64,000 bases of DNA from the IMG/VR virus record IMGVR_UViG_3300045391_000912, positions 1 through 64,000 of that record. One strand, written 5' to 3'. The notes under the pieces were generated by a model. That model was not told the origin of the DNA and did not search any database. It saw only the letters and a list, made by a program, of their open reading frames with translations. Shown piece after piece: positions 1 through 64,000 of this stretch. The position numbers were made by a program, and so were the translations under genes. How positions within the stretch are numbered: position 1 is the first letter of the stretch; each line of letters opens with the position of its first letter. This stretch comes from a virus.

Positions 1-106
1 CCCACTGACACCGCTTACCGTCCCGCTTGAGCTGGGCCTTGCGGCGCTTCTCCCAGTCCGGCGGCAGCGTTTCCCTACGGGTGCTTGGCCGGTTGTCCCA
101 ACCCAT
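1..106 (-). CDS. HNH endonuclease, N-terminal fragment (gene continues past left edge)
   Basis: ATG at 106. Reads MGWDNRPSTRRETLPPDWEKRRKAQLKRDGKRCQW, the usual N-terminus of phage HNH endonucleases. The catalytic core is outside the window. Confidence 0.5.
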   Translation of the reverse strand, partial: MGWDNRPSTRRETLPPDWEKRRKAQLKRDGKRCQW

Positions 107-255
107 CAGTCGCGGATTCCCTCATCCCACAGGCTTAGCGCCACCTGTAGGTCTGTCTCCAACTCAGCCCGGCTGCAACCGGCGGCGATGAGTACCTCTA
201 GCCGGACCAATCGCTCGTGGAAGGGGATGTTGGATTCACGTAGCTGTGCGGGCAT
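106..255 (-). CDS. hypothetical small protein (49 aa)
   Basis: ATG 255 behind AGGAGG. Reads MPAQLRESNIPFHERLVRLEVLIAAGCSRAELETDLQVALSLWDEGIRD. Stop overlaps the next ATG (TGATG). Below the ORF-track size cut-off. Confidence 0.45.
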   Translation of the reverse strand: MPAQLRESNIPFHERLVRLEVLIAAGCSRAELETDLQVALSLWDEGIRD

Positions 256-335
256 CGCGGGTGCCTCCTGCTCGGGGTGGATGCGCTCAGGTTAGCGCTT
301 GTCGTATCATGCCGGAATCTCGTTGGGGAGCGAGA

Positions 336-383
336 GTAAGGCCCGGCAGCCGTTGAGGATTACCTCCGGCCGCCGGGCCTTAC
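336..383 (-). terminator. stem-loop just downstream of the 386..595 gene
   Basis: Perfect 12-bp inverted repeat GTAAGGCCCGGC / GCCGGGCCTTAC, 3 nt after the stop codon. No U-tail. Confidence 0.45.
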
Positions 384-385
384 GC

Positions 386-595
386 TTACGCCACCTGCTC
401 GTACGTGAGCTTGCTGTAGATCGGCTCCAGCTTGGTCCCTGGAAAGCTGACCCGCCGGTAGCCGAAGCCGCCGTGGTGGGCGAACTCCAGCTTGACCGTG
501 TAGTCCGGGTGCCGCTTCTCCGGGATCCATTCGAGCAGCTCAGACGCCGGGAGCTGGTTCTCCTTGATGCCCTCGGACTTCCACCTCGTGATCAC
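386..595 (-). CDS. hypothetical protein (69 aa)
   Basis: ORF-track frame 386..643. Start placed at GTG 595, which overlaps the upstream stop (GTGA coupling). Confidence 0.55.
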   Translation of the reverse strand: MITRWKSEGIKENQLPASELLEWIPEKRHPDYTVKLEFAHHGGFGYRRVSFPGTKLEPIYSKLTYEQVA

Positions 596-834
596 TGTGG
601 AACCCTTTGCGTCATCACGGTGCTTAGCCACGGCTGCCCCCACCTGTCGATCACCACGTTGGGCGACTTGAGTTCTTTAGGTGCTGCTGGCCGAACTGTA
701 ACCGTTGTGTGGTCGTTTTCCTCGTCGTACTCCGCACCGGTAGCCACGCTGTAGGCCACGCCCGTGCTGTCCGGACCTAGCAGACGCCCGATGATGTCGT
801 TCAAGTGCAACCGGCCTGGAAAGGTGATCTTCAT
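592..834 (-). CDS. hypothetical protein (80 aa)
   Basis: ORF track. ATG 834 overlaps the stop of the 831..1295 gene (ATGA). Confidence 0.6.
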   Translation of the reverse strand: MKITFPGRLHLNDIIGRLLGPDSTGVAYSVATGAEYDEENDHTTVTVRPAAPKELKSPNVVIDRWGQPWLSTVMTQRVPQ

Positions 835-1295
835 GCCCCTAGCTCCTTAGCCTGCTTAGCAAGTTCACTAAGAGACCTGGGCTTACGCCCTCTGATCTCT
901 GCCACGCGCGCAAGATTTTGCTTAGCCCGATCAAGCTCCTGCTGCCCAATGCGGTCCAACTTGTCACGATCCACCGCGTTAGTGGTCGCCGCAGCACGAC
1001 CCCCCGCCCTAAGCATTTTCTTACCGCGCGCACCGGCCTTGTTCAGCATGGCGCGGTCAGTGTCGATGACTTCCCAGCCAAAGCCACGGCGGGTCTCCAC
1101 CGACTGCTGACCATTCAGCTCCAACCACTCAGCGGCCGACCGCATGGCGCCGTAGGCCGCTTCGTACGAGCAGTCACACAAATCCTGGATTTCGCTGACC
1201 GGAATCTGAGCGCCTGGCTCCAGACTCTGGATCAACTCGATGCAGTGTTGCTTGCGAGACTTGACCCCGTCCTTAGGGCCAAAGATGTCTGTCAC
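831..1295 (-). CDS. hypothetical protein, possibly winged-helix DNA-binding
   Basis: ORF-track frame 831..1439 trimmed to GTG 1295 behind GAGGAG. The longer N-terminus is only the translation of a non-coding repeat. Confidence 0.6.
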   Translation of the reverse strand: MTDIFGPKDGVKSRKQHCIELIQSLEPGAQIPVSEIQDLCDCSYEAAYGAMRSAAEWLELNGQQSVETRRGFGWEVIDTDRAMLNKAGARGKKMLRAGGRAAATTNAVDRDKLDRIGQQELDRAKQNLARVAEIRGRKPRSLSELAKQAKELGA

Positions 1296-1384
1296 TAGCC
1301 AACTCCTCTGTAGGTGAAGCCCTTGACTTGCCGTGGCATGCCGCGCCCGGCCGCGCCGTAACGAGCTGAGCTGGGACCAGCGTT

Positions 1385-1426
1385 GCCCTGCGTGAGCGCC
1401 TGGGACTCGAACACCAGGTGTATGCC
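1385..1426 (-). repeat. 42-nt repeat copy A, tRNA 3'-half-like
   Basis: Identical to 1538..1579. Minus strand reads GGCATACACCTGGTGTTCGAGTCCCAGGCGCTCACGCAGGGC, with a T-loop-like GTTCGAGTC flanked by CCTGG/CCAGG. Confidence 0.85.
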
Positions 1427-1537
1427 ATTCACCCGTCAAAACCCTTGACTTGCGTAGCCTTACCTCGCCCGGCTAGGACCGGCTTTGACTTGCCAAACTT
1501 CGCTTTCGCCAGGACTGGCTGCGACTCGCCGTACCAC

Positions 1538-1579
1538 GCCCTGCGTGAGCGCCTGGGACTCGAACACCAGGTGTATGCC
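1538..1579 (-). repeat. 42-nt repeat copy B, tRNA 3'-half-like
   Basis: Identical to 1385..1426. Each copy is followed about 15 nt later (plus-strand direction) by a CCTTGACTTGC motif. Confidence 0.85.
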
Positions 1580-1682
1580 TTCCGCTCTCCATAACCCTTG
1601 ACTTGCTGTGTCCAGCCCTACCGCGCTGTGCCAAACCGGGCCATGCCAGGTCACGCCGCGCCATGCGTTGGAAAGTCCTTAG

Positions 1683-2273
1683 TTAGGCGATCTCGACCGT
1701 GTACCTGCCGTAACCGAGTCGCCTGGCGTCGCCTACCCCCTCAGCCTTACCGGCCTTGGTGGCGTACGCATGAAACGCCGCATCATCGATCTCGTTACCG
1801 TCCAGCTCGAACTCAAACGAAGCGGCCCATTGGGGGAAGATCGGGCGACATACTGGCATCTTGCCTGAGCCGACTTTTGCGATTCGACGGTCCACGAATC
1901 GGTTGGTGTTGGGATCCCCATTCCCCCAGAGCCCGTCCAGGTCCCGTGGGCCGACGTACTCCAGGGGCGCCCGCTGGCTGACTGGCGCGAAGCCCCGTTC
2001 GATCTGCTTGCCTCCCCGGTTCTTGAACACCAGGTTGGCGGCGTTGCGTAGAGACCGGATCAGGTTTGGAAGGGGCAGGTAAGGTCCGATCTCTTCGTCG
2101 TGATAGAGCCCTCCCGCAAACTGAAGGCGATACTTCTCCAGACGGTCGTCTTCGGTCTGGTCGGTCTTCTTGTTGATCAGCTTCCGGATCTCCTTGACGT
2201 AGAAGTCGTCCGGATCAGCCAGTCGGCTGTTGTGCATGATCAGAGGGCTGGTGCCTGTGAGGGTGATGATCAC
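1683..2273 (-). CDS. conserved-looking hypothetical protein (196 aa)
   Basis: ORF track. GTG start 2273 behind AGGAG. No family recognised by eye. Confidence 0.75.
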   Translation of the reverse strand: MIITLTGTSPLIMHNSRLADPDDFYVKEIRKLINKKTDQTEDDRLEKYRLQFAGGLYHDEEIGPYLPLPNLIRSLRNAANLVFKNRGGKQIERGFAPVSQRAPLEYVGPRDLDGLWGNGDPNTNRFVDRRIAKVGSGKMPVCRPIFPQWAASFEFELDGNEIDDAAFHAYATKAGKAEGVGDARRLGYGRYTVEIA

Positions 2274-2297
2274 TCGCTACTCCTGGTTGTTGTGAAT

Positions 2298-2308
2298 CCT
2301 TGACTTGC
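2298..2308 (-). repeat. fifth copy of the GCAAGTCAAGG motif
   Basis: Lies about 25 nt upstream of the 1683..2273 start, the same position relative to the RBS as the 1321 copy has to the 831..1295 start. Confidence 0.7.
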
Positions 2309-2344
2309 CCCGCCTGGCCATACCCAACCTAGGCTTGCCGGACC

Positions 2345-2391
2345 GAGGGGGTTGACTCTAGCCACAAGCTCACGCCGGAGTCAACCCCCTC
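2345..2391 (-). terminator. 14-bp perfect hairpin 5 nt after the replicase stop
   Basis: GAGGGGGTTGACTC (2345-2358) / GAGTCAACCCCCTC (2378-2391). Confidence 0.6.
2355..2390 (-). promoter_or_regulatory. putative promoter embedded in the hairpin
   Basis: Minus strand reads GGGGGTTGACT-N18-TAGAGT upstream of the 1683..2273 gene. Confidence 0.4.
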
Positions 2392-2395
2392 TTTA

Positions 2396-5300
2396 TCAAC
2401 TGCTGTCCTGCCAGGCAAAACTCGGTGCGGAAGGCTCAGCGACGATCTCCACACCCTGGAACGTGGTAGCCATGCACTCGATCAGCGTCCACGTGGCTTG
2501 CTCCGCGTCTGCCTCCGGCACGAACACATCCAGCTCGTCGTGCACCGGCAACAGCACCGAGTTGCCCCATCGCGTCTTGCGCCACTTGACCAGCGCATCC
2601 ACCAGCAACTCCCGCGCCGTGCCCTGAATTGCGTAGTTAGGCGCCGAGTGTGGCCGCAGCGTGTCGAAGTGGATCAACCGGCCGCTGTAAGCCTGGAAGT
2701 GCGACTGCCCGTTCTTGACCGCGTTCCGGACGTTGTTCGACCAAGCGCTCAACTGCGGGGTCATGCCGTCCAGCGTGTTGATCACTGCCTGCGCCGCTTC
2801 CAGGCTGGTACCTGTCTGAGCTGCCAGAGCCTCCACACCCCCGCCGTAGAGCCTGCCGAACACCAGACGCTTAGCCACGTACCGGTGTTCCTTGGCTGGC
2901 TTGGGCCTGCCGGTCGGGTTGGACTCGGACACCTTGCTGGCCTCGGCGTTGTCACCCCACACCTGCCGGGCGATCTCCTCGTGGATGTCCCGACCGGCCG
3001 CGATGATGGCCTTCAGGTTCTCGTCCTGGCTAAGCGCCGCCGCGACCCTAAGCTCAACACCCGAGAAGTCAGCGCCGATCATGAGCTGGCCGGGATCGGC
3101 GGTGATACAGGCCCGGACACCCCCCTGGCGGCTTAGCTGCTGAAGGTTGGGTCTGACGCAGCTCATGCGGCCGGTGTTGGTTCCGAGCGTGTAGACCGTG
3201 GGTCGGGCCCTACCGTCGCCGTGTTCGCACAACACCCGATAGGGCTCCATGAACATGTTGATCACGGTGTTGTTGTGCCGGTACTCCAAGATCTTTTTGA
3301 CCAGTGGCCCAACCTCCTCGTGGAACTGAAGCGGTTCAAGCACCTCTTTAGCGGCCGAGATCTTGCCCTTCCGGTCACGAAGGTCGATTCCACGGGCTGT
3401 AAGCGCCTCTGCGACCTGTTTGGGGCTTCCGGGGTTCTCGATGCTGGGAGCCATGGAAAGTACGGCAGCGGCGGCCTCATCCCGCAAAGGGCGGTGCTTA
3501 GCCTGCATCGCCTTCACGTGCTCGTAGTCCAGCCGGACCCCGTACAAGGGCAGCTTGGCCGTCATGATCTGCACCAGGCGTTCGCGCGCCATGATCTCGT
3601 CCGGGATCCCCGGAAGCTCTTTGGCGATGGCGGCGGTGTCCAGAACGTCGCTGGAGGCGTACCGAACCATCGTTTCCGTCCCTGAGTCGGCCTGTGCCCA
3701 TCCAGAGCGCTCCACGGGGGTGGTTACCTCGGTTTCCTTCAACCAGCCGCCAGCGGCGAACATGGAGGCCCTAGCGGTGTCAGCGGGAGCCGCCGTGGCC
3801 CGTGGCCCGAGCACTTTCTCCCCGAGCTTCTTGAGACCTGGGTCGGCACCCGTGCTGGCCGGATCCGCGAGCTTGGCCTTGAGCGCGGTGTCGTGCATCC
3901 GCTCCCAGCCCGAGTCGTGGTCGATCAGGTGCGCGCTCGCCAGTGGTGCCAGGTCCGCCGTGGCCGAGTGGGCTTGCAGGTAAGCCGCCTCGCTTAGCAA
4001 CTCTCGGATCAGCTCAGCCTGGTCGGCCTTGGCCGGGTCGAACGTCACCGCGATCTGGTCGTCCCCTAGCTGGACGGTGCGGAGTTTGTAGTCCCGGTGT
4101 CCGATGGGGTAGCCGGAGGTCTCCACGTCCACGGTCAGCACACCGACGCCCGTTCGCCGCATGGCCTGCCGGACCGCCGTAGCCGCTTGCGTGAGGGTCA
4201 GCTCGATGACATTGCCGTCCCGATCGCAACCCGCCGGAAGCGCCACCTTGCGACCTTCGGCGTCGTGCAACTTGGCCAGCTTGGCTTCGCGCCTCTCCTC
4301 AAGCTTGGCCTGAGCCTTGATCGCCTTCAGCTCCGCGCGGGCATCCGTCTTGCTGATGCGCCGACGGTCTGCCCACACGGCCACTTGGTAGGCGTTGATG
4401 GGCTTTAACGGATCGTAGTCGTCCGGTAGCTCTAGGTCACCAAAAGGGGTTTTCCGTGGGTTAGTGGGTTCGGGAACTACCGGAGACGAACCCACTGGGG
4501 CCTGTTTTGGCTGCTCAGGCCCAGTTTTTTGATCAACTTCCGCTACTTCCGAGGCAACTTCCCTATTTCCTACTTCTCTACTCTCTTCTCTCTTGTGTGT
4601 TGTGTTGTTTTGTGTTGAGTAGTTTATAGTACTACTACTAACTATCTGACTATCTGAAGAAGAAGAAAAAACGGGGCCTGACCTGGTGTTTTTAGGCTCC
4701 GATTGTTCTTCACTTGAACCCACGGGAACTAGCGGGCCAACCGTCGGAGAGCTAGCGGAGTTCGGCGCCGGGGTGAACCCTGGGTTGAACAAACCACCCC
4801 CGCCGGAAATGATCAACGGGCGATAGACCTGATTTTTCTTAGGGCCAGCGTTGCGGATCGCGTCGTAACCCAACTTCCCGAGCGTTCGACCGAACATGGT
4901 TTCCGACGGGGCGGGGGACCTTTTGTACGCGGGCTGCATCTCGTGCCACGCCAGGAAAGCCCTGTGGAGCACCCGGCCGGAGGTTCCGTGCTCGTTGTGG
5001 ATGCACATCTCCGCGACCCACTCCACGATCGGATCCTGCCCCGAGACCATGTCGTCCATGGTGGTCTGGAGCGTGAACGGCGCCGAGGAGGTAAGGGCAG
5101 TGTCGGGGTTGGCCAACCAGGCGGCGCACTCGCGCATGAGCTTCGCCAGTACCCCCGGAGCCTCCTGGGTCCACACCGCCGGGGTAAGGGTCTGCCGTGC
5201 GGCGCGCACTAGGTCCCGGTCGGCTTCGCACGGGATGATCCGCATACGCGCCCGCAGCGCCGGGTCAGTGATGGGAGGCTCGTCGTTGGTGGTCATCACG

Positions 5301-7243
5301 AGGGTGTGCGTCGGGTCGAACGTGACCGGGTTGGCGCGCATGGCGTTACCGGTTAGCTGACCTCCACCGGTTAGCTGCTTGAGCCGTTCCGCCGCCAGGT
5401 GGCCCTTACGGGGACCCTCATCGATGAAACTCAACCGTCGGCCCTTGAGCGCGTACACCACCGAGGCGTGAGCGTTGTCGGCGCCAGCGAGAAGGCGGGG
5501 ATCGGCGGCGTGACCGTAAGAGCCGAGCACCTTGACCATGAGCGAGATCAGGGCCGTCTTACCGGTGCGCTCCGGCCCGTACAGCACGGGGATGGCGGCG
5601 TCCGGGTAGCCCGCTAGCGCGATGGACAGCACCCGCATGGCCCACGCCCTGACCTCCGGATCCGGGAACACCGTAGCCACGAAAGCGTCCCAAGCCGGAG
5701 TCTCGATGGGCGCCGGAAGGCATAGAGCCGACCTTAGGTGCGGAGTAGCTAGGTCGATTCGCGCCGGTACCGGAACATCACCGGAAGCCCTGAGGTCCCA
5801 CGCTTGGCCTCCGGCCCATAGAATTTCCGGGTTGGTGTCCAGCCTGCCGACCTCGATACCTCCGGGGTGGCCGGTGTCCTTGACGATGGACTTGAGCTTG
5901 CGCTCGATGGCGCCGGAAGGGCCACTGGTGAGGAACCTTGCGCGGGTCTTGGCCTGCCAGTTCTCCGCCGTGTAGTCGCTAGCGCTCTTAGGGAAGTCCG
6001 GGTCACCGGGTGGCATGAGCCTCGCTACCTGGGACGTTGCCCAGTCGGCCATGTCCTTGGTTTCACGCCATACGTTTGAGCCCCGGACCAGCCAGGTATC
6101 TGAATCGGTTCCGTAACGCAGGGCCGGGAGCATCCGAAGAGCCACCTGTTCGGCGAGTCCCTGATCGGTGCGGTCCGCCGAGGGGTCGAATGGGTGCAGG
6201 CCGATGGCCGAGTAAACGGTCCAGGTGGGGTCCTCAGGGTCCTCGCCCATGTCGCCGTCGAACTCACGCTTAGCCGCCTTAGCCCACCTAAGCTCGTCCT
6301 CGGGGGTGTAGACCGTGAACTTGCCCTTAGCTCCGTCTTTGAGCCCTTGGTCGATCCAGAGCTGGTCCTGTTCATCAGGGCCGTCCGGCCACACTTCGGT
6401 GACGGCGTCTTCCAGGCGCTCGCGGGCGTCGGTCTCGTCCAGGTACTCCCCGCCGACGTAACCACCTAGGGTGAACGCGGCCCTTAGCAGAACTTGCCGG
6501 AAGCCCGCGCCGGACTGAGGGTCGAACTCTTTGATCTCCAGGAGCTTGTTGGTGATGGCCCGCTCAGCCGATACCTGGGACTGGGGCTCGCGGTAGGAGA
6601 TGAAGTCGAACCACCACTGGTCCTTAGGGTCGTGGTCCGGTACGTCGAACTTGGAGCCGATGGATCCGCCCGCGTTGAGCCGAACCTCACGGACCTTAGC
6701 CGCCAGAGCTTCGTTGGAGGTGTCCTGAGGTCCATACTCTGCAAGTTTCACCAGGTCAGGGGCTTGCATCCAGCGGTAAGGGTAGAACTGGCCGTCTTCC
6801 TTGGACTTGCGCACGGTCGGCGCCAGGAACGCGAAGCCACGACTGGAACCGTCGGGCAGGCCGCTCTTGACGTCGATGCCGGGGAACACGTTGTCGCGGG
6901 ATCCGCAGTTCATGGACTTGACGAACGAGTGGAACCCGCCGGAGGGGGTGGACGCGACACCGTAGCTAAGGGGGATCATGCCGTCCAGGAAGGACAGATC
7001 GCCGTCGTTGCGGGGGTCCACGTCGAGCAGATCCAGGCCCTTACCCATGACCGCGCACAGGGCCATGCCGGGCTCCCAACGGTCCACGACGGCCGGGTCC
7101 GGGATTGTCTGCTGCCAGGCGGTGGGGAGGTTGAAGCCCACGGGGTGGTTGGGATTGGGCGGCGCCACGAAGATCGGAATCCCCGCCCTGGCCATCTCCC
7201 TTGCGATCTCTAGCGCTTGCTGTTGCTCTGGAGTCAAGTTCAC
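2396..7243 (-). CDS. fused replicase: prim-pol + P-loop primase/helicase (D5/P4-like) + 3'-5' exonuclease + family A DNA polymerase
   Basis: 1615-aa ORF with GTG start behind AAGGA. N-terminal prim-pol-like region. Walker A GPERTGKT. Exonuclease motif LTVDVETSGY. Pol A motifs DFSGVELRV, RYVAKRLVFGRLYGGG and LPVHDELD. Confidence 0.9.
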   Translation of the reverse strand: MNLTPEQQQALEIAREMARAGIPIFVAPPNPNHPVGFNLPTAWQQTIPDPAVVDRWEPGMALCAVMGKGLDLLDVDPRNDGDLSFLDGMIPLSYGVASTPSGGFHSFVKSMNCGSRDNVFPGIDVKSGLPDGSSRGFAFLAPTVRKSKEDGQFYPYRWMQAPDLVKLAEYGPQDTSNEALAAKVREVRLNAGGSIGSKFDVPDHDPKDQWWFDFISYREPQSQVSAERAITNKLLEIKEFDPQSGAGFRQVLLRAAFTLGGYVGGEYLDETDARERLEDAVTEVWPDGPDEQDQLWIDQGLKDGAKGKFTVYTPEDELRWAKAAKREFDGDMGEDPEDPTWTVYSAIGLHPFDPSADRTDQGLAEQVALRMLPALRYGTDSDTWLVRGSNVWRETKDMADWATSQVARLMPPGDPDFPKSASDYTAENWQAKTRARFLTSGPSGAIERKLKSIVKDTGHPGGIEVGRLDTNPEILWAGGQAWDLRASGDVPVPARIDLATPHLRSALCLPAPIETPAWDAFVATVFPDPEVRAWAMRVLSIALAGYPDAAIPVLYGPERTGKTALISLMVKVLGSYGHAADPRLLAGADNAHASVVYALKGRRLSFIDEGPRKGHLAAERLKQLTGGGQLTGNAMRANPVTFDPTHTLVMTTNDEPPITDPALRARMRIIPCEADRDLVRAARQTLTPAVWTQEAPGVLAKLMRECAAWLANPDTALTSSAPFTLQTTMDDMVSGQDPIVEWVAEMCIHNEHGTSGRVLHRAFLAWHEMQPAYKRSPAPSETMFGRTLGKLGYDAIRNAGPKKNQVYRPLIISGGGGLFNPGFTPAPNSASSPTVGPLVPVGSSEEQSEPKNTRSGPVFSSSSDSQIVSSSTINYSTQNNTTHKREESREVGNREVASEVAEVDQKTGPEQPKQAPVGSSPVVPEPTNPRKTPFGDLELPDDYDPLKPINAYQVAVWADRRRISKTDARAELKAIKAQAKLEERREAKLAKLHDAEGRKVALPAGCDRDGNVIELTLTQAATAVRQAMRRTGVGVLTVDVETSGYPIGHRDYKLRTVQLGDDQIAVTFDPAKADQAELIRELLSEAAYLQAHSATADLAPLASAHLIDHDSGWERMHDTALKAKLADPASTGADPGLKKLGEKVLGPRATAAPADTARASMFAAGGWLKETEVTTPVERSGWAQADSGTETMVRYASSDVLDTAAIAKELPGIPDEIMARERLVQIMTAKLPLYGVRLDYEHVKAMQAKHRPLRDEAAAAVLSMAPSIENPGSPKQVAEALTARGIDLRDRKGKISAAKEVLEPLQFHEEVGPLVKKILEYRHNNTVINMFMEPYRVLCEHGDGRARPTVYTLGTNTGRMSCVRPNLQQLSRQGGVRACITADPGQLMIGADFSGVELRVAAALSQDENLKAIIAAGRDIHEEIARQVWGDNAEASKVSESNPTGRPKPAKEHRYVAKRLVFGRLYGGGVEALAAQTGTSLEAAQAVINTLDGMTPQLSAWSNNVRNAVKNGQSHFQAYSGRLIHFDTLRPHSAPNYAIQGTARELLVDALVKWRKTRWGNSVLLPVHDELDVFVPEADAEQATWTLIECMATTFQGVEIVAEPSAPSFAWQDSS
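4555..4675 (-). repeat. AT-rich microsatellite-like tract inside the replicase ORF (inter-domain linker)
   Basis: Runs such as tctctt, tgtgttg, actactacta and gaagaagaagaaaaaa. Encodes SSSSDSQIVSSSTINYSTQNNTTHKREE. Composition differs sharply from the flanks. Confidence 0.8.
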
Positions 7244-7251
7244 TGTCGTCC

Positions 7252-7491
7252 TTACTTAAACAGACGGGGGTTACGCCGGACCTGACCCTTAGCCGCGAAG
7301 TGTTCAGCGTGCTCAGTGCACATGTACAGTTCGAACTCAAGCGACTTCATCTTGACGGTCTCCACGGCGGGCTTGCTGCAGCCCAGCACGAGGGGTTGGC
7401 CCACCGCGTCTGCGCTTACCCCTATCGAGGCTTCACAAAGATCATCCTCGCGGGGCTTAGCGGGCCACTTGGAACCACCGAGCTTAGTCAT
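7252..7491 (-). CDS. small Cys-containing protein, paralog of 8228..8407
   Basis: ORF track. Shares C..ETV...MC.EHAE...GQV.R with the 8228 gene and the N-terminal MTKLGGSK with the methyltransferase. Confidence 0.65.
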   Translation of the reverse strand: MTKLGGSKWPAKPREDDLCEASIGVSADAVGQPLVLGCSKPAVETVKMKSLEFELYMCTEHAEHFAAKGQVRRNPRLFK

Positions 7492-7515
7492 CGAGCCACC
7501 TGACCCGTGTCGACG
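7466..7515 (-). repeat. direct repeat flanking the methyltransferase gene (right copy in gene orientation)
   Basis: 42 of 50 nt identical to 8206..8255 by hand alignment. Spans the stop/start junction GQVAR*/MTKLGGSK. Confidence 0.75.
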
Positions 7516-8231
7516 TCCCTGACTGGGATATCAAGCTTGCGGAGAATCTGCTGACCGATGTGTCGGGTGTAAGCCGGAGGGATGGCTTGAGCCAGTTCGT
7601 CTCGTGTCATCCAGTCGATCTGCATGGCTTTCTTCCACAGCTCACTTTCGCCGGGACCTAGACCTTGACCCCGACCAAACACGCCTATCACAGGTGACAT
7701 GACTATCTCGGGTTTCCCGGAGTGGTAGCGCTTTGTGGGGTACCCAGGGCTTTTAGCGGCCTGACCCACATGATCACACGGTGGTGCTGCCAGCCGTACG
7801 TTAGACTCGAACAGTCTGTGTCTACGTACACCAAGGTCGAACGAAGACCCGCACAGCGTAATCGGGTTGATCAAACCAGGGTCCGGGGGAACGTTCTCGA
7901 TCACGTAGAGCAACCCCGAAGCTAAGCATTGCTTGCGGAAGCTGGGGATCAGGTCCGTGTGGTGCTTGCTGGAGAACGCTTTCATCGTCGTGTGCACCTT
8001 GCAGGGCGGCGAGCCTGCCAGAACCAGTGCTCGACGCTCCTGCGCGAACCCAACAAGATCAAAATTAGGTACGTCTACTTGTAGGAACTCAAAGGGATAG
8101 TTCGGCTGCGGAAATTTGTCCAGGCCGATCACTTCGAACCCCGCTTGGGAGTAACCCATGGAGGCACCACCCCCACCGCAATAGGCATCGATCAACACCG
8201 GTCGGCACTTGGATCCACCGAGTTTCGTCAT
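7488..8231 (-). CDS. DNA (cytosine-5) methyltransferase
   Basis: 247 aa. Motif I LIDAYCGGGGASMGY, motif IV GSPPC, motif VI VIENV. Confidence 0.85.
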   Translation of the reverse strand: MTKLGGSKCRPVLIDAYCGGGGASMGYSQAGFEVIGLDKFPQPNYPFEFLQVDVPNFDLVGFAQERRALVLAGSPPCKVHTTMKAFSSKHHTDLIPSFRKQCLASGLLYVIENVPPDPGLINPITLCGSSFDLGVRRHRLFESNVRLAAPPCDHVGQAAKSPGYPTKRYHSGKPEIVMSPVIGVFGRGQGLGPGESELWKKAMQIDWMTRDELAQAIPPAYTRHIGQQILRKLDIPVRDVDTGQVAR

Positions 8232-8255
8232 CGAGAGACCTGCCCCGTACCGACG
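8206..8255 (-). repeat. direct repeat flanking the methyltransferase gene (left copy in gene orientation)
   Basis: Matches 7466..7515. Spans the junction GQVSR*/MTKLGGSK. Confidence 0.75.
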
Positions 8256-8407
8256 CAGTACTCCGCGTGCTCAGCGCACATCCGCATCTTCAGCTTTTGG
8301 GAGCTGTTCGTGGTGACCGTTTCGGTGGCGGGCTCTGGGCAAGGCATGTCTACCTTGTTGCCCGGCTCAAGCTTTGAGTCCACTAGTACCCATGCATCGC
8401 AGTTCAT
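8228..8407 (-). CDS. small Cys-containing protein, paralog of 7252..7491
   Basis: ORF-track frame. Start moved to ATG 8407, which overlaps the resolvase stop (ATGA). Confidence 0.6.
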   Translation of the reverse strand: MNCDAWVLVDSKLEPGNKVDMPCPEPATETVTTNSSQKLKMRMCAEHAEYCVGTGQVSR

Positions 8408-8895
8408 GTGTTCCACGCCTTACTGAGAGGGTCTGGAATGCCGCCGTCGGAGACCGCCGCGAACAGACAGTGTCGGGCACCGTCGGTAGCGTGGGTCATA
8501 CCCTTCGGGAGCTTGAATCCTGCCTTAAGAAGCCTAGCTTCGGTAGCCCATGGTTTGACCTCGCTGGCCGAGCGGGAGGAGAACCGGATCCCCGGCCAGT
8601 CACCCACGGCCCGCAGGCTCTCGATCTGCTCCAGGGTTATGTCCACGGCCTTAGGGTCCGAGACCTTGGCCGAGCGCCTCCCCCGAACGAACCGCTCCAC
8701 GGCCAAGATCTGACGGGTGTCGAACGGCGAGTTGAAGGTGAGCAGGTGCTCTACCAGCCAGATCAGGGTGGAGGTGTCGTTGGGAGCCAGCTGGTACATG
8801 TCCGCCCCTACCAGCACCTCACGGTCATAGCGGAGGCAGCCGACGCCGGGGGTAGGGCCGGGATCCACACCTACGACGATCAGGGATTTGCTCAT
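8404..8895 (-). CDS. RuvC-like Holliday junction resolvase
   Basis: Start ATG 8895 behind AAGGAG. N-terminus MSKSLIVVGVDPGPTPGVG is typical of RuvC-fold resolvases. Confidence 0.65.
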   Translation of the reverse strand: MSKSLIVVGVDPGPTPGVGCLRYDREVLVGADMYQLAPNDTSTLIWLVEHLLTFNSPFDTRQILAVERFVRGRRSAKVSDPKAVDITLEQIESLRAVGDWPGIRFSSRSASEVKPWATEARLLKAGFKLPKGMTHATDGARHCLFAAVSDGGIPDPLSKAWNT

Positions 8896-9035
8896 ATCCC
8901 CAACTCCTTGCACTTTGCCTCCCAGGACAGCTCATCCCACCAGGCTTCCTCGCATGGGCAGGTCTCCACGGTGCAGGCACCTAAGCGGTTGTCGTGCTGG
9001 TCTTCTGTGTGGCCACAAATGCAGATGCAGGTCAT
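8892..9035 (-). CDS. Cys-rich microprotein (47 aa)
   Basis: Reads MTCICICGHTEDQHDNRLGACTVETCPCEEAWWDELSWEAKCKELGI. Start and stop both overlap the neighbouring genes. Below the ORF-track cut-off. Confidence 0.5.
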   Translation of the reverse strand: MTCICICGHTEDQHDNRLGACTVETCPCEEAWWDELSWEAKCKELGI

Positions 9036-9166
9036 CAGTGACACGGCCCTTCTCCGCAACGGCAGTCCTTACGCTTACGGAAGCAACCAGGGCAGGTGTC
9101 GGGGTGCTCTTCCTCGAACTGGGCTTTGATGATGGCGTCCTCGAACTCCTTGCTGACTCTGATCAT
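9035..9166 (-). CDS. Cys-rich microprotein (43 aa)
   Basis: Reads MIRVSKEFEDAIIKAQFEEEHPDTCPGCFRKRKDCRCGEGPCH. ATG 9166 overlaps the upstream stop (ATGA). Confidence 0.5.
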   Translation of the reverse strand: MIRVSKEFEDAIIKAQFEEEHPDTCPGCFRKRKDCRCGEGPCH

Positions 9167-9732
9167 CACTCGTTCTCCACTACATCTTCGACCCGTTCAG
9201 TGATCTCGTGGTTTAGGTACCACTGGCCTTTCTGGAGGTCTTCTACCTGCTTGAACTTGTCGCCCTTAGGCTTGAACGCCACCCGCCACACGTACTTGAA
9301 CAGGTTCCCGAGGCGGAAGTTCATGTGCTTGGTGATGTCGATGCACTCGATGGTCTTGCCGCAGCCCTGGCAGTAGCACGGGGAGCTGTAGTGCGGCGGA
9401 TGATTCACCATGTCCGGGGTCTGTTCCGCCGGTTGGCTCGTGAGCTGGTCCAAAAGCCGCTGTTGGTGCGGGGCAAGCTGAGGGATTCCACCGGGCCAGG
9501 TGAACGCCGGGATCTGGGTCATCTGCTCTTCGGTTAGCTCGATCTCCACGTCATGCTCCGAGCCGCCGTCGGTAAGCCACTGGTGGAAAGCCTCGTCCTC
9601 TCCCTCCGGCGGGGTCTCGGGCTCCTGCTCTCCGGCTAGCTTGCGTTGACGCTCCTCCCGGCGGGCCTGGGCCTTCTTGACCTCCCGGTCGGCCACGGTT
9701 TTGTTGTGCTTAGCCACCCAGTCGTTGCTCAC
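9166..9732 (-). CDS. DUF3310-type protein
   Basis: C-terminal NHPPHYS...IECIDI...GNLFKYVWR signature. Confidence 0.6.
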   Translation of the reverse strand: MSNDWVAKHNKTVADREVKKAQARREERQRKLAGEQEPETPPEGEDEAFHQWLTDGGSEHDVEIELTEEQMTQIPAFTWPGGIPQLAPHQQRLLDQLTSQPAEQTPDMVNHPPHYSSPCYCQGCGKTIECIDITKHMNFRLGNLFKYVWRVAFKPKGDKFKQVEDLQKGQWYLNHEITERVEDVVENE

Positions 9733-9974
9733 TTCTTGTCCTCCTCGACGTGTTCCAGAATGATCTTTGCGGCTTTAGCAAGGTCGTCTGTTCTTACCGC
9801 GCCCATGGACACCCACTCCCGCATGATGTCCATGGCCCACACCATGTCTTCCCGGCCGGGGCAGGTCACGTGGACGTACCCGTCGGGGGTGTAGGTGGCC
9901 ATCTGGCCGATCTTGACGGGCTTATGGCAGTTGAGGCACTTGGTACCGCCGAACCTGTTCCACATGAAGCTCAC
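9729..9974 (-). CDS. hypothetical protein (81 aa)
   Basis: ORF track. GTG 9974 overlaps the SNF2 stop (GTGA), and its stop overlaps the next start. Confidence 0.6.
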   Translation of the reverse strand: MSFMWNRFGGTKCLNCHKPVKIGQMATYTPDGYVHVTCPGREDMVWAMDIMREWVSMGAVRTDDLAKAAKIILEHVEEDKK

Positions 9975-11782
9975 GCCACCCTCTCCTTAGCTCCGATTCG
10001 GGTCACGGAAGCCCCACCGAGCAGCTCCGCGACGATGCGGGGGTCCTTGACCAGGTCAGACAGGGCGCCAGCGCGTTCCTTGAGTACGGCCCGGACCCTG
10101 GTGTCGATGGTGTTCTTAGCTACGATGTCGATGATCTCGATGGACTCGTGTTCCGCGCCGATACGGTGGAGTCGGTCTTCGGCTTGGAGCGCATCCACGA
10201 GGCTCCAAGGACGAGCGAGGAATACAGCCGTTCTTGCTGCCGTGAGAGTGATACCGACACCTCCGGCCTGCGTGACGACACACATAACATCCAGCTCCCC
10301 GGCCTGGAACGCCGCAATTTGACCGGTCCGATCCTTAGCTGATTGACCGCCCTTGACGTACCCGACGCGGTAACCGGCTTGCTTAGCAGCGTGACCAGCC
10401 AGGTCAATGAGTTGGCGGGACGGTGCGAACACGACGACTTGCTCCCCTCCGTTGGGTCCGCACCTCTCTTCCAGAACTTCAAGCATGGCGTCCACCTTCC
10501 ACGAGGGGTTCTTGAGGTGGACCTTCTGGTGAGTGTGCTCTCGTTCGATGCCATCTTCGCCCACTTTCAGTTCGGTCCAGGCCTCTACGTCGGCCGCCGC
10601 ACAGGCCAGTTGGCTAAGCCGGGTGAGTTGCGCCAGCACCCCCATAACTGACAGTTCGGTGCCGTCCGGCAGTTGCGCGAGCATGTCCGCCGCCATCTGG
10701 TCATACGCCGATCGGTAGGGGCCGGGCAGCTCCACCGTTCTGATCGAGTAGACCTTCGGAGGAAGCTCAGTAAGGACATCGGCCTTAGCCACCCTTCGGT
10801 GTTGACCCAACATGCAGTTCCAGAACTCGGGTTCGGTGTATTCGTTCATGCCGATGACCTTGTCCGCCCCGTAATCCCCTGGGATGGTCAAGCAGTACCG
10901 CTCCAGCCACCGCTCACTACTAGGCCATGCTCCTGGGGCCATAGCATCAAGGGCGGGCCAGAGATTCTTAGGCGAGTGCGTGATCGGTGTCCCCGAGAGC
11001 CCGACGAAGTTCTCCGCACGCTTAGCCAGCCGACGAACGGCCCTTGAGCGATCGGTCTGGGCGTTCTTGATGAGGTGCTGTTCGTCGCAGACAACGGTCT
11101 TAGCCCCTAGCGCTACCAGTGGAGATTGTCGCGGATTTGTGTTTTTGGCGTCCCGACGTGCCGTCTCGTAGCTGACCACGTATACGTCGTGCGTGCCGAC
11201 CAGGCGCTTACGGAAGTCCGGTGTTCCACGCCAGGCGATAGCCGTCCAGTTGGGCGCCCACTCACGGAAATGGCTAACCCATGAATCTGCGACACCGTTA
11301 GGGCACACCACCACGATCGGGGCCACGACTCCACCTTGAGCCGCACGCTCCCTAAGCCCCAAGATCGTTGTGACCGTCTTGCCGGTACCGGGCTCATCGA
11401 AGATCACCATCCGTCCTGTTGATGCGATCTTGAGGGCACCCTCTACCTGGTAGGTCCGGGGGACGAGGTTGGCGGGCAGCAAGATCGACAGTTTGTCGTT
11501 GGGGAGTGAACGCGCGAACATCTCCCGTTGGAGCCACGCGGTGAGTTTGGGCCCGACGGTCCACTTACCGGCGAAGGTCGTACTGAGCTGCACCACGGCT
11601 TGGAAGGTCAACGGGCAGACTAGAGCGCCGGGTGGGTCCGAGGGGTTGAAGAGCGGGGTCATGAGCTGGAGGAGCTTGGCCGCGTACACCACGTCCTCTT
11701 CGGGACCGTCCGCGAGGAGCACGATCTGGGTGCCGTCGGCCGAGATTTCAGCGAAGATTTTGATTTGTTTATTTTGCTGCAC
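9971..11782 (-). CDS. SNF2-family helicase
   Basis: 603 aa. Motif I DEPGTGKT, motif II VCDEQH, and a C-terminal helicase domain (QAEDRLHRIG). Confidence 0.85.
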   Translation of the reverse strand: MQQNKQIKIFAEISADGTQIVLLADGPEEDVVYAAKLLQLMTPLFNPSDPPGALVCPLTFQAVVQLSTTFAGKWTVGPKLTAWLQREMFARSLPNDKLSILLPANLVPRTYQVEGALKIASTGRMVIFDEPGTGKTVTTILGLRERAAQGGVVAPIVVVCPNGVADSWVSHFREWAPNWTAIAWRGTPDFRKRLVGTHDVYVVSYETARRDAKNTNPRQSPLVALGAKTVVCDEQHLIKNAQTDRSRAVRRLAKRAENFVGLSGTPITHSPKNLWPALDAMAPGAWPSSERWLERYCLTIPGDYGADKVIGMNEYTEPEFWNCMLGQHRRVAKADVLTELPPKVYSIRTVELPGPYRSAYDQMAADMLAQLPDGTELSVMGVLAQLTRLSQLACAAADVEAWTELKVGEDGIEREHTHQKVHLKNPSWKVDAMLEVLEERCGPNGGEQVVVFAPSRQLIDLAGHAAKQAGYRVGYVKGGQSAKDRTGQIAAFQAGELDVMCVVTQAGGVGITLTAARTAVFLARPWSLVDALQAEDRLHRIGAEHESIEIIDIVAKNTIDTRVRAVLKERAGALSDLVKDPRIVAELLGGASVTRIGAKERVA

Positions 11783-11879
11783 GCTTAGGTCCTTAGCTAA
11801 GGGCTTAGCCTGTATAAAACTCTGACCTGCGGAAACGTTTAGCTACAAGATCAAGTTTACAGGCTTTACAGACACCTAA

Positions 11880-11920
11880 GGGGCATGTCCAAAAAACTTG
11901 GAGAACATTGGACATGCCCC
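11880..11920 (-). terminator. 13-bp perfect hairpin after the 11935..12945 gene
   Basis: GGGGCATGTCCAA / TTGGACATGCCCC with a 15-nt loop, followed on the minus strand by TTAGGTG. Confidence 0.6.
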
Positions 11921-11934
11921 TTAGCCGCTAAGCC

Positions 11935-12945
11935 TTACTGCTGTGGCGCCCCGGTGAGCTGCCCGAACAGAGCCTGCTTCTCCGGCGGCAGTGACGCGAG
12001 GTCACCCGGAGGCGGGGGCTGCTGGACGGGTGGCGGGGTTGCCTGCGGCTGGGCTTGTACGGGTGCCTGTGGAACCGGCGGTGGTGCTACCGGAGGCGCG
12101 TACTGCTGCTGAACCTGCTGAGGTTGAAACTGTGCAGGCTGCTCCTGGACCGGGGCCTGGGGCGGTGCTGCCGGTGGCGGGGCCTGTGAAGGCTGCTGGG
12201 CGGCGGTTGCCTCGTTAGCCAGGGTTTGGGCCTGACCGGCGGCCGAGAGGTCCGGGTACTGGATGTTGTACTGCGCGGCGATCTCCTGGGCCGCTGGGCC
12301 TGGTCGCCAGTAGCGGTACTCCCACGTGTTGGCCTTGAAGTTACCGGCCTTGCGGGTGCCCGTCTTGCAGACGTAGATGGCCGCGCCGGGCTCCGGAGGT
12401 CCAGGAGGCGCCCCCACGAGCTGCATGGCCCTCAGGAGATCCTCACGAGCCGCGCCCTGGTTGAAGAGCTTAGCCACACCCTCGGGGTTGTCCTGCGACA
12501 CCGGGACGTTCAACGGGATCTTGAGAACCCACTTCGGGTTGCCCTTGCCGTCGACCGCAGGCTTGGTCTTGTCGTTGATGTCCGACTGCTGCTCGGTGTC
12601 GGAGTCCACGAGCGCCCGGTTGACGATGCCGATGTGCCAGGAACCGTCCGTCGAGAACTTGAGACCTCCACCGCCACCTACGGCCGGGGCCGAGTAGAAG
12701 TCATCCAGCGAACCTGTGGCGAACTGCGGCGGCGGGCCCGCTGGGGGCTGCTGGAACTGCTGGGCACCCGTAGGCGGTCCGTACCCTGGGGGCGGCTGCT
12801 GGTAACCCTGAGGGGCTCCGTAACCAGCCCCTGCGGGATTGCCGTACGGCTGCTGGTAGGGGTTGGGCTGCGGCGGGGGTGCGTACTGCGGCTGCTGCTG
12901 GGAAGGCCACTGAGGACCACCCTGCGGCGGGTAGGGCTGGGACAT
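11935..12945 (-). CDS. Pro/Gln-rich protein of unknown function
   Basis: ORF track. ATG 12945 behind AGGAG. Low-complexity P/Q tails flank a globular core. An ssDNA-binding role is only a guess from its position. Confidence 0.7.
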   Translation of the reverse strand: MSQPYPPQGGPQWPSQQQPQYAPPPQPNPYQQPYGNPAGAGYGAPQGYQQPPPGYGPPTGAQQFQQPPAGPPPQFATGSLDDFYSAPAVGGGGGLKFSTDGSWHIGIVNRALVDSDTEQQSDINDKTKPAVDGKGNPKWVLKIPLNVPVSQDNPEGVAKLFNQGAAREDLLRAMQLVGAPPGPPEPGAAIYVCKTGTRKAGNFKANTWEYRYWRPGPAAQEIAAQYNIQYPDLSAAGQAQTLANEATAAQQPSQAPPPAAPPQAPVQEQPAQFQPQQVQQQYAPPVAPPPVPQAPVQAQPQATPPPVQQPPPPGDLASLPPEKQALFGQLTGAPQQ

Positions 12946-13015
12946 TTAACCGATCTCCTGACTTCGCATCATTTAACTGAACCCAAGCACCTCGCTAGCT
13001 GGAGGGCCTGGGGGC

Positions 13016-13225
13016 TTAGTGGCGGCACACCGTCATGCACTTCTTGGCGTAACAGAAGTGGTCCTTGGTGCCCGCTACGGGGCGGTGGTCCACGGGAGGG
13101 TGCTCGCAGCTACGGGCGGGGCATTGGCCCTTGTTGTTGGCCTTCTGAAGCTCTAGTCGTCGTGGGGAGCGGGCCTTGCTGCCGGGCTTGGGGAGGGTCT
13201 CGTCGGCGGTGTTGTCCATGCTCAC
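13016..13225 (-). CDS. small Cys/His-rich protein (69 aa)
   Basis: ORF track. Weak RBS. Confidence 0.45.
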   Translation of the reverse strand: MSMDNTADETLPKPGSKARSPRRLELQKANNKGQCPARSCEHPPVDHRPVAGTKDHFCYAKKCMTVCRH

Positions 13226-13229
13226 AGGC

Positions 13230-13580
13230 TTAGTTCCCTAGGTACTGGGAGGTGGACGCGGTGAAGTGGTGCTTCCAACCCCAATCGTCCTGGATGTACT
13301 GACGGTACTCAGCGAGGTCCAGCTCGATCGTGTCCTCGACGTGCATCTTCAGCATCCCGATGGCCCGCTCGTACTCGTCGCTGTAGGACACCGGCTTAGG
13401 CAGATCAAAATCCACCTTGAACGCCTTGCGGGCCTGCGCATCACTAGCGGCGTCGGTCAGTGCCTTGATCACCTTGACCTGCCAGTTTGTAAGCGCCAGC
13501 ATGTAGGTGGCCCGGTGGCGATCTTGATTGTTCCGAAGGGCGGTGATCAACTCAGACTTGTTGACCTTGACAGTCTTCAC
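13230..13580 (-). CDS. hypothetical protein
   Basis: ORF-track frame 13230..13610. Start placed at GTG 13580, which overlaps the exonuclease stop (GTGA). Confidence 0.6.
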   Translation of the reverse strand: MKTVKVNKSELITALRNNQDRHRATYMLALTNWQVKVIKALTDAASDAQARKAFKVDFDLPKPVSYSDEYERAIGMLKMHVEDTIELDLAEYRQYIQDDWGWKHHFTASTSQYLGN

Positions 13581-14425
13581 GCTTGTACTCCGTAACGAGG
13601 ACCGGGGCATCCACCACCGGCCGGGTTCTGCCTTGCTTGGGGACGAAAGAACGGGCAGAAGTAGCAGTTCTGGTCCGTTTCACAGCTTGGCACGTCCATG
13701 AGCTGGGCGCTGCCGGTGATCAAAGCTAGTGCCCACTGCCGCCTGTACTCGGTTTCAGTGAACACCTGGTCGAGAAGCACGTCGTCGGCGGGGGTGTAAG
13801 GCCGCTCCCAACAGTACGAACCCGCTAGGGACGCCGCCGTGGCTGGGAACGCTAGCAGAGCCACCCGCTTGACCGGAAGCCCCAATCTCCGGAAGCCCCG
13901 CGCGTAGAGAAGCATCTGGACCACATACTGCCTCGGGGGCCCCTCCGGAGACTTGATCTTGGCCATGGCGGCCTCACCCAGAAACTTATGGTCCCCGACG
14001 CACTGCTCTTCGAAGTCGTAAAGGTCCCCGGTGCCGGGGTGGAGATCGTGTGGAGTGACGCGGTACTCGGTGAGCCAACGAGCTTTACCTCCACGCTGGG
14101 CCGCCTTACGTTCGTTGTCTCCGTCGAGGGCTTCAGCCGCCCAAGCGTGTAGCGCGGTCCCCCGAATGCTGGGCCAGGGATCCGCTACGTGGTTGAGCTT
14201 GGGCAACTGAGCCATCTTGCCCGCGACCTGCCGATGACACTCCACACCCAGTTCGGAGGGGCCTAGGTGTACTTGCAGCGTTCGCGGGGCCCTCCCGGCG
14301 TGCTCGTGGAAGACCTTGACGATCTCACGGGCGTAGCTGTCTGCCCATGGCGTGTTACCCCTTAGTGCGGGGGCGGCTTGGCCGAAGAAGGCGTCAAGGG
14401 AGGGTTTAGCGAACGTGCTCATCAC
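13577..14425 (-). CDS. Cas4/RecB-like PD-(D/E)xK exonuclease
   Basis: GDLYD...VGDHKF nuclease motif. One N-terminal and three C-terminal cysteines (C...CYFC), as in Fe-S Cas4 nucleases. Confidence 0.7.
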   Translation of the reverse strand: MMSTFAKPSLDAFFGQAAPALRGNTPWADSYAREIVKVFHEHAGRAPRTLQVHLGPSELGVECHRQVAGKMAQLPKLNHVADPWPSIRGTALHAWAAEALDGDNERKAAQRGGKARWLTEYRVTPHDLHPGTGDLYDFEEQCVGDHKFLGEAAMAKIKSPEGPPRQYVVQMLLYARGFRRLGLPVKRVALLAFPATAASLAGSYCWERPYTPADDVLLDQVFTETEYRRQWALALITGSAQLMDVPSCETDQNCYFCPFFRPQARQNPAGGGCPGPRYGVQA

Positions 14426-14431
14426 CTGAGC

Positions 14432-14647
14432 TTAGCCCCGAGTGCCCGTGGAATCGCGCGTCCTGTACTCGTTTTGATAGTCCAAACGCGCCGCGATGAT
14501 CCTCAAGCCGTTAAGAAGGTCCGGGTTCTCCAACAACAGACCCAGAGTGGAGGCCACCTCACGCCGATGCACCGACTCCGAACACTCCGGATGACACCGA
14601 TCTCGGCTTAGCTTACCTAGTACCCGGACCAGGTCTAGAAAGGTCAT
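14432..14647 (-). CDS. hypothetical protein (71 aa)
   Basis: ORF track. Stop/start coupled with its neighbours. Confidence 0.5.
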   Translation of the reverse strand: MTFLDLVRVLGKLSRDRCHPECSESVHRREVASTLGLLLENPDLLNGLRIIAARLDYQNEYRTRDSTGTRG

Positions 14648-14844
14648 TGCTTAGTGCCTTTCTCATGCGCGTATGTGCTGATGTGCAGGATGTGCGGCTC
14701 GAACCCCTTAGGAACCCAATCCGCGTAAGCACGGGCGGCCTCTTCGGTGGGAAACCACTCGACCGGGCTCATGGGGCACTTACCCAAGGTGCACCAACCG
14801 TCGGCCGCCCCACCGAACAGCACCACCACGTAACCAGAGATCAC
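14644..14844 (-). CDS. hypothetical protein (66 aa)
   Basis: ORF track. Overlap-coupled on both sides. Confidence 0.5.
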   Translation of the reverse strand: MISGYVVVLFGGAADGWCTLGKCPMSPVEWFPTEEAARAYADWVPKGFEPHILHISTYAHEKGTKQ

Positions 14845-15233
14845 GTCCGGGCTCCCGTCTTAGCGTCCTTGGAGGCTTCCAGGAACCAGGTGACGCGCTT
14901 GGTGGCGTACTTGACCCAGGTGAGCGGTTCCTTGGCCTTGAGCATCTTGGAGTCGAGGTTCCAGGACTCCTGCGACCGCATCACCCAGGGCTTAGCCAGG
15001 TACTTGGAGTGGATCACGATGCGTTCACGGCCGGGGGCCAGGGCGGACACCTCGGACTTGATCTGGTCCTTGAGGCCCTTGAAGCGCTCTTCGGCGGCCT
15101 TAGCTTCGGACTGGGCGTTCTCCAGCATCGCCACGAGGCCCTCTAGCTTGCTCTCGGGCTCTACCTCGATGTCGAACGGCGGAACCTCAGCGGGAGGGCC
15201 GTAACCGTTCGGCTTACCGTCGTACTGACTCAT
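14841..15233 (-). CDS. hypothetical coiled-coil protein (130 aa)
   Basis: ORF-track frame 14841..15560 trimmed to ATG 15233, which overlaps the sigma-factor stop (ATGA). Confidence 0.6.
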   Translation of the reverse strand: MSQYDGKPNGYGPPAEVPPFDIEVEPESKLEGLVAMLENAQSEAKAAEERFKGLKDQIKSEVSALAPGRERIVIHSKYLAKPWVMRSQESWNLDSKMLKAKEPLTWVKYATKRVTWFLEASKDAKTGART

Positions 15234-15751
15234 GAAACTAGCTCCTGTAGCTCGCTGGCCAGGCGTTTCTTGACCCTGGGCCAGATGGAGGGGGACATGA
15301 TCTTTTGCAGCTCCGTGGTTGACACGCCGTGCCAGAAGCGTTCGATCACGTAGTTGCGGTAACCGTCGGGCAGCTCGGATACAGCTTGAGCCACCCGGCC
15401 GTCGTGGTAGTCGCTCTCCACTTGCTCGATCGCTTCCACCTCCGCTAGTAGAGCACCGAGGTCTGACAGTTCCGGAAGGCGCGAGTTCCGTTCTCCGTGG
15501 GTTGGTGCCGACAGGTCCCGCGTGAAGTTGCGCATCCTGTTCCTGGCCACCGCCATACACCAGCCCACGATGTCATCGAACTCGGTGCAGAGAGGGGGTA
15601 GATCCGGGAGAGCCCGCCAGACCGCGATCCAAGCCTCCTGGGCAAGGTCTTCGGTGTGCCGTCGCTCATGCCTTGGGAGCCACCTGATCGCCGCGTATCT
15701 CAACAACGGCCTAAGGTGCACTAACAGGCTCTCCTGGTCTACGTACGTCAC
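15230..15751 (-). CDS. sigma-70 family (ECF-like) sigma factor
   Basis: Region 2-like EDLAQEAWIAVWRAL and a region 4 HTH-like segment (ELPDGYRNYVIERFWHGVSTTELQ). GTG 15751 overlaps the upstream stop. Confidence 0.65.
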   Translation of the reverse strand: MTYVDQESLLVHLRPLLRYAAIRWLPRHERRHTEDLAQEAWIAVWRALPDLPPLCTEFDDIVGWCMAVARNRMRNFTRDLSAPTHGERNSRLPELSDLGALLAEVEAIEQVESDYHDGRVAQAVSELPDGYRNYVIERFWHGVSTTELQKIMSPSIWPRVKKRLASELQELVS

Positions 15752-16017
15752 TGGCTTAGAGCCACCTTGACGTTCTCGCCGTAGAGCAACTGGGTCGTGG
15801 TGAAGATGTAGAGCATCGCCTCTTCCCGCCACATCTGCTTGAGGGGCTCTTTCAAGGCGTGCCATGAGATCCATTCCGAACGCTTACGGCCTGGGACGCG
15901 CTCCCGCCGGATCATGTCGGCCATCTCGTCAAGGGCCCGCTCGAACAGCGCTTGGGGAACCTTAGGGAGCTTACGCGGAGCGTCTTGGGTCGTGTAGACC
16001 TCTGCCGGGGCGCTCAC
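15748..16017 (-). CDS. hypothetical protein (89 aa)
   Basis: ORF track. Overlap-coupled. Confidence 0.55.
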   Translation of the reverse strand: MSAPAEVYTTQDAPRKLPKVPQALFERALDEMADMIRRERVPGRKRSEWISWHALKEPLKQMWREEAMLYIFTTTQLLYGENVKVALSQ

Positions 16018-16214
16018 AGGATCACGTCCTGGCTGTCACCGTAAAGCCACTCCGCGAGGGCGTCGAACAGCCGAGTAGCTTGCTCGCGGTTTAGCTGGGC
16101 GCGGCCGGGACGGTACTTACCTACGGTGATGTGGAGGTTTCCGTCTGGGCGACCTTGGGGGAGTGCCGAGTCTTGGATGATCACTTCGCCGGGGAGTTTG
16201 AGAAGGACAGCCAC
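16014..16214 (-). CDS. hypothetical protein (66 aa)
   Basis: ORF track. Confidence 0.5.
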   Translation of the reverse strand: MAVLLKLPGEVIIQDSALPQGRPDGNLHITVGKYRPGRAQLNREQATRLFDALAEWLYGDSQDVIL

Positions 16215-16220
16215 TTAACT

Positions 16221-16559
16221 CTACTTTCGTTGCTTAGGCTCCTGAGCCGGGATAGCTAGGAGGTCGAACGTCCGTCGGGCCTTGGCACCTGTGCGGGTGT
16301 TGAGGTTGACGGTTCGGTACACCCCGCCGAGCAGACCCCTGAGGGCATGATTCTCGTCGGCCTCTTTCTTGCACTCAGCGAGGACGGGGCATCGGCGGCA
16401 GTACTTGTGCGCGGTCTCGATGATGTCCTGAGGTGCGCGCCGCCTGGGACCGGTCAAAGGACGTTCCTCAAACAACTTAGGGTCGGCGGTGCCACACGCG
16501 GCTTGCTCACGCCAATTTCGCCCTAGCGGTTTCTTGAGGTGGTCGATCGTTCCGATCAT
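16221..16559 (-). CDS. whiB: WhiB-like transcription factor
   Basis: Four Cys in the WhiB pattern (AACGT...YCRRCPVLAEC) followed by a basic tail. Confidence 0.8.
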   Translation of the reverse strand: MIGTIDHLKKPLGRNWREQAACGTADPKLFEERPLTGPRRRAPQDIIETAHKYCRRCPVLAECKKEADENHALRGLLGGVYRTVNLNTRTGAKARRTFDLLAIPAQEPKQRK

Positions 16560-16655
16560 GTAATTGTCACGGTCTTTCTGTGGTAGTGGGCCCCGGTCGG
16601 GCAGCAGTCCTATCAGTCATCTGGGCTTTTAGGAACCCCGACCGGAGCTGGCACT

Positions 16656-16688
16656 ACTTTCTCAGAGCGTTCACGCCTGTGTCAACCC
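16656..16688 (-). promoter_or_regulatory. putative promoter upstream of the whiB-like gene
   Basis: Minus strand reads AGGGTTGACA-N18-GAAAGT. The -10 element is weak. Confidence 0.3.
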
Positions 16689-16758
16689 TGGGATTACTAC
16701 AGGGTTACACGTACCGCGATGTACCCGAGTAAGAAGCTGGAAATCGTTTCGTACCAGT

Positions 16759-16989
16759 TCACTCGACATCCTCCCATTCCACGACCTTCTGGATCTTGTA
16801 CTCCTTACGTGGCCCGTAGAAGTTGTTGCGGTCCAGTTGGGTCTTCACTCCACGGGCTGTGGCCAGCGAGGCGTAAGTCCTTAGCCTGCCTCCGGCGCTG
16901 GGTGCCCGTTCTGGGATCCACGGGTCATCGGAGTCCTTACGCCTGGACACGATCCGGTACAGGTCGTAGGTCTCCATCTCCACCATCAT
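16759..16989 (-). CDS. hypothetical protein (76 aa)
   Basis: ORF track. Confidence 0.55.
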   Translation of the reverse strand: MMVEMETYDLYRIVSRRKDSDDPWIPERAPSAGGRLRTYASLATARGVKTQLDRNNFYGPRKEYKIQKVVEWEDVE

Positions 16990-17003
16990 TCGATACCGCC
17001 TCC

Positions 17004-17216
17004 TTACCTACTCCGGTTGATCCGCCGGGACTTACGGGCGACCTTGTTCTTAGCCCTGCGCTTATCCAGCGCGTTAAACTGGGCTTGCGTGGTCAGGCCG
17101 CCGAACATGGGCTTACCGAGGTGGTTCATGCCGAGCAGCAGCGGAAGGCCGAGCCGGGGAGCGTACTTCTCGCTGTGCGGGTCGATCTTGACCTCTTCGC
17201 GTACAGATGTGGTCAC
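17004..17216 (-). CDS. hypothetical basic protein (70 aa)
   Basis: ORF track. Confidence 0.5.
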   Translation of the reverse strand: MTTSVREEVKIDPHSEKYAPRLGLPLLLGMNHLGKPMFGGLTTQAQFNALDKRRAKNKVARKSRRINRSR

Positions 17217-17217
17217 T

Positions 17218-17475
17218 TCACTTACCTTTCGTAGCGCAGACGATGCAGGTCTTAGGATTGTTGCCTCCGCAGTGCGGACAGTTAGTTGCCTCCGCAGTGC
17301 GGACAGTTAGCGGGCGACCTGCGATCCGGCTGAAGCTCGCTGCAAGGTGGCCAGCGGGTGTGGTCACGTCCGGTTCGTCGCCGCTGTCGTCGTCCACCAG
17401 CTCGTACCAGTAGTCGCCGACCATGACGAACCGATCGCCGTTATGCTCAGCGCCCATCGCGCAGTTGTCACTCAT
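17218..17475 (-). CDS. small zinc-ribbon protein (CPHC...CIVC)
   Basis: ORF track. Contains the 25-bp tandem duplication at 17261..17310. Confidence 0.55.
   Translation of the reverse strand: MSDNCAMGAEHNGDRFVMVGDYWYELVDDDSGDEPDVTTPAGHLAASFSRIAGRPLTVRTAEATNCPHCGGNNPKTCIVCATKGK
17261..17310. repeat. perfect 25-bp tandem duplication, each unit carrying the palindrome TCCGCAgTGCGGA
   Basis: TTGCCTCCGCAGTGCGGACAGTTAG occurs twice, head to tail. Confidence 0.95.
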
Positions 17476-18592
17476 ATTCGGTTCCGCCCTTACGGGTCAG
17501 GTACTCGGGGGACACCCACTTGGCGATCTTTCGGCCTCCGTAGACGCTCCGCTGCTCTGTGGCCGACCGGATGACGACACCCTCCCGCATGTGGTCGAGG
17601 AGCTTACGGCCGTCAGCGGAGGCAACCCAGGTGTGCCCGGAGACCTCTGCCGCAATTTCGTCCTGGATAAACCCGCCGGAGTAGACCGTCGGCACCTGAG
17701 GGATTCCATTACGGAGCATGAGCCCCTTGAAGTCCATCGCGTCCACCCATCCAGGTTCGTCGGGCGTGTCGTATTCCATCCAGCAGTCGAATGCCCGGAA
17801 ACCTAAGGTCTCGTCGCGGGCGGCTTCGTGGCCGTACTTGAGGTCTTGTACCCCGGCCCCGAAAATCTCCCCGAACAGGCCGATCTTGCACGCGCCCTCC
17901 TGCATGGCCATGCCCTGGAGCTTCATCGGCAGCAGGTTGTGCAGCACGGCCCGCCAGTAGAGATTATCGGGGTTGGGCTTGATGGCCAGGTTCTTAGCCC
18001 CGTGACCCTTAGAGCTGACGTAGACCTTAGCGTTGCCGCCATTCGCCGGGTCATGGATGTACGTGACTAAACACGCCGTCCCGTGGATCTTCTCGGTGAC
18101 GACGACGCGCTCTCCCCGATTGAACATCTTGGGGTAGCGCTGGTAGTGCTCGATGTCGATCCAGCGGACCAGGTCAGGGCACGGCTCGATCTCCCCGGAC
18201 ATGTGCACAGGGATCTCCGGCGTCCACTTCTCGATACCCAGGAACTCAGCCCAAGGCTTATACGTCGGTTCGTCATGCTTCTCCTCTGTGAACCACAGCC
18301 GATATACCGCCGTAGGTCGACACACGATGCCCTGGCTAAGCTCTCCCCGGAGGCGTACAGCCTTGACCCGGTTGGCCTGCTTACCTGCCAGCTTTCCCTC
18401 CAGGCCGAGTTCTTTGATCAACCCGGGTGGGAGGATGGCCTGTTCCGGGATGTACATGGCGTAGTCGCCGGTCTTGTACACACCCTTGGGCACGACGGCC
18501 CGGTACAGACCCACCTCAGCCAGCTCCAGCGCGTCGGCGTTCGGGTGCGGGAGGATGGTCAGCTTCTCGATCGTGCACTTGAACGTACTCAT
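17468..18592 (-). CDS. ATP-dependent RNA ligase with an N-terminal tRNA-binding-type OB domain (DraRnl/Rnl5-like architecture)
   Basis: Start ATG 18592 behind GGAG. N-terminal LPHPNADALELAEVG resembles the CsaA/EMAP-type tRNA-binding fold. Ligase motif I VTEKIHGT, plus FGEIFG and EGVVIRS...RKIAKWV. Confidence 0.7.
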   Translation of the reverse strand: MSTFKCTIEKLTILPHPNADALELAEVGLYRAVVPKGVYKTGDYAMYIPEQAILPPGLIKELGLEGKLAGKQANRVKAVRLRGELSQGIVCRPTAVYRLWFTEEKHDEPTYKPWAEFLGIEKWTPEIPVHMSGEIEPCPDLVRWIDIEHYQRYPKMFNRGERVVVTEKIHGTACLVTYIHDPANGGNAKVYVSSKGHGAKNLAIKPNPDNLYWRAVLHNLLPMKLQGMAMQEGACKIGLFGEIFGAGVQDLKYGHEAARDETLGFRAFDCWMEYDTPDEPGWVDAMDFKGLMLRNGIPQVPTVYSGGFIQDEIAAEVSGHTWVASADGRKLLDHMREGVVIRSATEQRSVYGGRKIAKWVSPEYLTRKGGTEYE

Positions 18593-18816
18593 GAGGGACT
18601 CCGTTGGTCTTGCGAGGTCAGGTGCCAGTTTTGGTGTTCGCACTGGTAGACGCGGTTTTCGTTGGTGTCGCGGTGGGATTTGTGCTTGCGCCGCACTTGC
18701 TTGAACTGAAGTTGGGACAGTGCGAACTTGGCGGCTAGCTCGTCCGCGTAGGTGAACTTCCCGCACGGACAACGCGGCACCCTAGGTTGCGGCACTCGTT
18801 GACGTCGGTTCGGCAT
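18589..18816 (-). CDS. small Cys-containing basic protein (75 aa)
   Basis: ORF track. Stop overlaps the ligase ATG (ATGA). The promoter-like element ends about 6 nt before its ATG. Confidence 0.55.
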   Translation of the reverse strand: MPNRRQRVPQPRVPRCPCGKFTYADELAAKFALSQLQFKQVRRKHKSHRDTNENRVYQCEHQNWHLTSQDQRSPS

Positions 18817-18822
18817 GTGCCC

Positions 18823-18855
18823 ACTCTGCCGTCAGGAAGCGAAGTTGTCAACCCC
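18823..18855 (-). promoter_or_regulatory. putative promoter giving a leaderless transcript
   Basis: Minus strand reads GGGGTTGACA-N17-CAGAGT, then 6 nt to ATG 18816. Confidence 0.4.
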
Positions 18856-18859
18856 TACT

Positions 18860-19561
18860 TTACTCCGGCGGGGGCACGGTGTTGTCGACAGGGCCGTAGC
18901 CGTAGTCGCGCCGTTTGAGGCTCGCCACCCAGTAGCCCCGGTTCGCCCTCATCTGCTCGTCCGTGATCTTCTTGACGTAGCAGGTCTGGTTCACCCGGCC
19001 GATGTTCCACGTTGTCTTGTGGACCCAGACCCGCTGAGCGTCGTCGTAATACACGTCCACGCGAGGTTCGAGGCTGGGCGGCTCCGGGATGGTGGTCTCA
19101 CGGGGGTAGTAGGTGGGGCTTGTGGGATCGTCATTGAACACGCGCAGGGGGTAAGCCACCTTCTCGAACAGCTCCCTAGCTTCCCTCAGGTCGTCGAATG
19201 CGTCCCGGGTATCGGCCGTTATCGTGACCTTAGGCTGCGGCTTAGGTGCGTTAGCTTCCACGTACATCGTGCCGGTGGACTCACCCAGGATCTCGATAGG
19301 CGGCTCACCGGGGACCTCCACCTCCAAGGCCACGATGGGGAGCTTGACGTTTGTCGCGTTGGGCCGCTTGGACGTGCCGGACCGCAAGGTGATCTGCCGG
19401 GGATCCTCGATCTCGATACTGACCTGGTCGCCGTTGATGTCCGTGACCACCAGGTAGTAACGAGCCTCCCGGTTCTTGAGGGTGGCCAGCACTTTCTTGG
19501 TTTGATCGCCCCACCCGAACTTCTCGACGGACTTGACCCCTTGGCTGCCGTCCACACGCAC
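18860..19561 (-). CDS. hypothetical protein (233 aa)
   Basis: ORF-track frame 18860..19702. Start placed at GTG 19561 behind AAGGAG (7-nt spacer), just after the upstream stop. Confidence 0.65.
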   Translation of the reverse strand: MRVDGSQGVKSVEKFGWGDQTKKVLATLKNREARYYLVVTDINGDQVSIEIEDPRQITLRSGTSKRPNATNVKLPIVALEVEVPGEPPIEILGESTGTMYVEANAPKPQPKVTITADTRDAFDDLREARELFEKVAYPLRVFNDDPTSPTYYPRETTIPEPPSLEPRVDVYYDDAQRVWVHKTTWNIGRVNQTCYVKKITDEQMRANRGYWVASLKRRDYGYGPVDNTVPPPE

Positions 19562-19565
19562 CGCG

Positions 19566-20024
19566 TCACTCCTTACGTAGTCGGTAGATGGCTGTGGTGA
19601 CCTTCTCGAAGTCGTTGGTCGTATCACTCCGAAGGTAGGAGCCGACAGACGATCTCGGAATCTCGTGGCCCAACCTCTTCTGGACGGCAAGGTAGATGTC
19701 ACTGATCCTCATGCCCTTCTCTCCGGCCTCGCCGAGTACGTCCACGATGGCCTTGCGGGTGGCGTCGCGCCTCTTGCGGGTGGGCTGCTTGAGCATGGTG
19801 CTGATCCGGGCCTTGCTCAATCCGGCGCCCTTGGCCAGCTCGGTGATGGTCAGCCCGTCGTCGTTCATGAGGCTGTAGAGGAACTGCTTCCGGGCCCGGG
19901 CCAGCTCCTCTACGTCTGTACGGGCGCGCTCGATCTCGTCGGACAGCCCACGGAGGCGCTTGGCCCACTCAGGTAGTTCCTGCACGTCAGTGCCGCCTAC
20001 GGTCGGTTGTGGGGTGCTGGTCAT
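19566..20024 (-). CDS. HTH DNA-binding regulator
   Basis: ORF-track frame 19566..20630 trimmed to ATG 20024. HTH segment LTITELAKGAGLSKARISTMLK. Divergent from the plus-strand early operon. Confidence 0.7.
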   Translation of the reverse strand: MTSTPQPTVGGTDVQELPEWAKRLRGLSDEIERARTDVEELARARKQFLYSLMNDDGLTITELAKGAGLSKARISTMLKQPTRKRRDATRKAIVDVLGEAGEKGMRISDIYLAVQKRLGHEIPRSSVGSYLRSDTTNDFEKVTTAIYRLRKE

Positions 20025-20066
20025 GGCTACATCCTCGCTTACTTGGACGAATTTGGAAAGTCCCTG

Positions 20067-20096
20067 TTGACATCTTCGTTCTGGCCGGGGTAGCTT
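20067..20096 (+). promoter_or_regulatory. putative early promoter (plus strand)
   Basis: TTGACA-N18-TAGCTT in the 123-bp divergent intergenic region. Confidence 0.45.
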
Positions 20097-20147
20097 TGCG
20101 TCATCACCCCGTTGACAGACACCATAACGGAGCAGGAGCGAAAACTG

Positions 20148-20600
20148 ATGGGTAAGCAGGAGCAGTCCGAACCGGACATCGAGATCACCGACATGTGGGA
20201 GCCGGGGAGTAAGCCCGAACCGGCTGAGACCGATGGCACCGTGAGTCAGGAAGAGATCGACGCCTTCGTGGCGGACCTCATGGCACAGGCCGAGAAGATG
20301 GTCAACGCGAAGGACGGATGGTCGGAACCGATCGATGGACCCCCGGCCGAGCTGGACGAGCTGGTCACGGACCGCAAGGACATTGTGGCGGACGGTTGCC
20401 ACTCGGTGAGCGTGTTCTTCGCGGAGCCCAACTGCAAGATCGGATCGCCGGAGCTTCTGGGCTTCTCGTTCCACAAGGGCCACCAGGAGCTGCGGATTCT
20501 GTTCTCCGAAGAGATGTGGATCCGGTTCAACGGCGTCATCACCGACTCGATCAAGCGGCGGAACGCGATGGGCGACAGGAAGCCCTGGGGAGGGGTCTGA
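20148..20600 (+). CDS. acidic early protein (150 aa)
   Basis: ORF-track frame. Start moved to ATG 20148 behind GGAGCAGGAG. The N-terminal half is very rich in D/E. Confidence 0.65.
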   Translation: MGKQEQSEPDIEITDMWEPGSKPEPAETDGTVSQEEIDAFVADLMAQAEKMVNAKDGWSEPIDGPPAELDELVTDRKDIVADGCHSVSVFFAEPNCKIGSPELLGFSFHKGHQELRILFSEEMWIRFNGVITDSIKRRNAMGDRKPWGGV

Positions 20601-20604
20601 AGCC

Positions 20605-20796
20605 ATGGAGGGGCACTGGGCGCTGGCCATGCTGGTGGTGTGGGTACTCGTCCTCGCATGGTCGGTCCCGTGTCACCCTTACAACACCGGCCGGAAGCTA
20701 AGAAATGACCTTGATCGATTGGGTGCTGAGCGGCGTGATCGTCGTTGTGTTCACGCTTGCGTGCTTGGCCGAGCGCCCCTAGAGGAGTGGGACTAA
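20605..20796 (+). CDS. possible small membrane protein
   Basis: ORF track, with one hydrophobic helix. An overlapping 25-codon TM ORF (20705..20782) is an alternative reading. Confidence 0.3.
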   Translation: MEGHWALAMLVVWVLVLAWSVPCHPYNTGRKLRNDLDRLGAERRDRRCVHACVLGRAPLEEWD

Positions 20797-20799
20797 ATC

Positions 20800-20892
20800 A
20801 TGAGTGACAACGCGACTTTGCTAGTGCTCTTAGGGATGTTCATGGCCACCGCGTGCTTCCTGTTCTGGTGCGCCACGCGGGAAGGACGCTAA
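20800..20892 (+). CDS. 30-aa transmembrane peptide
   Basis: Reads MSDNATLLVLLGMFMATACFLFWCATREGR behind GGAG. Below the ORF-track cut-off. Confidence 0.4.
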   Translation: MSDNATLLVLLGMFMATACFLFWCATREGR

Positions 20893-20895
20893 GCC

Positions 20896-21270
20896 ATGCA
20901 GGTAGCCGCCGGGTCTGGGGAGACCGGTGACGCAGCGCCCGCTGTGGAAACTGCACCCTCTGAAGAGCGTGTGGCTCCGAAGAGGTTCTACAGCATCGAG
21001 GCAGCAGCTAAGCACTGGGCCGCACCGATGGGGATCGTGATGCGCCCCGGCGGCTACCTGCACTCCAGTTCAGCAGACACCTACCAAGACCTGCCCGAGT
21101 GGCTTAAGGGGGTTAAGGGTGGGCTGTCGGAACAGATCCATAGGCTGTATTGGCGGGGTTCCGGCTCTGTGTGCGGGTGGGCGCAACTGGGCATGATTTT
21201 GCTGGACAAAGACCTGATCTACACGACGATGGGCCCACGAGGGGCAAGACAGTTCTACGTGAGGAGCTAA
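20896..21270 (+). CDS. hypothetical protein (124 aa)
   Basis: ORF track. Confidence 0.6.
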   Translation: MQVAAGSGETGDAAPAVETAPSEERVAPKRFYSIEAAAKHWAAPMGIVMRPGGYLHSSSADTYQDLPEWLKGVKGGLSEQIHRLYWRGSGSVCGWAQLGMILLDKDLIYTTMGPRGARQFYVRS

Positions 21271-21272
21271 GA

Positions 21273-21557
21273 GTGGACAAGCCGCTGTTCGAGCTGGGGC
21301 GCGTGGTCGCTACGCCGGGTGCCCTGGACGCGATGGATGAGATCGACGCCTGGGAAGCCACCGTGCACGTTCTCCTGACCCGGCACGTCACGGGCGACTG
21401 GGGTGATGTGGACGAACACGATCAGGGTGTGAACCGGCAGGCCGTGCAGTCGGGCCAGCGGATTCTGTCGCAGTACACGTTCGGTGAGCGTCGGATCTGG
21501 ATCATCACCGAAGCCGACCGGTCCGCGACCACCATCCTGCTACCGGAGGAGTACTGA
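21273..21557 (+). CDS. hypothetical protein (94 aa) with a GDWG...ITEADRSATTILLPEEY motif
   Basis: ORF-track frame 21150..21557. Start placed at GTG 21273 behind GAGGAG. Confidence 0.6.
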   Translation: MDKPLFELGRVVATPGALDAMDEIDAWEATVHVLLTRHVTGDWGDVDEHDQGVNRQAVQSGQRILSQYTFGERRIWIITEADRSATTILLPEEY

Positions 21558-21559
21558 GC

Positions 21560-21667
21560 ATGGGCAAGTGGGAGCTGTTGGAGCGCGGGGTTAGGGCCCT
21601 GGAGCGCATCGCGGCCGAGCTGGAAGACATCAACGAACGTCAACGAGATCAGGAGAACGAACGATGA
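21560..21667 (+). CDS. 35-aa coiled-coil peptide
   Basis: Reads MGKWELLERGVRALERIAAELEDINERQRDQENER. Stop overlaps the next ATG (ATGA). Confidence 0.4.
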   Translation: MGKWELLERGVRALERIAAELEDINERQRDQENER

Positions 21668-22017
21668 AGCTGGTAGTGGTAAGTGCGCTGGTACTGGGGC
21701 TTAGCGCGTGTAGTAGCGAGCCACCCCCACCGCCACCGCTGACACCGACGCAGCAGTACTTGAAGGACGTCCACGTGGCCCTGAACGGGACGGGGCTGGT
21801 GGTCAACGAGCAGGCCATGATCGAGGCCGGGAAGCTTGCCTGCAATCTCATCCCGGAGCCCGGCGTCACACACTCTCGGATCGTCGCGGCGGCGGCTAAA
21901 GGCTTGGAGGGTAAGGGGCTTGCGGACACCTACGGCGTGGCGGATTCGATCGTGACGGCCGCCGAACGAGACCTGTGCCCGACCATCCACTACGCATCGA
22001 ACGGGACATCCGCGTAA
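21664..22017 (+). CDS. secreted lipoprotein (DUF732-like by eye)
   Basis: Signal peptide plus lipobox (LGLSAC), a Pro-rich linker, and two conserved Cys. Confidence 0.65.
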   Translation: MKLVVVSALVLGLSACSSEPPPPPPLTPTQQYLKDVHVALNGTGLVVNEQAMIEAGKLACNLIPEPGVTHSRIVAAAAKGLEGKGLADTYGVADSIVTAAERDLCPTIHYASNGTSA

Positions 22018-22253
22018 TGCCTACCGCGCGTGTGAATGTTAAGGATGCCGTAGAACCTAAGAAGTACAAGGTCGGGGATGTCGTCAAGCTTAAGGGTAGC
22101 GCGGACGTAGACATAGCCTACAAGGTCGGGACTGTCACGCGGGATGAGGACGAGGACGGCATTATCAAGATCGACATCGTGCTCACCACCTACGTGCACA
22201 AGTCTCGCGTGGAGACCTGGGCTGGGTGTGAAGAGACGAGGAACCTAGTCTGA
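22017..22253 (+). CDS. hypothetical protein (78 aa)
   Basis: ORF-track frame. ATG 22017 overlaps the upstream TAA. Confidence 0.55.
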   Translation: MPTARVNVKDAVEPKKYKVGDVVKLKGSADVDIAYKVGTVTRDEDEDGIIKIDIVLTTYVHKSRVETWAGCEETRNLV

Positions 22254-22417
22254 TGGGCACGTTGTACGAGAACGCGACGCAGCGTCGGAAGCGGATCAAG
22301 CAGCAGGACCGTATCGCGCTGGCCAAGATGTGGGCCTGGTTTGCGTTCTGTGTGCTGTGCTTCGCATCGTTTGTGCTGGTCATCAACGTGTACACGAAGG
22401 TGTGTGTAGGGGGTTGA
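22253..22417 (+). CDS. 54-aa membrane protein
   Basis: Reads MGTLYENATQRRKRIKQQDRIALAKMWAWFAFCVLCFASFVLVINVYTKVCVGG. Its stop lies within the next promoter's TTGACA. Confidence 0.45.
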   Translation: MGTLYENATQRRKRIKQQDRIALAKMWAWFAFCVLCFASFVLVINVYTKVCVGG

Positions 22418-22443
22418 CAATCGCGTCAGCAGGGGGTTAACTA
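22409..22443 (+). promoter_or_regulatory. putative promoter giving a leaderless transcript
   Basis: GGGGGTTGACA-N18-TAACTA, then 5 nt to ATG 22449. Confidence 0.45.
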
Positions 22444-22448
22444 CTCAC

Positions 22449-22859
22449 ATGGACACAGGAATCCCCACCCCCAACACTGACCAGCTCATCGCGGCCAAGA
22501 AGGCTATCGCGGAGTTCGAGGAGATCACCGAGGTGGCTAAGCCCACCGCCCCGAAGAGCAAGCACAAGATCATCCAGGTCAAGGATGTGCGGGTGGGTGA
22601 TTTGATCTTCCTGCACACCCTGGGTACCGGCCCGTATCTGGTGGACCGTATCGATGTTCCGAACCATCCGGCCGTGCGCAAGACCGCTAAGACGATCTGG
22701 GTCAAGTACTGGTGCAACGCCGCTGACCAGGACATCCGGGGTTGGTACACCCGCGACTTTCCGCTGAGCTACCAGTTCACGCAGAACCACATGGACGTGG
22801 AGCTGTGGGACGAGCCCGAGACCCGTAAAGCGCACAACCTGAGCGAGGTGAATCCGTGA
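22449..22859 (+). CDS. hypothetical protein (136 aa)
   Basis: ORF track. Confidence 0.7.
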   Translation: MDTGIPTPNTDQLIAAKKAIAEFEEITEVAKPTAPKSKHKIIQVKDVRVGDLIFLHTLGTGPYLVDRIDVPNHPAVRKTAKTIWVKYWCNAADQDIRGWYTRDFPLSYQFTQNHMDVELWDEPETRKAHNLSEVNP

Positions 22860-23062
22860 AGCGCGCCATGCAGGAGGTACGTTATTGGGTCTGGGACACG
22901 CCTATCTACTACCTGACCTGGCCAAGACGCTGGTGGCGCCGTCGACAGGAGATCAAGCTTATCCGCGAGCTTAAGCGTAAGGGCCTGTACGAAAAGTGCG
23001 GCTACACCTACGAAGGTCGCTGGGTCAAGTGCGGCTGCGACGATTGGGCTGATGACTTGTGA
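22856..23062 (+). CDS. hypothetical Trp/Arg-rich protein (68 aa)
   Basis: ORF track. GTGA overlap with the upstream gene. Confidence 0.55.
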   Translation: MKRAMQEVRYWVWDTPIYYLTWPRRWWRRRQEIKLIRELKRKGLYEKCGYTYEGRWVKCGCDDWADDL

Positions 23063-23183
23063 AAGCTTGGTTCCACGAGAAGGTGCTTAAGCACAGGCTT
23101 AGGTACGTGCCCTCCGGCCTTAGGTCCAGCTCTAAGGTCGGAGGGTTGATGGTGGAGTGTTCCTGCGGACAGAGGTGGTTGGG

Positions 23184-23375
23184 ATGAAGGTGCACTTCGT
23201 AGGTGGGCCGCACGACGGGTTGGTGATCGACCTGGACAAGAAGACCAGCCCACCGCAGCTTTGGAAGGTCCCCATCGATCAGGACCCCCCGCAGCTAATC
23301 CCCAAGTGCTGGTTGTATGACTTCAGCTCGGAGAACAAGACCTACTACATGAGGAAAGGCGTACACGATGGATGA
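23184..23375 (+). CDS. hypothetical protein (63 aa, GGPHDG motif)
   Basis: ORF-track frame 23157..23375. ATG 23184 behind GAGGTGG. Confidence 0.55.
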   Translation: MKVHFVGGPHDGLVIDLDKKTSPPQLWKVPIDQDPPQLIPKCWLYDFSSENKTYYMRKGVHDG

Positions 23376-23616
23376 GTACGACATGGAGCCGTCGAAAGAG
23401 AGCCCGATGCCGTCTCCAGAGGCTCCACGGCTCGTGCAAGAGGCAGCGGAGCAGATGATGCGGTTCCGCAAGCGGTTGACGGAGCAGATCCTTCACCACG
23501 AAGAACTCACTGATTTCTACCGCAATGAGCTGCGCACTATCGATGAGTTCCTGTCAGAGAACTATCTCGATCGCCCGGCTCCGATGCCGCTACAGCAGCT
23601 TAAGAGGCCGTGGTAG
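23368..23616 (+). CDS. hypothetical protein (82 aa)
   Basis: ORF track. Confidence 0.6.
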   Translation: MDEYDMEPSKESPMPSPEAPRLVQEAAEQMMRFRKRLTEQILHHEELTDFYRNELRTIDEFLSENYLDRPAPMPLQQLKRPW

Positions 23617-23767
23617 GCGATGATTGAGATCAACTGTCGGCAGTGTGGCAAGTCGGCCGATGAGTGCGGATGTGACTACGAATGAGCACCGTGCTTGCCG
23701 TGGCCGGGGTGCTGTGGGTACTGGGGTGCATAGTCATCGTCGTGACCCAGTAAAGCCCTGGTAAATA

Positions 23768-23802
23768 GGGGGTTGACAACCTCTCAGCACACTGCTTGAC
23801 TA
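23768..23802 (+). promoter_or_regulatory. putative promoter
   Basis: GGGGGTTGACA-N18-TGACTA. Confidence 0.3.
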
Positions 23803-23878
23803 GGCACCTCAGAGATTGACCCCCTCCCATCAGGATCACCCGAAGTTCCCGAAGCATCCCCAACAGATAGGTAGAACA

Positions 23879-24184
23879 GTGGCAAACGTTCGTGGTCAGG
23901 TTCAGCAGACGGGCGAGATCGTGGAGCTGACGCAGGAAGAGACCATCCAGGCTGTCATCCAGGCCATTCCGACGGTCCTGGCGAACTGGCTCGTCGTGCA
24001 CGCTCCGGGTGACGACAAGTACGTGGACGCCCCGGACGGAACACCGCAGGTCCTGGTGACACCCGACGCTCTCATGGACCTCGTAGGCGCGGCGATGATG
24101 GTTGCTCCGGACATCCTGGAGGGCGCGTTCGTCCGCAAGCTCAAGGCGGCTGATGCCGCAGCAAAGGAGAAATCCTGCAAGTGA
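23879..24184 (+). CDS. hypothetical protein (101 aa)
   Basis: ORF-track frame 23816..24184. GTG 23879 is preferred over the TTG. The start remains uncertain. Confidence 0.55.
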   Translation: MANVRGQVQQTGEIVELTQEETIQAVIQAIPTVLANWLVVHAPGDDKYVDAPDGTPQVLVTPDALMDLVGAAMMVAPDILEGAFVRKLKAADAAAKEKSCK

Positions 24185-24378
24185 CAGTGGAGATCGTCCC
24201 TCCGGGTCAGCGTGAAGAACCTGACCCGGAGGTGACTCTTGAAGAGGCTGTGAGAGCGCTGGTAGCTAACGCTAAGGCCGCCGCCCGTCACATTGCTGTG
24301 TATCCGCCCCGTAAGGCCTTGGTGGACGCAGCCGAAGTAGCGCACGAAGCACTGGCACGTCACGAAGCTAAGGGGTAG
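24181..24378 (+). CDS. hypothetical protein (65 aa)
   Basis: ORF track. GTGA overlap. Confidence 0.55.
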   Translation: MTVEIVPPGQREEPDPEVTLEEAVRALVANAKAAARHIAVYPPRKALVDAAEVAHEALARHEAKG

Positions 24379-24384
24379 CTAAGC

Positions 24385-24615
24385 ATGTCCAGCAAGAGCG
24401 AACGGGCAAACCGGATCAACGCGGTGCAGGTGATCATGGCTTCGGCGATGATCGCCAGTAGTCACCACCCGGACAAGCGAGACATGATCTTGGACAAGAC
24501 GATGGCAGCTATGCACATCCTGGGGGCCTCTGAGCAGGAGATCCTGTCCGGGGTCATCACCGCCGACTTCATCAAGCTTCCGCCGGAGATCGTAGAGCAG
24601 TTGGTGCGGCTGTGA
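24385..24615 (+). CDS. hypothetical protein (76 aa)
   Basis: ORF track. Confidence 0.55.
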   Translation: MSSKSERANRINAVQVIMASAMIASSHHPDKRDMILDKTMAAMHILGASEQEILSGVITADFIKLPPEIVEQLVRL

Positions 24616-24731
24616 CGTTCCTTCAGTTCGTAGACGAACACTTCACCGGGCTGGCGGTGCTTACGTTCCTGATCGTGGCCACCGTCTGCGAATCCATCAA
24701 CCGTCGCGCGAAGGGTAGGAACCCAGAATGA
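24612..24731 (+). CDS. 39-aa membrane peptide
   Basis: Reads [39 protein letters not shown]. Overlap-coupled at both ends. Confidence 0.4.
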
Positions 24732-25492
24732 AGGTTCAGCTAACGGGCAGGATGGTCTTTTTGCCGCCGGAGGACGTGCCTTGGGAGCCGGATGAGCTAA
24801 ACGATCTGGAGCTTCCGGTGGACCGGGGGGCTTACGACGCTAGTGCTCAGGCCGAGTTCGCGGGTCGGGCGTGCTACCAGTCGTGGCAGCGGCCTAACCC
24901 CAAGACGGCCACCAACGAGGGCTACCTCCGGAACATCATCTCCGTGGGCCACTTCTCGGTGCTAGAGCATTCGGCGGTCACGTTCTACATCACGGGCGTG
25001 TCCAGGAGCTTCACCCACGAGCTTGTCCGGCACAGGCACCTTAGCTACAGCCAGCTAAGCCAGCGTTACGTGGACGAGTCCGACACCGAGTTCGTAACGC
25101 CACCACTGGTCAGGGAAGCGCCTGGCCCGCACCAGATCATGTTCGACGTTGCTATGGCCAATGCACTCAATTCTTACGTCGAGTTGGTATCAGCCCTTAC
25201 CGCGCAGTTCCCCGACAAGCCGCGCAAGGAGATCCGGCAGGCGGCTAGGGCTGTGTTGCCGAACGCCACGGAGACCAAGATCGTGGTCACGGGTAACTAT
25301 CGGGCGTGGTGGGAGGCCATCCAGCTTAGGGCCACTATTCACGCCGACGTGGAGATCCGGGCGGTGTTTGTGGAGATCCTGCGCCTGCTTCAGGTCGAGG
25401 CTCCGCACATCTTCAACCACTTCGTGATCCGGCAGCTCAAGGACGGCTCTGAGATCGCTTACCTACAACAGGACATGGTGATCTCGGGATGA
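24728..25492 (+). CDS. thyX: FAD-dependent thymidylate synthase ThyX
   Basis: ThyX signature [14 protein letters not shown] (RHRxxSxxxxSxR). Confidence 0.9.
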
Positions 25493-25692
25493 AGCGCCCT
25501 GACGACATCGGCTGGCCCATGCTCAACCTGTTCCTGGCCTTAACACAGGTGGTCGTGATGGCCCTCGCTCACAACGCTTTCATTCTTTTCAACGCTCTGG
25601 TGGCCGTGTGGTGTGTGCTCATGGCCATCGTCAATGCCAACCGTTACCACGACAAGATGGAGAAGCTCCATGCGCAGGCCAGACTCGTTTGA
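25489..25692 (+). CDS. membrane protein (67 aa, 2 TM)
   Basis: ORF track. ATGA overlap with thyX. Confidence 0.6.
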
Positions 25693-25819
25693 CACCCCTC
25701 GAAGCGTCGGTGTCAGCTTCGTGGTCATGTGGGTGTTGGGGATCATCGCGTCGCTTAGCCTCAGTGCCGCCGCCATCTACCTGATCTACGAGGTAGCGCA
25801 GTACCTAAGCCGTCACTGA
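25670..25819 (+). CDS. membrane protein (49 aa)
   Basis: ORF-track frame 25613..25819. ATG 25670 behind GGAG. Confidence 0.45.
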   Translation: MRRPDSFDTPRSVGVSFVVMWVLGIIASLSLSAAAIYLIYEVAQYLSRH

Positions 25820-25823
25820 GCTG

Positions 25824-26249
25824 ATGGACCTCTGGGACTTGGTCTTCGTCGCCTTCGCCCTGGTGGGCGTGTACGTCATGCTCTACGCGGTCTTCTTCAA
25901 CCCGTACGCACCTAAGCGACCTAAGGCCATCGAGAACGTCGAGCCTGAGAAGCTGATTCTGATCGAGCCCTACGACGAGTTCGACATGTTCTGCTCGTGT
26001 CCGGCCTGCTACTGGTTGGGAAACCACGCGGTGGAGGTCAAGCCGTACAAGAAGGATCTGGCCGTGTGCTACGTGCCGATGGACGAGGTGACCGTCGGTA
26101 CCTGGCAGAACCCGAGGATCCGCACGGTCATGGACGACATGAAGCGCCGCACGGTAATGGACGACGCGTGGCACAGAGCTGGCTGGACGGCCCACCGAAC
26201 GTGCATACGCTGCGGCAACACCTGGACAACCCACGCCGACCCACCATAG
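25824..26249 (+). CDS. membrane-anchored Cys-rich protein (141 aa)
   Basis: ORF track. N-terminal TM helix. Confidence 0.65.
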   Translation: MDLWDLVFVAFALVGVYVMLYAVFFNPYAPKRPKAIENVEPEKLILIEPYDEFDMFCSCPACYWLGNHAVEVKPYKKDLAVCYVPMDEVTVGTWQNPRIRTVMDDMKRRTVMDDAWHRAGWTAHRTCIRCGNTWTTHADPP

Positions 26250-26258
26250 GAGGAATCA

Positions 26259-26801
26259 GTGAAGACTTACATGAGCCCGAACCGCGTAGACCGTGCGGGT
26301 TGGCCGGAAGGCCCTTGGGACGACGAACCCGACAAGATTTCCTGGACGGATGAGCTGACCGGCTACCCGTGCCTGATCGTCCGTAACCACCTGGGCGGTC
26401 TCTGCGGGTACGTGGCGGTGAACTCGGACCACCCGCTCTACGGCCTCGACTACGACTCGGTGGACGTAGATGTGCATGGTGGTCTCACCTACGCCGACAA
26501 GTGCCAGGAGACCAGCAGTGAAGCCGAAGGAATCTGCCACGTTCCGGAGCCGGGCCAGCCGGAGGACGTGTGGTGGTTCGGGTTCGACTGCGTGCACGGC
26601 GGCGATGTCGCGCCCTACATGCTGAAATTCGACCTTCCCCGTTACGCGTCCGAGACCGAGACCTACAAGGACGTCGCGTACGTGGCCGGGGAAGTGTGGC
26701 GGCTGGCTAAGCAGCTAAGGGACCTGGGTGAGGCTAAGGAGATTGAAGTTGGTCAGGAAGAAGAACCGGAAGGCTGTACGGGTGGCCCGAGCGCGCAATA
26801 A
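26259..26801 (+). CDS. conserved-looking phage protein (GPWDDEPDK motif)
   Basis: ORF track. GTG behind AGGAGG. Confidence 0.7.
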   Translation: MKTYMSPNRVDRAGWPEGPWDDEPDKISWTDELTGYPCLIVRNHLGGLCGYVAVNSDHPLYGLDYDSVDVDVHGGLTYADKCQETSSEAEGICHVPEPGQPEDVWWFGFDCVHGGDVAPYMLKFDLPRYASETETYKDVAYVAGEVWRLAKQLRDLGEAKEIEVGQEEEPEGCTGGPSAQ

Positions 26802-26922
26802 GACCCGGATCTGTCGGCCAACCAACCCCCGAGCCGTTGTGTTGGAGCAGGACGACGGTACGTGGCTCGTGGAGGAAAGCAGCAAGTACCCAGCCCGACG
26901 ACAGGCTAAGGAACCTAAGCCG

Positions 26923-27417
26923 ATGGCAACGATTGAGGAGAAGCTGACCCCCGTGGCAGTGGACGCGGCAACCCGTAAGACCTTGGCCAGCAAGCAGGAC
27001 GTGGACAACCTCTACGACCTGTTCCGCAAGCTGGAAGCCCGAGTGGACGACGTGATCGAGAACAACCTCCGACACGAGTCCCAGCTAGATCACCTCCGGG
27101 ATACCGTGACGCGGTTCGGCTCTAAGCTCCAGAGCTTGGTCGGAGACATCCAGAGTGGGCCCCGCTACAGCAAGCCGCGCATCAACAAGCGGAGCCTGAA
27201 GACAGAGGCGACCATCCGCGAGTGGTTCGAGAACAACCCGCTGCTCCAGAGTTCCAAGGGCATCTGCGCGAACCTGGGCATCACCGAGAAGGGCGACCAG
27301 ATCCACTACGCCGCCCGACTCAAGTGCATGTCGGAAGCTGGAGAGCTAGAGGTCATCCATGTGGGTCGGGAAGCTTTCTACCGGCCGATCCCCGACGAGG
27401 TTGAAGAGGAGTCTTAG
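26923..27417 (+). CDS. coiled-coil / winged-helix-like protein (164 aa)
   Basis: ORF-track frame 26728..27417. ATG 26923 chosen to avoid overlap with the upstream gene. The start remains uncertain. Confidence 0.55.
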   Translation: MATIEEKLTPVAVDAATRKTLASKQDVDNLYDLFRKLEARVDDVIENNLRHESQLDHLRDTVTRFGSKLQSLVGDIQSGPRYSKPRINKRSLKTEATIREWFENNPLLQSSKGICANLGITEKGDQIHYAARLKCMSEAGELEVIHVGREAFYRPIPDEVEEES

Positions 27418-27870
27418 GTGCACTACCCCGAAGAGCTATTGGATGAAGGCTTCGATAACGGGACCATGCCGGACAACGTGGAAAGGCTGCGTCAGGCCGT
27501 GGTCGGGCATCGAATCGTCCGGGCTGAACGCAGAGAGATCACGATGGAGTCCTGGCCCGGCTCTACGCTTCTGGAGACCTTCAACGGCCTTGTGATCACG
27601 CTGGATGACGGTACCGAGGTCGCGCTTGTCGACTCTTACGACTGTTGCGCGTTCACCGAATTGCAGTCGTTTCTCCTACACCCTGATCGGGTCGAGCACG
27701 TCATCACGGGGGTAGGCACCACGGACGGTTACGACACCTGGCACATCTTCGCGGACATGGGGGACGTGCTGGCGCTGAACCTGACCTGGTCGTCCGGTAA
27801 CCCGTTCTACTACGGCTACGGGTTCACCATCAAGGTCATCCCGCTGCGGCCCGAACCGGACGAAATCTGA
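27418..27870 (+). CDS. hypothetical protein (150 aa)
   Basis: ORF track. GTG behind GAGGAG. Confidence 0.7.
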   Translation: MHYPEELLDEGFDNGTMPDNVERLRQAVVGHRIVRAERREITMESWPGSTLLETFNGLVITLDDGTEVALVDSYDCCAFTELQSFLLHPDRVEHVITGVGTTDGYDTWHIFADMGDVLALNLTWSSGNPFYYGYGFTIKVIPLRPEPDEI

Positions 27871-28013
27871 TGTGGGCCGCGTTGAAAGCCGCGTGGCGTG
27901 ACTGGTGGGACCGTGACGTCTGTGGCCTGTGTGGCACGACGGGCTGCCTGGAAGAGAACGAGATTCTGTGCTGGTGGGCCGGACTACCGGAGAGTGAGGG
28001 GCCGCGTGTCTGA
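27870..28013 (+). CDS. 47-aa Cys/Trp-rich peptide
   Basis: Reads MWAALKAAWRDWWDRDVCGLCGTTGCLEENEILCWWAGLPESEGPRV. Overlap-coupled. Confidence 0.4.
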   Translation: MWAALKAAWRDWWDRDVCGLCGTTGCLEENEILCWWAGLPESEGPRV

Positions 28014-28467
28014 CCGGCCGAGTGTCAACCGGATGCTCCTGGACATGGCCCGTGTGACCGCGTCCAGGAGCACGTGTTCTAGGCTTGCCGTCGGGGCTGT
28101 AATCGCCTACGACGGCCGAGTGCTGAGTACCGGGTACAACGGGGCTCCCAGCGGTCTGACTCACTGTAGACACGATCCTGGGGACGATTCTCGATGCACG
28201 ATCTCGGTACACGCGGAGGCCAATGCGATAGTCCAGGCGGCGAGGCACGGCGTTCGGACCGCTGGCAGCTCCCTCTACGTAACACATGCACCCTGCCTGG
28301 CCTGCTCAGGTTTGATCTTGAATGCTGGCATCCGGGCTGTGTGGTTCGAGGAGTACTACCGCAGCGACGCTGGAGTAGCGCGGCTAAGGCAGGCCAAGGT
28401 CTCGTGTAACTACGTCTCCGACCAGGACGAGACTTCCACGAAATCAGCGCCCTGGAAGTGGTGGTAG
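28006..28467 (+). CDS. dCMP deaminase
   Basis: Motifs HAEANAI and PCLACSGLI (zinc ligands) after RSTCSRLAVGAV. Start placed at GTG 28006. Confidence 0.85.
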   Translation: MSDRPSVNRMLLDMARVTASRSTCSRLAVGAVIAYDGRVLSTGYNGAPSGLTHCRHDPGDDSRCTISVHAEANAIVQAARHGVRTAGSSLYVTHAPCLACSGLILNAGIRAVWFEEYYRSDAGVARLRQAKVSCNYVSDQDETSTKSAPWKWW

Positions 28468-28592
28468 GGACCGAAGTCCTTAGGTTTACAGGGGCCTCAA
28501 GCATCACTTTCGCTGAGGAAAGTCCCTGGTGACACAGGGTTTTCTCATCGATCTCGAACTTTCAATCGACCAAACGAGTGACTTAATTAACT

Positions 28593-28627
28593 ATGGGTTG
28601 ACAAGTAGGCGGGGTGGACGGACCGTT
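28593..28627 (+). promoter_or_regulatory. putative promoter
   Basis: GGGTTGACA after an AT-rich stretch (TTAATTAACTAT). The -10 element is unclear. Confidence 0.3.
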
Positions 28628-28668
28628 AGTTGTGCACGACACATCCACCCAACAAGGGAGTACCGCAA

Positions 28669-29472
28669 GTGAGTATTCAAGCCGAAGTCGAGGTCATCAC
28701 CCCTGAGAGGGCGCAAACCCTCCTGGAGAAGATGGACGTGAACCGCGCCGTCCGGGAGGGCCGTGTCAAGTCCTACGCTTCTGACCTCAAGTCGGGGAAC
28801 TGGTTGCTGACCGGGGAATCGATCAAGCTGGACAACGCGGGCGTGCTCATCGATGGGCAGCACCGGTTGCTAGCGGTCATCGAGTCCGGAATGGACCTGG
28901 AGACCGTAGTCGTCTACGGAATCGACCCCGACGCACAGATCGCCATGGACGCGGGAGCCGTAAGGTCCCTGGCCGACCACCTGAAGTTCGCGGGAGAGGC
29001 CCACTATCGAACGTTGGCCGCCGCCCTGATCGTGAGGCACAACCGCCTACAGGGCACTCCCACGAAGCACGACGCACCCACCCACCAGCGGGCTTTGGCC
29101 ATCCTTAGGGAGTCTCCGGGCCTGCGTGACAGCGTCGAGGCAACCCTAGGCGTCGCTAGAAGCCCGCTAAGACTTCCTGGGGGCTTCGTGGCCGCACTGC
29201 ACTACGAAATGAGCGACATCAACTCCGACGACGCGGAGCGGTTCTGGGACCAGGTCATTCGAGGGGTCGGCCTGGAAGAGGACAGCGCCATCATGCGGCT
29301 TAGGGAACGACTCCTGGCCAACGCCGCGTCCAAGAACGTCAAGCTAGATCGGGTGATGGTGTGGGCTCTCGTAATCAAGGCATGGAACGCATTCCGCGAA
29401 GGTACGCCGGTCAAGCAGCTCCGGTGGCGTCGCGGAGGTTCCGACCCGGAGCCCTTCCCCACCCTGAAGTAG
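28669..29472 (+). CDS. ParB-like nuclease-domain protein
   Basis: GTG 28669 behind AAGGGAG. ParB N-terminal-type motif LIDGQHRLLAV. Confidence 0.7.
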   Translation: MSIQAEVEVITPERAQTLLEKMDVNRAVREGRVKSYASDLKSGNWLLTGESIKLDNAGVLIDGQHRLLAVIESGMDLETVVVYGIDPDAQIAMDAGAVRSLADHLKFAGEAHYRTLAAALIVRHNRLQGTPTKHDAPTHQRALAILRESPGLRDSVEATLGVARSPLRLPGGFVAALHYEMSDINSDDAERFWDQVIRGVGLEEDSAIMRLRERLLANAASKNVKLDRVMVWALVIKAWNAFREGTPVKQLRWRRGGSDPEPFPTLK

Positions 29473-29480
29473 TCGGCAGC

Positions 29481-29525
29481 ACGTAAAGAGCCCCAACTCT
29501 AGACCTAGGTTGGGGCTCTTTACGT
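29481..29525. terminator. bidirectional terminator between convergent genes
   Basis: 17-bp perfect stem ACGTAAAGAGCCCCAAC / GTTGGGGCTCTTTACGT. Confidence 0.8.
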
Positions 29526-29534
29526 TGCGGGGGC

Positions 29535-31631
29535 TTACTTGATCGGCGTGGCCTTGTCGCCCGGCAGTAGCAGCTGCGGAACCTGCGTGAAGGTCCAGTT
29601 CTTACCGTCGTCCGACGTGAACACCCAGTACATGTCGAACCGCTTGCCGTCCCAAGCCGTAGGTAGGCCGGGGCTGATCTTGCCGAAGAGCTTGCACGTG
29701 TTCACGATCGCCGTGTGCTCCAGGCAGACCATCGTGACATCGAGCCGCTGGGCCAACCACGGGCCGAGAGTCTTGTAGTCCTTCTCAGCGTCGTAGCGGG
29801 TGTTCATCGGGAGCCCGGCGGCCTGCTGGTACGGCTGGATCGTCTTAAGCGGCCTGTTCGAGGCTGTGGTGCCCTTGGAGGCGATGCAGCGGTCCGGCTT
29901 AGGTAGACCGGCCGGTTGCTTCCCCGCGAGCCACTGGGCCTTGAAAGCCTCCGCGCGCTGCCTCCCCTTGGCCGACAGCTCGTGCAGGGTGTCATCCTTC
30001 CCGTCAGCGTTGTCGTCCTTCTCGCCGTGCCTTAGCACGATGATCGTCCGCTTAGCCTTAGGAATTGTCTGCGGGATGGGCTGCGTGGGAGGCGGCTCGG
30101 ACACTAGGGAATCAGGCCCCTTACCTGGAGTTACATCCAGACCGATGGATCCGTACTTGCCGGTCACCACATTGTCTTCGTAGAACTTGATCCCGACGCT
30201 TAGGTCACCGGTCTCAACGATCTTGTCGGCCTCACCGGCGAAGGTGTTCCGCGTGATGTGCACGTTGTCGATGTCATCGAACTTCAAGCACTGGTAGCCG
30301 TACGTCTTGAAGTAGTTCCCGTCGACCAGCCAGTTCTTGGAATCGCCGGTACCGCCACCGCCGCCGTCCGTGCTGGCCCGGCCTTCCGCCATGACGCCCT
30401 GGTGCAGGTAGCCAGGATCCGACTTGGGCGGCCCGTTGATTCGGTTGCCCCGGATGATCACGTTGGAGCTAGGCAGCTTAGAAGGCGTATTCCAGGTCTG
30501 GATGCCGTCCGTATGGGAGCCGCCTGGATCGCCCTTGACGAGGTTGTCGATGTTGTTGTTAAGGATCTGCGTGCCATCGCCGAAGAAGCTGATGCCGTTG
30601 ATGTCGTCAGGATCCGACACCTCCGAGACATCGTTGCTGCGGATGACGTTGTTCTTGCCGATCGAGTAGATTCCCGCGTTACCGGCGCCCTTGACCCTGA
30701 AGTTCTGGACGGTCACGTTATCCGCGTTGATCGTGATCTTCCTGACCGTGTTGCCCTGGCCGTCGTAGACCTTACCGCTGGCCGAGGGGCCGAGGGTCAG
30801 CTCAACCGGCTGGGCGGGCGTGAAGAGCACCGCGTTAGGCCCGGAAGCCGTCGGGGTGCTGCCGACGCCTACCTTGGAGTCCACTGGCGACGGTACTGTC
30901 CCACCCGGAGGTACCTGGGCCTGAAACGTGACCCGACCGGGCTTAGCTCCGTGGGTGATCTCCAGGCCGTAGTACCTGGTGGATCCGGTGTTGTACGAGG
31001 TGACCGGGTCGGCGTTCGACTTGTTGGCCTGGGTGTAGGCGCCCGCCTTGAAGTAAGCCCCGGTGAGCTTAGATGCGTCCAGGGTGGCGACGAGTGTGCC
31101 GTTGAAGTAGGCCAGGCACTTACCGCCGCCCACCACGAACGCGAGGTCCACGGCGGTTCCGAGCACGTACTTGTCCGTGACCAGCTTGTAGTGCGTGTTG
31201 TCGCCCGAGGTCACCCAGAGGCTCGACCCCTCAAGCCGGAACACCGAGTAGTCGTCTGCGGCGTCGTGGATCTGGCCGCCGACGACGTGAGGCTTACCGG
31301 TCGGAAGGCTTGTCCAGGCGATCCGCTGGAGCATGGTGTGGTACTTGCCGTCGCTACCACTCCAGGCGGCCTTGTCGGCGCCGAGCATTTCCCGAAGCTC
31401 CGAGCGGGGGTAGCCGGAGCCGGACGTGGTGAGGCCGGTAACCGGGGCCAAGAACGCTACGTATGATCCGTTGGCATCTACGCCCTGTGTGAAGTAAGGC
31501 GCGTAGGTGTTCTTGACCAGGGCGTCCGCAAGCTTGGACCCGGCCACCTCTCCCGGACCCTTAGACCCATCCACGGAGATGGGCAGGGTGATCTTCCAGT
31601 TGGTGAAGTCGATAACTGGCGCGGCAGTCAT
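29535..31631 (-). CDS. three-module enzyme: PL7 (alginate-lyase-2-like) domain + right-handed beta-helix + C-terminal histidine phosphatase
   Basis: ATG 31631 behind GAAGGGG. PL7 motifs WKITLPI, YPRSELREM, GGQIHD and YFKAGAYTQ. Beta-helix repeats (NNIDNLV, HTDGIQTW). The RHGE motif (IIVLRHGEKDD) plus a later CLEH histidine. Confidence 0.75.
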   Translation of the reverse strand: MTAAPVIDFTNWKITLPISVDGSKGPGEVAGSKLADALVKNTYAPYFTQGVDANGSYVAFLAPVTGLTTSGSGYPRSELREMLGADKAAWSGSDGKYHTMLQRIAWTSLPTGKPHVVGGQIHDAADDYSVFRLEGSSLWVTSGDNTHYKLVTDKYVLGTAVDLAFVVGGGKCLAYFNGTLVATLDASKLTGAYFKAGAYTQANKSNADPVTSYNTGSTRYYGLEITHGAKPGRVTFQAQVPPGGTVPSPVDSKVGVGSTPTASGPNAVLFTPAQPVELTLGPSASGKVYDGQGNTVRKITINADNVTVQNFRVKGAGNAGIYSIGKNNVIRSNDVSEVSDPDDINGISFFGDGTQILNNNIDNLVKGDPGGSHTDGIQTWNTPSKLPSSNVIIRGNRINGPPKSDPGYLHQGVMAEGRASTDGGGGGTGDSKNWLVDGNYFKTYGYQCLKFDDIDNVHITRNTFAGEADKIVETGDLSVGIKFYEDNVVTGKYGSIGLDVTPGKGPDSLVSEPPPTQPIPQTIPKAKRTIIVLRHGEKDDNADGKDDTLHELSAKGRQRAEAFKAQWLAGKQPAGLPKPDRCIASKGTTASNRPLKTIQPYQQAAGLPMNTRYDAEKDYKTLGPWLAQRLDVTMVCLEHTAIVNTCKLFGKISPGLPTAWDGKRFDMYWVFTSDDGKNWTFTQVPQLLLPGDKATPIK

Positions 31632-31641
31632 GATGCCCCTT

Positions 31642-31800
31642 CTAGTACCAGTACCTACGGCCGCCGACCGGGTGTCCCACACCACCCAGGACGAGCAGAA
31701 CCAGACCGAGGACGATCAAGATCCAGCCGAGGGTGGCTACGAACGCCGGAACAGGCAGGAGGTAGCCGAGGATGAGCAGGAGAACTCCGAGAATAATCAT
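31642..31800 (-). CDS. 52-aa two-TM membrane protein (holin-like)
   Basis: Reads MIILGVLLLILGYLLPVPAFVATLGWILIVLGLVLLVLGGVGHPVGGRRYWY. Below the ORF-track cut-off. Confidence 0.5.
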   Translation of the reverse strand: MIILGVLLLILGYLLPVPAFVATLGWILIVLGLVLLVLGGVGHPVGGRRYWY

Positions 31801-31803
31801 GAC

Positions 31804-32217
31804 TTAGATTACCCCGCCGGAGCCGTCGTCATACCCGAGCTTGGAAGCCGGAGGAGTCGTGTTAGCGACCGGCACCTCATCGCCGTAGATGTTGATCGGT
31901 GCCTCGACCTGCCCACGCAGCCAGAACGCCACGCCAACGGTGATCGCGGTCATGATGCCGACCTGCTCGTCCGAGGACAGGTGCAGGCCGAATGCGCTAG
32001 CCAGCGACAGGAGGGCTCCAGCGACTCCGGAGAGCCCCGCGAGCGCCTTCTCGCCCACTACCTTCCAGGCCACCACGAAGCCCGCTACGGCCAGCACAGC
32101 GGCGTCTACGATGCCCTGAGTACCGGGCGACCAGTGGGTGAAGTACGCCGAGACCAACATGATCAGCGCGGCGGACAGCTTGGCGAACAGCGCGGGCTCG
32201 CGGCCGAAAATCTTCAT
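31804..32217 (-). CDS. multi-TM membrane protein (holin candidate)
   Basis: ORF track. About 4 hydrophobic helices, in the lysis-cassette position. Confidence 0.65.
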   Translation of the reverse strand: MKIFGREPALFAKLSAALIMLVSAYFTHWSPGTQGIVDAAVLAVAGFVVAWKVVGEKALAGLSGVAGALLSLASAFGLHLSSDEQVGIMTAITVGVAFWLRGQVEAPINIYGDEVPVANTTPPASKLGYDDGSGGVI

Positions 32218-32435
32218 CGTTGTGCATCCTTGTCAGGGAGGGGGTAATTGTGTACGTGCCAGCCCAAGATAAGCCCGCCGACAGCGATCGGAATGCCTAA
32301 CCGCAGTACGGCCAGGGTCTCGCTGAGAGGCGGGTGACACTTGTGCTTGATCGACGGGTATTCCATGATCCCGAAGGACCCCACGAGCGCACCTAGCCAG
32401 TACTGCCACAGCCTAGGGTGCTTGAGGCGGCACAT
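32214..32435 (-). CDS. 73-aa two-TM membrane protein (holin candidate)
   Basis: ORF-track frame 32214..32726 trimmed to ATG 32435, just after the endolysin stop. Confidence 0.55.
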   Translation of the reverse strand: MCRLKHPRLWQYWLGALVGSFGIMEYPSIKHKCHPPLSETLAVLRLGIPIAVGGLILGWHVHNYPLPDKDAQR

Positions 32436-32439
32436 GGGC

Positions 32440-33213
32440 TTACGGAAGCTTAGCCAGCAACTGCTGGAGCAGGGCGTTGGTCTCTGCCTGCCCCTTGACC
32501 AGCTTGTCCAAGGCGTCCCGCTCGACTTCGGAACTCCACCTGACGTCCCGATCGAGCGCGGCGTACTTGCCCGCGAAGCCGTTGATGAAGTTGTTGATGT
32601 TGGCCAGTTGCCCGGCCTGGTTGGCGTCCAAGTCAGGAACCTCCTGTGCGATGGGTAGAAGCCGGGCCCCGAGAGGCTTAGCCCTGTTGTACCTAAGCGT
32701 GCGGTCCGCCAGCCCGTTATATCCACCGTTGATCAATCGGGTGGCTTCACGGACGTTGCCCTGATCGGAGGCCGCGTTAAGAGTCGTTCGGGCGACGGTC
32801 CAGTACCAGCTAGCCGCTAGGAAGCCCCACTTAGGGGTGGCCACGAGCGCTGGGCTGTAGATGAAGGTGTTCGCGTCGCTCACGTAGCCCCTGGCAAGGC
32901 ACCAGGCACCGAACTTGCCGTAGTTGAATCGACCGGTGAGCTGGATGGGCCCGCGACCCTTGAAAAGCTTGCCATCGCCTGGATGCGTGTTCCCGAGATC
33001 CCGGCGGCCTTCGTACGCGGCTCCGGAGGCGATCTCCTGCATGTAGAACAGACCCATGCTCTCGTGTCCGAGCTGGGCGCACCACATGGCTGCTCGGTTC
33101 ACGGTGGTGATACCGGCCGCGACCATGGCATTGTTCATCGGGCCGACGTAAGCCTGGTAAGCGGCCATGGAGAGCTGGCCGCCCATCGCGGTGGAGAGCG
33201 TAGCTGCATCCAT
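32440..33213 (-). CDS. endolysin, glycoside hydrolase family 19 type
   Basis: Motifs QLGHESMGLFYMQE and FKGRGPIQLTGRFNY are typical of GH19. Confidence 0.8.
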   Translation of the reverse strand: MDAATLSTAMGGQLSMAAYQAYVGPMNNAMVAAGITTVNRAAMWCAQLGHESMGLFYMQEIASGAAYEGRRDLGNTHPGDGKLFKGRGPIQLTGRFNYGKFGAWCLARGYVSDANTFIYSPALVATPKWGFLAASWYWTVARTTLNAASDQGNVREATRLINGGYNGLADRTLRYNRAKPLGARLLPIAQEVPDLDANQAGQLANINNFINGFAGKYAALDRDVRWSSEVERDALDKLVKGQAETNALLQQLLAKLP

Positions 33214-33226
33214 GGTCCAGCCCTCC

Positions 33227-34183
33227 TTAGCTTGTAACGCCGCTGCTGGTAACTACCTTAGTCCACGGACCAGGCGGGGGAGCGTCAACGAACTGCCAGC
33301 TCACTTGATCGTTTTCTCCGTCAAGCTCCTTGAAGCCCAGGCATCCGTTGAGCGCGGGAGATACGTCCAGTCCGGCGTTGTTGAAGTCCTTGTGCGCGGG
33401 CTTAGCGTTGTTAGCTCCGAACACGTAAGCGGTGTCGTGGTAGGCCGAGCCGCTGCTGGGCCCGGCGTCCTCGATCTGGCCATAGCACGTGTTGCCATTA
33501 GGCCCGACGAGCTTGACCCACCTGTTCTTCATGTAGCTGAAATTGGGATCCGAGCACTTACCGGCGTAACCGGGGTCGTTGGCCCACGGGATCACCTGAC
33601 AGCGGGTCTTGAAGCCGGTCGAGTCGTTGATGTCATCGAACGGCAGGTCCAAGTAGAACGGGTTCTCCTTAGGGGCCACCGAGGCGCTGCGAGGGAAGTA
33701 CCCGTTGTCGGGCTTACGGGCTTCGGTGTCGCACTTGTTCTTAGCCGGTACGCCATCACAGCCACCGATCGGCGACCCGGCGCAGTCAGTACCGCTACCA
33801 GCCACGCCGGTCTTAACTCCGGACCAGTGAAGAGCCCACTGGGAGTCGTAGGTGGAGCAGACCTGGGAGCCGTCTGGGAGCTTAGGGTCGAAGATTTCGC
33901 CCACCCAAAATGTGGTGGAGAAGATCCCGGTGTGTAGCGGGTAGGCCCGACCTTGGGGCTGTGGTGCCGAGGTGGGTGGTGGCGCGGGTGTGGTTACCAC
34001 GGTGGTCGGCTGCGGTGTGATCGTCGGGGTGACAGTGACCGGGGCCACGGTGGTTGACGCGGGAGCTGCGGAGGTGGGCTGTACCGACGCTGAGGGGCTC
34101 GTGGACGGCGTGGTGGGCGCTGCTACAGGGTCACACCCCACGAGAGCGAGCCAGGCGCTGAGAACGACGAAGAGACGCTTCAC
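33227..34183 (-). CDS. secreted lipoprotein, possible cell-wall-active accessory protein (RlpA/DPBB-like C-terminus by eye)
   Basis: Lipobox LALVGC, a Thr/Pro-rich linker, and a Cys-rich C-terminal domain with CYGQIEDAGP...LDVSPAL. Confidence 0.6.
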   Translation of the reverse strand: MKRLFVVLSAWLALVGCDPVAAPTTPSTSPSASVQPTSAAPASTTVAPVTVTPTITPQPTTVVTTPAPPPTSAPQPQGRAYPLHTGIFSTTFWVGEIFDPKLPDGSQVCSTYDSQWALHWSGVKTGVAGSGTDCAGSPIGGCDGVPAKNKCDTEARKPDNGYFPRSASVAPKENPFYLDLPFDDINDSTGFKTRCQVIPWANDPGYAGKCSDPNFSYMKNRWVKLVGPNGNTCYGQIEDAGPSSGSAYHDTAYVFGANNAKPAHKDFNNAGLDVSPALNGCLGFKELDGENDQVSWQFVDAPPPGPWTKVVTSSGVTS

Positions 34184-34214
34184 GCGGGTTCTCCACAGTG
34201 ATCTTTTTGAGGGT

Positions 34215-34289
34215 TGGGAGCGGGACCCGGACTTGAACCGGGATCGTACGGCTTATGAGGCCGCCAGGTTACCGTTACAACATCCCGCT
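34215..34289 (-). tRNA. tRNA-Met/Ile2 (CAT)
   Basis: Acceptor AGCGGGA/TCCCGCT, T arm CCCGG-TTCAAGT-CCGGG, anticodon loop CTCATAA. CCA is encoded. The D arm is irregular. Confidence 0.55.
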
Positions 34290-34309
34290 ACGTCAGCGTA
34301 CTACCTAGG

Positions 34310-34380
34310 CTAGGGCGATAGGACTCGAACCTATATTCAGGGAACCAAAATCCCTTGTCCTGCCATTGAACGACGCCCCA
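34310..34380 (-). tRNA. tRNA-Gln (TTG)
   Basis: Acceptor TGGGGCG/CGCCCTA, T arm ATAGG-TTCGAGT-CCTAT, anticodon loop TTTTGGT. Confidence 0.7.
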
Positions 34381-34388
34381 ATAAGCAA

Positions 34389-34422
34389 GGGTGCAGGGAC
34401 GCCTTGACCTCGCCCTGCACCC
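34389..34422 (-). terminator. 10-bp perfect hairpin inside the tRNA array
   Basis: GGGTGCAGGG / CCCTGCACCC, followed on the minus strand by TTGCTTATT. Either a terminator or a processing hairpin. Confidence 0.4.
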
Positions 34423-34470
34423 CCAGTGTCGGTGGCTAGTAGGTCAAGACTTCACCGTTGACACTGTTTG

Positions 34471-34545
34471 CTGCCGCCCCAGGGCTCGAACCTGGAAAGC
34501 TCCTGATTCAGAGTCAGGCGGGTCTGCCAGTTCCCCCATGCGGCA
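34471..34545 (-). tRNA. tRNA-Gln (CTG)
   Basis: Acceptor TGCCGCA/GGCGGCA (one mismatch), T arm CCAGG-TTCGAGC-CCTGG, anticodon loop CTCTGAA. Confidence 0.65.
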
Positions 34546-34558
34546 TTGATCTTGAACG

Positions 34559-34630
34559 TACTCCATACCGGATTTGAACCGGTACCCTCCTGATCGAGAG
34601 TCAGGCGTTCTGCCGTTGAACTAATGGAGC
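34559..34630 (-). tRNA. tRNA-Glu (CTC)
   Basis: Acceptor GCTCCAT/ATGGAGT, T arm ACCGG-TTCAAAT-CCGGT, anticodon loop CTCTCGA. Confidence 0.7.
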
Positions 34631-34631
34631 T

Positions 34632-34703
34632 TGGAGGCGATGACCGGGCTTGATCCGGTGTGCGTCAGCTTTGCAGGCCGCGCCGACACCTTGTCGCATC
34701 GCC
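34632..34703 (-). tRNA. tRNA-Cys (GCA)
   Basis: Acceptor GGCGATG/CATCGCC, T arm ACCGG-ATCAAGC-CCGGT, anticodon loop CTGCAAA. CCA is encoded. The D loop is very short. Confidence 0.55.
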
Positions 34704-34704
34704 T

Positions 34705-34778
34705 TGGTACCCCCGGTAGGAATCGAACCCACGTCTCAGGATTAAAAGTCCCGAGCTAAACCACTCAGCTACGGAGGC
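34705..34778 (-). tRNA. tRNA-Lys (TTT)
   Basis: Acceptor GCCTCCG/CGGGGGT, T arm GTGGG-TTCGATT-CCTAC, anticodon loop CTTTTAA. CCA is encoded. Confidence 0.75.
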
Positions 34779-34779
34779 T

Positions 34780-34855
34780 TGGTGCTCACGGAGAGAGTTG
34801 AACTCACACTGGCCGGGGTTTGAATCCGGTGCCTCTGCCGTTGGGCTACGTGAGC
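34780..34855 (-). tRNA. tRNA with Leu anticodon CAA but a short (5-nt) variable region
   Basis: Acceptor GCTCACG/CGTGAGC, T arm GTGAG-TTCAACT-CTCTC, anticodon loop TTCAAAC. A73 and CCA are encoded. Confidence 0.55.
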
Positions 34856-34861
34856 AAGAAG

Positions 34862-34944
34862 TCCCGCGCCGAGGAGTCGAACCTCGTGCCCCTAAGGGTG
34901 CTGGTTTACAGCCAGCCGGATGCGTCCACACGCCCACGCTCGGG
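34862..34944 (-). tRNA. tRNA-Tyr (GTA), long variable arm
   Basis: Anticodon arm GCTGG-CTGTAAA-CCAGC, T arm CGAGG-TTCGACT-CCTCG, acceptor CCCGAGC/GCGCGGG (one mismatch). Confidence 0.65.
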
Positions 34945-34998
34945 TTTGGGTCCACGCTTTTAGTTGGGAGCAGAGCCCGGACGCAGTAACTGCTCAGA

Positions 34999-35080
34999 GG
35001 CGGGTAAAAGAATCGAACTTTCAGGTTTCACCCTGGCCGGGGATTCGACGCCCGTTTGTGGACACACCACGCTACCCGCC
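34999..35080 (-). tRNA. tRNA-Ser (CGA), long variable arm
   Basis: Perfect acceptor GGCGGGT/ACCCGCC, T arm GAAAG-TTCGATT-CTTTT, anticodon loop GTCGAAT on a 4-bp stem. Confidence 0.55.
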
Positions 35081-35088
35081 ATTTAGAA

Positions 35089-35135
35089 GCCAGGTGGTGC
35101 TGGGATTTCGGGTCCCAAGACGCTGCACTCCTGGC
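35089..35135 (-). ncRNA. tRNA minihelix-like element (acceptor-like helix plus T-arm-like hairpin only)
   Basis: GCCAGG-A-GUGC ... GCAC-CA-CCUGGC encloses the hairpin UGGGA-CCCGAAA-UCCCA. There is no D or anticodon arm. Confidence 0.35.
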
Positions 35136-35184
35136 GACGCTACGGCATACACTCCCCCGTCTAAGGGCCGTCCGTAACGCGATG

Positions 35185-35267
35185 CGGAAAGCCGAGGTCC
35201 CGACCCCCAGGGTGTTACCCCCGTACGCGCTAGCAACGCGCCCCTGTCCCCGACAGGTTGACCTTCC
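35185..35267 (-). tRNA. tRNA-Ser (GCT), long variable arm, non-canonical T loop
   Basis: Acceptor GGAAGGT/GCTTTCC, anticodon arm GCGCG-TTGCTAG-CGCGT, variable arm GGG-TAACA-CCC, T arm TGGGG-GTCGGGA-CCTCG, G73. Confidence 0.55.
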
Positions 35268-35270
35268 CTG

Positions 35271-35344
35271 TACCACCGACCGGATTCGAACCGGTGTCTT
35301 CCGACTTGAAAGGCCGGAGGCTTAGACCACTAGCCGACGATGGC
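35271..35344 (-). tRNA. tRNA-Glu (TTC)
   Basis: Acceptor GCCATCG/CGGTGGT, T arm ACCGG-TTCGAAT-CCGGT, anticodon loop CTTTCAA. Confidence 0.7.
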
Positions 35345-35345
35345 T

Positions 35346-35440
35346 TGGTGAAGAGCTTGCCCTACTCCGACGATCTTCCTGGATGATCAGTCCAGTAGTT
35401 GCTTTCGTCGCCACCGATATCCTACCCAGGCAAGCCCCAC
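35346..35440 (-). ncRNA. 95-nt tRNA-like RNA ending in ACCA, closed by a 12-bp terminal helix, not a cloverleaf (E1)
   Basis: Sits 1 nt from each neighbouring tRNA. Terminal helix GUGGGGCUUGCC/GGCAAGCUCUUC. Internal hairpin CUGGA-CUGAUCA-UCCAG. No T arm. Confidence 0.4.
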
Positions 35441-35441
35441 G

Positions 35442-35513
35442 AGCCCCTTCGAGGAATCGAACCCCGGACCACCCGCTTACAAGGCGGAGGTTCTACCACT
35501 GAACTAAAGAGGC
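35442..35513 (-). tRNA. tRNA-Thr (TGT)
   Basis: Acceptor GCCTCTT/AAGGGGC, T arm CGGGG-TTCGATT-CCTCG, anticodon loop CTTGTAA. Confidence 0.7.
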
Positions 35514-35549
35514 AAGGTAGGCAGTATTAGAAAGCTTGCCCAGAGCTAG

Positions 35550-35622
35550 AGTCCCCACTCGGATTCGAACCGAGCCTCTCAGTTTGGAAGACTGATGTGC
35601 TATCCGCTGACACTACGGAGAC
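35550..35622 (-). tRNA. tRNA-Gly (TCC)
   Basis: Acceptor GTCTCCG/TGGGGAC, T arm CTCGG-TTCGAAT-CCGAG, anticodon loop CTTCCAA. Confidence 0.7.
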
Positions 35623-35679
35623 AGACGGTCGAGGTTTTTAGATTTTTAGCAGCAGAAACTCGACCAGAAAACTACTTCG

Positions 35680-35753
35680 TGGAGTCTAGGGGAATCGAAC
35701 CCCTCTAATCTTGCTTGCAAGGCAAGCGCCTTCCCCAGATGAGCTAAGACCCC
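35680..35753 (-). tRNA. tRNA-Ala (TGC)
   Basis: Acceptor GGGGTCT/AGACTCC with the G3:U70 identity pair, T arm AGGGG-TTCGATT-CCCCT, anticodon loop CTTGCAA. Confidence 0.8.
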
Positions 35754-35754
35754 A

Positions 35755-35831
35755 TGGGGTGGATGACCGGACTTGAACCGGCTTGGAACAGGTTCACAAC
35801 CTGCCGCCTCGACCACTTCAGCCTCATCCAC
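35755..35831 (-). tRNA. tRNA-His (GTG)
   Basis: Acceptor GTGGATG/CATCCAC, C73, CCA encoded, anticodon loop TTGTGAA. The base at -1 is U, not G. Confidence 0.7.
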
Positions 35832-35833
35832 AG

Positions 35834-35906
35834 CCGGTTAGGGAGGAGTCGAACCCCCGACGCTCGGTTCCGAAGACCGACGCTCTGTCCACTGAGCTAC
35901 TAACCG
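35834..35906 (-). tRNA. tRNA-Arg (TCG)
   Basis: Perfect acceptor CGGTTAG/CTAACCG, T arm GGGGG-TTCGACT-CCTCC, anticodon loop CTTCGGA. Confidence 0.7.
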
Positions 35907-35907
35907 A

Positions 35908-35982
35908 TGGTCGGTCCGGAGGGAGTCGAACCCCCGCGCGCCAGTTTAGGAAACTGCTGCTCTTCCTCTGAGCTACGAACCG
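35908..35982 (-). tRNA. tRNA-Arg (CCT)
   Basis: Acceptor CGGTTCG/CGGACCG, T arm GGGGG-TTCGACT-CCCTC, anticodon loop TTCCTAA. CCA is encoded. Confidence 0.65.
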
Positions 35983-35992
35983 ATCAATCACG

Positions 35993-36065
35993 CGATGACG
36001 AAGGGATTCGAACCCTCATAGCCCACCCTGACAAGGTGGTTCACTAACCGTTGTGATACGTCACC
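35993..36065 (-). tRNA. tRNA-Asp (GTC)
   Basis: Acceptor GGTGACG/CGTCATC, T arm GAGGG-TTCGAAT-CCCTT, anticodon loop TTGTCAG. Confidence 0.7.
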
Positions 36066-36075
36066 AAGACTTATG

Positions 36076-36146
36076 TACCCCCGGCTGGAATCGAACCAGC
36101 GTCTCAGGATTAAGAGTCCCGAGCTAAACCACTCAGCTACGGAGGC
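36076..36146 (-). tRNA. tRNA-Lys (CTT)
   Basis: Near-duplicate of the TTT isoacceptor. T arm GCTGG-TTCGATT-CCAGC, anticodon loop CTCTTAA. Confidence 0.75.
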
Positions 36147-36147
36147 T

Positions 36148-36225
36148 TGGTCCCCGCCCCAGGATTTGAACCTGGCACCTTCACTTCATCAGAGTGCTGC
36201 TCTACCAAGAATGAGCTAGACGGGG
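36148..36225 (-). tRNA. tRNA-Ile (GAT)
   Basis: Acceptor CCCCGTC/GGCGGGG, T arm CCAGG-TTCAAAT-CCTGG, anticodon loop CTGATGA. CCA is encoded. Confidence 0.65.
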
Positions 36226-36229
36226 AAAG

Positions 36230-36303
36230 TGCTTTCGGAGGGATTCGAACCCACACTGCCTAGTTCCTAAGACTAGTGCCTCTGCCAATTGGGCTACGAA
36301 AGC
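36230..36303 (-). tRNA. tRNA with Leu anticodon TAG but a short (5-nt) variable region
   Basis: Perfect acceptor GCTTTCG/CGAAAGC, anticodon arm CTAGT-CTTAGGA-ACTAG, T arm GTGGG-TTCGAAT-CCCTC, A73. Confidence 0.55.
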
Positions 36304-36304
36304 T

Positions 36305-36404
36305 TGGTGCGACATCATCAGTCTGCTGCGGGGCCGTGCCGACAACACACGGCTTTACGCCTTCAGTCCAGGTATCCGCAGGTCTAAGAGTCCGCAGACG
36401 TCAC
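36305..36404 (-). ncRNA. 100-nt tRNA-like RNA ending in ACCA, not a cloverleaf (E2)
   Basis: 7-bp acceptor-like helix GUGACGU/AUGUCGC plus A-CCA. Sits 1 nt from both tRNA-Phe and tRNA-Leu(TAG). Internal 6-bp hairpin GCCGUG/CACGGC. Direct repeat CUGCGGA occurs twice. No T or anticodon arm found. Confidence 0.4.
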
Positions 36405-36405
36405 G

Positions 36406-36480
36406 CCGCCACGCCTGGAGTCGAACCAGGGACCTCCGGGGTTTCAATCCGGCGCTCTTACCAAACTGAGCTACGAAGCG
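36406..36480 (-). tRNA. tRNA-Phe (GAA)
   Basis: Acceptor CGCTTCG/CGTGGCG (one mismatch), T arm CCTGG-TTCGACT-CCAGG, anticodon loop TTGAAAC. Confidence 0.6.
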
Positions 36481-36485
36481 TTGAA

Positions 36486-36578
36486 AGGCGCAGACTCGGA
36501 AGGTGAGGACTTTCGAGTTGGACCCGAGCACACAGAGCAAGACTGCCACTAATGTTTCTCAAGGTTTTGTCTGCGCCT
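36486..36578 (-). ncRNA. 93-nt structured element closed by a 10-bp helix, not a cloverleaf (E3)
   Basis: AGGCGCAGAC / GUCUGCGCCU closes the element. Inner helix CUCGG/CCGAG. Sits 2 nt after tRNA-Trp and 5 nt before tRNA-Phe. No CCA. Confidence 0.35.
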
Positions 36579-36580
36579 AG

Positions 36581-36652
36581 CACGCACTCAAGGAATCGAA
36601 CCTTGTCATCGCGGAGTTGGAAGCCGCTGCCGTCCCATTGGGCTAAGTGCGT
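36581..36652 (-). tRNA. tRNA-Trp (CCA)
   Basis: Perfect acceptor ACGCACT/AGTGCGT, T arm CAAGG-TTCGATT-CCTTG, anticodon loop TTCCAAC. Confidence 0.7.
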
Positions 36653-36658
36653 AAGTTT

Positions 36659-36735
36659 TGGTGCGGCCTTTTACCGACATGCCGAGGTCGTATATCGCGT
36701 TAACGGCGGGTGCTCTTCCACTGAGCTACCGGGGT
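36659..36735 (-). pseudogene. degenerate tRNA: intact 5' half joined to an unrelated 3' part that ends in ACCA
   Basis: Reads ACCCCGG-TA-GCTC-AGTGGAA-GAGC-A-CCCGC-CGTTAAC..., but no matching T arm or 3' acceptor strand follows. Confidence 0.45.
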
Positions 36736-36756
36736 GTATGGGCGCCTTATAACACT

Positions 36757-36790
36757 CACCCGTGTGGGATTCGAACCCACGGCCTCCCGC
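36757..36790 (-). pseudogene. tRNA 3'-half fragment
   Basis: Reads GCGGG-AGGCC-GTGGG-TTCGAAT-CCCAC-ACGGGTG. It starts at the 3' strand of the anticodon stem and lies directly after tRNA-Val. Confidence 0.55.
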
Positions 36791-36794
36791 CTCG

Positions 36795-36866
36795 TACCCC
36801 CAGATGGATTCGAACCACCGGCCCGCTGTTTGTAGGACAGCCGCTCTCCCGCTGAGCTATAGGGGT
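36795..36866 (-). tRNA. tRNA-Val (TAC)
   Basis: Acceptor ACCCCTA/TGGGGGT, T arm GGTGG-TTCGAAT-CCATC, anticodon arm GCTGT-CCTACAA-ACAGC (C rather than U at position 33). Confidence 0.6.
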
Positions 36867-36911
36867 ATAAAAGTCCCGCTCTACCAGCCATTACGCCTCG
36901 AACGGGACTAG
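36867..36911 (-). pseudogene. scrambled tRNA remnant
   Basis: 7-bp stem AGTCCCG/CGGGACT. Contains a D-arm-like TGGTAGAGC and an anticodon-stem-like GGGACTTTTA fused to the start of tRNA-Val. Confidence 0.4.
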
Positions 36912-36984
36912 CTGGTCTGGCAGGGTTCGAACCTACACCTGACTCCTTAACAGGGAGCAGCTCTGCCAATTGAGCTACAGACCA
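36912..36984 (-). tRNA. tRNA-Asn (GTT)
   Basis: Perfect acceptor TGGTCTG/CAGACCA, T arm GTAGG-TTCGAAC-CCTGC, anticodon loop CTGTTAA. Confidence 0.7.
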
Positions 36985-37035
36985 AAGATCACTGTGGAGT
37001 TTTCACTGCTACACGCGGCGCGTAGGACCGCAAAG

Positions 37036-37109
37036 TCGGGATAGCACGACTCGAACGTGCGGCCTCCAGCTCCCAAAGCAGGCGCTCTAACCAACTGAGC
37101 TACATCCCG
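37036..37109 (-). tRNA. tRNA-Pro (TGG)
   Basis: Acceptor CGGGATG/TATCCCG, T arm GCACG-TTCGAGT-CGTGC, anticodon loop TTTGGGA. Confidence 0.65.
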
Positions 37110-37179
37110 ATGTATGGAGTTATGTGCCCCTGGATCGGTGACTCCGTTGCGACCGGACCGCCAGGGGCAGATGGAACGA

Positions 37180-37210
37180 TACACCTACCCCCGACGGACC
37201 TGTCAACCCC
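37180..37210 (-). promoter_or_regulatory. putative promoter of the tRNA array
   Basis: Minus strand GGGGTTGACA (37210-37201), with TATCGT 19 nt downstream. Followed by an 8-bp hairpin (37136-37179) and then the first tRNA. Confidence 0.4.
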
Positions 37211-37213
37211 TAA

Positions 37214-37822
37214 TTACTGTGAAGCGTTGCCGCTCTCGGAGCTGGAAGCGTCCCCGGCGTCCTGACCAGCGGGTGCGGGCACGTCGCTGCTGGTGTCAGG
37301 GGCCTGGTCGGCTCCACTGTCGCTCTCGTCCGGGAAGTGAGTCACCGGAAGCGGGTCCGCGCCTGCGACCGGGAAGGTCTGCGGGTCACCCGAGTTAACG
37401 GGCTCACCATCGGCGGGAGGCTCTGTCGACTCAACCTCGGGGTACTTGTTGGCCACGGCCCGAAGCTTCTCGCTGTGGGCCCGGATCTTGTCGGCGACAG
37501 ACTGGTCTCGACCCTTGAGCTGCGAGGCCAGATCGTCAAGATCCTGAGCGATCTCGTTGGTGATCTGGTCTGCCTCGGCCAGAGCGTCATCTACGGCGGA
37601 CATATGTTCCTCCATGTTGGTGATCGAGTCCCAGATGGGACGGTTTGCTGCCTGGATCGCGCGGCCCACCAGATCCTTGACGTACCTGCGGCTCACCAGC
37701 ACGAAGCTGTCAAACCACTCGGGGGATAGAGGATCCGCGCACTGGGCTTCGTACCTGAGTTCGTCCAGGTGCCAACCCAATGGGTCGTTGGGATCTCCGT
37801 GAGACCAGCGGTTCTCTGCCAC
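37214..37822 (-). CDS. hypothetical protein with an acidic disordered C-terminus (202 aa)
   Basis: ORF track. GTG start. Confidence 0.65.
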   Translation of the reverse strand: MAENRWSHGDPNDPLGWHLDELRYEAQCADPLSPEWFDSFVLVSRRYVKDLVGRAIQAANRPIWDSITNMEEHMSAVDDALAEADQITNEIAQDLDDLASQLKGRDQSVADKIRAHSEKLRAVANKYPEVESTEPPADGEPVNSGDPQTFPVAGADPLPVTHFPDESDSGADQAPDTSSDVPAPAGQDAGDASSSESGNASQ

Positions 37823-37851
37823 AGGCTTAGCGTACCCACTAAGTAAGATCC

Positions 37852-38364
37852 TTAGGCTTGCAGACGGCAGTTGCTTGCCTGCGGAACCGGGTTGTTCTGC
37901 TGGGCTTCCGCCAAGTTCCGAAGTGTCTCGTAGTAACGCGCCCGAGCAGCGTTGATCTGCTCCGGTGTGGAGGTCGGATCATTACGCACAGCACCGTAAG
38001 CAAGCGTCGCGGTCGTCCACTGGCTAGACGCCGCCGACCGAATCGCGGTAGCCCGGTTCACCGTGTCGTTGAAGGCCGTTTGGCACGCTACGAAGTTCTC
38101 CAAGCGAACGGAGGTCTTGTGGGTCCCCCAAGCGACCCCAGCCAGAGCTAGCAACACCAGGCCGACGGCCGCGAGGGCCACCTTGAAGCGAGTTGCCCGC
38201 CTGCCGTATTCAGCCTTGTCGGCTTCCGCCATCTTCCTGAAGTCCGCGAATTCATCGAGGATGTCGTCCAGCCGTTGAAGCAGGAGGTCACGGTGGGCCT
38301 TAACGGCGTCCATTTCGTCGTGGACCTGATGGGCGTCCGGGTAGCCCTCATCCAGTTCGCTCAT
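37852..38364 (-). CDS. membrane-anchored coiled-coil protein (170 aa)
   Basis: ORF track. One central TM helix. Confidence 0.65.
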   Translation of the reverse strand: MSELDEGYPDAHQVHDEMDAVKAHRDLLLQRLDDILDEFADFRKMAEADKAEYGRRATRFKVALAAVGLVLLALAGVAWGTHKTSVRLENFVACQTAFNDTVNRATAIRSAASSQWTTATLAYGAVRNDPTSTPEQINAARARYYETLRNLAEAQQNNPVPQASNCRLQA

Positions 38365-38548
38365 CTTGGGCCCTTTCTCGGGTGGAAACCTCAGCGCGGA
38401 GCAGATCGGTGTGCACCCTGAGTTCCGCGATGAACGCCGTCATAAGGTTATCAATTTGATCAGCACGTTCCAAGATCGCCCGCTCACGATCACGTGCGGT
38501 CTTAGCTCGGACTTCATCGGTCGTCATGGCTGCCCCGAGTGATCTCAA
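38348..38548 (-). CDS. small coiled-coil protein
   Basis: ORF track. The true start may be ATG 38527. Confidence 0.5.
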   Translation of the reverse strand: MRSLGAAMTTDEVRAKTARDRERAILERADQIDNLMTAFIAELRVHTDLLRAEVSTRERAQDERTG

Positions 38549-38897
38549 GTGCCCGGCGTGTGGTGCTGGTGGCCTCGCCTAGAACTCGAAGCACCTCGGT
38601 CTGCATACGCTGCTGCTGTTCCTCCAGCTTTGTCTCATACCGAGATGCCCGCTCTTCAGCCGCTTTAACCCGATCTGTAGCCGAAGCTTCCGCGACCTTG
38701 ACCTGGTCCTTCAAGTTGCTGATCTGCTCATCCTTAGCCTTCATGGCCAGGTTGAACACCGCCCGAAGGGCCACCAAACACATGAACAAGAGTCCAACCA
38801 GTACACCAGCTTGTGTAAGGGGGCTCAACTGCTCAAGCGCGCCACTTTCCGCCGCCAGCCACACAGCGGGCACAGTGACTAGCAGCATCGTGATCAC
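38514..38897 (-). CDS. membrane protein with a coiled-coil tail (127 aa)
   Basis: ORF track. Two N-terminal TM helices. Confidence 0.65.
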   Translation of the reverse strand: MITMLLVTVPAVWLAAESGALEQLSPLTQAGVLVGLLFMCLVALRAVFNLAMKAKDEQISNLKDQVKVAEASATDRVKAAEERASRYETKLEEQQQRMQTEVLRVLGEATSTTRRALEITRGSHDDR

Positions 38898-39532
38898 ATC
38901 GGCTCCACAAGAATTTCACGCTGACTCCAGGTGTTGTCTCCACCCGAGTCTTTGTACTTAGCGGTGAAGGTCGTAGAGCCTGCGTTTAGACCCGTATAGA
39001 AAATGACCCTGCTGTAACAGGCGTAAGCCCCCGTGACCTTGGGGAAGAACGCCAGCGACTTGGAGTCGTCGGCCGCGATGGTGTTGGCCCCGGACACAGC
39101 GACACCCATCCGACCGCCGTCGTTGCTGTCCGCCTCGGACATGTTCGCGGTGATGGTGACCCTCGCCCGACCAGAAGGTTTGATCGTGACGGTCACGGAG
39201 GGGCCGACGGTGGCGCAGTCCACGTAAGCCGAGCCGTTGGTGCCCGGCTCCGCTGTGACGACACTGGCCCACTGCACCCCGGCGTAAGGATCCCCGGAAC
39301 CGCCCACCACAACCTCTGTGTCGGTGACCCGGAGGTCTACAACATCGTCCATCCGCAGCCCAGCCGGGGCGTAAGCCGGAACCACAGGTGTCGGGTCATC
39401 TCCGATGGTCACCTTGAGTGGGCTGGTGCTTACGACCTTGCCCCGACGGAAGGTGGGCTGTGGGATCTCCGAGACTTTGGGGGTCTTACCGGCGAGAGCA
39501 CGGCTTAGCTTGATGGTGTTGCCCGTAGCCAT
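38894..39532 (-). CDS. minor tail / structural protein (212 aa)
   Basis: ORF track. Assigned from its position after the large tail fibre gene. Confidence 0.6.
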   Translation of the reverse strand: MATGNTIKLSRALAGKTPKVSEIPQPTFRRGKVVSTSPLKVTIGDDPTPVVPAYAPAGLRMDDVVDLRVTDTEVVVGGSGDPYAGVQWASVVTAEPGTNGSAYVDCATVGPSVTVTIKPSGRARVTITANMSEADSNDGGRMGVAVSGANTIAADDSKSLAFFPKVTGAYACYSRVIFYTGLNAGSTTFTAKYKDSGGDNTWSQREILVEPM

Positions 39533-39544
39533 GGCTAAGCCTCC

Positions 39545-42500
39545 TTAGGTGCTGATCGTATCGGTGATGCGGACTTCCGTGCCTTCGTAACCCTTGTAGG
39601 TGGCCGTGATCGAGCTGCCGGTGTCGGTGAACTCCACGATGGCGTAAAGCTCGCTGACCACGGTGTCCGACTCGTGGGCGTTGTCGGGGTACTGCTGCTC
39701 GTAGCCCGCTCCACCGGCCTTGACCTTGGTCGTGTTGTGGAGTGGTGCACTCTGCCAAACCTTGTCGTAGCCGTACTGGTTCGAGCCGGTGGCCAGCGAG
39801 TGCGTGTCACCGTTGAGGTACAACACGGTGGCCGAGGAGGCGCTAAGGGCGCTCGCAAGCTCGTTCCGCTCGGTGTCGTAGCCCCGCCATTCGTCCTGTC
39901 CGGCCTCCTTGGGACCAGGGATCTGCCCGTCTCCGAAGACGACGATCATCGGCTCCGAAGCGGTGGACAGGATGTTCTTGAACCAAGCCTTCTGGGTGCT
40001 GCCCAGCATGGTCTTGGAGCTGTTGTCCGTGGCGGTAAGGCTGGACTTGAAGCTAAGCATGTCGAGCAGGACGAACCTGACGCGCCCGACCACCCATGTT
40101 CGGTAGATGCCCGTGGTCGGTAGCGTCGCGTTCTGCACACCCGGCCCGCTGGATCCCCACTTGGTGCGGTAGGCCGTGTTGAAGTTGTTGACGAACGTGG
40201 AGCCCTTCTCCACACCGGTCGCGTTGTTTGCGTAACCGAAGTCGTGGTCCGACACACCGACGATGATCGGGTTGGGTAGGGCTGCGATGAGCGCCGCGAA
40301 GTTGCTGTAGCCCGTCTGCCGGTTCCAGTCCGCGACCCAGTCAGGTGTGGCGCCGTCCTTGTACCAGAAGTCTCCGAGGATGGCGAAGTAGTCGGGCCCG
40401 GCGTTCTTGATGTGCGTAAGCGACCCGGCCGCCGAGGCGTTGGCGTTGATGCAGGCGCCGAAGGCCACCGTGAACGAGGTGGTGTCCCCGCCGCCGATGG
40501 TGTCCGAGTCGTAGACGGGATCCGGGCCGCCGGGGTAGTAGCTGCCGAGCTTCTTGAACTCAGCCGCCGCGTAGTCCGAGCTGGATTCCGAACCGGTGCT
40601 CTGCGGGTACGTACCGACCTTGAAGTAGCCGTTACCCGAGTGCGTTACCCCGGTGACGGAGGTAGTAGTGGCCCCCGCAAGCGTCGGATCAGTGCCCGCC
40701 TTGTGGATGATGTTCAGCGTGCTCGACCCGGTCACCATGATCCGGACCGTCAGCCAGTCCCCCTCGGTGTAATTACCAAGAGCGACGAAGGATCCGCCGT
40801 TCTTGTTGTAGCCGTACTTAAGCGTGCCGCTGACGACTTCCGTCTTGATCTGGAGCACGTCGTCGGAAGCGTCGTGGATCTGCATTCCCGAGCAGCGCTT
40901 GAGCGAGTTCGGCAACTTCGTCCAGCGGAGGCAGACCTGGACCCCGTAACCGCTGGTGAACGGCCACCCGGTAGTTCCGGTGCCGTTGGTGTCCATCTGC
41001 CGAAGCTCGGTACGCGGGTTGGAGCTTCCCGAGGTTGTAGGCGCGTCCAGGGAGATCCGCATCTGCACAGCGGTGTTGTCGCTGGTCATGCAGAACTCGG
41101 GCGACTGGGTGTAGCCACCACCGATCTGCGCCTGAGACTTCTCGATGATGGACGAACCACCCGAGATACCGGTCTGGACCTTGAAATGATTCAAGTTGCC
41201 ATTCGTGCCGATCTTCAGGCACTCACCGGGCGTGGAGTAGGTCCGTGGGATCGTTCCACCCGAACCGCCGCCTGTGTCCCCGTCCAGGCCACCGACACCG
41301 CCGCCTGTGGGTTGCGACTGGTCGAGCTTCTGTCGTCGCCCAGCGTAAGGAACGTCCTGGTCGACCCCGAAGTTGATCTGGAACGAGTCCAGGAGGTAGT
41401 TGGCGTTGAGCCCGGCCGCCTGTCGGTCGACGGTGTAGATGTCGCCCTCGACCAAGGCCGGGTTCTGGACCGCGCTGATCTCTACGGTCTCTCCGGCGCC
41501 CTTGAGCTTGAGCAGGTAGCCCTGCGCCATGGTCAGAGCATCGCCCGTGGAGGTTACGAGCTTGGAGACGAACCGCTTGACCCGCTTACCGCCTGTGCCG
41601 AGGTAGTAGGTGGGCGAGCGTGGGTCGTTGTCGGCCGCCGAGGCGCTTACCGGGACGATCGGGGTTCCGTCGGGGTTGGTGGCGCTGGACTCGCCCGACA
41701 CGACGATGTAGTTGAAGCTCTCCGACCGAGTCAGCTTGCGCATGACCCTGGTCATGACCGGCCGCTGCTTGTCCGAGAAGGTGAAGACCGACGGCTGGAT
41801 CGAAGGGTCCGGGAGCGGCTGAAGGACGTAGATCCCCCGCCAGTCCATGAACAGTTCCATGCCGCAGAAGGCCGCGCACTGTTGAACGTCCGCTAGCGGG
41901 TTGTTCTGCGCGTTAGCCCCGAAGGTAAGCGTGGCCGGAGCGACCATCTGCGTCGAGGCGAAGTCGAACTGGGCCGAGGGGTCGCGGTCCAGGATGACTT
42001 GCTTGATGACATCGCCCATGTTGGTGCCGGACGGGAAGGTCCGTACCGATTCCCAGGCGTTCTCCTGGAGCCGGAGGCTTAGATCCTGGCCCTCAAGCTC
42101 GATCTGGACGCCGTCAGGCCCGTCCGTGATGGTTGTGTCCGTGATCAGGAAGACCCCGGCCTGCACCATCTCGTCGTAGCTCTTGTCGGTGTCGATGTTG
42201 ATGTTGAGCTTGTCGACAACCGGCGATTCAGCCGTTCCGGACGCCTTCCTCAGCAGGATCCGGTAGTTAAGGGCCTTAGCGACGCTCGTACGCGGCACCA
42301 GGTTCGGGATCGACTCGCCGTTGGAGGCGTCTTCCCAGGTCGCCCCGTTGTTCACCGAGGTCTGCACCGTCACCGACGAGCCCGGCGGAAGCGACGTCAC
42401 CTCCCACGAGATCGTGGACCAGATGACCGGCTGCCCGCTTGGGATCGGCTTAGGGTCTCCCAGCCATGTGGCGGTGGCCGACAGGCGGTGCGGTACGACG

Positions 42501-43726
42501 AGACCCGACGGCGCCAACGAGCTGCTTAGCAGGTACGTGACGCTCTTAGGCTTCAGGACCCCGGTCGGCGTGATCGAACCCTTGCCGGTCGCGTTCTTGA
42601 TGACCGTCTTGGAGATCGAGCCCGAAGGGGCGCTGGATCCGGCCGCTGGGCGGTTGACGATGTGCGCGGGCGGCGCCGAGCCGGTTGGTGTGGTGGATCC
42701 GGTGAACTTCGCCTTGGTGATGGCCTTAGCCACCGTGCCCGATGGTGTGGACGAGCCCTTGACGCTGTTCTTGACCGCGCTGAACGGCTTGATCGTGCCG
42801 CTGGATGTGGTCGAACCGGTCCGCGTCGGCAGCAACACGACCTTGGTAGGTGTGACGGTGCCGCTAGGCGTGCTGGATCCGGTCCGCTTGTCCTTGGTAA
42901 CGGCCTTGGTGATCGCACCCGTAGGTGTGCTGGAGCCTAGCTGCGTGTTCTTGACCGAGGTCTTAGCCGCGATCGTCGCACCGGGCGTTGTGGAGCCTGT
43001 GCGGGCGCTCTTTTGAACTTGCTTGCCTGCGATGGAGCCTGCGGGCGTGCTGGAACCGGCCGTGTTCTGAACGGACTGGTTTTTAGCAAAGATTTCGGCG
43101 GTTACCCAGTTGTTGGCGGGCGTGCCTGTGCTGGAAACGCTGAAAGTGGCACTACCACCAGCGGAACCAAGGGTCTTGTAACCCACGATTCCATTTGTGC
43201 CGTTGCTGGTGTCGTGATTGCTGAAGTTAGTGGTACCCGTAGCTCCAAGGGTGCCGCCGTTGTTGTCTTCCGCGACGACGACACCGAGCGAGCCTGTACG
43301 CCCGATCGTGAAGCCGGTTGTAGTGAACGAAGTCGAGTTGTTGCTGCCATCGGTGTGGCCACCGGTCTGCGTGGCCGTGTCGGCACCTGTGAGCACTAGC
43401 AGCTTAAGCCCGACGCCGGAGCTGCTGGCGCCGCCGACCGTCGTGCTTACGGTCAGTCCCGTACGTCCGTGCGCTCCTGGCAGCTTGGCGACCCAGATAG
43501 CGCAGGCGCCCTTCTTGCCTGCTACGGAGTTAATGAACTCCAACTGGGTCCAGATAAGGGCTGTTCCGTTGTTACTGATGGACAGTGTTGTGCCTGATTG
43601 CGCGGTCGAGCTGAAGGCGCACGCAACCAGTACAACGTCGTCGGGAGGTGTGAAACTGGCGGTAGTCGCCGTAAAAAAGAGATTGGTGACTAGCGCCGGA
43701 GAGGACGCATCTACGGCAATGGCCAT
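39545..43726 (-). CDS. large tail fibre / minor tail protein with a PL7-like lyase module and a C-terminal PhoD-like phosphoesterase
   Basis: 1393 aa. About nine 20-aa GSSTPSG repeats. PL7-like TELRQM, MQIHD and YFKVGTYPQS. PhoD-like FAILGDFWY, VSDHDFGYANN, RFVLLDMLSFKS, DEWRGYDTERNEL and YLNGDTHS. Confidence 0.8.
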   Translation of the reverse strand: MAIAVDASSPALVTNLFFTATTASFTPPDDVVLVACAFSSTAQSGTTLSISNNGTALIWTQLEFINSVAGKKGACAIWVAKLPGAHGRTGLTVSTTVGGASSSGVGLKLLVLTGADTATQTGGHTDGSNNSTSFTTTGFTIGRTGSLGVVVAEDNNGGTLGATGTTNFSNHDTSNGTNGIVGYKTLGSAGGSATFSVSSTGTPANNWVTAEIFAKNQSVQNTAGSSTPAGSIAGKQVQKSARTGSTTPGATIAAKTSVKNTQLGSSTPTGAITKAVTKDKRTGSSTPSGTVTPTKVVLLPTRTGSTTSSGTIKPFSAVKNSVKGSSTPSGTVAKAITKAKFTGSTTPTGSAPPAHIVNRPAAGSSAPSGSISKTVIKNATGKGSITPTGVLKPKSVTYLLSSSLAPSGLVVPHRLSATATWLGDPKPIPSGQPVIWSTISWEVTSLPPGSSVTVQTSVNNGATWEDASNGESIPNLVPRTSVAKALNYRILLRKASGTAESPVVDKLNINIDTDKSYDEMVQAGVFLITDTTITDGPDGVQIELEGQDLSLRLQENAWESVRTFPSGTNMGDVIKQVILDRDPSAQFDFASTQMVAPATLTFGANAQNNPLADVQQCAAFCGMELFMDWRGIYVLQPLPDPSIQPSVFTFSDKQRPVMTRVMRKLTRSESFNYIVVSGESSATNPDGTPIVPVSASAADNDPRSPTYYLGTGGKRVKRFVSKLVTSTGDALTMAQGYLLKLKGAGETVEISAVQNPALVEGDIYTVDRQAAGLNANYLLDSFQINFGVDQDVPYAGRRQKLDQSQPTGGGVGGLDGDTGGGSGGTIPRTYSTPGECLKIGTNGNLNHFKVQTGISGGSSIIEKSQAQIGGGYTQSPEFCMTSDNTAVQMRISLDAPTTSGSSNPRTELRQMDTNGTGTTGWPFTSGYGVQVCLRWTKLPNSLKRCSGMQIHDASDDVLQIKTEVVSGTLKYGYNKNGGSFVALGNYTEGDWLTVRIMVTGSSTLNIIHKAGTDPTLAGATTTSVTGVTHSGNGYFKVGTYPQSTGSESSSDYAAAEFKKLGSYYPGGPDPVYDSDTIGGGDTTSFTVAFGACINANASAAGSLTHIKNAGPDYFAILGDFWYKDGATPDWVADWNRQTGYSNFAALIAALPNPIIVGVSDHDFGYANNATGVEKGSTFVNNFNTAYRTKWGSSGPGVQNATLPTTGIYRTWVVGRVRFVLLDMLSFKSSLTATDNSSKTMLGSTQKAWFKNILSTASEPMIVVFGDGQIPGPKEAGQDEWRGYDTERNELASALSASSATVLYLNGDTHSLATGSNQYGYDKVWQSAPLHNTTKVKAGGAGYEQQYPDNAHESDTVVSELYAIVEFTDTGSSITATYKGYEGTEVRITDTIST
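42530..43057 (-). repeat. about 9 tandem ~60-nt (20-aa) coding repeats in the tail fibre
   Basis: Units of the form GSSTPSGT(I/V)xKxVxKxxxT. Confidence 0.8.
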
Positions 43727-43780
43727 CAGACAGCGTCCTCTCCGTACAAACTACTGAAAACGATCACACCCTTACGGGGG

Positions 43781-44524
43781 TTAGCTGCCAGCGGGGATCG
43801 TCAGCTCGTAAGGGACCTGAAGCGAGTCGGACGCCGCTAGACCTACCGATGTGAACACCGAACGGTCCAGGAGCACACCGCCGCCGGTAGCCGCCTGGGA
43901 GAAGACGCCATGCTCGGTGATCGAGGCGGAAGCGTCCACGGTGATCGTGCCGACGGTCCGGTAGATGTTGGCGGAAGCGCCCTCACCCTGCGTACCCGTG
44001 GCCCGAGTCGAGTCCGGGTTGTACTGAGTGGTCAGCTCAGTCTGTAGCGCGGTGTCGGAGCTGGCCTCAGCGTTCGTGCCAGTGCCGATGCCGTGATACT
44101 TGAAGTTCTCCAGCTCCGTGAGGTTCTGGAAGGCATCGACCATGTACCCGACACCGGCTGTAGTGACTACGCGTAGTGACGCTAGGCCGTAGTCCGTGAT
44201 GTCCCCGGTCTGCCCGTCGATCTTCCGCAGCCACACAGCGCCGTAGAAGGTCGGAAGTTTAAGGACACGAGCCGCAAGCACGGTCCGAGCGCCTCGCCAC
44301 AGGTTCTTGGCGTTCTTAGCACGCCATACGTTGACCTCGCGGCTAAGACCCCGCTGTGGGAGCCCGTGGCGGATGATCTCCCGGAACTCCGGGTCTCCGC
44401 ACTTCACGATGTCGTCGCCAGGCCGGAAAGCCAGAATGTCGGCGACGGATAGACCGTTTCCGGTACCGCGAACGAAGGTGGCCCCCCGCCCGTCAGTTAC
44501 GGTTTGGATCGCTGCTGCGTTCAC
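43781..44524 (-). CDS. minor tail / structural protein (247 aa)
   Basis: ORF-track frame 43781..44653 trimmed to GTG 44524, which overlaps the upstream stop (GTGA). Confidence 0.6.
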   Translation of the reverse strand: MNAAAIQTVTDGRGATFVRGTGNGLSVADILAFRPGDDIVKCGDPEFREIIRHGLPQRGLSREVNVWRAKNAKNLWRGARTVLAARVLKLPTFYGAVWLRKIDGQTGDITDYGLASLRVVTTAGVGYMVDAFQNLTELENFKYHGIGTGTNAEASSDTALQTELTTQYNPDSTRATGTQGEGASANIYRTVGTITVDASASITEHGVFSQAATGGGVLLDRSVFTSVGLAASDSLQVPYELTIPAGS

Positions 44525-44742
44525 TGGGAATCTGCCTCTCGGACGATGGCGGTCCGCGAACCGCAGTTTGTGCACTTGAATACGACTCGCCAGCCGGTGA
44601 TCTTCTGCTGTCGGCCGGGCAGGGTCAGGTCCGGTTCCGTGATCGCGTCCCACGCATCATCTGCGGGTTCCCCGATCCTGTTGTCGAAGTTGCACTTAGC
44701 GCAAACGACGCTGCGAGTGCCCTCTTCTGCTGGAACTGTCAC
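44521..44742 (-). CDS. small zinc-ribbon protein (CAKC...CTNC)
   Basis: ORF track. Confidence 0.55.
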   Translation of the reverse strand: MTVPAEEGTRSVVCAKCNFDNRIGEPADDAWDAITEPDLTLPGRQQKITGWRVVFKCTNCGSRTAIVREADSQ

Positions 44743-44786
44743 GGTGTGGCTCCTATACGGTTTAGCGCGCGGGTAACAGGCTTAGC

Positions 44787-45161
44787 TTAAGCGATGGAGA
44801 TAGAACCATCCTCGTTAACCGCGATATCCGTAAGCGTCCCTTCGTTCCACTGGTCCGCCGTGTCCACCGCGATGACGATTTGCTCCGTACCGACGTGCTC
44901 AACACCCGTTTCCGGGATCAGCAAAGTCCCCGAAGTCGGGTTGAAAAGGTCCGCCGCACCCTGAGGGGTGTACTTACCTTCCTCATCGATGATCGTGAAC
45001 GTGCACCGTCGCCGAATGGACTGTGCGCTGTCCACCGTGACCGTGCCCGACACCGGGACTAGCTCATCAACGATCACGCCGTTGACCTGGACCTTAAGCT
45101 TCCGCTTAGCCTTGTGAGGCCCTGAAACCACATCCAGGAACTCCGGCGTCACCGGGATCAT
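44787..45161 (-). CDS. minor tail protein (124 aa)
   Basis: ORF track. ATGA-type overlap with the upstream gene. Confidence 0.6.
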   Translation of the reverse strand: MIPVTPEFLDVVSGPHKAKRKLKVQVNGVIVDELVPVSGTVTVDSAQSIRRRCTFTIIDEEGKYTPQGAADLFNPTSGTLLIPETGVEHVGTEQIVIAVDTADQWNEGTLTDIAVNEDGSISIA

Positions 45162-47053
45162 TGGGTCACCGCCGCGAGAGGTACGGAGGGGTCACGTGGT
45201 GGCTTCACCTCGATGTAGCCCCACGACAGGATCCGGAAGTCAACACCTGTGTCCCCGTCGGTGTGCCACGACCACTTAGCCTCGCCCTTAAGCCGCACCC
45301 AGTACTGCTCCCCGTTCGGGTACTGGAGAAGCAGAGTGTGCCGTTGGGCCCGGATTGCCTTCCATTTCTTCCACGATTCGTCATCGGGGTCGATGAACAG
45401 AAGCTTGCTGTCTCCGGTAATGCCCTGGAGCGGACCGTCCACCACGATCGGATAAGCCTTGTCTCCGTTGGCCACGAGCGGAATGTGGATGCCCTGCGCA
45501 CCCTCTTCGCTGGGATCGTCGTCCATCCAGCCGATGGGTTGGTTCAACGAAGGTGCGTACGGATCCTTGAGCGCGAACTCGTGATACGTAGGCACGGCCT
45601 TGGCGATGTTGGACTCGTCCGAAGCCACCTTGATGAGCCCGACGGTGGCGTACGCAAGCGCCTTGTACCAGCGGTTCTGGTTAAGCGGCGCCAGGTAGTC
45701 CACACGCACGGCGGAACCGTCGATAGCGCTCGCTGGGACCTGCCATCCACCCCAGATGAGCTGCCACGAGTTGCCCGAGTCGTCTGAGCTGTAGATGTTG
45801 TAGGTCTCCACAGCCGGAGCGCCTGGTGTGGCGGTCGGGATCAGGTCCAACTGCACCGAGTTGAGCGCCGGGTTCGGTGTGGCCATCAAGATCGGCACCG
45901 GTGGCCCTTGCACGGCGATGGTGAAGTTGTAGGCGTCCCACTGGCTAAGCAGCTCCGGCCCATCCCACTGCTGCTTAGCGCGCGAGTAGACAACATAGTC
46001 ACCGTTAGGCAGGTCGCGGTTGCAGAGCCACTGGTTGCTGGTCCCGAGGATCCAGTTCAGGTCTCCAGGGCTCGCGGCGTACGGCGGTGTGGTGTCCACG
46101 TTGAACGAAGGTGCGGCGGCCTGCGCGGCGGTGAACACGCGGAACGCCACGGCCGCCTGTGGGTCGCTCTCGGTGTCGGTGTAGCTGATCGTGAAGATCG
46201 GCCGGGTCGTTGTGGTGATGACCGCCCGCGTCAGGGTCACAGAAACGCCGCTTGCCGAGGCTGTAGTGGCCGCAGACAGCGTTACGTTGGTCGCGCTGTT
46301 CACCGTAAGGATGGTGGTGTTCGCGGGGATCCCGGCGCCTGTGACGGTCGCGCCTACGTCCTTGGAGGTGAAGGCGGCGGTCGCGGAGGTCAGCGTCGTG
46401 TTGGTCGCGGTGACACCGTCAGCGAAAACCCGCGTCTCGGTGGGCCCCAGGATGGTCAAGACCGGGGCGTGGTTGAACTCCACGTCGATGTAGAACTCCG
46501 ACAGCTTGCTTAGCTGCGCGCTAAGGTCCGAGCGGCCGATGCGCCACGTCTGGGAGTTGACCAGGTCCCGCGTCCAGTTCGAGCCCGCCGGGGATCCGGT
46601 GTAGGTCTTGATCGTGACGGTCTGCCACGTAGCCGACGCTCCACCGGGAGGTGTGGGACACGGGAAGCTGAACAGGTGCCGGAAGAACTCGCTCAGGAAG
46701 TCTCCCAAGCCCTGAAGCGGGTCGGTGATGACCGTTTCCACGATCTCGCCCGTGAACCTGATGATATCGGTCAAGAATGAGCTGCCGCCGGACGGTGCGA
46801 CCTGGAGAACCTTAGCCCTTAGGGTCACCGCCTTGATGGCGCAGTCGTCCGGGATGTCCGAACTGGTCAGGTTGGCGATGTCGAACGTGGCGAAGTCGCC
46901 CGGTAGCTGAGACCGGGATGTGGTCGACAGGAACGTGAGGTCCGAGTCGTCGCTAAGGATCTGTGCGACCGTGGCCCCGGAGCTTGGGGTCAGAGCCCAG
47001 TTCCCCTTGGAGGATGGCGCTGTGGTGTCAGGCCGCCGTGTCACGATGCCCAT
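45158..47053 (-). CDS. minor tail protein (631 aa)
   Basis: ORF track. Immediately follows the tape measure gene. Confidence 0.75.
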   Translation of the reverse strand: MGIVTRRPDTTAPSSKGNWALTPSSGATVAQILSDDSDLTFLSTTSRSQLPGDFATFDIANLTSSDIPDDCAIKAVTLRAKVLQVAPSGGSSFLTDIIRFTGEIVETVITDPLQGLGDFLSEFFRHLFSFPCPTPPGGASATWQTVTIKTYTGSPAGSNWTRDLVNSQTWRIGRSDLSAQLSKLSEFYIDVEFNHAPVLTILGPTETRVFADGVTATNTTLTSATAAFTSKDVGATVTGAGIPANTTILTVNSATNVTLSAATTASASGVSVTLTRAVITTTTRPIFTISYTDTESDPQAAVAFRVFTAAQAAAPSFNVDTTPPYAASPGDLNWILGTSNQWLCNRDLPNGDYVVYSRAKQQWDGPELLSQWDAYNFTIAVQGPPVPILMATPNPALNSVQLDLIPTATPGAPAVETYNIYSSDDSGNSWQLIWGGWQVPASAIDGSAVRVDYLAPLNQNRWYKALAYATVGLIKVASDESNIAKAVPTYHEFALKDPYAPSLNQPIGWMDDDPSEEGAQGIHIPLVANGDKAYPIVVDGPLQGITGDSKLLFIDPDDESWKKWKAIRAQRHTLLLQYPNGEQYWVRLKGEAKWSWHTDGDTGVDFRILSWGYIEVKPPRDPSVPLAAVTQ

Positions 47054-50000
47054 CAGGCGCTCCTCTGTCCCGCAAGAAGTTCCTTCTCCCAGACACCGAC
47101 CACGGTCTCCACCGAGGACTCGATCGCCTTACCATCCAAGATCGTCTGGTGGGTGAAGTTCGCTACGGGAGGCTTAGCCGTGTCCGCATTGATGATCGCA
47201 TTAACCTGGGTGCTCAGCGCGCTCAAGCTATCCGACAGGGCGGCCTGTAGCTGAAGCACGTCGAACCCGGTGGATGCGTCAACCTGGCTCTGCGCTGCGG
47301 CGATAGCGGCCTGAACCGCCTTACGAGCCGCGTCCTCCACCGTGTGGATCCTGTCCAGGATTCCGACCGCGATACCTTCAGAGATCGGCTTACCCGTGCC
47401 GTCCCGGAACAGACGCGAAGGCGAGTTGACGTTAGCGGCCTGGTCGGCGGCCTTCTTAGCATCCGCCACGACCTTACGGACCGCGTCCTGCACGATGCTG
47501 GAGCCCTCGTTGATACCGGCCGCTAGACCCTGCATCAGCGCCAGACCAGTGGACTTCAGAATGTTGACGTCGATGGCCGCCTTCATGTCTTGCGTGACCT
47601 TCTTGACCGCATCGACAGCGGCCTTACCCCCATCGGTCACGGCCTTGGCGAAGTTGGTCATCATCGTGGTGACCGCCTCAACCACAGGCCCCGCCCCTTG
47701 GGTCACGGCGGCGGCGATGTCGGCCATGCCCTGATCGCAAGCGGCCTTAGCCTGCACGAACCCGGCGGTGAAGGCAGCGGTTACCTGGCCGAAGCCTGCT
47801 GTAACCGCAGCGGCGATGGACGCCATACCCGGAGCCACGTTGGCCGCTAGCGCGACGAAGCCAGCCTGGAAGACGGTTCCCAGAGCCAAGAAGGCTTGCC
47901 CGATGGCCGGGCTGATGACCGTGGCGAAGCCTGTAGTGAACGCAAGGCCCATCGCGGCAAGGCCGGGCGTGATCGCGGTGGCGTTCAGGGAAATGAACCC
48001 GGCCTGGAAGACGGTCGCCAAGCCGAGGAACGCGGTACCGATGGCAGGCCCGATCACAGTGGCGAAGCCGGTCTGGAACGCGAGCCCCATTGCCGCCAAG
48101 CCGGGTGTGATCGCCGTTGTGGTCAGCGAGATGAACCCAGCCTGGAAGACCGGCGCCAGCGCCAGGAAGGCTGTACCGATCGCCGGAGCGATGACCGTGG
48201 CGAAGCCGGTGGTGAAGGCAAGTCCTAGTGCCGCAAGCCCCGGTGTGACCGCTGTAGTCGTGAGCCCGATGAAGCCCGCTTGGAAGACGGTGTTCAGCCC
48301 GAGGAACGCGGTCCCGATGGCCGTGCTGATGTTGGTCCCGAAGCCTGTAGTGATCGCTGTGCCGATGGCTGCGAGCCCCGTGGTCACCGGCCCTGTGGCT
48401 AGCGCCTGGAACGCGGTGGAGACCAGCGGCCCTAGGTTCGTGAAGCCGGTAGCGAAAGCTGTACCCAGGCCAGGGATCGCGGCATCGACGGCGGCGGCCA
48501 TGTTCTGCACACCGGTCTGCGCGTTCTGCTGGAGCGGTACGAAGCCTTGCTGTGTTGTGGTCCCCAGGGTCGCCATAGCGTCCGCGAACGACAGGTTAGC
48601 GGCGTTACCGAAGCCTTCACCGACCCGCTGCCCGACCGGCGGAATGTCGCCGACCAGCGCCCTAAGCGGGTTAAGGACGGCCTCAGGTACCTTGCCGCTC
48701 TCCTGCGCCGCACCAGTGACCAGGCTGCGGAACCCTTCCACACCCTTGGTGGCCAGGTCGGTGACCGCGCCCTTAACCTGTGGGATGAGCCGCTGGATCG
48801 GAGGCAGCAACGCGGGCCCGACGGCCTCACCGACGAGCTTGGAGTTAGACGCTACCGGAGGCGCCGCACCCTTGATGCTCTCCGGGATCTTGTTCATTTC
48901 GGTGCGGACTTCGGACTCGATCGGCCGGATGTTCGGCACGATGCCCTTGTGGATACCCCTGGCCAGTTCAGACGCGGCCTGCTCAGCCTTGGTCCCCACG
49001 TCCTGGATGTCCTTGGGTACCAGCCCCAGGGAGTTCTGCACCTTGAGCCTGAACCGCGCGAACGCCTCACCGGCCGCAAGCAGCTTGTCGTTGATCGCCC
49101 CAGCGAATTCAATCGCGTTAGCCGCCGCCTCCGTGAAGCCGATCGCTAGGTTGCCCAGCAATTGGATGAAGCCCGGAAGCGCGGCGGCAATCTTCTGGAT
49201 CGACTGCTGGAAGGCGGGGCTGTTCAACTGCGTCCCTAGGCCCTCGAACGCGGTTGTGATTCCGTCAACCGTGCTCTGCGGGATGCCGTCTAGCGCACTA
49301 CCAATGCCGTGAAGCGCGTCACCGACCGCACCGCCGATGCGGGTCCAGTCAAACTTGTTGAAGAAACTACCGAGACCGTCGATGGCTGCCTGAGCGCCGG
49401 GGGCAGCCGCCGAGAAGGTATCGATACCGTTGTTGACCAGGTCGGCAAAAGCCTTCTCCAGCGAGGACACCACACCGCTTAGCCCGCTGAAGGCGGATTC
49501 CAAGTTGGTGTTCTTGCTGATGTCCTCCAACGCCTTGCCGAGACCGTTTACGGTAGTCACCAACAGGTCCAGCGCGCCCTTGCTACCCGCCAGTGTGAGG
49601 AAGCCGCGCTCCAGCGGAACAAGATCGATCTTGTTAACCGCTTCCGCAACGTTGTTGAAGACGGTCTCGATCTGCTTAAGCCCGCCGCCTTGCGTGATGA
49701 AGTTAGCGGTCTGTCGTGCTAGCCCGACGAGCGAGTTCGCCACAGTTTGGATGGACGGCGTCAGAGCTGTGAGGGTGCCCTTGAGCTGATTGAATACCGG
49801 CGTAAGCCCCGTGGTGAACGTTGCGGAGATCGCCGTCTTCAGCTTGTTGAACTCGGGGGCAAGTACCTGTGCGGCTTTCTTGATGCCGGCCATGCCCAAC
49901 GCAATGGTGGCCAGCGGCGCCCCGATAAGTCCGATCGCTGCCGGAACCGCCGCAATGGCTGTTGATACCGCACCCCAGGCCGCTGTTACCGCCGCGCCCG

Positions 50001-50646
50001 CCTCCGCGAATACAAGTGCTGTAGCACCAGCCCTGAGTAGGCCCTGTACCAGCGTGGAGACGGCCCCGATCACGCCCGCGCCCGCACCGGAAGTGAACTC
50101 ACTCGCGGAACCTGTGATGGTCGAGAAGGCGCTAGCGCCAGAGGCCTTGACCTGGTCGAAAGCAGCAACGATGTCCGAGAGGATCGAGCCGAACGCCAGC
50201 CCGGCCAAACCCTTACTCGTGTCGAACTCAACGGGAACGTGGATCGGACGCCCCGCTAGCGCCTTTTCCGCCGCCAGCGCCCCCTTGTCCACGTCGAAGT
50301 TGACGGGGACCTTAACGGGCTTAGCCGCTAGGGCCTTCTCCGCGTCGAGCTTGCCCTTGTCGACCTCAAAGTTGACCGGGACCGTGATCGGGTCCTTGGC
50401 AGCGGCTTCCTGAGCAGCCAGGGCGGCCTTGTCCACGTCGAAATTGACCGTGACGGTGATCGACTCTTTGATCTCGTCAAGCTTGGCGCGAAGCTCTTCC
50501 CGATTGACGTCCCAGTCGATACTGACTTGGATTTTCTCGTCGGGAAGGCTCTTAAGTTCAGCCTCGACGGCCGATTTGAAGCCACTGGTGTCCGGAACAA
50601 CGCGAACGCTGACCCGAGCGATAGTCCGCCCTCCGGGACCACTCAC
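47053..50646 (-). CDS. tape measure protein
   Basis: 1197 aa, Ala/Gly-rich, with internal 46-aa repeats. Positioned after the G/T chaperone genes. Confidence 0.9.
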   Translation of the reverse strand: MSGPGGRTIARVSVRVVPDTSGFKSAVEAELKSLPDEKIQVSIDWDVNREELRAKLDEIKESITVTVNFDVDKAALAAQEAAAKDPITVPVNFEVDKGKLDAEKALAAKPVKVPVNFDVDKGALAAEKALAGRPIHVPVEFDTSKGLAGLAFGSILSDIVAAFDQVKASGASAFSTITGSASEFTSGAGAGVIGAVSTLVQGLLRAGATALVFAEAGAAVTAAWGAVSTAIAAVPAAIGLIGAPLATIALGMAGIKKAAQVLAPEFNKLKTAISATFTTGLTPVFNQLKGTLTALTPSIQTVANSLVGLARQTANFITQGGGLKQIETVFNNVAEAVNKIDLVPLERGFLTLAGSKGALDLLVTTVNGLGKALEDISKNTNLESAFSGLSGVVSSLEKAFADLVNNGIDTFSAAAPGAQAAIDGLGSFFNKFDWTRIGGAVGDALHGIGSALDGIPQSTVDGITTAFEGLGTQLNSPAFQQSIQKIAAALPGFIQLLGNLAIGFTEAAANAIEFAGAINDKLLAAGEAFARFRLKVQNSLGLVPKDIQDVGTKAEQAASELARGIHKGIVPNIRPIESEVRTEMNKIPESIKGAAPPVASNSKLVGEAVGPALLPPIQRLIPQVKGAVTDLATKGVEGFRSLVTGAAQESGKVPEAVLNPLRALVGDIPPVGQRVGEGFGNAANLSFADAMATLGTTTQQGFVPLQQNAQTGVQNMAAAVDAAIPGLGTAFATGFTNLGPLVSTAFQALATGPVTTGLAAIGTAITTGFGTNISTAIGTAFLGLNTVFQAGFIGLTTTAVTPGLAALGLAFTTGFATVIAPAIGTAFLALAPVFQAGFISLTTTAITPGLAAMGLAFQTGFATVIGPAIGTAFLGLATVFQAGFISLNATAITPGLAAMGLAFTTGFATVISPAIGQAFLALGTVFQAGFVALAANVAPGMASIAAAVTAGFGQVTAAFTAGFVQAKAACDQGMADIAAAVTQGAGPVVEAVTTMMTNFAKAVTDGGKAAVDAVKKVTQDMKAAIDVNILKSTGLALMQGLAAGINEGSSIVQDAVRKVVADAKKAADQAANVNSPSRLFRDGTGKPISEGIAVGILDRIHTVEDAARKAVQAAIAAAQSQVDASTGFDVLQLQAALSDSLSALSTQVNAIINADTAKPPVANFTHQTILDGKAIESSVETVVGVWEKELLAGQRSA
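47800..48400 (-). repeat. 4-5 tandem 138-nt (46-aa) coding repeats in the tape measure gene
   Basis: Units of the form TPGLAAMGLAFTTGFATVIxPAIGTAFLxLxxVFQAGFIxLxxTAI. CCTGGAAGAC recurs every about 138 nt. Confidence 0.8.
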
Positions 50647-50669
50647 TGACGGACACCCCCTTGGAGGAC

Positions 50670-51089
50670 TTAATCGCTCTTAGCTTGCGCAGCCTTACGG
50701 TGCAGCTCTTGGGACTTGAGTCTAGCCCTAACCTGCTTCAAATCGAGTGTCCGCTTGACTTCACGCTTCTTAGGCACAGGCGGCTTGATGATCGGCGAAC
50801 GGGTCGCCTTTCCGCCTCGCTGCCTATTCGCCGCGTACAACATGTTGACCATGGCGGCAAACAGATGCGTATCGGTGGTCCACGCCCGGAATTCACGACC
50901 TCCACGCATGGCAGCAAACGTGGCGGAATCGTCAGGAAGGTGCTCAACGAGCCAAAGTAGGGTGCGAGCTGTCATCGGAGGGTCCGGGCGGAACATATCC
51001 AGCAAATCGAACTGGTAGTACCGCCGGAGATCCGACAACAGCTCCCCACCATACTTGTTGATTAGCTCGATGAGCTGGAGCGTTCCCCC
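50670..51089 (-). CDS. tail assembly chaperone, -1 frameshift extension (T part)
   Basis: The frame is open from the slippery run through ELINKYGGELLSDLRRYYQFDLLDMF. It sits at -1 relative to the 51062..51634 frame and is translated only as a fusion. Confidence 0.7.
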   Translation of the reverse strand, partial: GGTLQLIELINKYGGELLSDLRRYYQFDLLDMFRPDPPMTARTLLWLVEHLPDDSATFAAMRGGREFRAWTTDTHLFAAMVNMLYAANRQRGGKATRSPIIKPPVPKKREVKRTLDLKQVRARLKSQELHRKAAQAKSD

Positions 51090-51634
51090 AGGCCGACCCG
51101 CGTAACGTAGGCAAAGAACAGGTCCGCGAATACGGCGTCCTCGACGTTCTCAACCCAGTTCCGGTAAGCCTGCGGGTTCGCCGCGACGCACTCCAGGAAG
51201 TTGTCGATGGCGACGAGACCGTTGAAGTAGCGCTCAAGCTTGTCCGCTGTATCCAGAAGCCCAGTGGTCGGCATCTTCTGCCAGGTGTCAATGGCTTCCT
51301 GGTACAGCCGCATAGCCTTGGCCCGCTTGGCGAACGGCAGCCGCAGCACACTCAACAGGTCAGGTGATCCGGCCGGGTACGCAACGGCGGTCCTGGTGGC
51401 TTCGGACGCCATTTCGGCCGTAACGTCCTGCTTGGGTGGCTTCGGGGCGGGCTTATCTTCCGCCTTGGGCAGCTCCACGACAGTCGCGGGCTTGTTCGGC
51501 GTGCCAAAGGGGGACTCTCGCGGACCATCCTTCGGCGCGCTGTCCGCCGACCCCTCAGTCCAGCTTTCACCCGTGTTCGGATCTACGACCAGCACCGAGC
51601 CGTCCGGCTTTGGAAAACGCTGTACATCAGACAT
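51062..51634 (-). CDS. tail assembly chaperone (G part)
   Basis: ATG 51634 behind GAAGGAG. Lies between the major tail and tape measure genes. Confidence 0.75.
   Translation of the reverse strand: MSDVQRFPKPDGSVLVVDPNTGESWTEGSADSAPKDGPRESPFGTPNKPATVVELPKAEDKPAPKPPKQDVTAEMASEATRTAVAYPAGSPDLLSVLRLPFAKRAKAMRLYQEAIDTWQKMPTTGLLDTADKLERYFNGLVAIDNFLECVAANPQAYRNWVENVEDAVFADLFFAYVTRVGLGERSSSSS
51083..51089 (-). promoter_or_regulatory. candidate -1 ribosomal slippery site
   Basis: Minus strand C-TGG-GGG-AA run (G GGG GAA), 20 nt before the G stop. The -1 frame continues open. Confidence 0.55.
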
Positions 51635-51750
51635 TGCGCGGGTTCTCCTTCGTGTTGCGCGGGTGTTCATAGCTTACTAACGCAGAAGGCTAAGGGGAGT
51701 CCCAACCCGCGCGCTGGGACTCCCCTTGCCGTTCGTGTAAGCCCTAAGGC

Positions 51751-52611
51751 TTAGGCGCCACCTTCAACGCCAGTTGTGACCGCGATGGCCGGAGTAGTAC
51801 CACCAGTGAAGCTGCCGGTAGCAGTCATCTGCGGCACGTTGACGCCTTCAAGGTCTCCCTGGAAGGTGACAACCCACGGCGTACCAGGCCCAGGACCACC
51901 GGTAACGGCCACGTTGCCCGCTCCCACGCTGTCCAGAGCCTCCAGCGCCGACTGCACCGCGCTGGCGATCGCGTTGTAAGCGATTCCCGCTGTGGTCGAG
52001 CCCGCGAAGGTAAGCGTGAAGGTTCCGCCGGTAGGTGTGCCGGTGATGGTTACGGTCTGCGACTCCGAGGTGTGCAGGCCAAGACCATCGCCCAGCCACT
52101 CCATCAGGTTCGAGCCCGTCACACCCAGGATGGTGCAGCGAACCGGGAACTGAAGGAACTTCTCCACGTCGGCTTCAACGTCGTCGTCCGACGCGACCGA
52201 AGCCTTAGGCACGTAGAGCGGCACCTCAACGTCGCCGTCCACGATCCGCATGAAGATCGCGCGCTCCTGAGGCTTCGGGTTAAGCGCGACACCGAACTGA
52301 CCGGAAATGGAGTCGTCGCCGCCACCGAAGTACAGGGCCAGCGTCTCGTTGCTGATCTGGAGCAGGTTGAACACAAGCGCGTAGACAACCGGGTCACGCC
52401 GCTCCCTAAGGGCGGGGTTTTGCCAAGTCCCGAGGATGTTGGAGTCTCCACCATCCTTGGTGATCTTGAAGTTGTCATCCGAGCTGGTGTGCCCGATGTC
52501 AACCCATGGGTAACCAGGGTCGGTCAGGTCAGTTGGCTGCGGAGTCCCGACCGGCGCGAAGTACACGTGCCCCTGGCCGGGGATGATTACAGCGTTGTCG
52601 TCAAGAGCCAT
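51751..52611 (-). CDS. major tail protein with a C-terminal decoration domain
   Basis: ATG 52611 behind AGAGGAGG. The C-terminal ~90 aa resemble the capsid C-terminus (TGGTFTLTF...IAYNA...VQSALEAL). Confidence 0.75.
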   Translation of the reverse strand: MALDDNAVIIPGQGHVYFAPVGTPQPTDLTDPGYPWVDIGHTSSDDNFKITKDGGDSNILGTWQNPALRERRDPVVYALVFNLLQISNETLALYFGGGDDSISGQFGVALNPKPQERAIFMRIVDGDVEVPLYVPKASVASDDDVEADVEKFLQFPVRCTILGVTGSNLMEWLGDGLGLHTSESQTVTITGTPTGGTFTLTFAGSTTAGIAYNAIASAVQSALEALDSVGAGNVAVTGGPGPGTPWVVTFQGDLEGVNVPQMTATGSFTGGTTPAIAVTTGVEGGA

Positions 52612-52710
52612 GGTGGCTCGACCTCCTCTACGGTGACGACAGAGCACATCCCCTGCGCGGGTGGGGCGGCTATGCGGGTGTGTTTCAGTTGTTCGTGCTT
52701 AGCTTAAGGC

Positions 52711-53190
52711 TTAGACGGAGTTAGGGCGCCTGTTGCGGATTTTAAGATCGTAAGTGGCGACATAACGCCCGACGTCGGGAAGGTCCACGTCAGTGGCGTC
52801 CTGGAATCCCGAGGACTCCCGCCAATGACTAATCCAGCCCAAAACGTGCCCGTTACCGTCATACGCCACAGTTTGGTTCTTGCAAGCCTCGTAGAGAACC
52901 TTTGCGACCCGCTGCGACAGATCAAACGCTGCCCCGAATGGGTCGTTAGGGAACGCCGGAGACTCCCCGGACCAAACCTGTAGGTGAGTGAAGTAGTCGG
53001 ACACGAATTCAGGCCGATCGGACGAGCCCCCGGTCCGCTCCACGATCAGAGCAGGTAGGTGCCCGTCCATTCCATCCTGGAGCTTGGTGAAGACATGGTC
53101 CGCATCCAGCTCAGGAAGCTCTGTGGAGGCGATGAAGATCGACGTGAGTACCTGGAGACCCTTAACGAAGGGCGGGGTGGCGATAGGCAT
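52711..53190 (-). CDS. neck / tail terminator-like protein
   Basis: ORF track. Assigned from gene order. Confidence 0.5.
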   Translation of the reverse strand: MPIATPPFVKGLQVLTSIFIASTELPELDADHVFTKLQDGMDGHLPALIVERTGGSSDRPEFVSDYFTHLQVWSGESPAFPNDPFGAAFDLSQRVAKVLYEACKNQTVAYDGNGHVLGWISHWRESSGFQDATDVDLPDVGRYVATYDLKIRNRRPNSV

Positions 53191-53510
53191 CAGAACGCCC
53201 CCGTAATGGCATGAACGCCCCGCGTAGCGACACCGCCAGGGCCCCCGGAGCGGCCGAACTCAATCGCCATCGCGGCGCCATCCGGGTCATCCAGATTCAC
53301 GAACCAGTCGAGCTTGTCGCCCTTGGTAACCGTGATCCGGGAGTGCGGAGAAGGCCCTCCACTCGGCTTGTGGCGGGCAAGAATGGCCTTGGCCTTAGCG
53401 CCACCCTTGTACGCATTCAACCGAATCTCGGCCTTCACCTCCGGCAGGTGGGCGATGTACTTGTCCACGTTCCGGCCGCCACCGCCGACGAGCCAAACGA
53501 CCCTAGCCAT
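53190..53510 (-). CDS. head-tail joining protein (HK97 gp10-like by position)
   Basis: ORF track. Assigned from gene order. Confidence 0.5.
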   Translation of the reverse strand: MARVVWLVGGGGRNVDKYIAHLPEVKAEIRLNAYKGGAKAKAILARHKPSGGPSPHSRITVTKGDKLDWFVNLDDPDGAAMAIEFGRSGGPGGVATRGVHAITGAF

Positions 53511-53872
53511 CAGCGTTCCTCCCTAAGCGTGACACTGATGTGCCGTGTCGCCTCAGAGAATTCCCGCCTCAGCGGCCCACCCAGGATTCCGAACTTCCGA
53601 AGATTGCCCTGGCCATCGACCCATTCGACCCGCGACCACCATCCGACGGGTGCTTCCTTGCAGATCAGCTTGTAGGCTGCTAGAACGTGCTGCCCACCGT
53701 CGACCTTGGTAGCTCCGAAGGCACCACGAGCGGACGCGACAGGCTGCATGAACACGTTCTCCACGACCACGCCTGTATCGCTCGGCCGCCGGACGTTGTT
53801 CCCCTCGAAATCCTTAACGATCTCTTCCAGGAACACCGTGACTGTGTGGGGCCCTTGCTCCAAGAGAGACAT
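53510..53872 (-). CDS. head-tail adaptor
   Basis: ORF-track frame 53510..53944 trimmed to ATG 53872, which overlaps the upstream stop. Confidence 0.55.
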   Translation of the reverse strand: MSLLEQGPHTVTVFLEEIVKDFEGNNVRRPSDTGVVVENVFMQPVASARGAFGATKVDGGQHVLAAYKLICKEAPVGWWSRVEWVDGQGNLRKFGILGGPLRREFSEATRHISVTLREER

Positions 53873-54390
53873 CAGAGACTCCCGAAGTAGCCGTAAGGTC
53901 CATTCCAGTCGCCCGGCCCGTCTCCGTACAAGATCGGGTCGCAACCGTACTGATCATTGAGGAACAGGCCGCAGTGATCCCAGACATCTCCCCGATAGGT
54001 GCCCTGCGTCCACAACGCCCCGTTAAGGGTGCCGTTGGCCTGCTTAAGGTCGGCGATCTCCCGATCCGTGAGGAACAGGGAGCCTTCTCCGACCGTGCCG
54101 TTGCGCTGATACGAGTAGTCCGCAGCCGATTCCGCCGAAGTGTTGGAAGGGTTACGGACTGCTCGCTCAGCGCAACGGCGGGCGATCAGGTAAACGATCT
54201 CTGGAGCCTTGGTCTGCGTCGGGTCGTCCGGATCGAGCCAGTTGTTACCCGACTCGAACCGGACGAGCACCGAAGCGTCCTCGCACACACCCTGGACACG
54301 GGCCAGCTCCGCACCGGAGAACGGCGAGGGTCGCTGAAGTCGCGCCTGCAACTGCTCAGGCGTAACCAGGTCAGGGTATGCGGAGGTCAT
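53872..54390 (-). CDS. head-tail connector protein
   Basis: ORF track. Immediately follows the capsid gene. Confidence 0.55.
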   Translation of the reverse strand: MTSAYPDLVTPEQLQARLQRPSPFSGAELARVQGVCEDASVLVRFESGNNWLDPDDPTQTKAPEIVYLIARRCAERAVRNPSNTSAESAADYSYQRNGTVGEGSLFLTDREIADLKQANGTLNGALWTQGTYRGDVWDHCGLFLNDQYGCDPILYGDGPGDWNGPYGYFGSL

Positions 54391-54394
54391 GGCC

Positions 54395-55654
54395 TTACGC
54401 CGCTAGCTGTAGCTTGACCGCGCGAACCAGAGTGCCGTTTCCAGCACCCGGAGTCGTCGTAGCCGGAGTTACGGCCGGGCTGGAGCCACCGGTAAGGCTG
54501 GAGGTGGCGGTTAGCTGGGCGACGTTACCGACAGGCTCACGGAAGGTGACCGTGTAGACGTTGGTCGCAAGCGACACAGTCACGTTCACACCGTCGAGCT
54601 TGTTCAGCGCGGTCTGGACTGCCGCCGCCGTCGCGTTGTAAGCGATAGCGCCAGTGGTCTGTCCAGCGATCGTCAGGGTGAAGGTTCCACCTGTAGGCGA
54701 TCCCGAGATGGTGACGGTCTGGACCTCGGCGGTCTTACCGTCGGCGATGACTCCGGTACCCGCGTAGCAGTCCAGCACCGAACGGTCCTGGAGGTTACGG
54801 AAGTCGTAGTCCATCAGCCAACGCATGGAGAGTCCGGTGCCCGGAAGGCTCTTCATCGCGCTCATGACCGCACCCTTGGGGTTGTCAGGAGCAACAAGGC
54901 TCATGACGAACGCCGACCGGTGGTAAGCCACGCCGAAGCCTGGAGGCAGGGCGTTCGAGACCACGATGTTCCGGAAACCGGCCATGTCGCCGATTACCGC
55001 GTCCCGCAGAGCCGAAGCCTGCGAGTCACCGCTCTGGTTGTAGCGGTTCAGGTGCGGGTCGTTCAGGAACGCCGCCTCCATGTCGCTACCACACACGATG
55101 ATCCGGTCGTTCTGCGGCACGTTGGCCACGTTAAGCAGCCGTCGAGCGTCGACCAGGCCACGGAACATGTCCCAGTCCTGCGTCGAGTTGGTGCTGCCGT
55201 CGGCCAGCTTCGCCCGTGGGATGGTCACGGTGTTGAGGTAGTTAGCGTTGACCATCGTCGCCGCTAGCTTGTTCTCAAGACCCTCGGCGACCGCCCGAAC
55301 CTGCGGCGTAAGGATCTGCTGACCGAAGTCGCTGATGTCCAGCGTCAGCTCTTCGTCGGTGATCCCGATCGCGTGGTAAATGTCCTCGTCCAGCACGACA
55401 TCCACCGAAGTCTCGGTGAACTCGTCTAGCTGGATGATTCCTTCACCCTCGGACGCGGTGGGGCGAGTACCCCGAAGCGGACGGCTACGTGCAACGCCTC
55501 GCGCGGGAACGCGAATGGTCACGGTGTCGCCAGCTACGCCCGTGATGGGCCCAACCGGGTTCATCCAGACGAGCCGGGGAAGGACGATCTCCCTCTCCAG
55601 CACACCCAGGGCGGTGGCCGCGATGCGGTTCGCCTTTAGATATGTGTTAGCCAC
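54395..55654 (-). CDS. major capsid protein with a C-terminal decoration domain
   Basis: 419 aa, after the scaffold gene. C-terminal TGGTFTLTIAGQTTGAIAYNATAAAVQTALNKL resembles the tail-tube C-terminus. Confidence 0.8.
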   Translation of the reverse strand: MANTYLKANRIAATALGVLEREIVLPRLVWMNPVGPITGVAGDTVTIRVPARGVARSRPLRGTRPTASEGEGIIQLDEFTETSVDVVLDEDIYHAIGITDEELTLDISDFGQQILTPQVRAVAEGLENKLAATMVNANYLNTVTIPRAKLADGSTNSTQDWDMFRGLVDARRLLNVANVPQNDRIIVCGSDMEAAFLNDPHLNRYNQSGDSQASALRDAVIGDMAGFRNIVVSNALPPGFGVAYHRSAFVMSLVAPDNPKGAVMSAMKSLPGTGLSMRWLMDYDFRNLQDRSVLDCYAGTGVIADGKTAEVQTVTISGSPTGGTFTLTIAGQTTGAIAYNATAAAVQTALNKLDGVNVTVSLATNVYTVTFREPVGNVAQLTATSSLTGGSSPAVTPATTTPGAGNGTLVRAVKLQLAA

Positions 55655-55723
55655 GACAGAAACCTCCTTCTAAGGTTCTAGTCCTAACCGCTGGTTCCTG
55701 CCGTGGCTCGGCGAGGGCGGTTG

Positions 55724-56359
55724 CTATAGGGGCCGTGGAATGCGTGCGGCGAGCTTGCGGGGGTCGTCCTCGTCGTCATCGTCATCAGACGACTGGCCTC
55801 CTCCACGTAGCTTCGCCTTAGGCTTCCCCGGCGGTAGGTCTCGCTTGGGTCCCGCTGAAGAGCCGCTGACCGTGGAGAAGAGCGAGTAGAACTCTTCCGC
55901 GCTGGCCTTAAGCTCTTCATCTGTCGATCCGTTGATCCACTTGGCTGCGGCTCGGATGAGCTTGTTGTCAGCATCGTCGGGCGCGTATTCCTCCGCTGCT
56001 TCGCGCTTTTGACGAGACGACCGCTCCTTACCAAGTTCGGCCTTAGCATCCTCAAGCTCCTTCTGGAGGCGCTCCTGGACACTTTTGTCCTTACCTTCGT
56101 ATTCGGCGATCTTCTTCCTCGCGTCCGCAAGCTCCTTCTCGGCAGCCTTGCTTCGTGCGAGTGCTTCTCGGCGCCCTTCCTTGATGCGCTGCAACGCACG
56201 CTCACCAGCCGGTGTTAGCGGCTTGTCATCGTCGTTGTCATCGTCATCGTTGTTGTCGTTCTGACCCTGCGCCGCCGCTAGCAGCCTGGCTGCCTCGTCG
56301 TCATCGTCCGAATCGTCAACATCGTGGTCGGGCTTGGTGTTCTCATCCTGTGCAGCCAT
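55724..56359 (-). CDS. scaffolding protein
   Basis: Acidic and Lys-rich, with a coiled-coil character and poly-D tracts. Lies between the portal and capsid genes. Confidence 0.7.
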   Translation of the reverse strand: MAAQDENTKPDHDVDDSDDDDEAARLLAAAQGQNDNNDDDDNDDDKPLTPAGERALQRIKEGRREALARSKAAEKELADARKKIAEYEGKDKSVQERLQKELEDAKAELGKERSSRQKREAAEEYAPDDADNKLIRAAAKWINGSTDEELKASAEEFYSLFSTVSGSSAGPKRDLPPGKPKAKLRGGGQSSDDDDDEDDPRKLAARIPRPL

Positions 56360-56438
56360 GGGCTGTTCATCTCCCTATGAGGGCGGTGTCCGCTTGCCTT
56401 GGGCTAACGGGCACGTATTTGTAAGTCGTGGGGTTATC

Positions 56439-56678
56439 TTAACTCCACGACGACGGAATAAGCGCGCTTAGGTTAAGAGCCGCCGCGCGCCGCTTGATGA
56501 AGGCGATTACCTTAGGCCGATCTCCCGCCTTAACACGGCCGATCGACTGGATAGCCTTCTTCAAGTCAGCTTCGTTCCGAATCGGGAAGCGTCCGCCGGA
56601 TCCGGTGCCACCATCGGGCAGCGCCTTACCCTGCTTAGCCAGATTCTTACGCACTGGCATCGATGGACCAGCCATCAC
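56439..56678 (-). CDS. hypothetical head-module protein (79 aa)
   Basis: ORF track. Confidence 0.5.
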   Translation of the reverse strand: MMAGPSMPVRKNLAKQGKALPDGGTGSGGRFPIRNEADLKKAIQSIGRVKAGDRPKVIAFIKRRAAALNLSALIPSSWS

Positions 56679-56691
56679 GAATCCTCCATCG

Positions 56692-58251
56692 TCACTTCTT
56701 GGGCGGTGCGGGCTTCGGTGGTGCCGGGGGCTTAGCGATAGCAGGCTGCTTAGGCGCCTGTGTCACACCCTTAGGCGTCTGCTTAGCCGCTTGACCTGCG
56801 GGAGTAGTCGGCGCGGGGGCCCCTGGGACCGCTGGACCCGCCATCTGCATACCCGCCGTAGCGTCCGCGATGAGCTTCTGTTGCGCGTACAGCTCATCCC
56901 GCTTCTGCTTAGCCAGCTTGATCCACTCCATGACGTCTGGCTTCTCGACGCCTGGGATCCGAGCCCACAGAACCTCTTCGGGGATTCCGAGCAGCGTGGC
57001 GGCCTTACCCAGCGCGTCCACGGCCGCCGAAAGCGACTGCACGCTGGTGTCCTGCCAGGTAACCCGGCCCGTGATGTCCTTGACGTACTTCTGAAGCTCC
57101 GGGCGCTTGCTTTGCTTGCAGGCAAGCTTAAGGAGCTGGTTGTGGGACCTGCCGGTCGGCTTCTGAATCTCGTGGACCTTCTGCGACTGGCTGGCACGGG
57201 CGGCGGCAAGAGCTTCAGCCGACAGGTTCACCATCTGGCCTGTTAGCTCGTGCGTCGGGGTCTGGCTAACCGCCGCCAGGGTCTCAATGTCGTCCCGGTG
57301 GCCGTCGATGAAGCCACCCATACCGGTTTCGGCCAGAGTTCCGAACTTGGTGTCGGCGTCGGCGGCGATCAGGAAGTCGTCCTGCGCGAGCTTGAGCTTG
57401 GCCCGGATCGCGCCCTCTTCGGTGTCCGGCTCCGACAGACCGGCGATCCAGCGGATCTTCCACGAGTTCCAGTGCTGAACCAGCATCCGGTCGTAAGAAG
57501 TCTTGTTGATCTTCTGCGCCAGGGCGATGTACGGCTCAACCTCACCCTTGGTCCGACCGTCGAGGTCAAGCTCCTTGCAGTACCGCACGACGGGTACCAC
57601 ACCGGAGTCGTGCCGCTTGATGTCAATGACCGTGAAGCCGTCGCTACCGTCGGGCCGGGTGCTGGAGTCGAGGACCACCGTGTACTCGTAGGTGTCGTCG
57701 TAGACCCGGACGTTCTTGATCGAGCCCTTGACGTAGTCGACCCGCATCGCAAACTCGGGCCAGTCATCTTCGGCCGGGTCCTCGTAGAGGGCAACCATCT
57801 TGCGGGGGCTTACACCTCGCATGATCGGCATCGACTCGCCCGTGGTGGGGTCCTCGCCCGGTAGGCAGATCGCGTAGGCGTATCCGTAAGCCAGCATGGC
57901 CCGGTGCACGGCGATCTGTCGATCATCCCAACCGTTGGCCAACCAGATGCCGTAAGGCCCCTTGGTCATGTCGTAGTCGGCTTCGCTGTCCGGATCCGGC
58001 TCGTCCAACTGCGAGCGGTAACCGTCCACGAACATGCACTGGGCGGTTGCGGTAACGACCTGGCTTAGCCATGGAGCCTTAGACATGTCCCGCAGCGCGC
58101 GGTGCTCGGACGTCGCCTTACGGGGCAGTCGGAAGTTCTCGGGCTCCCACCGATACCAGTTGTCGATTCGCTTAAGACGGATTGACTCACGGTCGTACTC
58201 CGGCATAAGTTGATCTTGAATAATCGACTTCAGCTCGGACGGGCTTAGCAC
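56692..58251 (-). CDS. portal protein
   Basis: ORF-track frame 56692..58338. GTG 58251, 7 nt after the terminase stop, is preferred; ATG 58302 is also possible. Confidence 0.8.
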   Translation of the reverse strand: MLSPSELKSIIQDQLMPEYDRESIRLKRIDNWYRWEPENFRLPRKATSEHRALRDMSKAPWLSQVVTATAQCMFVDGYRSQLDEPDPDSEADYDMTKGPYGIWLANGWDDRQIAVHRAMLAYGYAYAICLPGEDPTTGESMPIMRGVSPRKMVALYEDPAEDDWPEFAMRVDYVKGSIKNVRVYDDTYEYTVVLDSSTRPDGSDGFTVIDIKRHDSGVVPVVRYCKELDLDGRTKGEVEPYIALAQKINKTSYDRMLVQHWNSWKIRWIAGLSEPDTEEGAIRAKLKLAQDDFLIAADADTKFGTLAETGMGGFIDGHRDDIETLAAVSQTPTHELTGQMVNLSAEALAAARASQSQKVHEIQKPTGRSHNQLLKLACKQSKRPELQKYVKDITGRVTWQDTSVQSLSAAVDALGKAATLLGIPEEVLWARIPGVEKPDVMEWIKLAKQKRDELYAQQKLIADATAGMQMAGPAVPGAPAPTTPAGQAAKQTPKGVTQAPKQPAIAKPPAPPKPAPPKK

Positions 58252-58258
58252 GGGCGTC

Positions 58259-59935
58259 TCACCAAACCCTTCCGGAACGCGGTGGTTTCTGACGGCTCTC
58301 ATCCGAAAGATACAGGCGCCGTACCATCCGCGCGCCAATCATCGCCACCGCGAGGTCAATCTTCTTAGGGCTATCCGGCGATTCTTTGGTCACCGAGACA
58401 CCCCAGCGGTTCAAATCGTCCCGGCAGTTCGCCACATGCCGAGCCAACCGGGAATCTCCGTCGTGCGTGAAGGTCTGTTCCTTGATCTCGGTGTGCACAA
58501 GCTCGCAAGCGAACGTGAACGGGGCGACCTTGGTCCGCATATCCCACGCGATGGCCTGCGGATCCTTGCCGTCCTTCATCGCCCACATCTTGAGCCTGTC
58601 GGCATAAGCCTCGGGCCACGACACCTTGGCGAAGCTCTCCCACTCCCGCACGTCCGCAAAGAACGCCACCGGGCTGTACTCCCGAAACGCCCTGGCCACT
58701 GTGGCGTCTACTTCGTGCACCGGAACGCGGTAGCGCTTACCGTCCTCGTCCGATGCGTGGTCCGGATGGGGCTCCCAGGCGCCGATAACGAACACATGGC
58801 CGTCCGAAACGCAACAACCGACGAGTGCGGTGGCATCTCGGGTGGTCGAGCCGTCGAAGAACATCACGATCTCTTCGCCAAGCTCCACAACCCGCTCCGA
58901 ATGCCGCAAAAGCGACCAAGCCTGCGGTGTGGTCCACGAATTGGTGGAAACCGTCGGCCAGTTGAGGTACTTCCGTTTGGAAGCGTCCACACTCGACCGT
59001 GGATCCCAGATTTTCTGCTTGATCGGCTCCAAATCAGCCCAAAAACAGTCCCCGTAGCAGTGCGCGAGGGCCTTATGGAGCGATTCGGGGCTGTTCAGGT
59101 CCGTATCCGGGGGTGCAATCAGCGCGTCGTACAGAATTTTGGACGTTCCGCGCGTTTTGCCCTCTTCTTGGAGGATCCAAGCCTCCCAAGCCGCCTCCGC
59201 GACGCTCTCAACCCCCGGAACCCAGGCGTTACAGGTCTCCATCGACCGAGATCCGGACTTAGTGAGGTTGTCATCGAGCGTCGCGGCCAGCGCGGGCCCA
59301 CCCTTGTTCGGCGTCCAGTGCTCCGTCTCGTCCCAGACGTTGAAACTGGACTCCGCGCCTTCAGCGGCACCCGCCGACGACGTGATGATCTCCAAAGTGC
59401 CCTCTGGAGCCTTGTAATACCGGGTCAAACCGACGTCCAAGCCGTACCTAAGCGCCACCTTGGAGCCCTTAGGCGCCATCGCGCGCACCATACGCATCGT
59501 GTTAGCGGTCTGAGACTCCGCTGTGGCCGCGATTTGGACCAGCGGCATGTCCACAGGCTTCCCCTTGCACCCACCGGGGAGCTTAGGGTCGAAATCCTTA
59601 AGCCGAACCGGGCCCAAGAACTCCATCAGAGCCAATACGGCGGCGAACGGGGACTTTCCGGAACCCTTAACGAGCCGACGGACCCCATGGTGGTACAGCC
59701 AGCGGCCGTTTTCATCGACCGCGTACCACCACAGCAGGAACTTGAGCTGCGAGTCGACGGGTCGCCAGAACTGTTGCGCCTTAGGTCCGTTCGGCTGCCG
59801 GAGGTACTCCATGGCCCACGCTGCGGCTTCCCACCCCAAAGTCAGGTCCGGGAGCCCCTCGGGCATGGTTGAGAGCCGATCGCCGGGCGGAATCGGTGGG
59901 GGTGTCCAGATTCGAGGCCGTTCGAGCGTCGTCAT
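58259..59935 (-). CDS. terminase large subunit
   Basis: 558 aa. Walker A-like KGSGKS. Assigned from gene order. Confidence 0.85.
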   Translation of the reverse strand: MTTLERPRIWTPPPIPPGDRLSTMPEGLPDLTLGWEAAAWAMEYLRQPNGPKAQQFWRPVDSQLKFLLWWYAVDENGRWLYHHGVRRLVKGSGKSPFAAVLALMEFLGPVRLKDFDPKLPGGCKGKPVDMPLVQIAATAESQTANTMRMVRAMAPKGSKVALRYGLDVGLTRYYKAPEGTLEIITSSAGAAEGAESSFNVWDETEHWTPNKGGPALAATLDDNLTKSGSRSMETCNAWVPGVESVAEAAWEAWILQEEGKTRGTSKILYDALIAPPDTDLNSPESLHKALAHCYGDCFWADLEPIKQKIWDPRSSVDASKRKYLNWPTVSTNSWTTPQAWSLLRHSERVVELGEEIVMFFDGSTTRDATALVGCCVSDGHVFVIGAWEPHPDHASDEDGKRYRVPVHEVDATVARAFREYSPVAFFADVREWESFAKVSWPEAYADRLKMWAMKDGKDPQAIAWDMRTKVAPFTFACELVHTEIKEQTFTHDGDSRLARHVANCRDDLNRWGVSVTKESPDSPKKIDLAVAMIGARMVRRLYLSDESRQKPPRSGRVW

Positions 59936-60366
59936 TACTTCGCCAAGCGATTGCGGAACGCCTCAAGGTCCGAAACGGCGGCATCCTTCTCCGGATCCTC
60001 GACACCCGCCTTCGCAAGCTCGATCCGCATCCGCCGCCGAGCGCCTTCCGTGGTCAGAAGCTCCGAGGCTCCGGCCAACCACGAGTTGAACATCATCGCG
60101 TTGGGCTTAGTGCTGCACAGCACGCGGTCCAGCATCTCCGCGAGGATCCACGCTTGCGCCCAGTCCGACGGTTCGTACCAGTGACACTGCCCCGACTTAG
60201 CCAGGGACTCGTACCAGTCCGACGCCGCCTTAGTCCAATCCTCACTAGCTTCCGGAATCTCGACATCCTGGGTGCCAGGAGCGGTCTCCGTCTCGATATC
60301 GTCCTTATTCCTGCGTCGGCGTTGATCCGAGCGCTTAGGAACAGGGCCCGTAGTGCCTCCAGCCAT
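59935..60366 (-). CDS. terminase small subunit
   Basis: 143 aa with a basic N-terminus (PKRSDQRRRRNKD). ATG behind GGAAGGAGG. Stop overlaps the terL start. Confidence 0.7.
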   Translation of the reverse strand: MAGGTTGPVPKRSDQRRRRNKDDIETETAPGTQDVEIPEASEDWTKAASDWYESLAKSGQCHWYEPSDWAQAWILAEMLDRVLCSTKPNAMMFNSWLAGASELLTTEGARRRMRIELAKAGVEDPEKDAAVSDLEAFRNRLAK

Positions 60367-60630
60367 GGGCTTAGCACCTCCTTCCGGGGTCAGATTAGCG
60401 TCAACCGGGGGTTTTGGGCTAGCTTAGCGTGTTAATAAGGGGTTTAGCCCCGTTTTTAGGGCTAAAAAGTCAACAGCTAGCTGATTTTAGCGTTTTAACC
60501 CGTACAAAATTTTTGGCGGGATGACAGGGCGGTCGGATGATCTTGATGCTAAGGGGGACCTCCCCACCCCTCTTAGCCTATTAGGTCGCAATTCGGGCGC
60601 GCATTGCTAGCTAAGCCCTTAGCTAAGCCT

Positions 60631-60700
60631 TAAATTGTCGCAAAAATTAATTTTTTCCCATTTTTTCATTTTTTCGCGCGCTTATTAAACCATTAGCAAT
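60631..60700. other. AT-rich segment with phased T-tracts (probable bent DNA)
   Basis: A5 at 60642. T6 at 60651, 60661 and 60669, spaced 8-10 nt apart. Confidence 0.7.
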
Positions 60701-60714
60701 GTGTTAGCTCGTTG

Positions 60715-60785
60715 CTTAGTGCATGGCACATACCTAGTGCACACCATGCCATGCCTAGTGCTTGTGCCCTTGTGCCCTAGTGCTA
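60715..60785. repeat. four direct repeats of (C)CTAGTGC
   Basis: TAGTGC at 60717, 60735, 60756 and 60778, spaced 18-22 nt apart. Confidence 0.8.
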
Positions 60786-60811
60786 TGGCTTAGGCCTTTA
60801 GCTCTTATGTG

Positions 60812-60870
60812 TGTAGGTGTGTGGTGCAGTAGGCAGTAGGTGTGCGGTGCATAGGTGTGTGGCATGGGTG
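60812..60870. repeat. three direct repeats of TAGGTGTGYGG
   Basis: Copies at 60814, 60837 and 60852. Confidence 0.8.
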
Positions 60871-60940
60871 GGCTATGGGTGGAAGGGAAGCCCGGATATA
60901 TGGGCCCCGTATTAGCTCCTGCCTAGCGCTAGGTACAGGG

Positions 60941-61037
60941 GTAGGGGCTTACGGCTAGGGCACTAGCTAAGGGTCTAGGTAGGGGCTTACAGAGGCCACT
61001 AGGTAGGGGCTTAGCTAAGGGTCTAGGTAGGGGCTTA
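60941..61037. repeat. four direct repeats of GTAGGGGCTTA, including a perfect 24-nt duplicate
   Basis: Copies at 60941, 60979, 61003 and 61027. GCTAAGGGTCTAGGTAGGGGCTTA occurs at 60966 and 61014. Confidence 0.85.
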
Positions 61038-61189
61038 GGCCGGCCTGCGCCATATGTCCAAGCTTAGACATAAGCTACATAGGCTAGGGCTAGGGGCTCA
61101 TGTCCGGACAACGGTGCAGCTAGAGGTACATTGTCCGGTCATCTTAGTGATCTTGTGAAGATCGACTTGTGGAACGGCTACCGAACGGT

Positions 61190-61226
61190 AATCCCCTAAC
61201 GCAATCCCCTAGGGGGTTAGGGGATT
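61190..61226. repeat. nested palindromes
   Basis: AATCCCCTAAC / GTTAGGGGATT enclose CCCCTAGGGG. Nearby palindromes are GATCTTgtgAAGATC (61149-61163) and TGTCCGGACA (61101-61110). Confidence 0.8.
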
Positions 61227-61239
61227 AGCCCCTAATTTG

Positions 61240-61261
61240 GGCGTGTCGCACGGCGTGTCGC
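61240..61261. repeat. tandem GGCGTGTCGC x2
   Basis: Copies at 61240-61249 and 61252-61261. Confidence 0.8.
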
Positions 61262-61339
61262 CCCTAAAGGTTGGTCAACGGCGCCCGAATCGGGCAGGGT
61301 CACGAGCGTCCCCATCACCCGCTAGTCCGGAGGTCACTC

Positions 61340-61549
61340 GTGCACATGTTCCGCCACCTCATCGCCGCTGTCGCATCGTTCGTGTGGCTCATGCTGTTCA
61401 TCAAAGGTGTGGCGCTCATCCTGCTAGCGCTCATCGGCGCGGCGGCCGTGTGGTTCGTCGTGGCGTTCGGCATTGCGTTCGTGCAGTGCCGTAAGCAGCG
61501 GCTCGCGCGTGAGCGTGCTCGTGCCGCGTACTCCAGCCGTAACCGCTAA
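61340..61549 (+). CDS. two-TM membrane protein (69 aa)
   Basis: ORF-track frame 61271..61549. GTG 61340 behind GGAGG. Confidence 0.55.
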   Translation: MHMFRHLIAAVASFVWLMLFIKGVALILLALIGAAAVWFVVAFGIAFVQCRKQRLARERARAAYSSRNR

Positions 61550-61577
61550 CCCAACCAACACAGGAGGAGCACCTGAC

Positions 61578-61853
61578 ATGAGCATCCGTACCGAAATCAT
61601 CATGAACGCGAGCGGTGACATGCTCACGCTCGTTGTCACGCCTGCCACGGATGATTTCGTCCCTAGCCCCTGCCGTAGCGATGTCATGGTTATGGCTCAC
61701 GTTGTGTGCAACGAGCGTGGCCTTAAGGCGACTGGTGTAGTCGGTATCGCTTGCGACCCACACGGCAACGGCGACCACCGCTGCCCTAACCACTGGTCCG
61801 CCATTGGTGCATTTGACGTTGAACCCCTTACCGCCGATAACGCAGCGCTCTAA
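61578..61853 (+). CDS. hypothetical protein (91 aa)
   Basis: ORF-track frame 61473..61853. ATG 61578 behind AGGAGG. Confidence 0.6.
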   Translation: MSIRTEIIMNASGDMLTLVVTPATDDFVPSPCRSDVMVMAHVVCNERGLKATGVVGIACDPHGNGDHRCPNHWSAIGAFDVEPLTADNAAL

Positions 61854-61877
61854 CCAACCAACACAGAGGAGAAACCA

Positions 61878-63125
61878 ATGTCCAGCACTCTCGTCAAGCA
61901 TGGTGACCGCACCGTCCGTAAGGCGTGCAACGTATGCGGCCGCAAAGACCTCTATTGGGGTCACGACACCACTAAGGACAAGGGTGAGTTCTGCTCTAAG
62001 TGCCACGTCTCCGGCGCATGGGTGCTCATCGAGCGTGACGGTTCCGCTCACTCGCTCGTCTGTGGCCCTAAGGGCGACGCTACGGGCCCGGCGCCTGTCA
62101 CCCTGGCTGATGAGCGCACAAGCCCGTTCGTGGCGCCTAGCGAGCCTGTGACGGTTCCGGCGGCTACTCCTGCGCCTACGGTCCCCCCGACGATGCCTAG
62201 CGACGCGGCGGCGCTCATGGCGCAATTGTTCGCCACGCTCGCACCGAAGGTGGACGAATCGCAGGTTCGCGCCATTGTCGAAGAGATGGTCAACGGGCTG
62301 GTATTCCCTACGCACACGGTAGTTGTCGACTCCTCGAAGGACGCGCCGGTTGTCATTGAGGGTGCCCATTCAATGCTGAAGTGGGTCATTAAGGGGCTTA
62401 GCTCCGGCCTACACGTGATGATGGTTGGCCCGGCGGGTACGGGTAAGTCGACGCTTGCCGAATCGGCGGCCGAAGCGGTGGAGCTTCCCTACTCCGCTAT
62501 CTCCCTATCGCCCACCACACCTAACTCTCAAATTCTGGGTTATATGAATGCAGCGGGTGAGTACGTGCGCACGCCATTCCGTGAGGCTTACGAGAACGGC
62601 GGTGTATTCAATTTCGATGAAATCGACAACAGTAACCCCTCAACCCTGGCCGTAATCAACTCTGGCCTAGCTAACGGCGTAATGGCGTTCCCCGACGGCA
62701 TGGTCAAGCGGAGCGAGAACTTTAGGTGTGTCGCAACCGCCAACACCTACGGCCGCGGTGCAGACCGTATGTACGTGGGCAGGCAGCAACTCGATGCCGC
62801 GACGCTTGACCGTTTCATCGTCCTTGACGTCCACGTAGACGAAGCGCTTGAAATGGCCGTATGCGCCTCTACCGGCCTTGAAGTCTCGCGCGTCAAGGAC
62901 GTCCTGGTCTACGTGCGCAAGCTGCGTAAGTCTGCCGACAGTCAGGGTATGCGCGTAATGGTGTCCCCTCGCGCCTCTATCGGCCTATGTAAGTGGCTTG
63001 CGAACGAAGACACCCCCGAAGACTGGAAAATGGGCGTCGAAGCGCTCGTATTCAAGGGCATGAGCGCGCAAGACAGGTCCAAGCTTCTGTCCGGCGCCGG
63101 TATGTCCTCCGCTTACAGCAACTAA
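61878..63125 (+). CDS. AAA+ ATPase (MoxR / CobS / AAA_5-like) with an N-terminal zinc-ribbon
   Basis: Walker A GPAGTGKS, Walker B FNFDEID, ATANTYGRG...LDRF, and an N-terminal CNVCG...CSKCH. Confidence 0.8.
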   Translation: MSSTLVKHGDRTVRKACNVCGRKDLYWGHDTTKDKGEFCSKCHVSGAWVLIERDGSAHSLVCGPKGDATGPAPVTLADERTSPFVAPSEPVTVPAATPAPTVPPTMPSDAAALMAQLFATLAPKVDESQVRAIVEEMVNGLVFPTHTVVVDSSKDAPVVIEGAHSMLKWVIKGLSSGLHVMMVGPAGTGKSTLAESAAEAVELPYSAISLSPTTPNSQILGYMNAAGEYVRTPFREAYENGGVFNFDEIDNSNPSTLAVINSGLANGVMAFPDGMVKRSENFRCVATANTYGRGADRMYVGRQQLDAATLDRFIVLDVHVDEALEMAVCASTGLEVSRVKDVLVYVRKLRKSADSQGMRVMVSPRASIGLCKWLANEDTPEDWKMGVEALVFKGMSAQDRSKLLSGAGMSSAYSN

Positions 63126-63136
63126 GGGGTAGAGCC

Positions 63137-63976
63137 ATGGCACGCAAGATTATGCAGACCCTCACCTACGACTCGTTGGAGGATATGGCCGATAGCGCGT
63201 ACCGCCACTCAAAGGATGACAGCGGAGCGTTCGTCTACTCCGGCTCATCGTGGCAGAAGAGGTGGTGCGGCACTGCCTCTCCCCAATCGGCCCGTAAGTT
63301 GGCTATTGAAGGGTGGCATGAGCCGGAGGTTGAAGCTCTCACCATTGTTGATTCCGCCATTGAAGCGGTAGAGGCCGAACACGAAATGGATGGTTTCAGC
63401 CACTACCACGACGTGAGCGGTTGTGAGGTTGACGTGGCCCGGTATCTGTCCGGTGAGCCGGAGTCGATGATTGAATACGAGCCGATTCCTACTCCTAGGG
63501 TCGGCCGTGTGATCACTCTGTGCGCTTCGGTGAGCATGAGCGCGTCGATTAGCAACGACGTCATCAAGCGTCGTGGTTTCGGCATTAGCGCGCTGGCTTT
63601 CGCTCTTACCCGTCTCGGGTTCGCGGTGGAGCTATGGGCAGATTGGACCTCCGGTAGCTACTCCGGTGACAAAGTCGGCCAGATGCGCGTGTTGGTCAAG
63701 GGGCTTAACGACGAGCTGGACTATGCAAAAATCCTATTCGCCTACGCTCACCCGACAATGCTGCGGGGGCTAGTTCACGCGGCCGCCCATGATTTCAACG
63801 CGAGCACCCGCGACGCTATCGGTATCGGCAAGTACTACGGCGTTCCCGCTCACCCAGAGCAGGACCTACCCGAGGGCACGATTTACCTACCGGAGCTGAA
63901 GTCCTCACGCAACGTGCCCACGGCGCCCGAAATGCTCCTAGCCCACCTGCGTGAGCTAGGCATCGTGTCGGACTAG
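63137..63976 (+). CDS. partner of the AAA+ ATPase, possibly a vWA/CobT-like protein with a degenerate MIDAS motif
   Basis: ORF-track frame 62993..63976. ATG 63137 behind AAGGGG. The segment VITLCASVSMSAS sits where a DxSxS motif would be. The functional call is weak. Confidence 0.6.
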   Translation: MARKIMQTLTYDSLEDMADSAYRHSKDDSGAFVYSGSSWQKRWCGTASPQSARKLAIEGWHEPEVEALTIVDSAIEAVEAEHEMDGFSHYHDVSGCEVDVARYLSGEPESMIEYEPIPTPRVGRVITLCASVSMSASISNDVIKRRGFGISALAFALTRLGFAVELWADWTSGSYSGDKVGQMRVLVKGLNDELDYAKILFAYAHPTMLRGLVHAAAHDFNASTRDAIGIGKYYGVPAHPEQDLPEGTIYLPELKSSRNVPTAPEMLLAHLRELGIVSD

Positions 63977-64000
63977 ATGGAGAGGGTGTGCGCGTGATGA

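Follow-up and report, generated by a model that had tools for sequence, protein, structure and literature searches.

A lineage-restricted excess of the pentamer CTWAG in an actinobacteriophage genome

The window analysed here, a single stretch of 64 kb from an actinobacteriophage, raises a simple question: why is one pentamer, CTAAG or its reverse complement CTTAG, so frequent in it, and what might read this word?

Abundance in the window and in related phages

CTAAG and CTTAG together (CTWAG) occur 231 times in the 64 kb (3.6 per kb), compared with about 86 copies expected from base composition. The printed plus strand carries 161 CTTAG and 70 CTAAG, each expected about 45.6 times, and the observed/expected ratio of CTTAG is tied for the highest among all pentamers. 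The excess reported in a preliminary description is therefore real, but the roughly tenfold value that it estimated is found only in local clusters, the overall excess being about 2.7-fold. Among its examples, CTTAG at 846 and 855 and CTAAG at 20698, 20889, 21008 and 21267 are correctly placed, whereas 6241-6310 contains two CTTAG (6269, 6278) and one CTAAG instead of four copies, and a recount in 56461-56900 gives seven instead of eight.

1..64000, unstranded: over-representation of self-complementary CTWAG; 231 copies, 12.9-fold relative to non-enriched siblings of equal GC
56461..56900, minus strand: dense coding cluster; seven plus-strand CTTAG, all of them sense CTAAG, within the portal gene and the small neighbouring gene upstream of it (8 vs. 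1.8 and 3 vs. 0.7 expected, respectively)

The flanks of the word are symmetric, mostly with G or C on either side; GCTWAGC, for example, has 62 copies where about 8 would be expected. Under a maximal-order Markov model, which had been proposed as a check, an excess of the pentamer is present but small (172 vs. 151, z only 3.9), since TAAG and GCTAA, two of its sub-words, already exceed expectation.

Repeating the count on related phages, as had also been proposed, confines the excess to a few close relatives, almost all others being depleted; in fact, the excess is lineage-restricted. Observed/expected is 1.8-3.8 in the window and in the loci L175/L176, L001 and L164/L165 (the enriched phages), against 0.09-0.54 in the same-GC siblings L166, L177 and L178-L180. 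Siblings with 82-83% capsid identity and an equal GC content of 61-62% avoid CTWAG, which is 12.9-fold commoner in the enriched phages than in siblings matched in base composition, both in genes and between them. Most of 78 terminase relatives fall at 0-0.6, with L031 and L044 at 1.3-1.5 and a highest value of 2.76 in L018 that the codon and amino-acid usage of this locus explains; among prophage loci, CTWAG is depleted in 22 of 23. The ratios of enriched to non-enriched phages nest, rising from 1.6x for TA through 2.8x for TAA and 5x for TAAG to 12.9x for CTAAG.

Neither phage tRNAs nor codon usage accounts for the excess. Codon usage is alike in the two groups, the shuffle expectation being 0.9 per kb in enriched and 0.75 per kb in non-enriched phages, compared with observed densities of 2.5 and 0.24 per kb. 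The preliminary description had drawn attention to phage tRNAs that would decode the codons involved:

34215..37109, minus strand: 23 tRNA genes, including Leu-TAG, Lys-CTT, Lys-TTT, Arg-CCT, Ala-TGC and Pro-TGG

However, a contig of a non-enriched sibling carries a near-equivalent array of 21 tRNAs at the same position, these six included, and has only 4 CTWAG in the 10.6 kb outside the array. The tRNAs were thus rejected as the cause.

Placement of the word within genes

Gene counts refer to the 79 called CDS (53 kb), in which sense CTAAG occurs 131 times and antisense CTAAG 27 times. The word had been described as created in all three reading frames. Two coding frames are indeed used, namely xCT-AAG (109 copies: GCT 58, CCT 38, TCT 7, ACT 6) and CTA-AGN (22), but the third occurs only as the stop codon C-TAA-G, which makes up 9 of the 28 TAA stops.

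When synonymous codons are shuffled within each gene, sense CTAAG stands at 131 against 48.1 expected (z 14.1) and ranks first of 1024 pentamers; it stays above expectation (131 vs. 77.2, z 9.6) in a shuffle that leaves the encoded amino acids, the codon usage and the dinucleotides at both junctions unchanged. Antisense copies, which read CTTAG, are enriched as well (27 vs. 8.4, z 6.9, rank 5). By class, the counts are 109 against 43 for xCT-AAG, 22 against 5.0 for CTA-AGN and 25 against 7.2 for CTT-AGN, and xCT-TAC also exceeds expectation (37 vs. 19). In CTN-AGN the third position is A or T in 77% of cases, compared with a 31% baseline (p 2e-13). Only words with an A/T centre are raised, since CTSAG is not enriched, and the neighbouring words CTAAC (35 vs. 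34.5), CTAAA, ATAAG (8 vs. 13.6) and TTAAG are at or below expectation. At conserved dipeptides, the phage has T-AAG where non-enriched siblings use C-AAG or G-AAG. These results bear out the earlier view that selection acts at the level of nucleic acid rather than protein.

The orientation of the word tracks the gene blocks, as had been claimed: in the three large blocks, sense copies occur at 2.4-3.1 per kb and antisense copies at 0.7-1.2 per kb. However, since CTWAG is self-complementary, strand is set by the centre base alone, and the sense bias arises because GCT-TAG (xCT-TAG) and C-TAA-G are stops and the TTA codon is almost unused (4 occurrences). Where the code permits both centre bases, as in CTA-AGN and CTT-AGN, they are equally enriched.

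These observations bear on the reading preferred in the preliminary description, a sense-strand mRNA signal at which, for instance, transcripts would be bound, cleaved or protected. Besides the ratio of 131 to 27, it could draw on copies located at stop codons and before start codons and on a stable intergenic hairpin closed by CUAAG and CUUAG, which looks like a terminator:

11876..11925, minus strand: hairpin between two genes, stem base CUAAG...CUUAG; 15-bp perfect core in a 17-bp stem, -35.9 kcal/mol, z -6.0 vs. shuffles

Nevertheless, the stop-codon constraints fully account for the asymmetry, intergenic orientation is about even when stop codons are set aside, and self-complementary specificity with perfect DNA palindromes typifies readers of double-stranded DNA. 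We therefore consider an mRNA signal distinctly unlikely, although a reader of RNA that is degenerate at the centre base may be conceived. Both orientations are present in intergenic DNA, often as palindromes. A polar DNA motif, the second earlier suggestion, is disfavoured.

A second layer is found before the lysine codon AAG, where the enriched phages, and only these, avoid purine-ending codons in frame (7-23%, the baseline being 32-53%); this holds for each of the eight four-codon families. For example, xCG-AAG occurs 21 times against 83 expected, and CGAAG shows no depletion in the remaining frames or in antisense orientation. The entire excess might on this basis be attributed to codon-pair selection that is purely translational, for instance avoidance of a -1 slip of tRNA-Lys on A-AAG or G-AAG; A-AAG is slippery, as in the E. 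coli dnaX frameshift site, and T-AAG would be safest, since a shift into the -1 frame would then meet the stop TAA. Of the roughly 145 excess copies in CDS and non-CDS DNA, 66 (about 45%) lie in the frame xCT-AAG. This explanation leaves several facts aside, however: the preference for T over C before AAG, which is restricted to GCN, CCN and GGN codons; the CTA-AGN and CTT-AGN copies (47 vs. 12) and xCT-TAC; and the intergenic palindromes and arrays. In addition, other T-AAN or out-of-frame-stop words, such as CTAAC and ATAAG, are unenriched, and siblings that share the two tRNA-Lys genes do not show the effect. A purely translational origin is thus unlikely in our estimation. Note that the largest class, xCT-AAG, is confounded with this frame-specific and clearly translational rule.

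Control regions and candidate readers

The excess sits in synonymous sites, stop codons and intergenic DNA, and the density of CTWAG is higher in intergenic than in coding DNA. In non-CDS DNA without the tRNA array, CTWAG occurs 58 times against 14.9 expected (rank 2 of 512), and the palindrome CTTAGCTAAG has three intergenic copies. Perfect palindromes and an array of 12-bp periodicity are found in three control regions. The individual features are as follows:

11783..11810, unstranded: intergenic cluster GCTTAGGTCCTTAGCTAAGGGCTTAGCC, including the perfect palindrome CCTTAGCTAAGG; repeat family D6, upstream of an SNF2-helicase operon
52692..52714, unstranded: copy of a 23-nt element TAGGnnCTTAGCTAAGGGnCTTAG, 78% identical to the reference copy at 11786; family D6, upstream of the tail-tube gene and overlapping a C-TAA-G stop codon
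60606..60700, unstranded: palindromic cluster GCTAGCTAAGCCCTTAGCTAAGCC, adjoining an AT-rich tract of about 50 bp; inverted repeat I19
60956..61039, unstranded: iteron-like array with 12-bp periodicity, close to the AT-rich tract; units like TAGGGGCTTAG(C) and TAAGGGTCTAGG; family D5, spacings 24, 12 and 12

The 23-nt element has five copies with 74-83% identity to the reference copy. The cluster at 60606..60700, which resembles an origin, genome end or operator region, is located in a 1-kb stretch devoid of genes that lies upstream of the small terminase gene; 60367-61339 holds 15 CTWAG. Much of the intergenic excess is confined to two or three control regions, TAA stops and CTAAGGAGG ribosome-binding sites, and therefore no uniform background pressure is indicated.

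This distribution also bears on a lineage-specific, context-dependent bias of mutation or repair, for example by the phage's own family A polymerase or by short-patch repair, in which the word itself would be unselected. Such a bias would fit an excess that is strand-symmetric and present in coding and non-coding DNA, a general relaxation of TA (0.78 compared with about 0.5 in siblings) and a replication module unlike that of the non-enriched loci. However, a 13-fold shift in one pentamer, with its four neighbours flat or lower, would not easily arise by mutation alone, and precursor words are not matchingly depleted (CCWGG is down about 1.3 per kb, CTWAG up 3.2 per kb). Moreover, CTWAG sites are better kept between enriched genomes (18 of 29) than other pentamers (41%, p 0.018), and the palindromes and phased arrays look functional. 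We regard this explanation, too, as improbable.

It is possible that CTWAG is a target of DNA modification, and the window encodes a candidate enzyme:

7488..8231, minus strand: DNA cytosine-5 methyltransferase, 247 aa, with motifs DAYCGGGG, GSPPC and ENV

CTWAG, palindromic like a Type II target, might be methylated by this enzyme or be the deamination product of methylated CCWGG. However, homologues with 60-72% identity and without a divergent recognition segment occur in non-enriched loci (observed/expected 0-0.39), including one 71-72% identical in the sibling with 21 tRNAs, provided that two contigs from the same sample represent one phage. Eighty loci with more distant homologues show no enrichment (median observed/expected 0.26, highest 1.23). 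CTSAG is not enriched, nor are CTWGG and CCWAG, the intermediates of a single deamination step, relative to shuffles, and the CCWGG deficit is too small for the gain of CTWAG. We consider both versions very unlikely; as a candidate reader, the methyltransferase belongs to a family that is not specific to enriched phages.

A second candidate is part of the replication machinery:

2396..7243, minus strand: fusion of PrimPol, DUF5906 (D5-like helicase), 3'-5' exonuclease and family A DNA polymerase, 1615 aa

A role of this fusion in reading CTWAG, as initiator or primase, is speculative; the non-enriched loci L170 and L174 have a different protein, PrimPol+AAA_25, in its place, a comparison of one enriched genome with two non-enriched loci.

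Known words and a proposed reading

Like Chi, KOPS, the uptake sequences of Neisseria and Haemophilus, and HIP1 (GCGATCGC), CTWAG is short, greatly exceeds expectation in coding and non-coding DNA, is placed at synonymous sites and is specific to a lineage. Cyanobacterial HIP1 is palindromic, as is CTWAG, whereas Chi, KOPS and the uptake sequences are asymmetric and polar. CTWAG differs from all of these in being just 5-7 bp long, in occurring in a phage and in varying between sibling phages. The known words are read by RecBCD/AddAB, FtsK, an uptake receptor, and a methylase or repair pair; the reader of CTWAG is putative.

The short phased or palindromic repeats by an AT-rich tract, in a gene-free region upstream of terminase genes, are like phage iterons and operators, such as the phage P4 alpha ori/crr repeats and the P1 pac hexamers, which serve initiators or regulators. 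CTWAG is also enriched at synonymous sites throughout the genome; to our knowledge, known iterons and operators lack several-fold enrichment of this kind. Primase sites (GTC-containing pentamers for T7 gp4, GTG for pRN1 PrimPol) are likewise short and must be frequent along either strand, and this phage has the unusual fusion described above; we know of no report of genome-wide enrichment of a primase site. CTWAG shares a palindromic architecture with an odd centre with the Type II targets of DdeI (CTNAG), BlpI (GCTNAGC) and SauI (CCTNAGG). However, these take any centre base, whereas the enrichment here is limited to A or T, and phages normally deplete Type II restriction-modification targets; this phage strongly depletes many 6-bp palindromes yet enriches CTWAG.

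In general, nnUAnn codon pairs are universally avoided (Tats, Tenson and Remm 2008, PMC2585594). Phage Bongo and the siblings without enrichment fit this rule, CTAAG ranking 1008-1021 of 1024, whereas the sign is reversed in this phage, where it ranks first. The reversal is limited to S-TAAG and CTTA-S and does not extend to nnUAnn generally.

An excess of about thirteenfold over siblings of the same composition, in genes and in intergenic DNA, therefore points to a candidate reader of double-stranded DNA. Our preferred reading, held tentatively and at somewhat less than an even chance, is that CTWAG is a double-stranded-DNA recognition word with a translational layer added, the avoidance before AAG feeding the xCT-AAG part of the excess. 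Against this reading count the clustering of intergenic copies in a few control regions, stops and ribosome-binding sites, the confounding of xCT-AAG with the rule before AAG, and the small excess under the Markov model. The reader of this palindromic, usually G/C-flanked word would be a dimeric sequence-specific DNA-binding or DNA-processing protein of the phage or of its particular host. Among putative readers, the replication initiator/primase-polymerase fusion that belongs to this lineage would be the most attractive candidate; others, just as conjectural, would be a regulator, a modification enzyme and the small terminase. Such a protein would bind the control-region arrays, and many dispersed sites would benefit the phage, whose lineage would thus have shifted CTWAG from strongly avoided to strongly preferred.

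Excess and orientation of the pentamer

The preliminary description had claimed, from the sequence alone, that the pentamer CTAAG is over-represented on the coding strand, and this over-representation is real. The plus strand of the window (GC 61.5%) contains 161 copies of CTTAG and 70 of CTAAG, where about 45.6 are expected for each, and the observed/expected ratio of CTTAG is the joint highest among all pentamers on this strand. The positions given in that description are mostly right, and two of its hand counts are slightly high: 6241-6310 contains two copies of CTTAG and one of CTAAG rather than four copies, and 56461-56900 contains seven copies rather than eight.

For the coding sequences, we use 79 CDSs (53 kb) called with a self-trained codon model, which contain 131 sense and 27 antisense copies of CTAAG. 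When synonymous codons are shuffled within each gene (500 shuffles), 48.1 sense copies are expected (z 14.1, rank 1/1024), and the hexamers of ranks 1 and 2 are GCTAAG and CTAAGC. A stricter shuffle, which keeps the amino acids, the codon usage and both junction dinucleotides, gives an expectation of 77.2 (z 9.6). Only a small excess remains (z 3.9) under a maximal-order Markov model, since two sub-words, TAAG (309 vs 236) and GCTAA, are inflated in their own right. Neither of the outcomes that the preliminary description had named as evidence against its claim is seen: the counts stay above expectation after the shuffles, and sense and antisense copies differ in number. Selection at the nucleic-acid level is supported. 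The sites are locally clustered (35 at distances of 5-20 bp, 12 expected), and neither regular spacing nor a positional bias within genes was found for them.

We denote the two forms together as CTWAG, or CT(A/T)AG. As this word is its own reverse complement, its "strand" is set by the centre base alone. CTAAG occurs mainly as xCT|AAG (the bar marks the codon boundary; 109 vs 43 expected) and as CTA|AGN (22 vs 5.0); the third frame is possible only as a stop, C|TAA|G, and accounts for 9 of the 28 TAA stops. Sense-strand CTTAG is also in excess in the CDSs (27 vs 8.4, z 6.9, rank 5), nearly all of it as CTT|AGN (25 vs 7.2). In the dominant frame, xCT|AAG, a centre T would create the stop codon TAG; in the next frame, a centre A creates the stop TAA and a centre T the codon TTA, of which there are 4 in 53 kb. 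Where the centre base is unconstrained, A (4.4-fold) and T (3.5-fold) are equally enriched, and 77% of CTN|AGN pairs have A or T at the third position, the baseline being 31% (p 2e-13). Because the two centre bases are equal where both are allowed, and stop codons constrain the remaining frames, the sense asymmetry needs no RNA-level explanation. The window consists of four gene blocks (minus strand at 1-20080, plus to 29500, minus to 60400 and plus to 64000), and the orientation of the word does flip with each of them, as first described; the constraints of the code are sufficient to produce this pattern. The earlier suggestion of an mRNA or strand signal is accordingly not supported. The suggestion of a polar DNA motif, of the Chi or KOPS kind, fails as well, because the word is self-complementary, its orientation switches with each gene block and both centres are equally enriched where unconstrained.

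The enrichment extends to one-mismatch half-palindromes, which are about 1.9-fold up (xGT|AAG, or GTAAG, 60 vs 32; xCT|TAC, or CTTAC, 37 vs 19), and is absent for CTCAG, CTGAG, CTAAC, CTAAA, ATAAG and TTAAG. These words exclude two possible drivers. Hidden-stop ("ambush") enrichment is rejected by CTAAC (35 vs 34.5), CTAAA (12 vs 19), ATAAG (8 vs 13.6) and TTAAG (28 vs 26.8), and avoidance of CTSAG (S, G or C) by the near-expected counts of CTCAG and CTGAG. The base at -1 is G or C for about 85% of the copies and that at +1 for 81%, and GCTWAGC is the second commonest heptamer (62 vs about 8).

Gene content and sites outside the coding sequences

The following genes were identified in the window.

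2396-7243, minus strand: 1615-aa single-ORF fusion of PrimPol, DUF5906 (D5-like helicase), 3'-5' exonuclease and family A DNA polymerase
7488-8231, minus strand: cytosine-5 DNA methyltransferase, 247 aa, with C5-methyltransferase motifs
34215-37109: 23 tRNA genes
54395-55654, minus strand: capsid, structural block
59935-60366, minus strand: small terminase, structural block
Structural block, minus strand: large terminase, SPP1-type portal, tail tube and tail proteins with alginate-lyase domains
Early region, with the 1615-aa fusion: SNF2 helicase, exonuclease, sigma-70 region-2 protein, WhiB, RNA ligase (17468-18772), ThyX and dCMP deaminase

No close relative of the PrimPol/DUF5906/exonuclease/PolA fusion was found in IMG/VR or INPHARED; its N-terminal 1000 aa are at most 24-29% identical to phage primases in INPHARED. 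The search of INPHARED with the window gave no near match, the distant matches being actinobacteriophages. For the capsid, prophages in Amycolatopsis, Pseudonocardia, Blastococcus and Catenuloplanes come closest (52-59% identical), all of them depleted in CTWAG. A portal-based genome scan for the host gave no result, and a search of the window against Rfam detected tRNAs only.

Several other features of the gene set are recorded here. The methyltransferase lies below the Pfam and NCBIfam thresholds used and is called partly by the codon model; its family is common across actinophages, including cluster J and A mycobacteriophages. The large proteins at 29535-31685 and 39545-43726 (minus strand), presumed to be tail proteins from their position among structural genes, contain alginate-lyase domains, and the larger also a PhoD-like phosphatase domain, which suggests polysaccharide-degrading receptor-binding proteins. 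The presumed tape-measure gene, a 1197-aa ORF at 47053-50646, contains three tandem repeats of 138-nt period at 47849-48400, and three repeats at 72-nt spacing are found at 50270-50454. The genes for tRNA-Lys(TTT) and tRNA-Lys(CTT), at 34705-34803 and 36075-36171, are recent paralogues (86% identical over 97 nt). The phage's own RNA ligase suggests tRNA repair. A promoter -35-like motif, AACCCTTGACTTGC, occurs in four copies within 1317-2324, and a 69-nt direct repeat (90% identical) at 1385-1453 and 1538-1606. Five copies of the 10-mer CTAAGCCTGT are present, each on the minus strand (129-138, 13224-13233, 23093-23102, 37821-37830 and 44776-44785; 0.05 expected). A called gene has its stop codon at the internal TAA at 13229, and the remaining copies likewise lie outside called CDSs; this 10-mer may be a gene-end or coupling signal.

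GC-rich 6-bp palindromes, classic actinomycete restriction sites, are strongly avoided in the window: GCCGGC (2 vs 40), CCGCGG (1 vs 39) and CCCGGG (3 vs 34). Also avoided are GAGCTC (0 vs 34), CAGCTG (2 vs 23), TCGCGA (0 vs 20), CTCGAG (0 vs 18), CTGCAG (1 vs 13), AGATCT (3 vs 21), AGGCCT (4 vs 21) and ACGCGT (3 vs 18). One palindrome of this length, GGATCC, is instead enriched (44 vs 25). Sibling phages vary in which sites they avoid, which suggests different host strains.

The CTWAG excess is not confined to genes. DNA outside the CDSs and the tRNA array (8.2 kb) contains 58 sites vs 14.9 expected (z 11.3, rank 2/512, first-order Markov model). With the excess of the antisense form CTT|AGN in genes (25 vs 7.2), this speaks against a purely translational codon-pair bias. 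The non-coding sites are unevenly spread: many are TAA stops or adjoin ribosome-binding sites of the form CTAAGGAGG, and about 22 fall within two control regions. Mimicry of Shine-Dalgarno sequences is rejected, as few intergenic copies are CTAAGGAGG. The following elements were found.

11786, 52692 and three within 60956-61037: 23-nt element TAGGnnCTTAGCTAAGGGnCTTAG, five copies, 74-83% identical to the reference copy
11792, 60618 and 61010: perfect palindrome CTTAGCTAAG, three copies
11876-11925: stable hairpin with CUAAG/CUUAG at the stem base
About 60640-60690: AT-rich tract of about 50 bp, some 270 bp from the 12-bp array
60956-61039: 12-bp periodic array

The array, several palindromes and the AT-rich tract lie in a gene-free 1-kb region (60367-61339) upstream of the small terminase gene, which it separates from the rightward genes; CCTAGTGC is among the further repeats of this region. 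In related contigs the end falls some 150-350 bp upstream of the small terminase gene, near the equivalent of this region, which may therefore hold a genome end or an origin. The CTWAG sites of the control regions share with iterons and operators their repeated or palindromic copies and fixed spacing; judged from sequence, they are candidate iteron or operator sites of a DNA-binding protein. The equivalent contig end of a non-enriched sibling phage (L178, 1-160) contains TATGTG/CATATG repeats followed by a long A/T-only tract, so that the repeated word at this position appears to be lineage-specific.

Distribution among relatives and candidate causes

The comparison recommended in the preliminary description, with related phages, is the most informative part of the analysis and gives excess in some close relatives and depletion in their siblings. 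Genomes and loci (L-numbers) are called enriched when CTWAG observed/expected is well above 1 and non-enriched when it is well below 1. Enriched contigs are SRR29078263_9935 (62.7 kb), SRR30224782_15195 and IMGVR_UViG_3300015371_000444; non-enriched ones are SRR22808049_7741 with _45299, SRR33756986_19487 (63.2 kb) and SRR26541664_79535.

CTWAG observed/expected in the window and in relatives
Window: 2.68
Enriched close relatives (capsid 81-89% identical, 60-62% GC): L175/L176, 2.9; L001, 3.8; L164/L165, 1.8-2.0
Non-enriched siblings (same clade, same GC): L177, 0.54; L178-L180, 0.09-0.21; L166, 0.22
Terminase relatives (78 loci, 33-64% identical): mostly 0-0.6; highest L018, 2.76; L031, 1.50; L044, 1.31
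Phage Bongo (L003; 61.9% GC, many tRNAs): 0.23
Prophage relatives: depleted in 22/23 loci

In the shuffle test, CTAAG ranks 1-10 in the enriched relatives, 1008-1021 of 1024 in the siblings L166 and L178, and 853 in L177; in Bongo it occurs 8 times vs 29.5 expected (rank 1014). Depletion of CTAAG is the normal state: in every domain of life, no codon-pair type is more strongly avoided than nnUAnn (PMC2585594). The CTWAG preference is the mirror image of this universal avoidance. The terminase relative L018 is rejected as a second case, its raw CTNAG excess being due to codon and amino-acid usage. The sole prophage without depletion is L202, a prophage-like region of Mycolicibacterium sphagni ATCC 33027 (NZ_NOZR01000003.1, 234989-255879), which is distant (capsid 36% identical, 57% GC) and mildly enriched; its observed/expected ratio is 2.3, its shuffle test gives 46 vs 30, and its CGAAG is depleted.

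The difference between the two groups centres on the pentamer. Against a reference of equal GC, the non-enriched L166 and L170, the window has 1.57x as many TA, 2.8x TAA/TTA, 5.0x TAAG/CTTA, 6.0x CTAA/TTAG and 12.9x CTAAG/CTTAG, so that the words which differ most nest into the pentamer; the CTAAG/CTTAG ratio for L001 and L164 is 12.5x. The shuffle expectations of the enriched and non-enriched groups are alike (0.9 vs 0.75 per kb), which means that codon usage is alike and only context differs. As the siblings also have the same GC, GC content and codon usage are rejected as the cause. Of 12 cases of orthologous codons with a conserved dipeptide, enriched relatives retain T|AAG in 10. The sibling L166 has C|AAG in five cases and G|AAG in two. 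Site conservation between enriched genomes is 18/29 for CTWAG vs 41% for other pentamers (p 0.018). The capsid tree groups the window with L175 and L001 in one clade and places the non-enriched siblings in the neighbouring clade, with L164 branching near the base. A lineage-specific mutation or repair bias is a possible source of the CTWAG excess.

The preliminary description had also linked the word to phage tRNAs that would decode its codons. This link is not supported. In the non-enriched sibling contig SRR22808049_7741 (L166 and L181), the corresponding position is occupied by an array of 21 tRNAs, among them Pro-TGG, Lys-TTT, Lys-CTT, Arg-CCT, Ala-TGC and Leu-TAG, and outside this array the contig contains 4 CTWAG in 10.6 kb, about 10-fold fewer copies at a similar shuffle expectation.

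Two causes involving DNA methylation were likewise rejected. That CTWAG is the target of the encoded methyltransferase is contradicted by orthologues (60-72% identical) in non-enriched loci, one of these loci from the same sample as L166; the orthologues have no divergent segment, and no divergence is visible in the recognition domain. Some homologues of the enzyme match PF00145. In 80 loci with more distant homologues, the median CTWAG observed/expected is 0.26 and the highest 1.23. Deamination of 5-methylcytosine, which would convert CCWGG into CTWAG, does not balance: CCWGG (4.7 per kb vs 5.9 in siblings) is 1.2-1.5 per kb lower and CTWAG 3.2 per kb higher, and the one-step intermediates CTWGG/CCWAG are up by only 0.8 per kb and are not enriched relative to shuffles.

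A second, separable pattern concerns the codon preceding the lysine codon AAG. In the enriched phages (window, L001, L164 and L175), and only in these, all eight four-codon families avoid a purine-ending codon in front of AAG, with such codons at 7-23% vs a baseline of 32-53% (p 1e-3 to 7e-13). The same test in siblings gave a small difference, not significant in 7/8 families (GTN, p 0.02). The avoidance is frame-specific: xCG|AAG occurs 21 times vs 83, yet C|GAA|G 55 vs 37, and antisense CTTCG is neutral. CGAAG has the last rank (1024/1024) in enriched relatives, a neutral count in siblings and rank 9 in Bongo. Confined as it is to frame and sense, as expected of a translational codon-pair bias, this avoidance resembles the effect of a decoding or frameshift constraint acting at AAG. 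The sequence A-AAG is known to be slippery; A|AAG and G|AAG would thus let tRNA-Lys re-pair in the -1 frame. The avoidance pushes codon choice towards pyrimidines, and T is chosen over C before AAG only in GCN (63% vs 36%), CCN (70% vs 40%) and GGN, which creates S-CTAAG and S-GTAAG. Consequently, 66 of the roughly 145 excess CTWAG copies (CDS and non-CDS) are confounded with the purine avoidance; the rest are not.

A proposed recognition word and its candidate readers

The observed excess is thus confirmed, and its first interpretation is supported in part. CTWAG is enriched wherever the code permits, equally for both centre bases; it is organised as palindromes and phased arrays in control regions; and it is somewhat better conserved than other pentamers between enriched genomes and switched between sibling phages. 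The most likely mechanism would be recognition of the word by a dimeric protein that reads double-stranded DNA, with the phage benefiting from many dispersed sites. Sites dispersed on both strands would most obviously serve priming or loading by the PrimPol-helicase-polymerase fusion, a candidate reader; in the non-enriched loci L170 and L174 a different PrimPol+AAA_25 protein takes its place, an association of one genome vs two loci. Candidate binders of the palindrome CTTAGCTAAG and of the array at 60956-61039 are the HTH protein (19566-20630), the small terminase, the sigma-like protein (15230-15874) and domains of the fusion. A regulator, the small terminase, a DNA-coating protein or a modification enzyme is equally possible as the reader.

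Behind short words that are massively enriched genome-wide, a dedicated reader has usually come to light: RecBCD for Chi, FtsK for KOPS and the receptors for uptake sequences. CTWAG behaves as a genome-wide recognition word in the manner of Chi, KOPS, uptake sequences and HIP1; however, it is palindromic, only 5-7 bp long and phage-borne, and hence belongs to none of these. The literature searches found no relevant description of a word of this type. We put forward, as a tentative proposal that we consider rather unlikely to hold in full, that CTWAG is a new genome-wide recognition word for a phage-encoded machine, for which hundreds of synonymous sites have been recoded, with gain and loss within one genus. 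Candidates for this machine are the PrimPol-helicase-polymerase fusion (as initiator or primase), a genome-coating or genome-marking protein, and a modification enzyme.

The avoidance of purines before AAG offers a handle on frameshift and decoding constraints during infection by tRNA-carrying phages. The contrast presented by CTWAG is a rare one: the pentamer is among the most avoided in siblings and in actinophages generally and is the most preferred in the lineage of the window, while the enriched and avoiding groups do not differ in base composition, tRNA set or codon usage. This on/off contrast between siblings is a natural experiment for finding the reader and for testing why TA-containing codon pairs are avoided near-universally.

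Follow-up and report, generated by a model that had tools for sequence, protein, structure and literature searches.

Phages of Gram-positive bacteria, those of actinobacteria included, usually lyse their hosts with a holin and an endolysin, to which Lysin B (LysB) is added where a mycolic-acid layer is present. LysB is a mycolylarabinogalactan esterase found in phages of mycolic-acid-containing actinobacteria, and it attacks a layer of the envelope other than peptidoglycan at lysis. The histidine phosphatases, a superfamily that bears on the protein described here, normally act as monoesterases or on phosphoanhydrides, and the phosphodiester backbone of teichoic acid is not their target.

We analyzed an additional enzyme gene in a soil phage of actinobacteria, the putative host group, within a window of 64,000 nucleotides (the whole stretch of DNA that was analyzed; positions 1 to 64,000 of IMG/VR virus record IMGVR_UViG_3300045391_000912). 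A preliminary description had read the gene product, P0001, as a soluble fusion of a PL7 lyase, a parallel beta-helix and a histidine phosphatase. These three domain assignments are supported, strongly for PL7, at the level of the fold for the beta-helix and at the level of the superfamily for the histidine phosphatase.

The gene and its lysis module

The open reading frame proved to be real, being encoded on the minus strand with its own ribosome-binding site (AAGGGG, 5' of the ATG). Its start codon lies 10 nt downstream of the stop codon of the gene for a small DUF6131 membrane protein, and the homologues of P0001 begin at the same point. It is the final gene of the late operon and its lysis module (Table 1). 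A sigma-70 promoter scan found no promoter-like site between the lysis genes. Beyond P0001 lies a hairpin that a simple terminator scan missed and visual inspection revealed; folding bore it out, with an energy of -35.9 kcal/mol (z -7.0; none of 200 shuffles folded equally well). It is probably a bidirectional terminator that closes the late operon.

Table 1. Positions of the gene, its domains and neighboring features in the window
Feature	Coordinates	Strand	Details or basis
Hairpin, 17-bp stem	29482..29528	.	Between convergent genes, 3' of P0001
Three-domain protein gene (P0001), 698 aa	29535..31631	-	ATG at 31631, stop codon 29535-29537
Histidine-phosphatase-superfamily domain, residues 527-698	29538..30053	-	Family profile, Foldseek, alignment
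Linker 2, Pro-rich, disordered, residues 511-526	30054..30101	-	AF2 pLDDT <50, residues 510-525
Short right-handed parallel beta-helix, residues 252-510 (~260 aa)	30102..30878	-	AF2, PF13229 in homologues
Linker 1, Pro-rich, disordered, residues 240-252	30876..30914	-	AF2 pLDDT <50, residues 239-251
PL7 polysaccharide-lyase domain, residues 5-227	30951..31619	-	PF08787, 1UAI
DUF6131 membrane protein, 52 aa	31642..31800	-	PF19626 E 1.6e-8; phrog_3158 E 8.5e-14
Holin	31804..32217	-	phrog_9752 E 7.9e-21
GH19-type endolysin (lysin A glycosidase)	32440..33213	-	PF00182 E 4.7e-6; phrog_9506 E 5.7e-79
Predicted lipoprotein, 318 aa	33227..34183	-	Signal sequence, LVGC lipobox, Pro/Thr linker, conserved C-terminal domain
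Tail fibre, 1393 aa	39545..43726	-	Second PL7 (residues 844-1060) and PhoD-like domain (residues 1203-1322)

The adjacency to a lysis cassette that the preliminary description had pointed out was confirmed, with the GH19 endolysin, holin and DUF6131 genes directly upstream of P0001; the endolysin gave blastn matches to actinophage lysin A genes. At least four further phages, all uncultured, keep the order of the module (L003, L008, L010 and L094). In L003 it runs lipoprotein, GH19, holin, DUF6131 and P0001 homologue, and in L008 it runs GH19, holin, DUF6131 and a protein with PL7 and phosphatase-like domains. The L010 locus has GH19, lipoprotein, holin, a 272-aa gene and a PL7 and phosphatase-like protein, while L094 has a holin-like gene, DUF6131 and a three-domain homologue. 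It was noted that the holin is syntenic in L003, L008 and L010 and that DUF6131 homologues adjoin the holin in L003, L008, L011 and L094. The lipoprotein co-occurs with the module, having homologues in L003, L004 and L010 (E 1e-123 to 1e-150), and it gave no match in Pfam, NCBIfam or the PDB. The gene for P0001 thus belongs to a conserved lysis module, a point that had not been seen earlier. We found no LysB, as judged by the lack of any PF01083 (cutinase) match in the whole 69.6-kb genome; this absence of a cutinase-type LysB was counted in favor of the envelope-polymer target discussed below.

Three domains and their support

The AF2 model of P0001 consists of three confident domains with disordered linkers between them. 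All motifs quoted in the preliminary description were recovered, namely WKITLPI (residues 12-18), YPRSELREM (74-82), GGQIHD (118-123) and YFKAGAYTQ (193-201) in the first domain, IRSNDVS (330-336), NNNIDNLV (358-365) and GGSHTDGIQTW (370-380) in the second, and IIVLRHGEKDD (530-540) and CLEH (636-639) in the third. A signal peptide is absent, as had been stated; in the alignment with mature 1UAI, residue 5 pairs with its residue 9, and by inspection the N-terminus is without a hydrophobic stretch. Nor was a tail anchor or an N-terminal particle-binding or adaptor domain found in P0001, the catalytic PL7 domain beginning at residue 5.

For the PL7 domain, the Pfam profile, the 1UAI match, the fold and the catalytic residues all agree with the original claim. 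PF08787 (Alginate_lyase2) matches residues 7-227 over all 225 positions of the profile (E 1.7e-31), with a score of 110.2 bits where the cut-off is 29.7. The polyguluronate lyase 1UAI in the PDB matches with approximately 50% identity (E 5.7e-60). The predicted beta-jelly-roll (pLDDT ~90 across the domain) superposes on solved PL7 enzymes, with Foldseek returning 1uai (E 4.9e-22, TM(target) 0.90, rmsd 2.2) and 5zqi (TM 0.91). The catalytic set is complete (R76/E78/R80, Q120, H122, Y193, K195, Y199 and Q201) and invariant among five full-length homologues of P0001, and Q120/H122/Y199 align with Q117/H119/Y195 of 1UAI. Identity to the alginate lyases that soil actinobacteria secrete is approximately 50%, and the nearest relative of the domain is the PL7 domain of P0013 (71% identical), a protein whose phosphatase-like domain is only 32% identical to that of P0001. 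The PL7 domain would be a beta-eliminative polyuronate lyase.

The beta-helix claim stood as to the fold. The AF2 model of the isolated region (residues 252-512) is all-beta with regular coils (pLDDT 93.3, pTM 0.92), and PF13229 matches 10 of the 17 homologous beta-helix domains (best 3.6e-8), although P0001 itself falls under the cut-off (E 4.7e-4). Foldseek returned generic matches to carbohydrate enzymes (best E 4.5e-4, GH87; TM <=0.53, identity <=16%), and the domain fits none of the specific catalytic families tested (PL6, PL31, GH28, GH87 and AlgG/AlgE). A PDB profile search with the domain gave nothing meaningful, PF14592 did not match P0001, and among NCBIfam profiles P0001 gave a single sub-threshold match, to the beta-helix family NosD. 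The invariant polar residues are D334, D343, N345, H373, D375, Q378, W380, H410 and Q411, and the alignment has no invariant Lys or Arg; because Asp and His are invariant while Lys and Arg are not, the residue pattern favors a hydrolase over a PL6-type lyase. The P0001 beta-helix shares 64% identity with its counterpart in the tail protein P0022 and only 40% with the one in the syntenic homologue P0003; it is an optional module that has been swapped with tail proteins.

The histidine-phosphatase claim held in part. PF00300 (His_Phos_1) scored 14.9 to 18.1 bits against P0001, under the cut-off of 21.7 and over profile positions 1-48 of 194 only, whereas the RHxE/Arg/His core and the profile and fold matches to MutT1 speak for the superfamily. 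A word-indexed search for the stand-alone C-terminal domain had returned one relative, and it was an exhaustive HMMER search that revealed the family: of 1.84 billion cluster representatives, 885 are relatives. Eleven of 70 family members reach E <=0.01 with PF00300 (best 1.1e-6). In an alignment of 70 sequences, sharing approximately 30-40% identity, R534, H535, E537, R593 and T597 never vary, H639 is present in >=90%, and the near-invariance of R534, H535, E537, R593 and H639 argues for retained catalysis. The profile built from these relatives matches the histidine-phosphatase domain of MutT1 over approximately 160 residues, nearly its full length (5gg5/9cxx, E 2e-5), and also matches tau55-HPD, PGM and PFKFB3, weakly. 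The modeled domain (AF2 pLDDT ~90) was matched by Foldseek, with prob 1.0 in both cases, to 9cxx_B (E 7.5e-6) and to 5gg6_A (E 2e-5), and its RH pair and second Arg align with those of 5gg5. Since both family profiles and predicted structure support it, the assignment of the domain as a divergent member of the histidine-phosphatase superfamily holds at the level of profile and model. Many cellular stand-alone relatives carry Tat or lipobox leaders; members of the family are named "hypothetical" or "histidine phosphatase family" in their sources, and none is characterized.

Distribution of the fusion and links to tail proteins

We found the fusion of PL7 with the phosphatase-like domain in approximately 45 clusters, in either domain order. 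Nearly all of these lack a signal peptide and start their PL7 as P0001 does, unlike cellular PL7 enzymes, which have signal peptides; a few carry an N-terminal transmembrane segment and so resemble signal-anchor endolysins. By these comparisons, the PL7 and phosphatase-like domains are the conserved core and the beta-helix is optional; neither this core nor the swapping of the beta-helix had been noticed in the preliminary description. Each domain of P0001 has its own history, yet the PL7 and phosphatase-like pair stays joined, which suggests selection for the combination.

The preliminary description had not recognized the three-way fusion as described, and this was borne out. A whole-protein tblastn search of 50,697 phage records found no full-length relative, so that no isolate phage among them has P0001; the sole match (33%, to the C-terminal domain) was in an unannotated, unverified Ralstonia phage record. 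Across 185,579 species genomes, only cellular PL7 domains matched (residues 4-227), giving neither a prophage copy nor a clue to the host. No PHROGs family matches P0001, a Foldseek search of BFVD gave no viral protein built of these three domains, and an IMG/VR scan with a close alignment of relatives of the C-terminal domain yielded 9 loci. Literature searches covering PL7, histidine phosphatase, teichuronic acid, lysis cassettes and actinobacteriophages turned up no account of such an enzyme. Within the limits of these searches, the combination of PL7, beta-helix and histidine phosphatase is previously undescribed. A cellular pathway coupling PL7 to the phosphatase-like domain was also considered and is unsupported, since the phosphatase-like family was not found in any of the five PL7-bearing actinobacterial genomes examined.

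In the tail fibre of this phage there is a second pair of related domains, both over the Pfam cut-off (PF08787 E 8.4e-23; PF09423 E 1.5e-11). The PL7 of the fibre is 31% identical to that of P0001 and keeps RTELRQM, QIHD and YFKVGTYPQ. The PL7 and PhoD pair is a functional parallel that is separate from the P0001 gene; within the window, 23 tRNA genes and the entire lysis cassette stand between P0001 and the tail genes. Tail-module proteins of another phage (L005) combine fn3 with PL7, PL6 with beta-helix, and PL6 with PL7, and they share the beta-helix module of P0001; in L004 and L011 the P0001 homologue comes after tail-fibre-like genes rather than a holin, and in L096 a tail-fibre homologue lies upstream of the P0001 homologue.

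Proposed role and comparison with known systems

We propose, with a probability of roughly 0.55, that P0001 is a soluble enzyme released by the holin that acts at exit on an envelope polymer containing uronic acid and phosphate. It would be a late product, along with the endolysin (GH19), holin and DUF6131 membrane protein, and would presumably reach the cell envelope only once the holin opens the membrane. There, the PL7 domain may cleave a uronic-acid-containing secondary wall or capsule polymer of the actinobacterial host by beta-elimination, the beta-helix may bind or hydrolyze another sugar linkage in the same or an associated polymer, and the histidine-phosphatase domain may strip phosphomonoester groups from the polymer or its fragments. 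The envelope would then disintegrate faster or more fully, and the receptor polymer on debris would be destroyed so that progeny are not trapped; the PL7 and PhoD pair of the tail fibre would serve entry. An anionic, phosphate-containing envelope glycopolymer, the target named in the preliminary description, is a candidate that three observations make more plausible: PL7 is joined to a PhoD-type domain independently in the tail fibre, the PL7-phosphatase-like fusion recurs in approximately 45 clusters, and the cellular relatives of the phosphatase-like domain are mostly exported by Tat or as lipoproteins. What the third domain does is the weakest point of the proposal, since histidine phosphatases would not cleave teichoic-acid phosphodiesters.

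Several observations run against this proposal. The nearest PL7 relatives are polyguluronate (alginate) lyases, and actinobacteria are not known to produce alginate. The five PL7-bearing actinobacterial genomes without the phosphatase-like family also count against it. The tail-fibre-like neighbors in L004 and L011 and the tail beta-helix of L005 leave room for association with the virion, and the PF00300 score is under its cut-off.

Other readings differ in where P0001 acts and in what its last domain does. P0001 could be a soluble depolymerase of matrix or biofilm, freed at lysis, that aids diffusion of progeny and forms plaque halos and has no role in lysing the producer cell. The same soluble, signal-less, late-made character fits this reading, as do the PL7 relatives that degrade the exopolysaccharide alginate and the report that PL7 outnumbers every other lyase family in soil viruses (10.1101/2024.12.20.629349). 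It overlaps the envelope reading, the sole difference being the location of the polymer; the gene is, however, repeatedly and tightly linked to holin and DUF6131 rather than freely placed, and a few homologues are anchored by an N-terminal transmembrane segment, as is typical of lysis enzymes directed at the envelope. We regard this reading as unlikely. Slightly less likely again is that P0001 works at adsorption as a depolymerase on the virion, whether as an accessory tail spike or as a partner of the fibre, in which case the position at the end of the late operon would reflect a transcript shared by structural and lysis genes. The L005 tail-module proteins with PL7 and the same beta-helix, the L004 and L011 homologues behind tail-fibre-like genes and the L096 tail-fibre homologue all point that way. 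Set against them are the missing N-terminal anchor or adaptor, with catalytic PL7 present from residue 5, the tRNA genes and lysis cassette that intervene before the tail genes, the PL7 and PhoD pair already carried by the tail fibre, and a beta-helix that is short and optional.

A separate doubt concerns the C-terminal domain, which might be a non-catalytic binder of anionic polymer or wall through its Arg/His pocket, or an enzyme for small molecules (nucleotides) like MutT1. Its nearest solved relatives, 5gg5 and 9cxx, belong to an 8-oxo-(d)GTP/GDP phosphatase, PF00300 stays under the cut-off, and the family is without a characterized member. The five nearly invariant core residues nevertheless disfavor a mere binder, the exported cellular relatives speak against a cytoplasmic nucleotide substrate, and the domain recurs in fusions with a polysaccharide lyase; we give this view the same low standing as the matrix depolymerase. 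The kinship of the PL7 domain with secreted alginate lyases of soil actinobacteria would also suit an auxiliary metabolic gene with whose product an infected cell could use alginate from its surroundings as food. This is very improbable and was rejected on the lack of a leader peptide and the location in the late lysis module: without a signal peptide, external alginate is out of reach before lysis, and the fused domains are not seen in nutritional PL7 enzymes, which carry CBM32 (F5/8 type C).

If the envelope reading is true, a recurrent, signal-less fusion of a lyase with a phosphatase-like domain joins the holin and endolysin module, and its presence would suggest that some phages have to clear a further layer of the envelope enzymatically at exit, be it an acidic secondary wall polymer or a capsule. 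Together with the tail-fibre pair, which presumably serves entry, P0001 would predict the receptor chemistry of the host as uronic acid plus phosphate. The uncharacterized, mostly exported histidine-phosphatase branch of 885 clusters gains a testable substrate hypothesis, the unclassified beta-helix domain may found a new carbohydrate-enzyme family, and the modules of P0001 are candidates for the enzymatic breakdown of wall polymers and biofilms of actinobacteria. More tentatively, and with the balance of probability against it, the PL7-histidine-phosphatase-like fusion, with or without the beta-helix, could be a new phage-specific class of lysis-module enzymes in phages of mycolate-less actinobacteria, with a LysB-like role and an activity on wall glycopolymers that is new to the superfamily. 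Such enzymes would supply these phages with a third lytic function, required for breaking down an acidic secondary wall polymer that bears uronic acid and phosphate.

Among described enzymes, ALY-1 of Corynebacterium sp. (1UAI, PL7) is close to the first domain, with approximately 50% identity across the catalytic domain, a beta-jelly-roll (TM 0.90), the same catalytic Gln/His/Tyr and the RSELREM, QIH and YFKAGAYTQ motifs in common. ALY-1 is, however, a secreted, single-domain nutritional enzyme, whereas P0001 is leaderless, belongs to a phage lysis module and has two extra domains. For the third domain, the closest known systems are the C-terminal histidine-phosphatase domain of MutT1 (5GG5, 9CXX), with which SixA-like minimal members were grouped. 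MutT1 gives the best profile and fold match, with RHG and the second Arg aligned, but identity is 16-20% and the second His of P0001 differs in its alignment position. MutT1 is also cytoplasmic and acts on nucleotides, whereas members of the P0001 C-terminal family are fused to a lyase or exported as Tat lipoproteins.

The beta-helix shares its right-handed fold with GH87 alpha-1,3-glucanases (7C7D, 5ZRU), PL6 and PL31 alginate lyases and the AlgG/AlgE4 epimerases, which were the top Foldseek matches; these are distant (E 4.5e-4 to 2e-2, TM <=0.53), and P0001 is without the invariant Lys/Arg that PL6-type lyases need. Tail-spike and tail-fibre depolymerases, including the alginate lyases of Pseudomonas and Azotobacter phages, are likewise phage modules that degrade polysaccharides; the P0001 beta-helix module also occurs in tail proteins of related phages, and the tail fibre of the P0001 phage has its second PL7. 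P0001 differs from them in having neither a virion anchor nor a long trimeric helix and in being encoded past the holin, not among the tail genes. Lysin B of mycobacteriophages is likewise an extra signal-less enzyme, encoded with lysin A and the holin in the lysis cassette, and is a counterpart of P0001 in genomic position. The analogy goes no further than position: the two are not homologous, and the cutinase-like serine esterase of LysB contrasts with the predicted lyase and phosphatase chemistry of P0001.

Domain composition of P0001

The source genome is a complete viral record of 69.6 kb with direct terminal repeats and a G+C content of about 61-62%. Its terminase and capsid proteins share only 40-55% identity with their counterparts in Corynebacterium, Mycobacterium, Streptomyces and other actinobacteriophages, which points to an uncultured actinophage. 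The ATG of P0001, a three-domain protein combining a PL7 lyase, a beta-helix and a histidine-phosphatase-like domain, follows a ribosome-binding site (AAGGGG) by a few bases and the stop codon of the preceding 52-aa gene by 10 nt. A product of 698 aa was accepted because relatives start at the equivalent residue, and the motifs quoted for the protein in the preliminary description were all located where it had placed them.

The PL7 assignment made there was borne out by several comparisons. Pfam PF08787 spans residues 7-227 end to end (E 1.7e-31, 110 bits, cut-off 29.7), and the nearest solved structure was 1UAI (E 5.7e-60), the polyguluronate lyase ALY-1 from Corynebacterium sp., on which the AF2 model superposed with a TM of 0.90 and 50% identity. 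Q120, H122 and Y199 occupy the positions of Q117, H119 and Y195 of 1UAI, the catalytic residues of PL7 enzymes; these and the intact RSELREM and YFKAGAYTQ motifs were invariant in the full-length homologues. Residue 5 pairs with residue 9 of the mature 1UAI crystal chain, so the N-terminus is too short for either a leader peptide or a virion-anchor domain. From this alignment and by inspection, the reported lack of a signal peptide was also upheld.

The C-terminal domain had been described as a histidine phosphatase. This stood at the level of the superfamily and did not stand against Pfam His_Phos_1, which scored under its cut-off and covered the RHG end of the profile alone. On Pfam by itself, the refuting condition set in the preliminary description would be borderline, but four further results settle membership of the superfamily. 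An exhaustive HMMER scan through 1.84 billion cluster representatives returned 885 relatives (180 at E 1e-10 or better). Among 70 aligned relatives that are 29-41% identical to the query, R534, H535, E537, R593 and T597 were invariant and H639 nearly so; together they form the Arg/His pocket, with its nucleophilic His, that is the hallmark of the superfamily. The family profile matched the histidine-phosphatase domain of mycobacterial MutT1 (5gg5; E 2e-5 over about 160 residues), with weaker matches to tau55-HPD, phosphoglycerate mutases and PFKFB3. Foldseek with the full P0001 model independently recovered the MutT1 domain (9cxx_B, E 7.5e-6; 5gg6_A, E 2e-5; prob 1.0). The domain is thus a divergent SixA/MutT1-like member with an intact catalytic core and putative phosphatase activity.

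Between Pro-rich linkers with AF2 pLDDT below 50 (residues 239-251 and 510-525), the middle region, when modelled by itself from 21 homologues, took the form of a short right-handed parallel beta-helix (pLDDT 93.3, pTM 0.92); the proposed fold was confirmed, and no specific family was matched. Foldseek found generic likeness only to beta-helix carbohydrate enzymes (best E 4.5e-4, TM <=0.53, identity <=16%), including GH87 alpha-1,3-glucanases, PL6/PL31 alginate lyases, AlgG, AlgE4, pectate lyases and tail spikes. Pfam Beta_helix was matched by 10 of the 17 homologous domains, and a sequence-profile search of the PDB found nothing. The invariant polar residues of the family are D334, D343, N345, H373, D375, Q378, W380, H410 and Q411, with no invariant Lys or Arg in the homologue alignment; this pattern suggests a glycosidase-like or binding groove rather than a Ca-dependent PL6-type lyase. 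The module represents an uncharacterised family.

Position in the lysis module

As had been proposed, the P0001 gene lies beside the lysis cassette, directly preceded by the genes for the GH19 endolysin, the holin and the DUF6131 protein (see the table).

Features of the tail-to-lysis region in the window, in minus-strand order
Feature	Window position	Strand	Order	Details
Tail genes, including the 1393-aa tail fibre	39545-43726 (fibre)	-	1	Fibre PL7 at residues 844-1060, PhoD-like at residues 1203-1322
23 tRNA genes	34215-37109	-	2	Same strand as late genes; between tail genes and lysis module
318-aa lipoprotein	33227-34183	-	3
GH19 endolysin			4	phrog_9506, E 6e-79
Holin			5	phrog_9752, E 8e-21
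DUF6131 membrane protein, 52 aa	31642-31800	-	6	Two-helix; phrog_3158
P0001, 698 aa	29535-31631	-	7	ORF, ATG at 31631; closes the lysis module
Beta-helix domain of P0001				Residues 252-510, flanked by disordered Pro-rich linkers
Hairpin, 17-bp stem	29482-29528			Between convergent P0001 and ParB-like genes; -35.9 kcal/mol, z -7

The hairpin is a perfect 17-bp inverted repeat (ACGTAAAGAGCCCCAAC ... GTTGGGGCTCTTTACGT) that was missed by a simple terminator scan and is likely a bidirectional terminator. A sigma-70 scan found no promoter-like sites between the lysis genes; taken with the hairpin on the 3' side and the convergent gene, this places P0001 last on the late transcript of structural and lysis genes.

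This arrangement was encountered in other uncultured phages. In one locus (L003), with a homologue of 53% identity, the lipoprotein, GH19, holin, DUF6131 and homologue genes run in the same order as in the window. In L008, the GH19, holin and DUF6131 genes are followed by a two-domain version (PL7 and phosphatase-like), which in L010 comes after GH19, lipoprotein, holin and a 272-aa gene; L094 has a holin-like gene, DUF6131 and then a 676-aa three-domain homologue. The homologue precedes a lipoprotein gene in L004 and comes after large tail-fibre-like genes in L011 and L096. In every case examined, it was the final gene before the divergent early genes. The DUF6131 protein directly follows the holin in the window, L003, L008 and L094 and probably functions as a second protein of holin type or as a lysis regulator.

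It was also noted that the 318-aa predicted lipoprotein consists of MKRLFVVLSAWLALVGC, a Pro/Thr-rich linker and a conserved C-terminal domain, rich in Cys and some 220 aa long; there was no match in Pfam, NCBIfam or PDB sequences. Its 'GQIEDAGP...LDVSPA' motif recalls, in our reading, RlpA/DPBB domains. Homologues (E 1e-123 to 1e-150) accompany the GH19/holin/PL7 module in L003, L004 and L010, and the protein may also belong to the lysis module. At 1835-3028 of L004, a 397-aa protein ending in a GDSL/SGNH hydrolase domain, together with a Gly-rich fibre-like protein, lies just upstream of the homologue P0006; the former may be a de-O-acetylase acting on the same polymer.

Module exchange and proposed role

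Identities compared domain by domain show P0001 to be a mosaic. The closest PL7 relatives are in the homologues P0013 (71%) and P0004 (70%), and the closest phosphatase-like domains are in P0004 (82%) and P0005 (79%), with that of P0013 at 32%. For the beta-helix, the nearest relatives are P0007 (66%), P0006 (64%) and P0022 (64%), and the syntenic homologue P0003 reaches 40%. The C-terminal domain stands alone in 94 clusters, many with twin-arginine or lipobox leaders that mark them as exported actinobacterial lipoproteins; some cellular members bear the NCBI name 'histidine phosphatase family protein', and this exported branch is an uncharacterised family. PL7 and the phosphatase-like domain are fused, in either order, in about 45 clusters. 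The order PL7, beta-helix, phosphatase-like occurs in 5, and a few others carry the beta-helix with the phosphatase-like domain or ahead of the fused pair. That the pair keeps together despite this shuffling argues that the two work jointly. The beta-helix is an optional module that has been traded with tail proteins, such as P0022 of the phage locus L005, where it is fused to a PL6 domain. P0022 (546 aa) stands second in a row of three tail-module genes whose products carry lyase-type domains (L005 6742-11791), between fn3+PL7 (419 aa) and PL6+PL7 (716 aa) proteins; the row comes just after the genes for the tape measure and distal tail, ahead of an S74 fibre, and gives a single tail a dense arsenal of polyuronate lyases.

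The tail fibre of the same phage carries a similar pair, in which PL7 (E 8.4e-23) lies ahead of a PhoD-like phosphatase/phosphodiesterase domain (E 1.5e-11), both above cut-offs. Its PL7 is 31% identical to that of P0001 with catalytic motifs kept. That two non-homologous phosphatase types are each joined to PL7 in one phage is the strongest argument at hand that the target polymer may contain both uronic acid and phosphate.

We favor, at a probability of roughly 55%, a soluble enzyme released at lysis that acts as a putative lyase/phosphatase on an envelope polymer during exit. P0001 would accumulate in the cytoplasm late in infection and, like endolysins and LysB, gain access to the wall once the holin has opened the membrane. 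There, PL7 would attack a secondary wall polymer or capsule by cleaving its 4-linked uronic-acid residues, the beta-helix might bind or hydrolyse another linkage, and the histidine-phosphatase domain could strip phosphomonoesters from the polymer or its fragments. The outcome would be fuller envelope dissolution, with the receptor destroyed on debris. A depolymerase carried on the virion, as the tail-fibre-like neighbors in L011 and L096 and the P0022 beta-helix might suggest, appears unlikely given a PL7 start with no room for an anchor. Nearly all PL7/phosphatase-like fusions likewise begin directly at PL7 and lack a leader. Signal peptides are present on the cellular PL7 enzymes (Isoptericola, Sanguibacter), and two metagenomic fusions (P0128 and P0156) have an N-terminal transmembrane or hydrophobic segment reminiscent of signal-anchor-release endolysins.

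Action purely on extracellular matrix, which overlaps with the lysis-released reading and would suit the likeness to ALY-1, is rather unlikely beside the conserved lysis-module position. Independently of both these alternatives, the C-terminal domain may be non-catalytic or nucleotide-directed; its nearest profile and structural match is MutT1, its pocket residues are conserved, and we consider this rather improbable. Envelope glycans are possible substrates in this superfamily, of which Ais/PmrG of Salmonella dephosphorylates LPS core heptose. An auxiliary metabolic role is very unlikely for a gene closing the lysis module.

Comparison with known enzymes

PL7 was the commonest viral lyase family in a soil-virus survey, with 33 of 42 lyase annotations (10.1101/2024.12.20.629349). 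The three-way fusion, suspected from the outset to be undescribed, proved so in the sources searched: no isolate phage among 50,697 phage records carried the whole protein, reference bacterial genomes matched the PL7 part only, BFVD held no similar architecture, PHROGs no family, and the papers searched nothing that brings PL7 and histidine phosphatase together in a phage. Depolymerases and accessory lysis enzymes of phages are both familiar kinds of protein; what is new here is the domain combination, the phage-specific PL7/phosphatase-like fusion and the constant position of that fusion within the lysis module.
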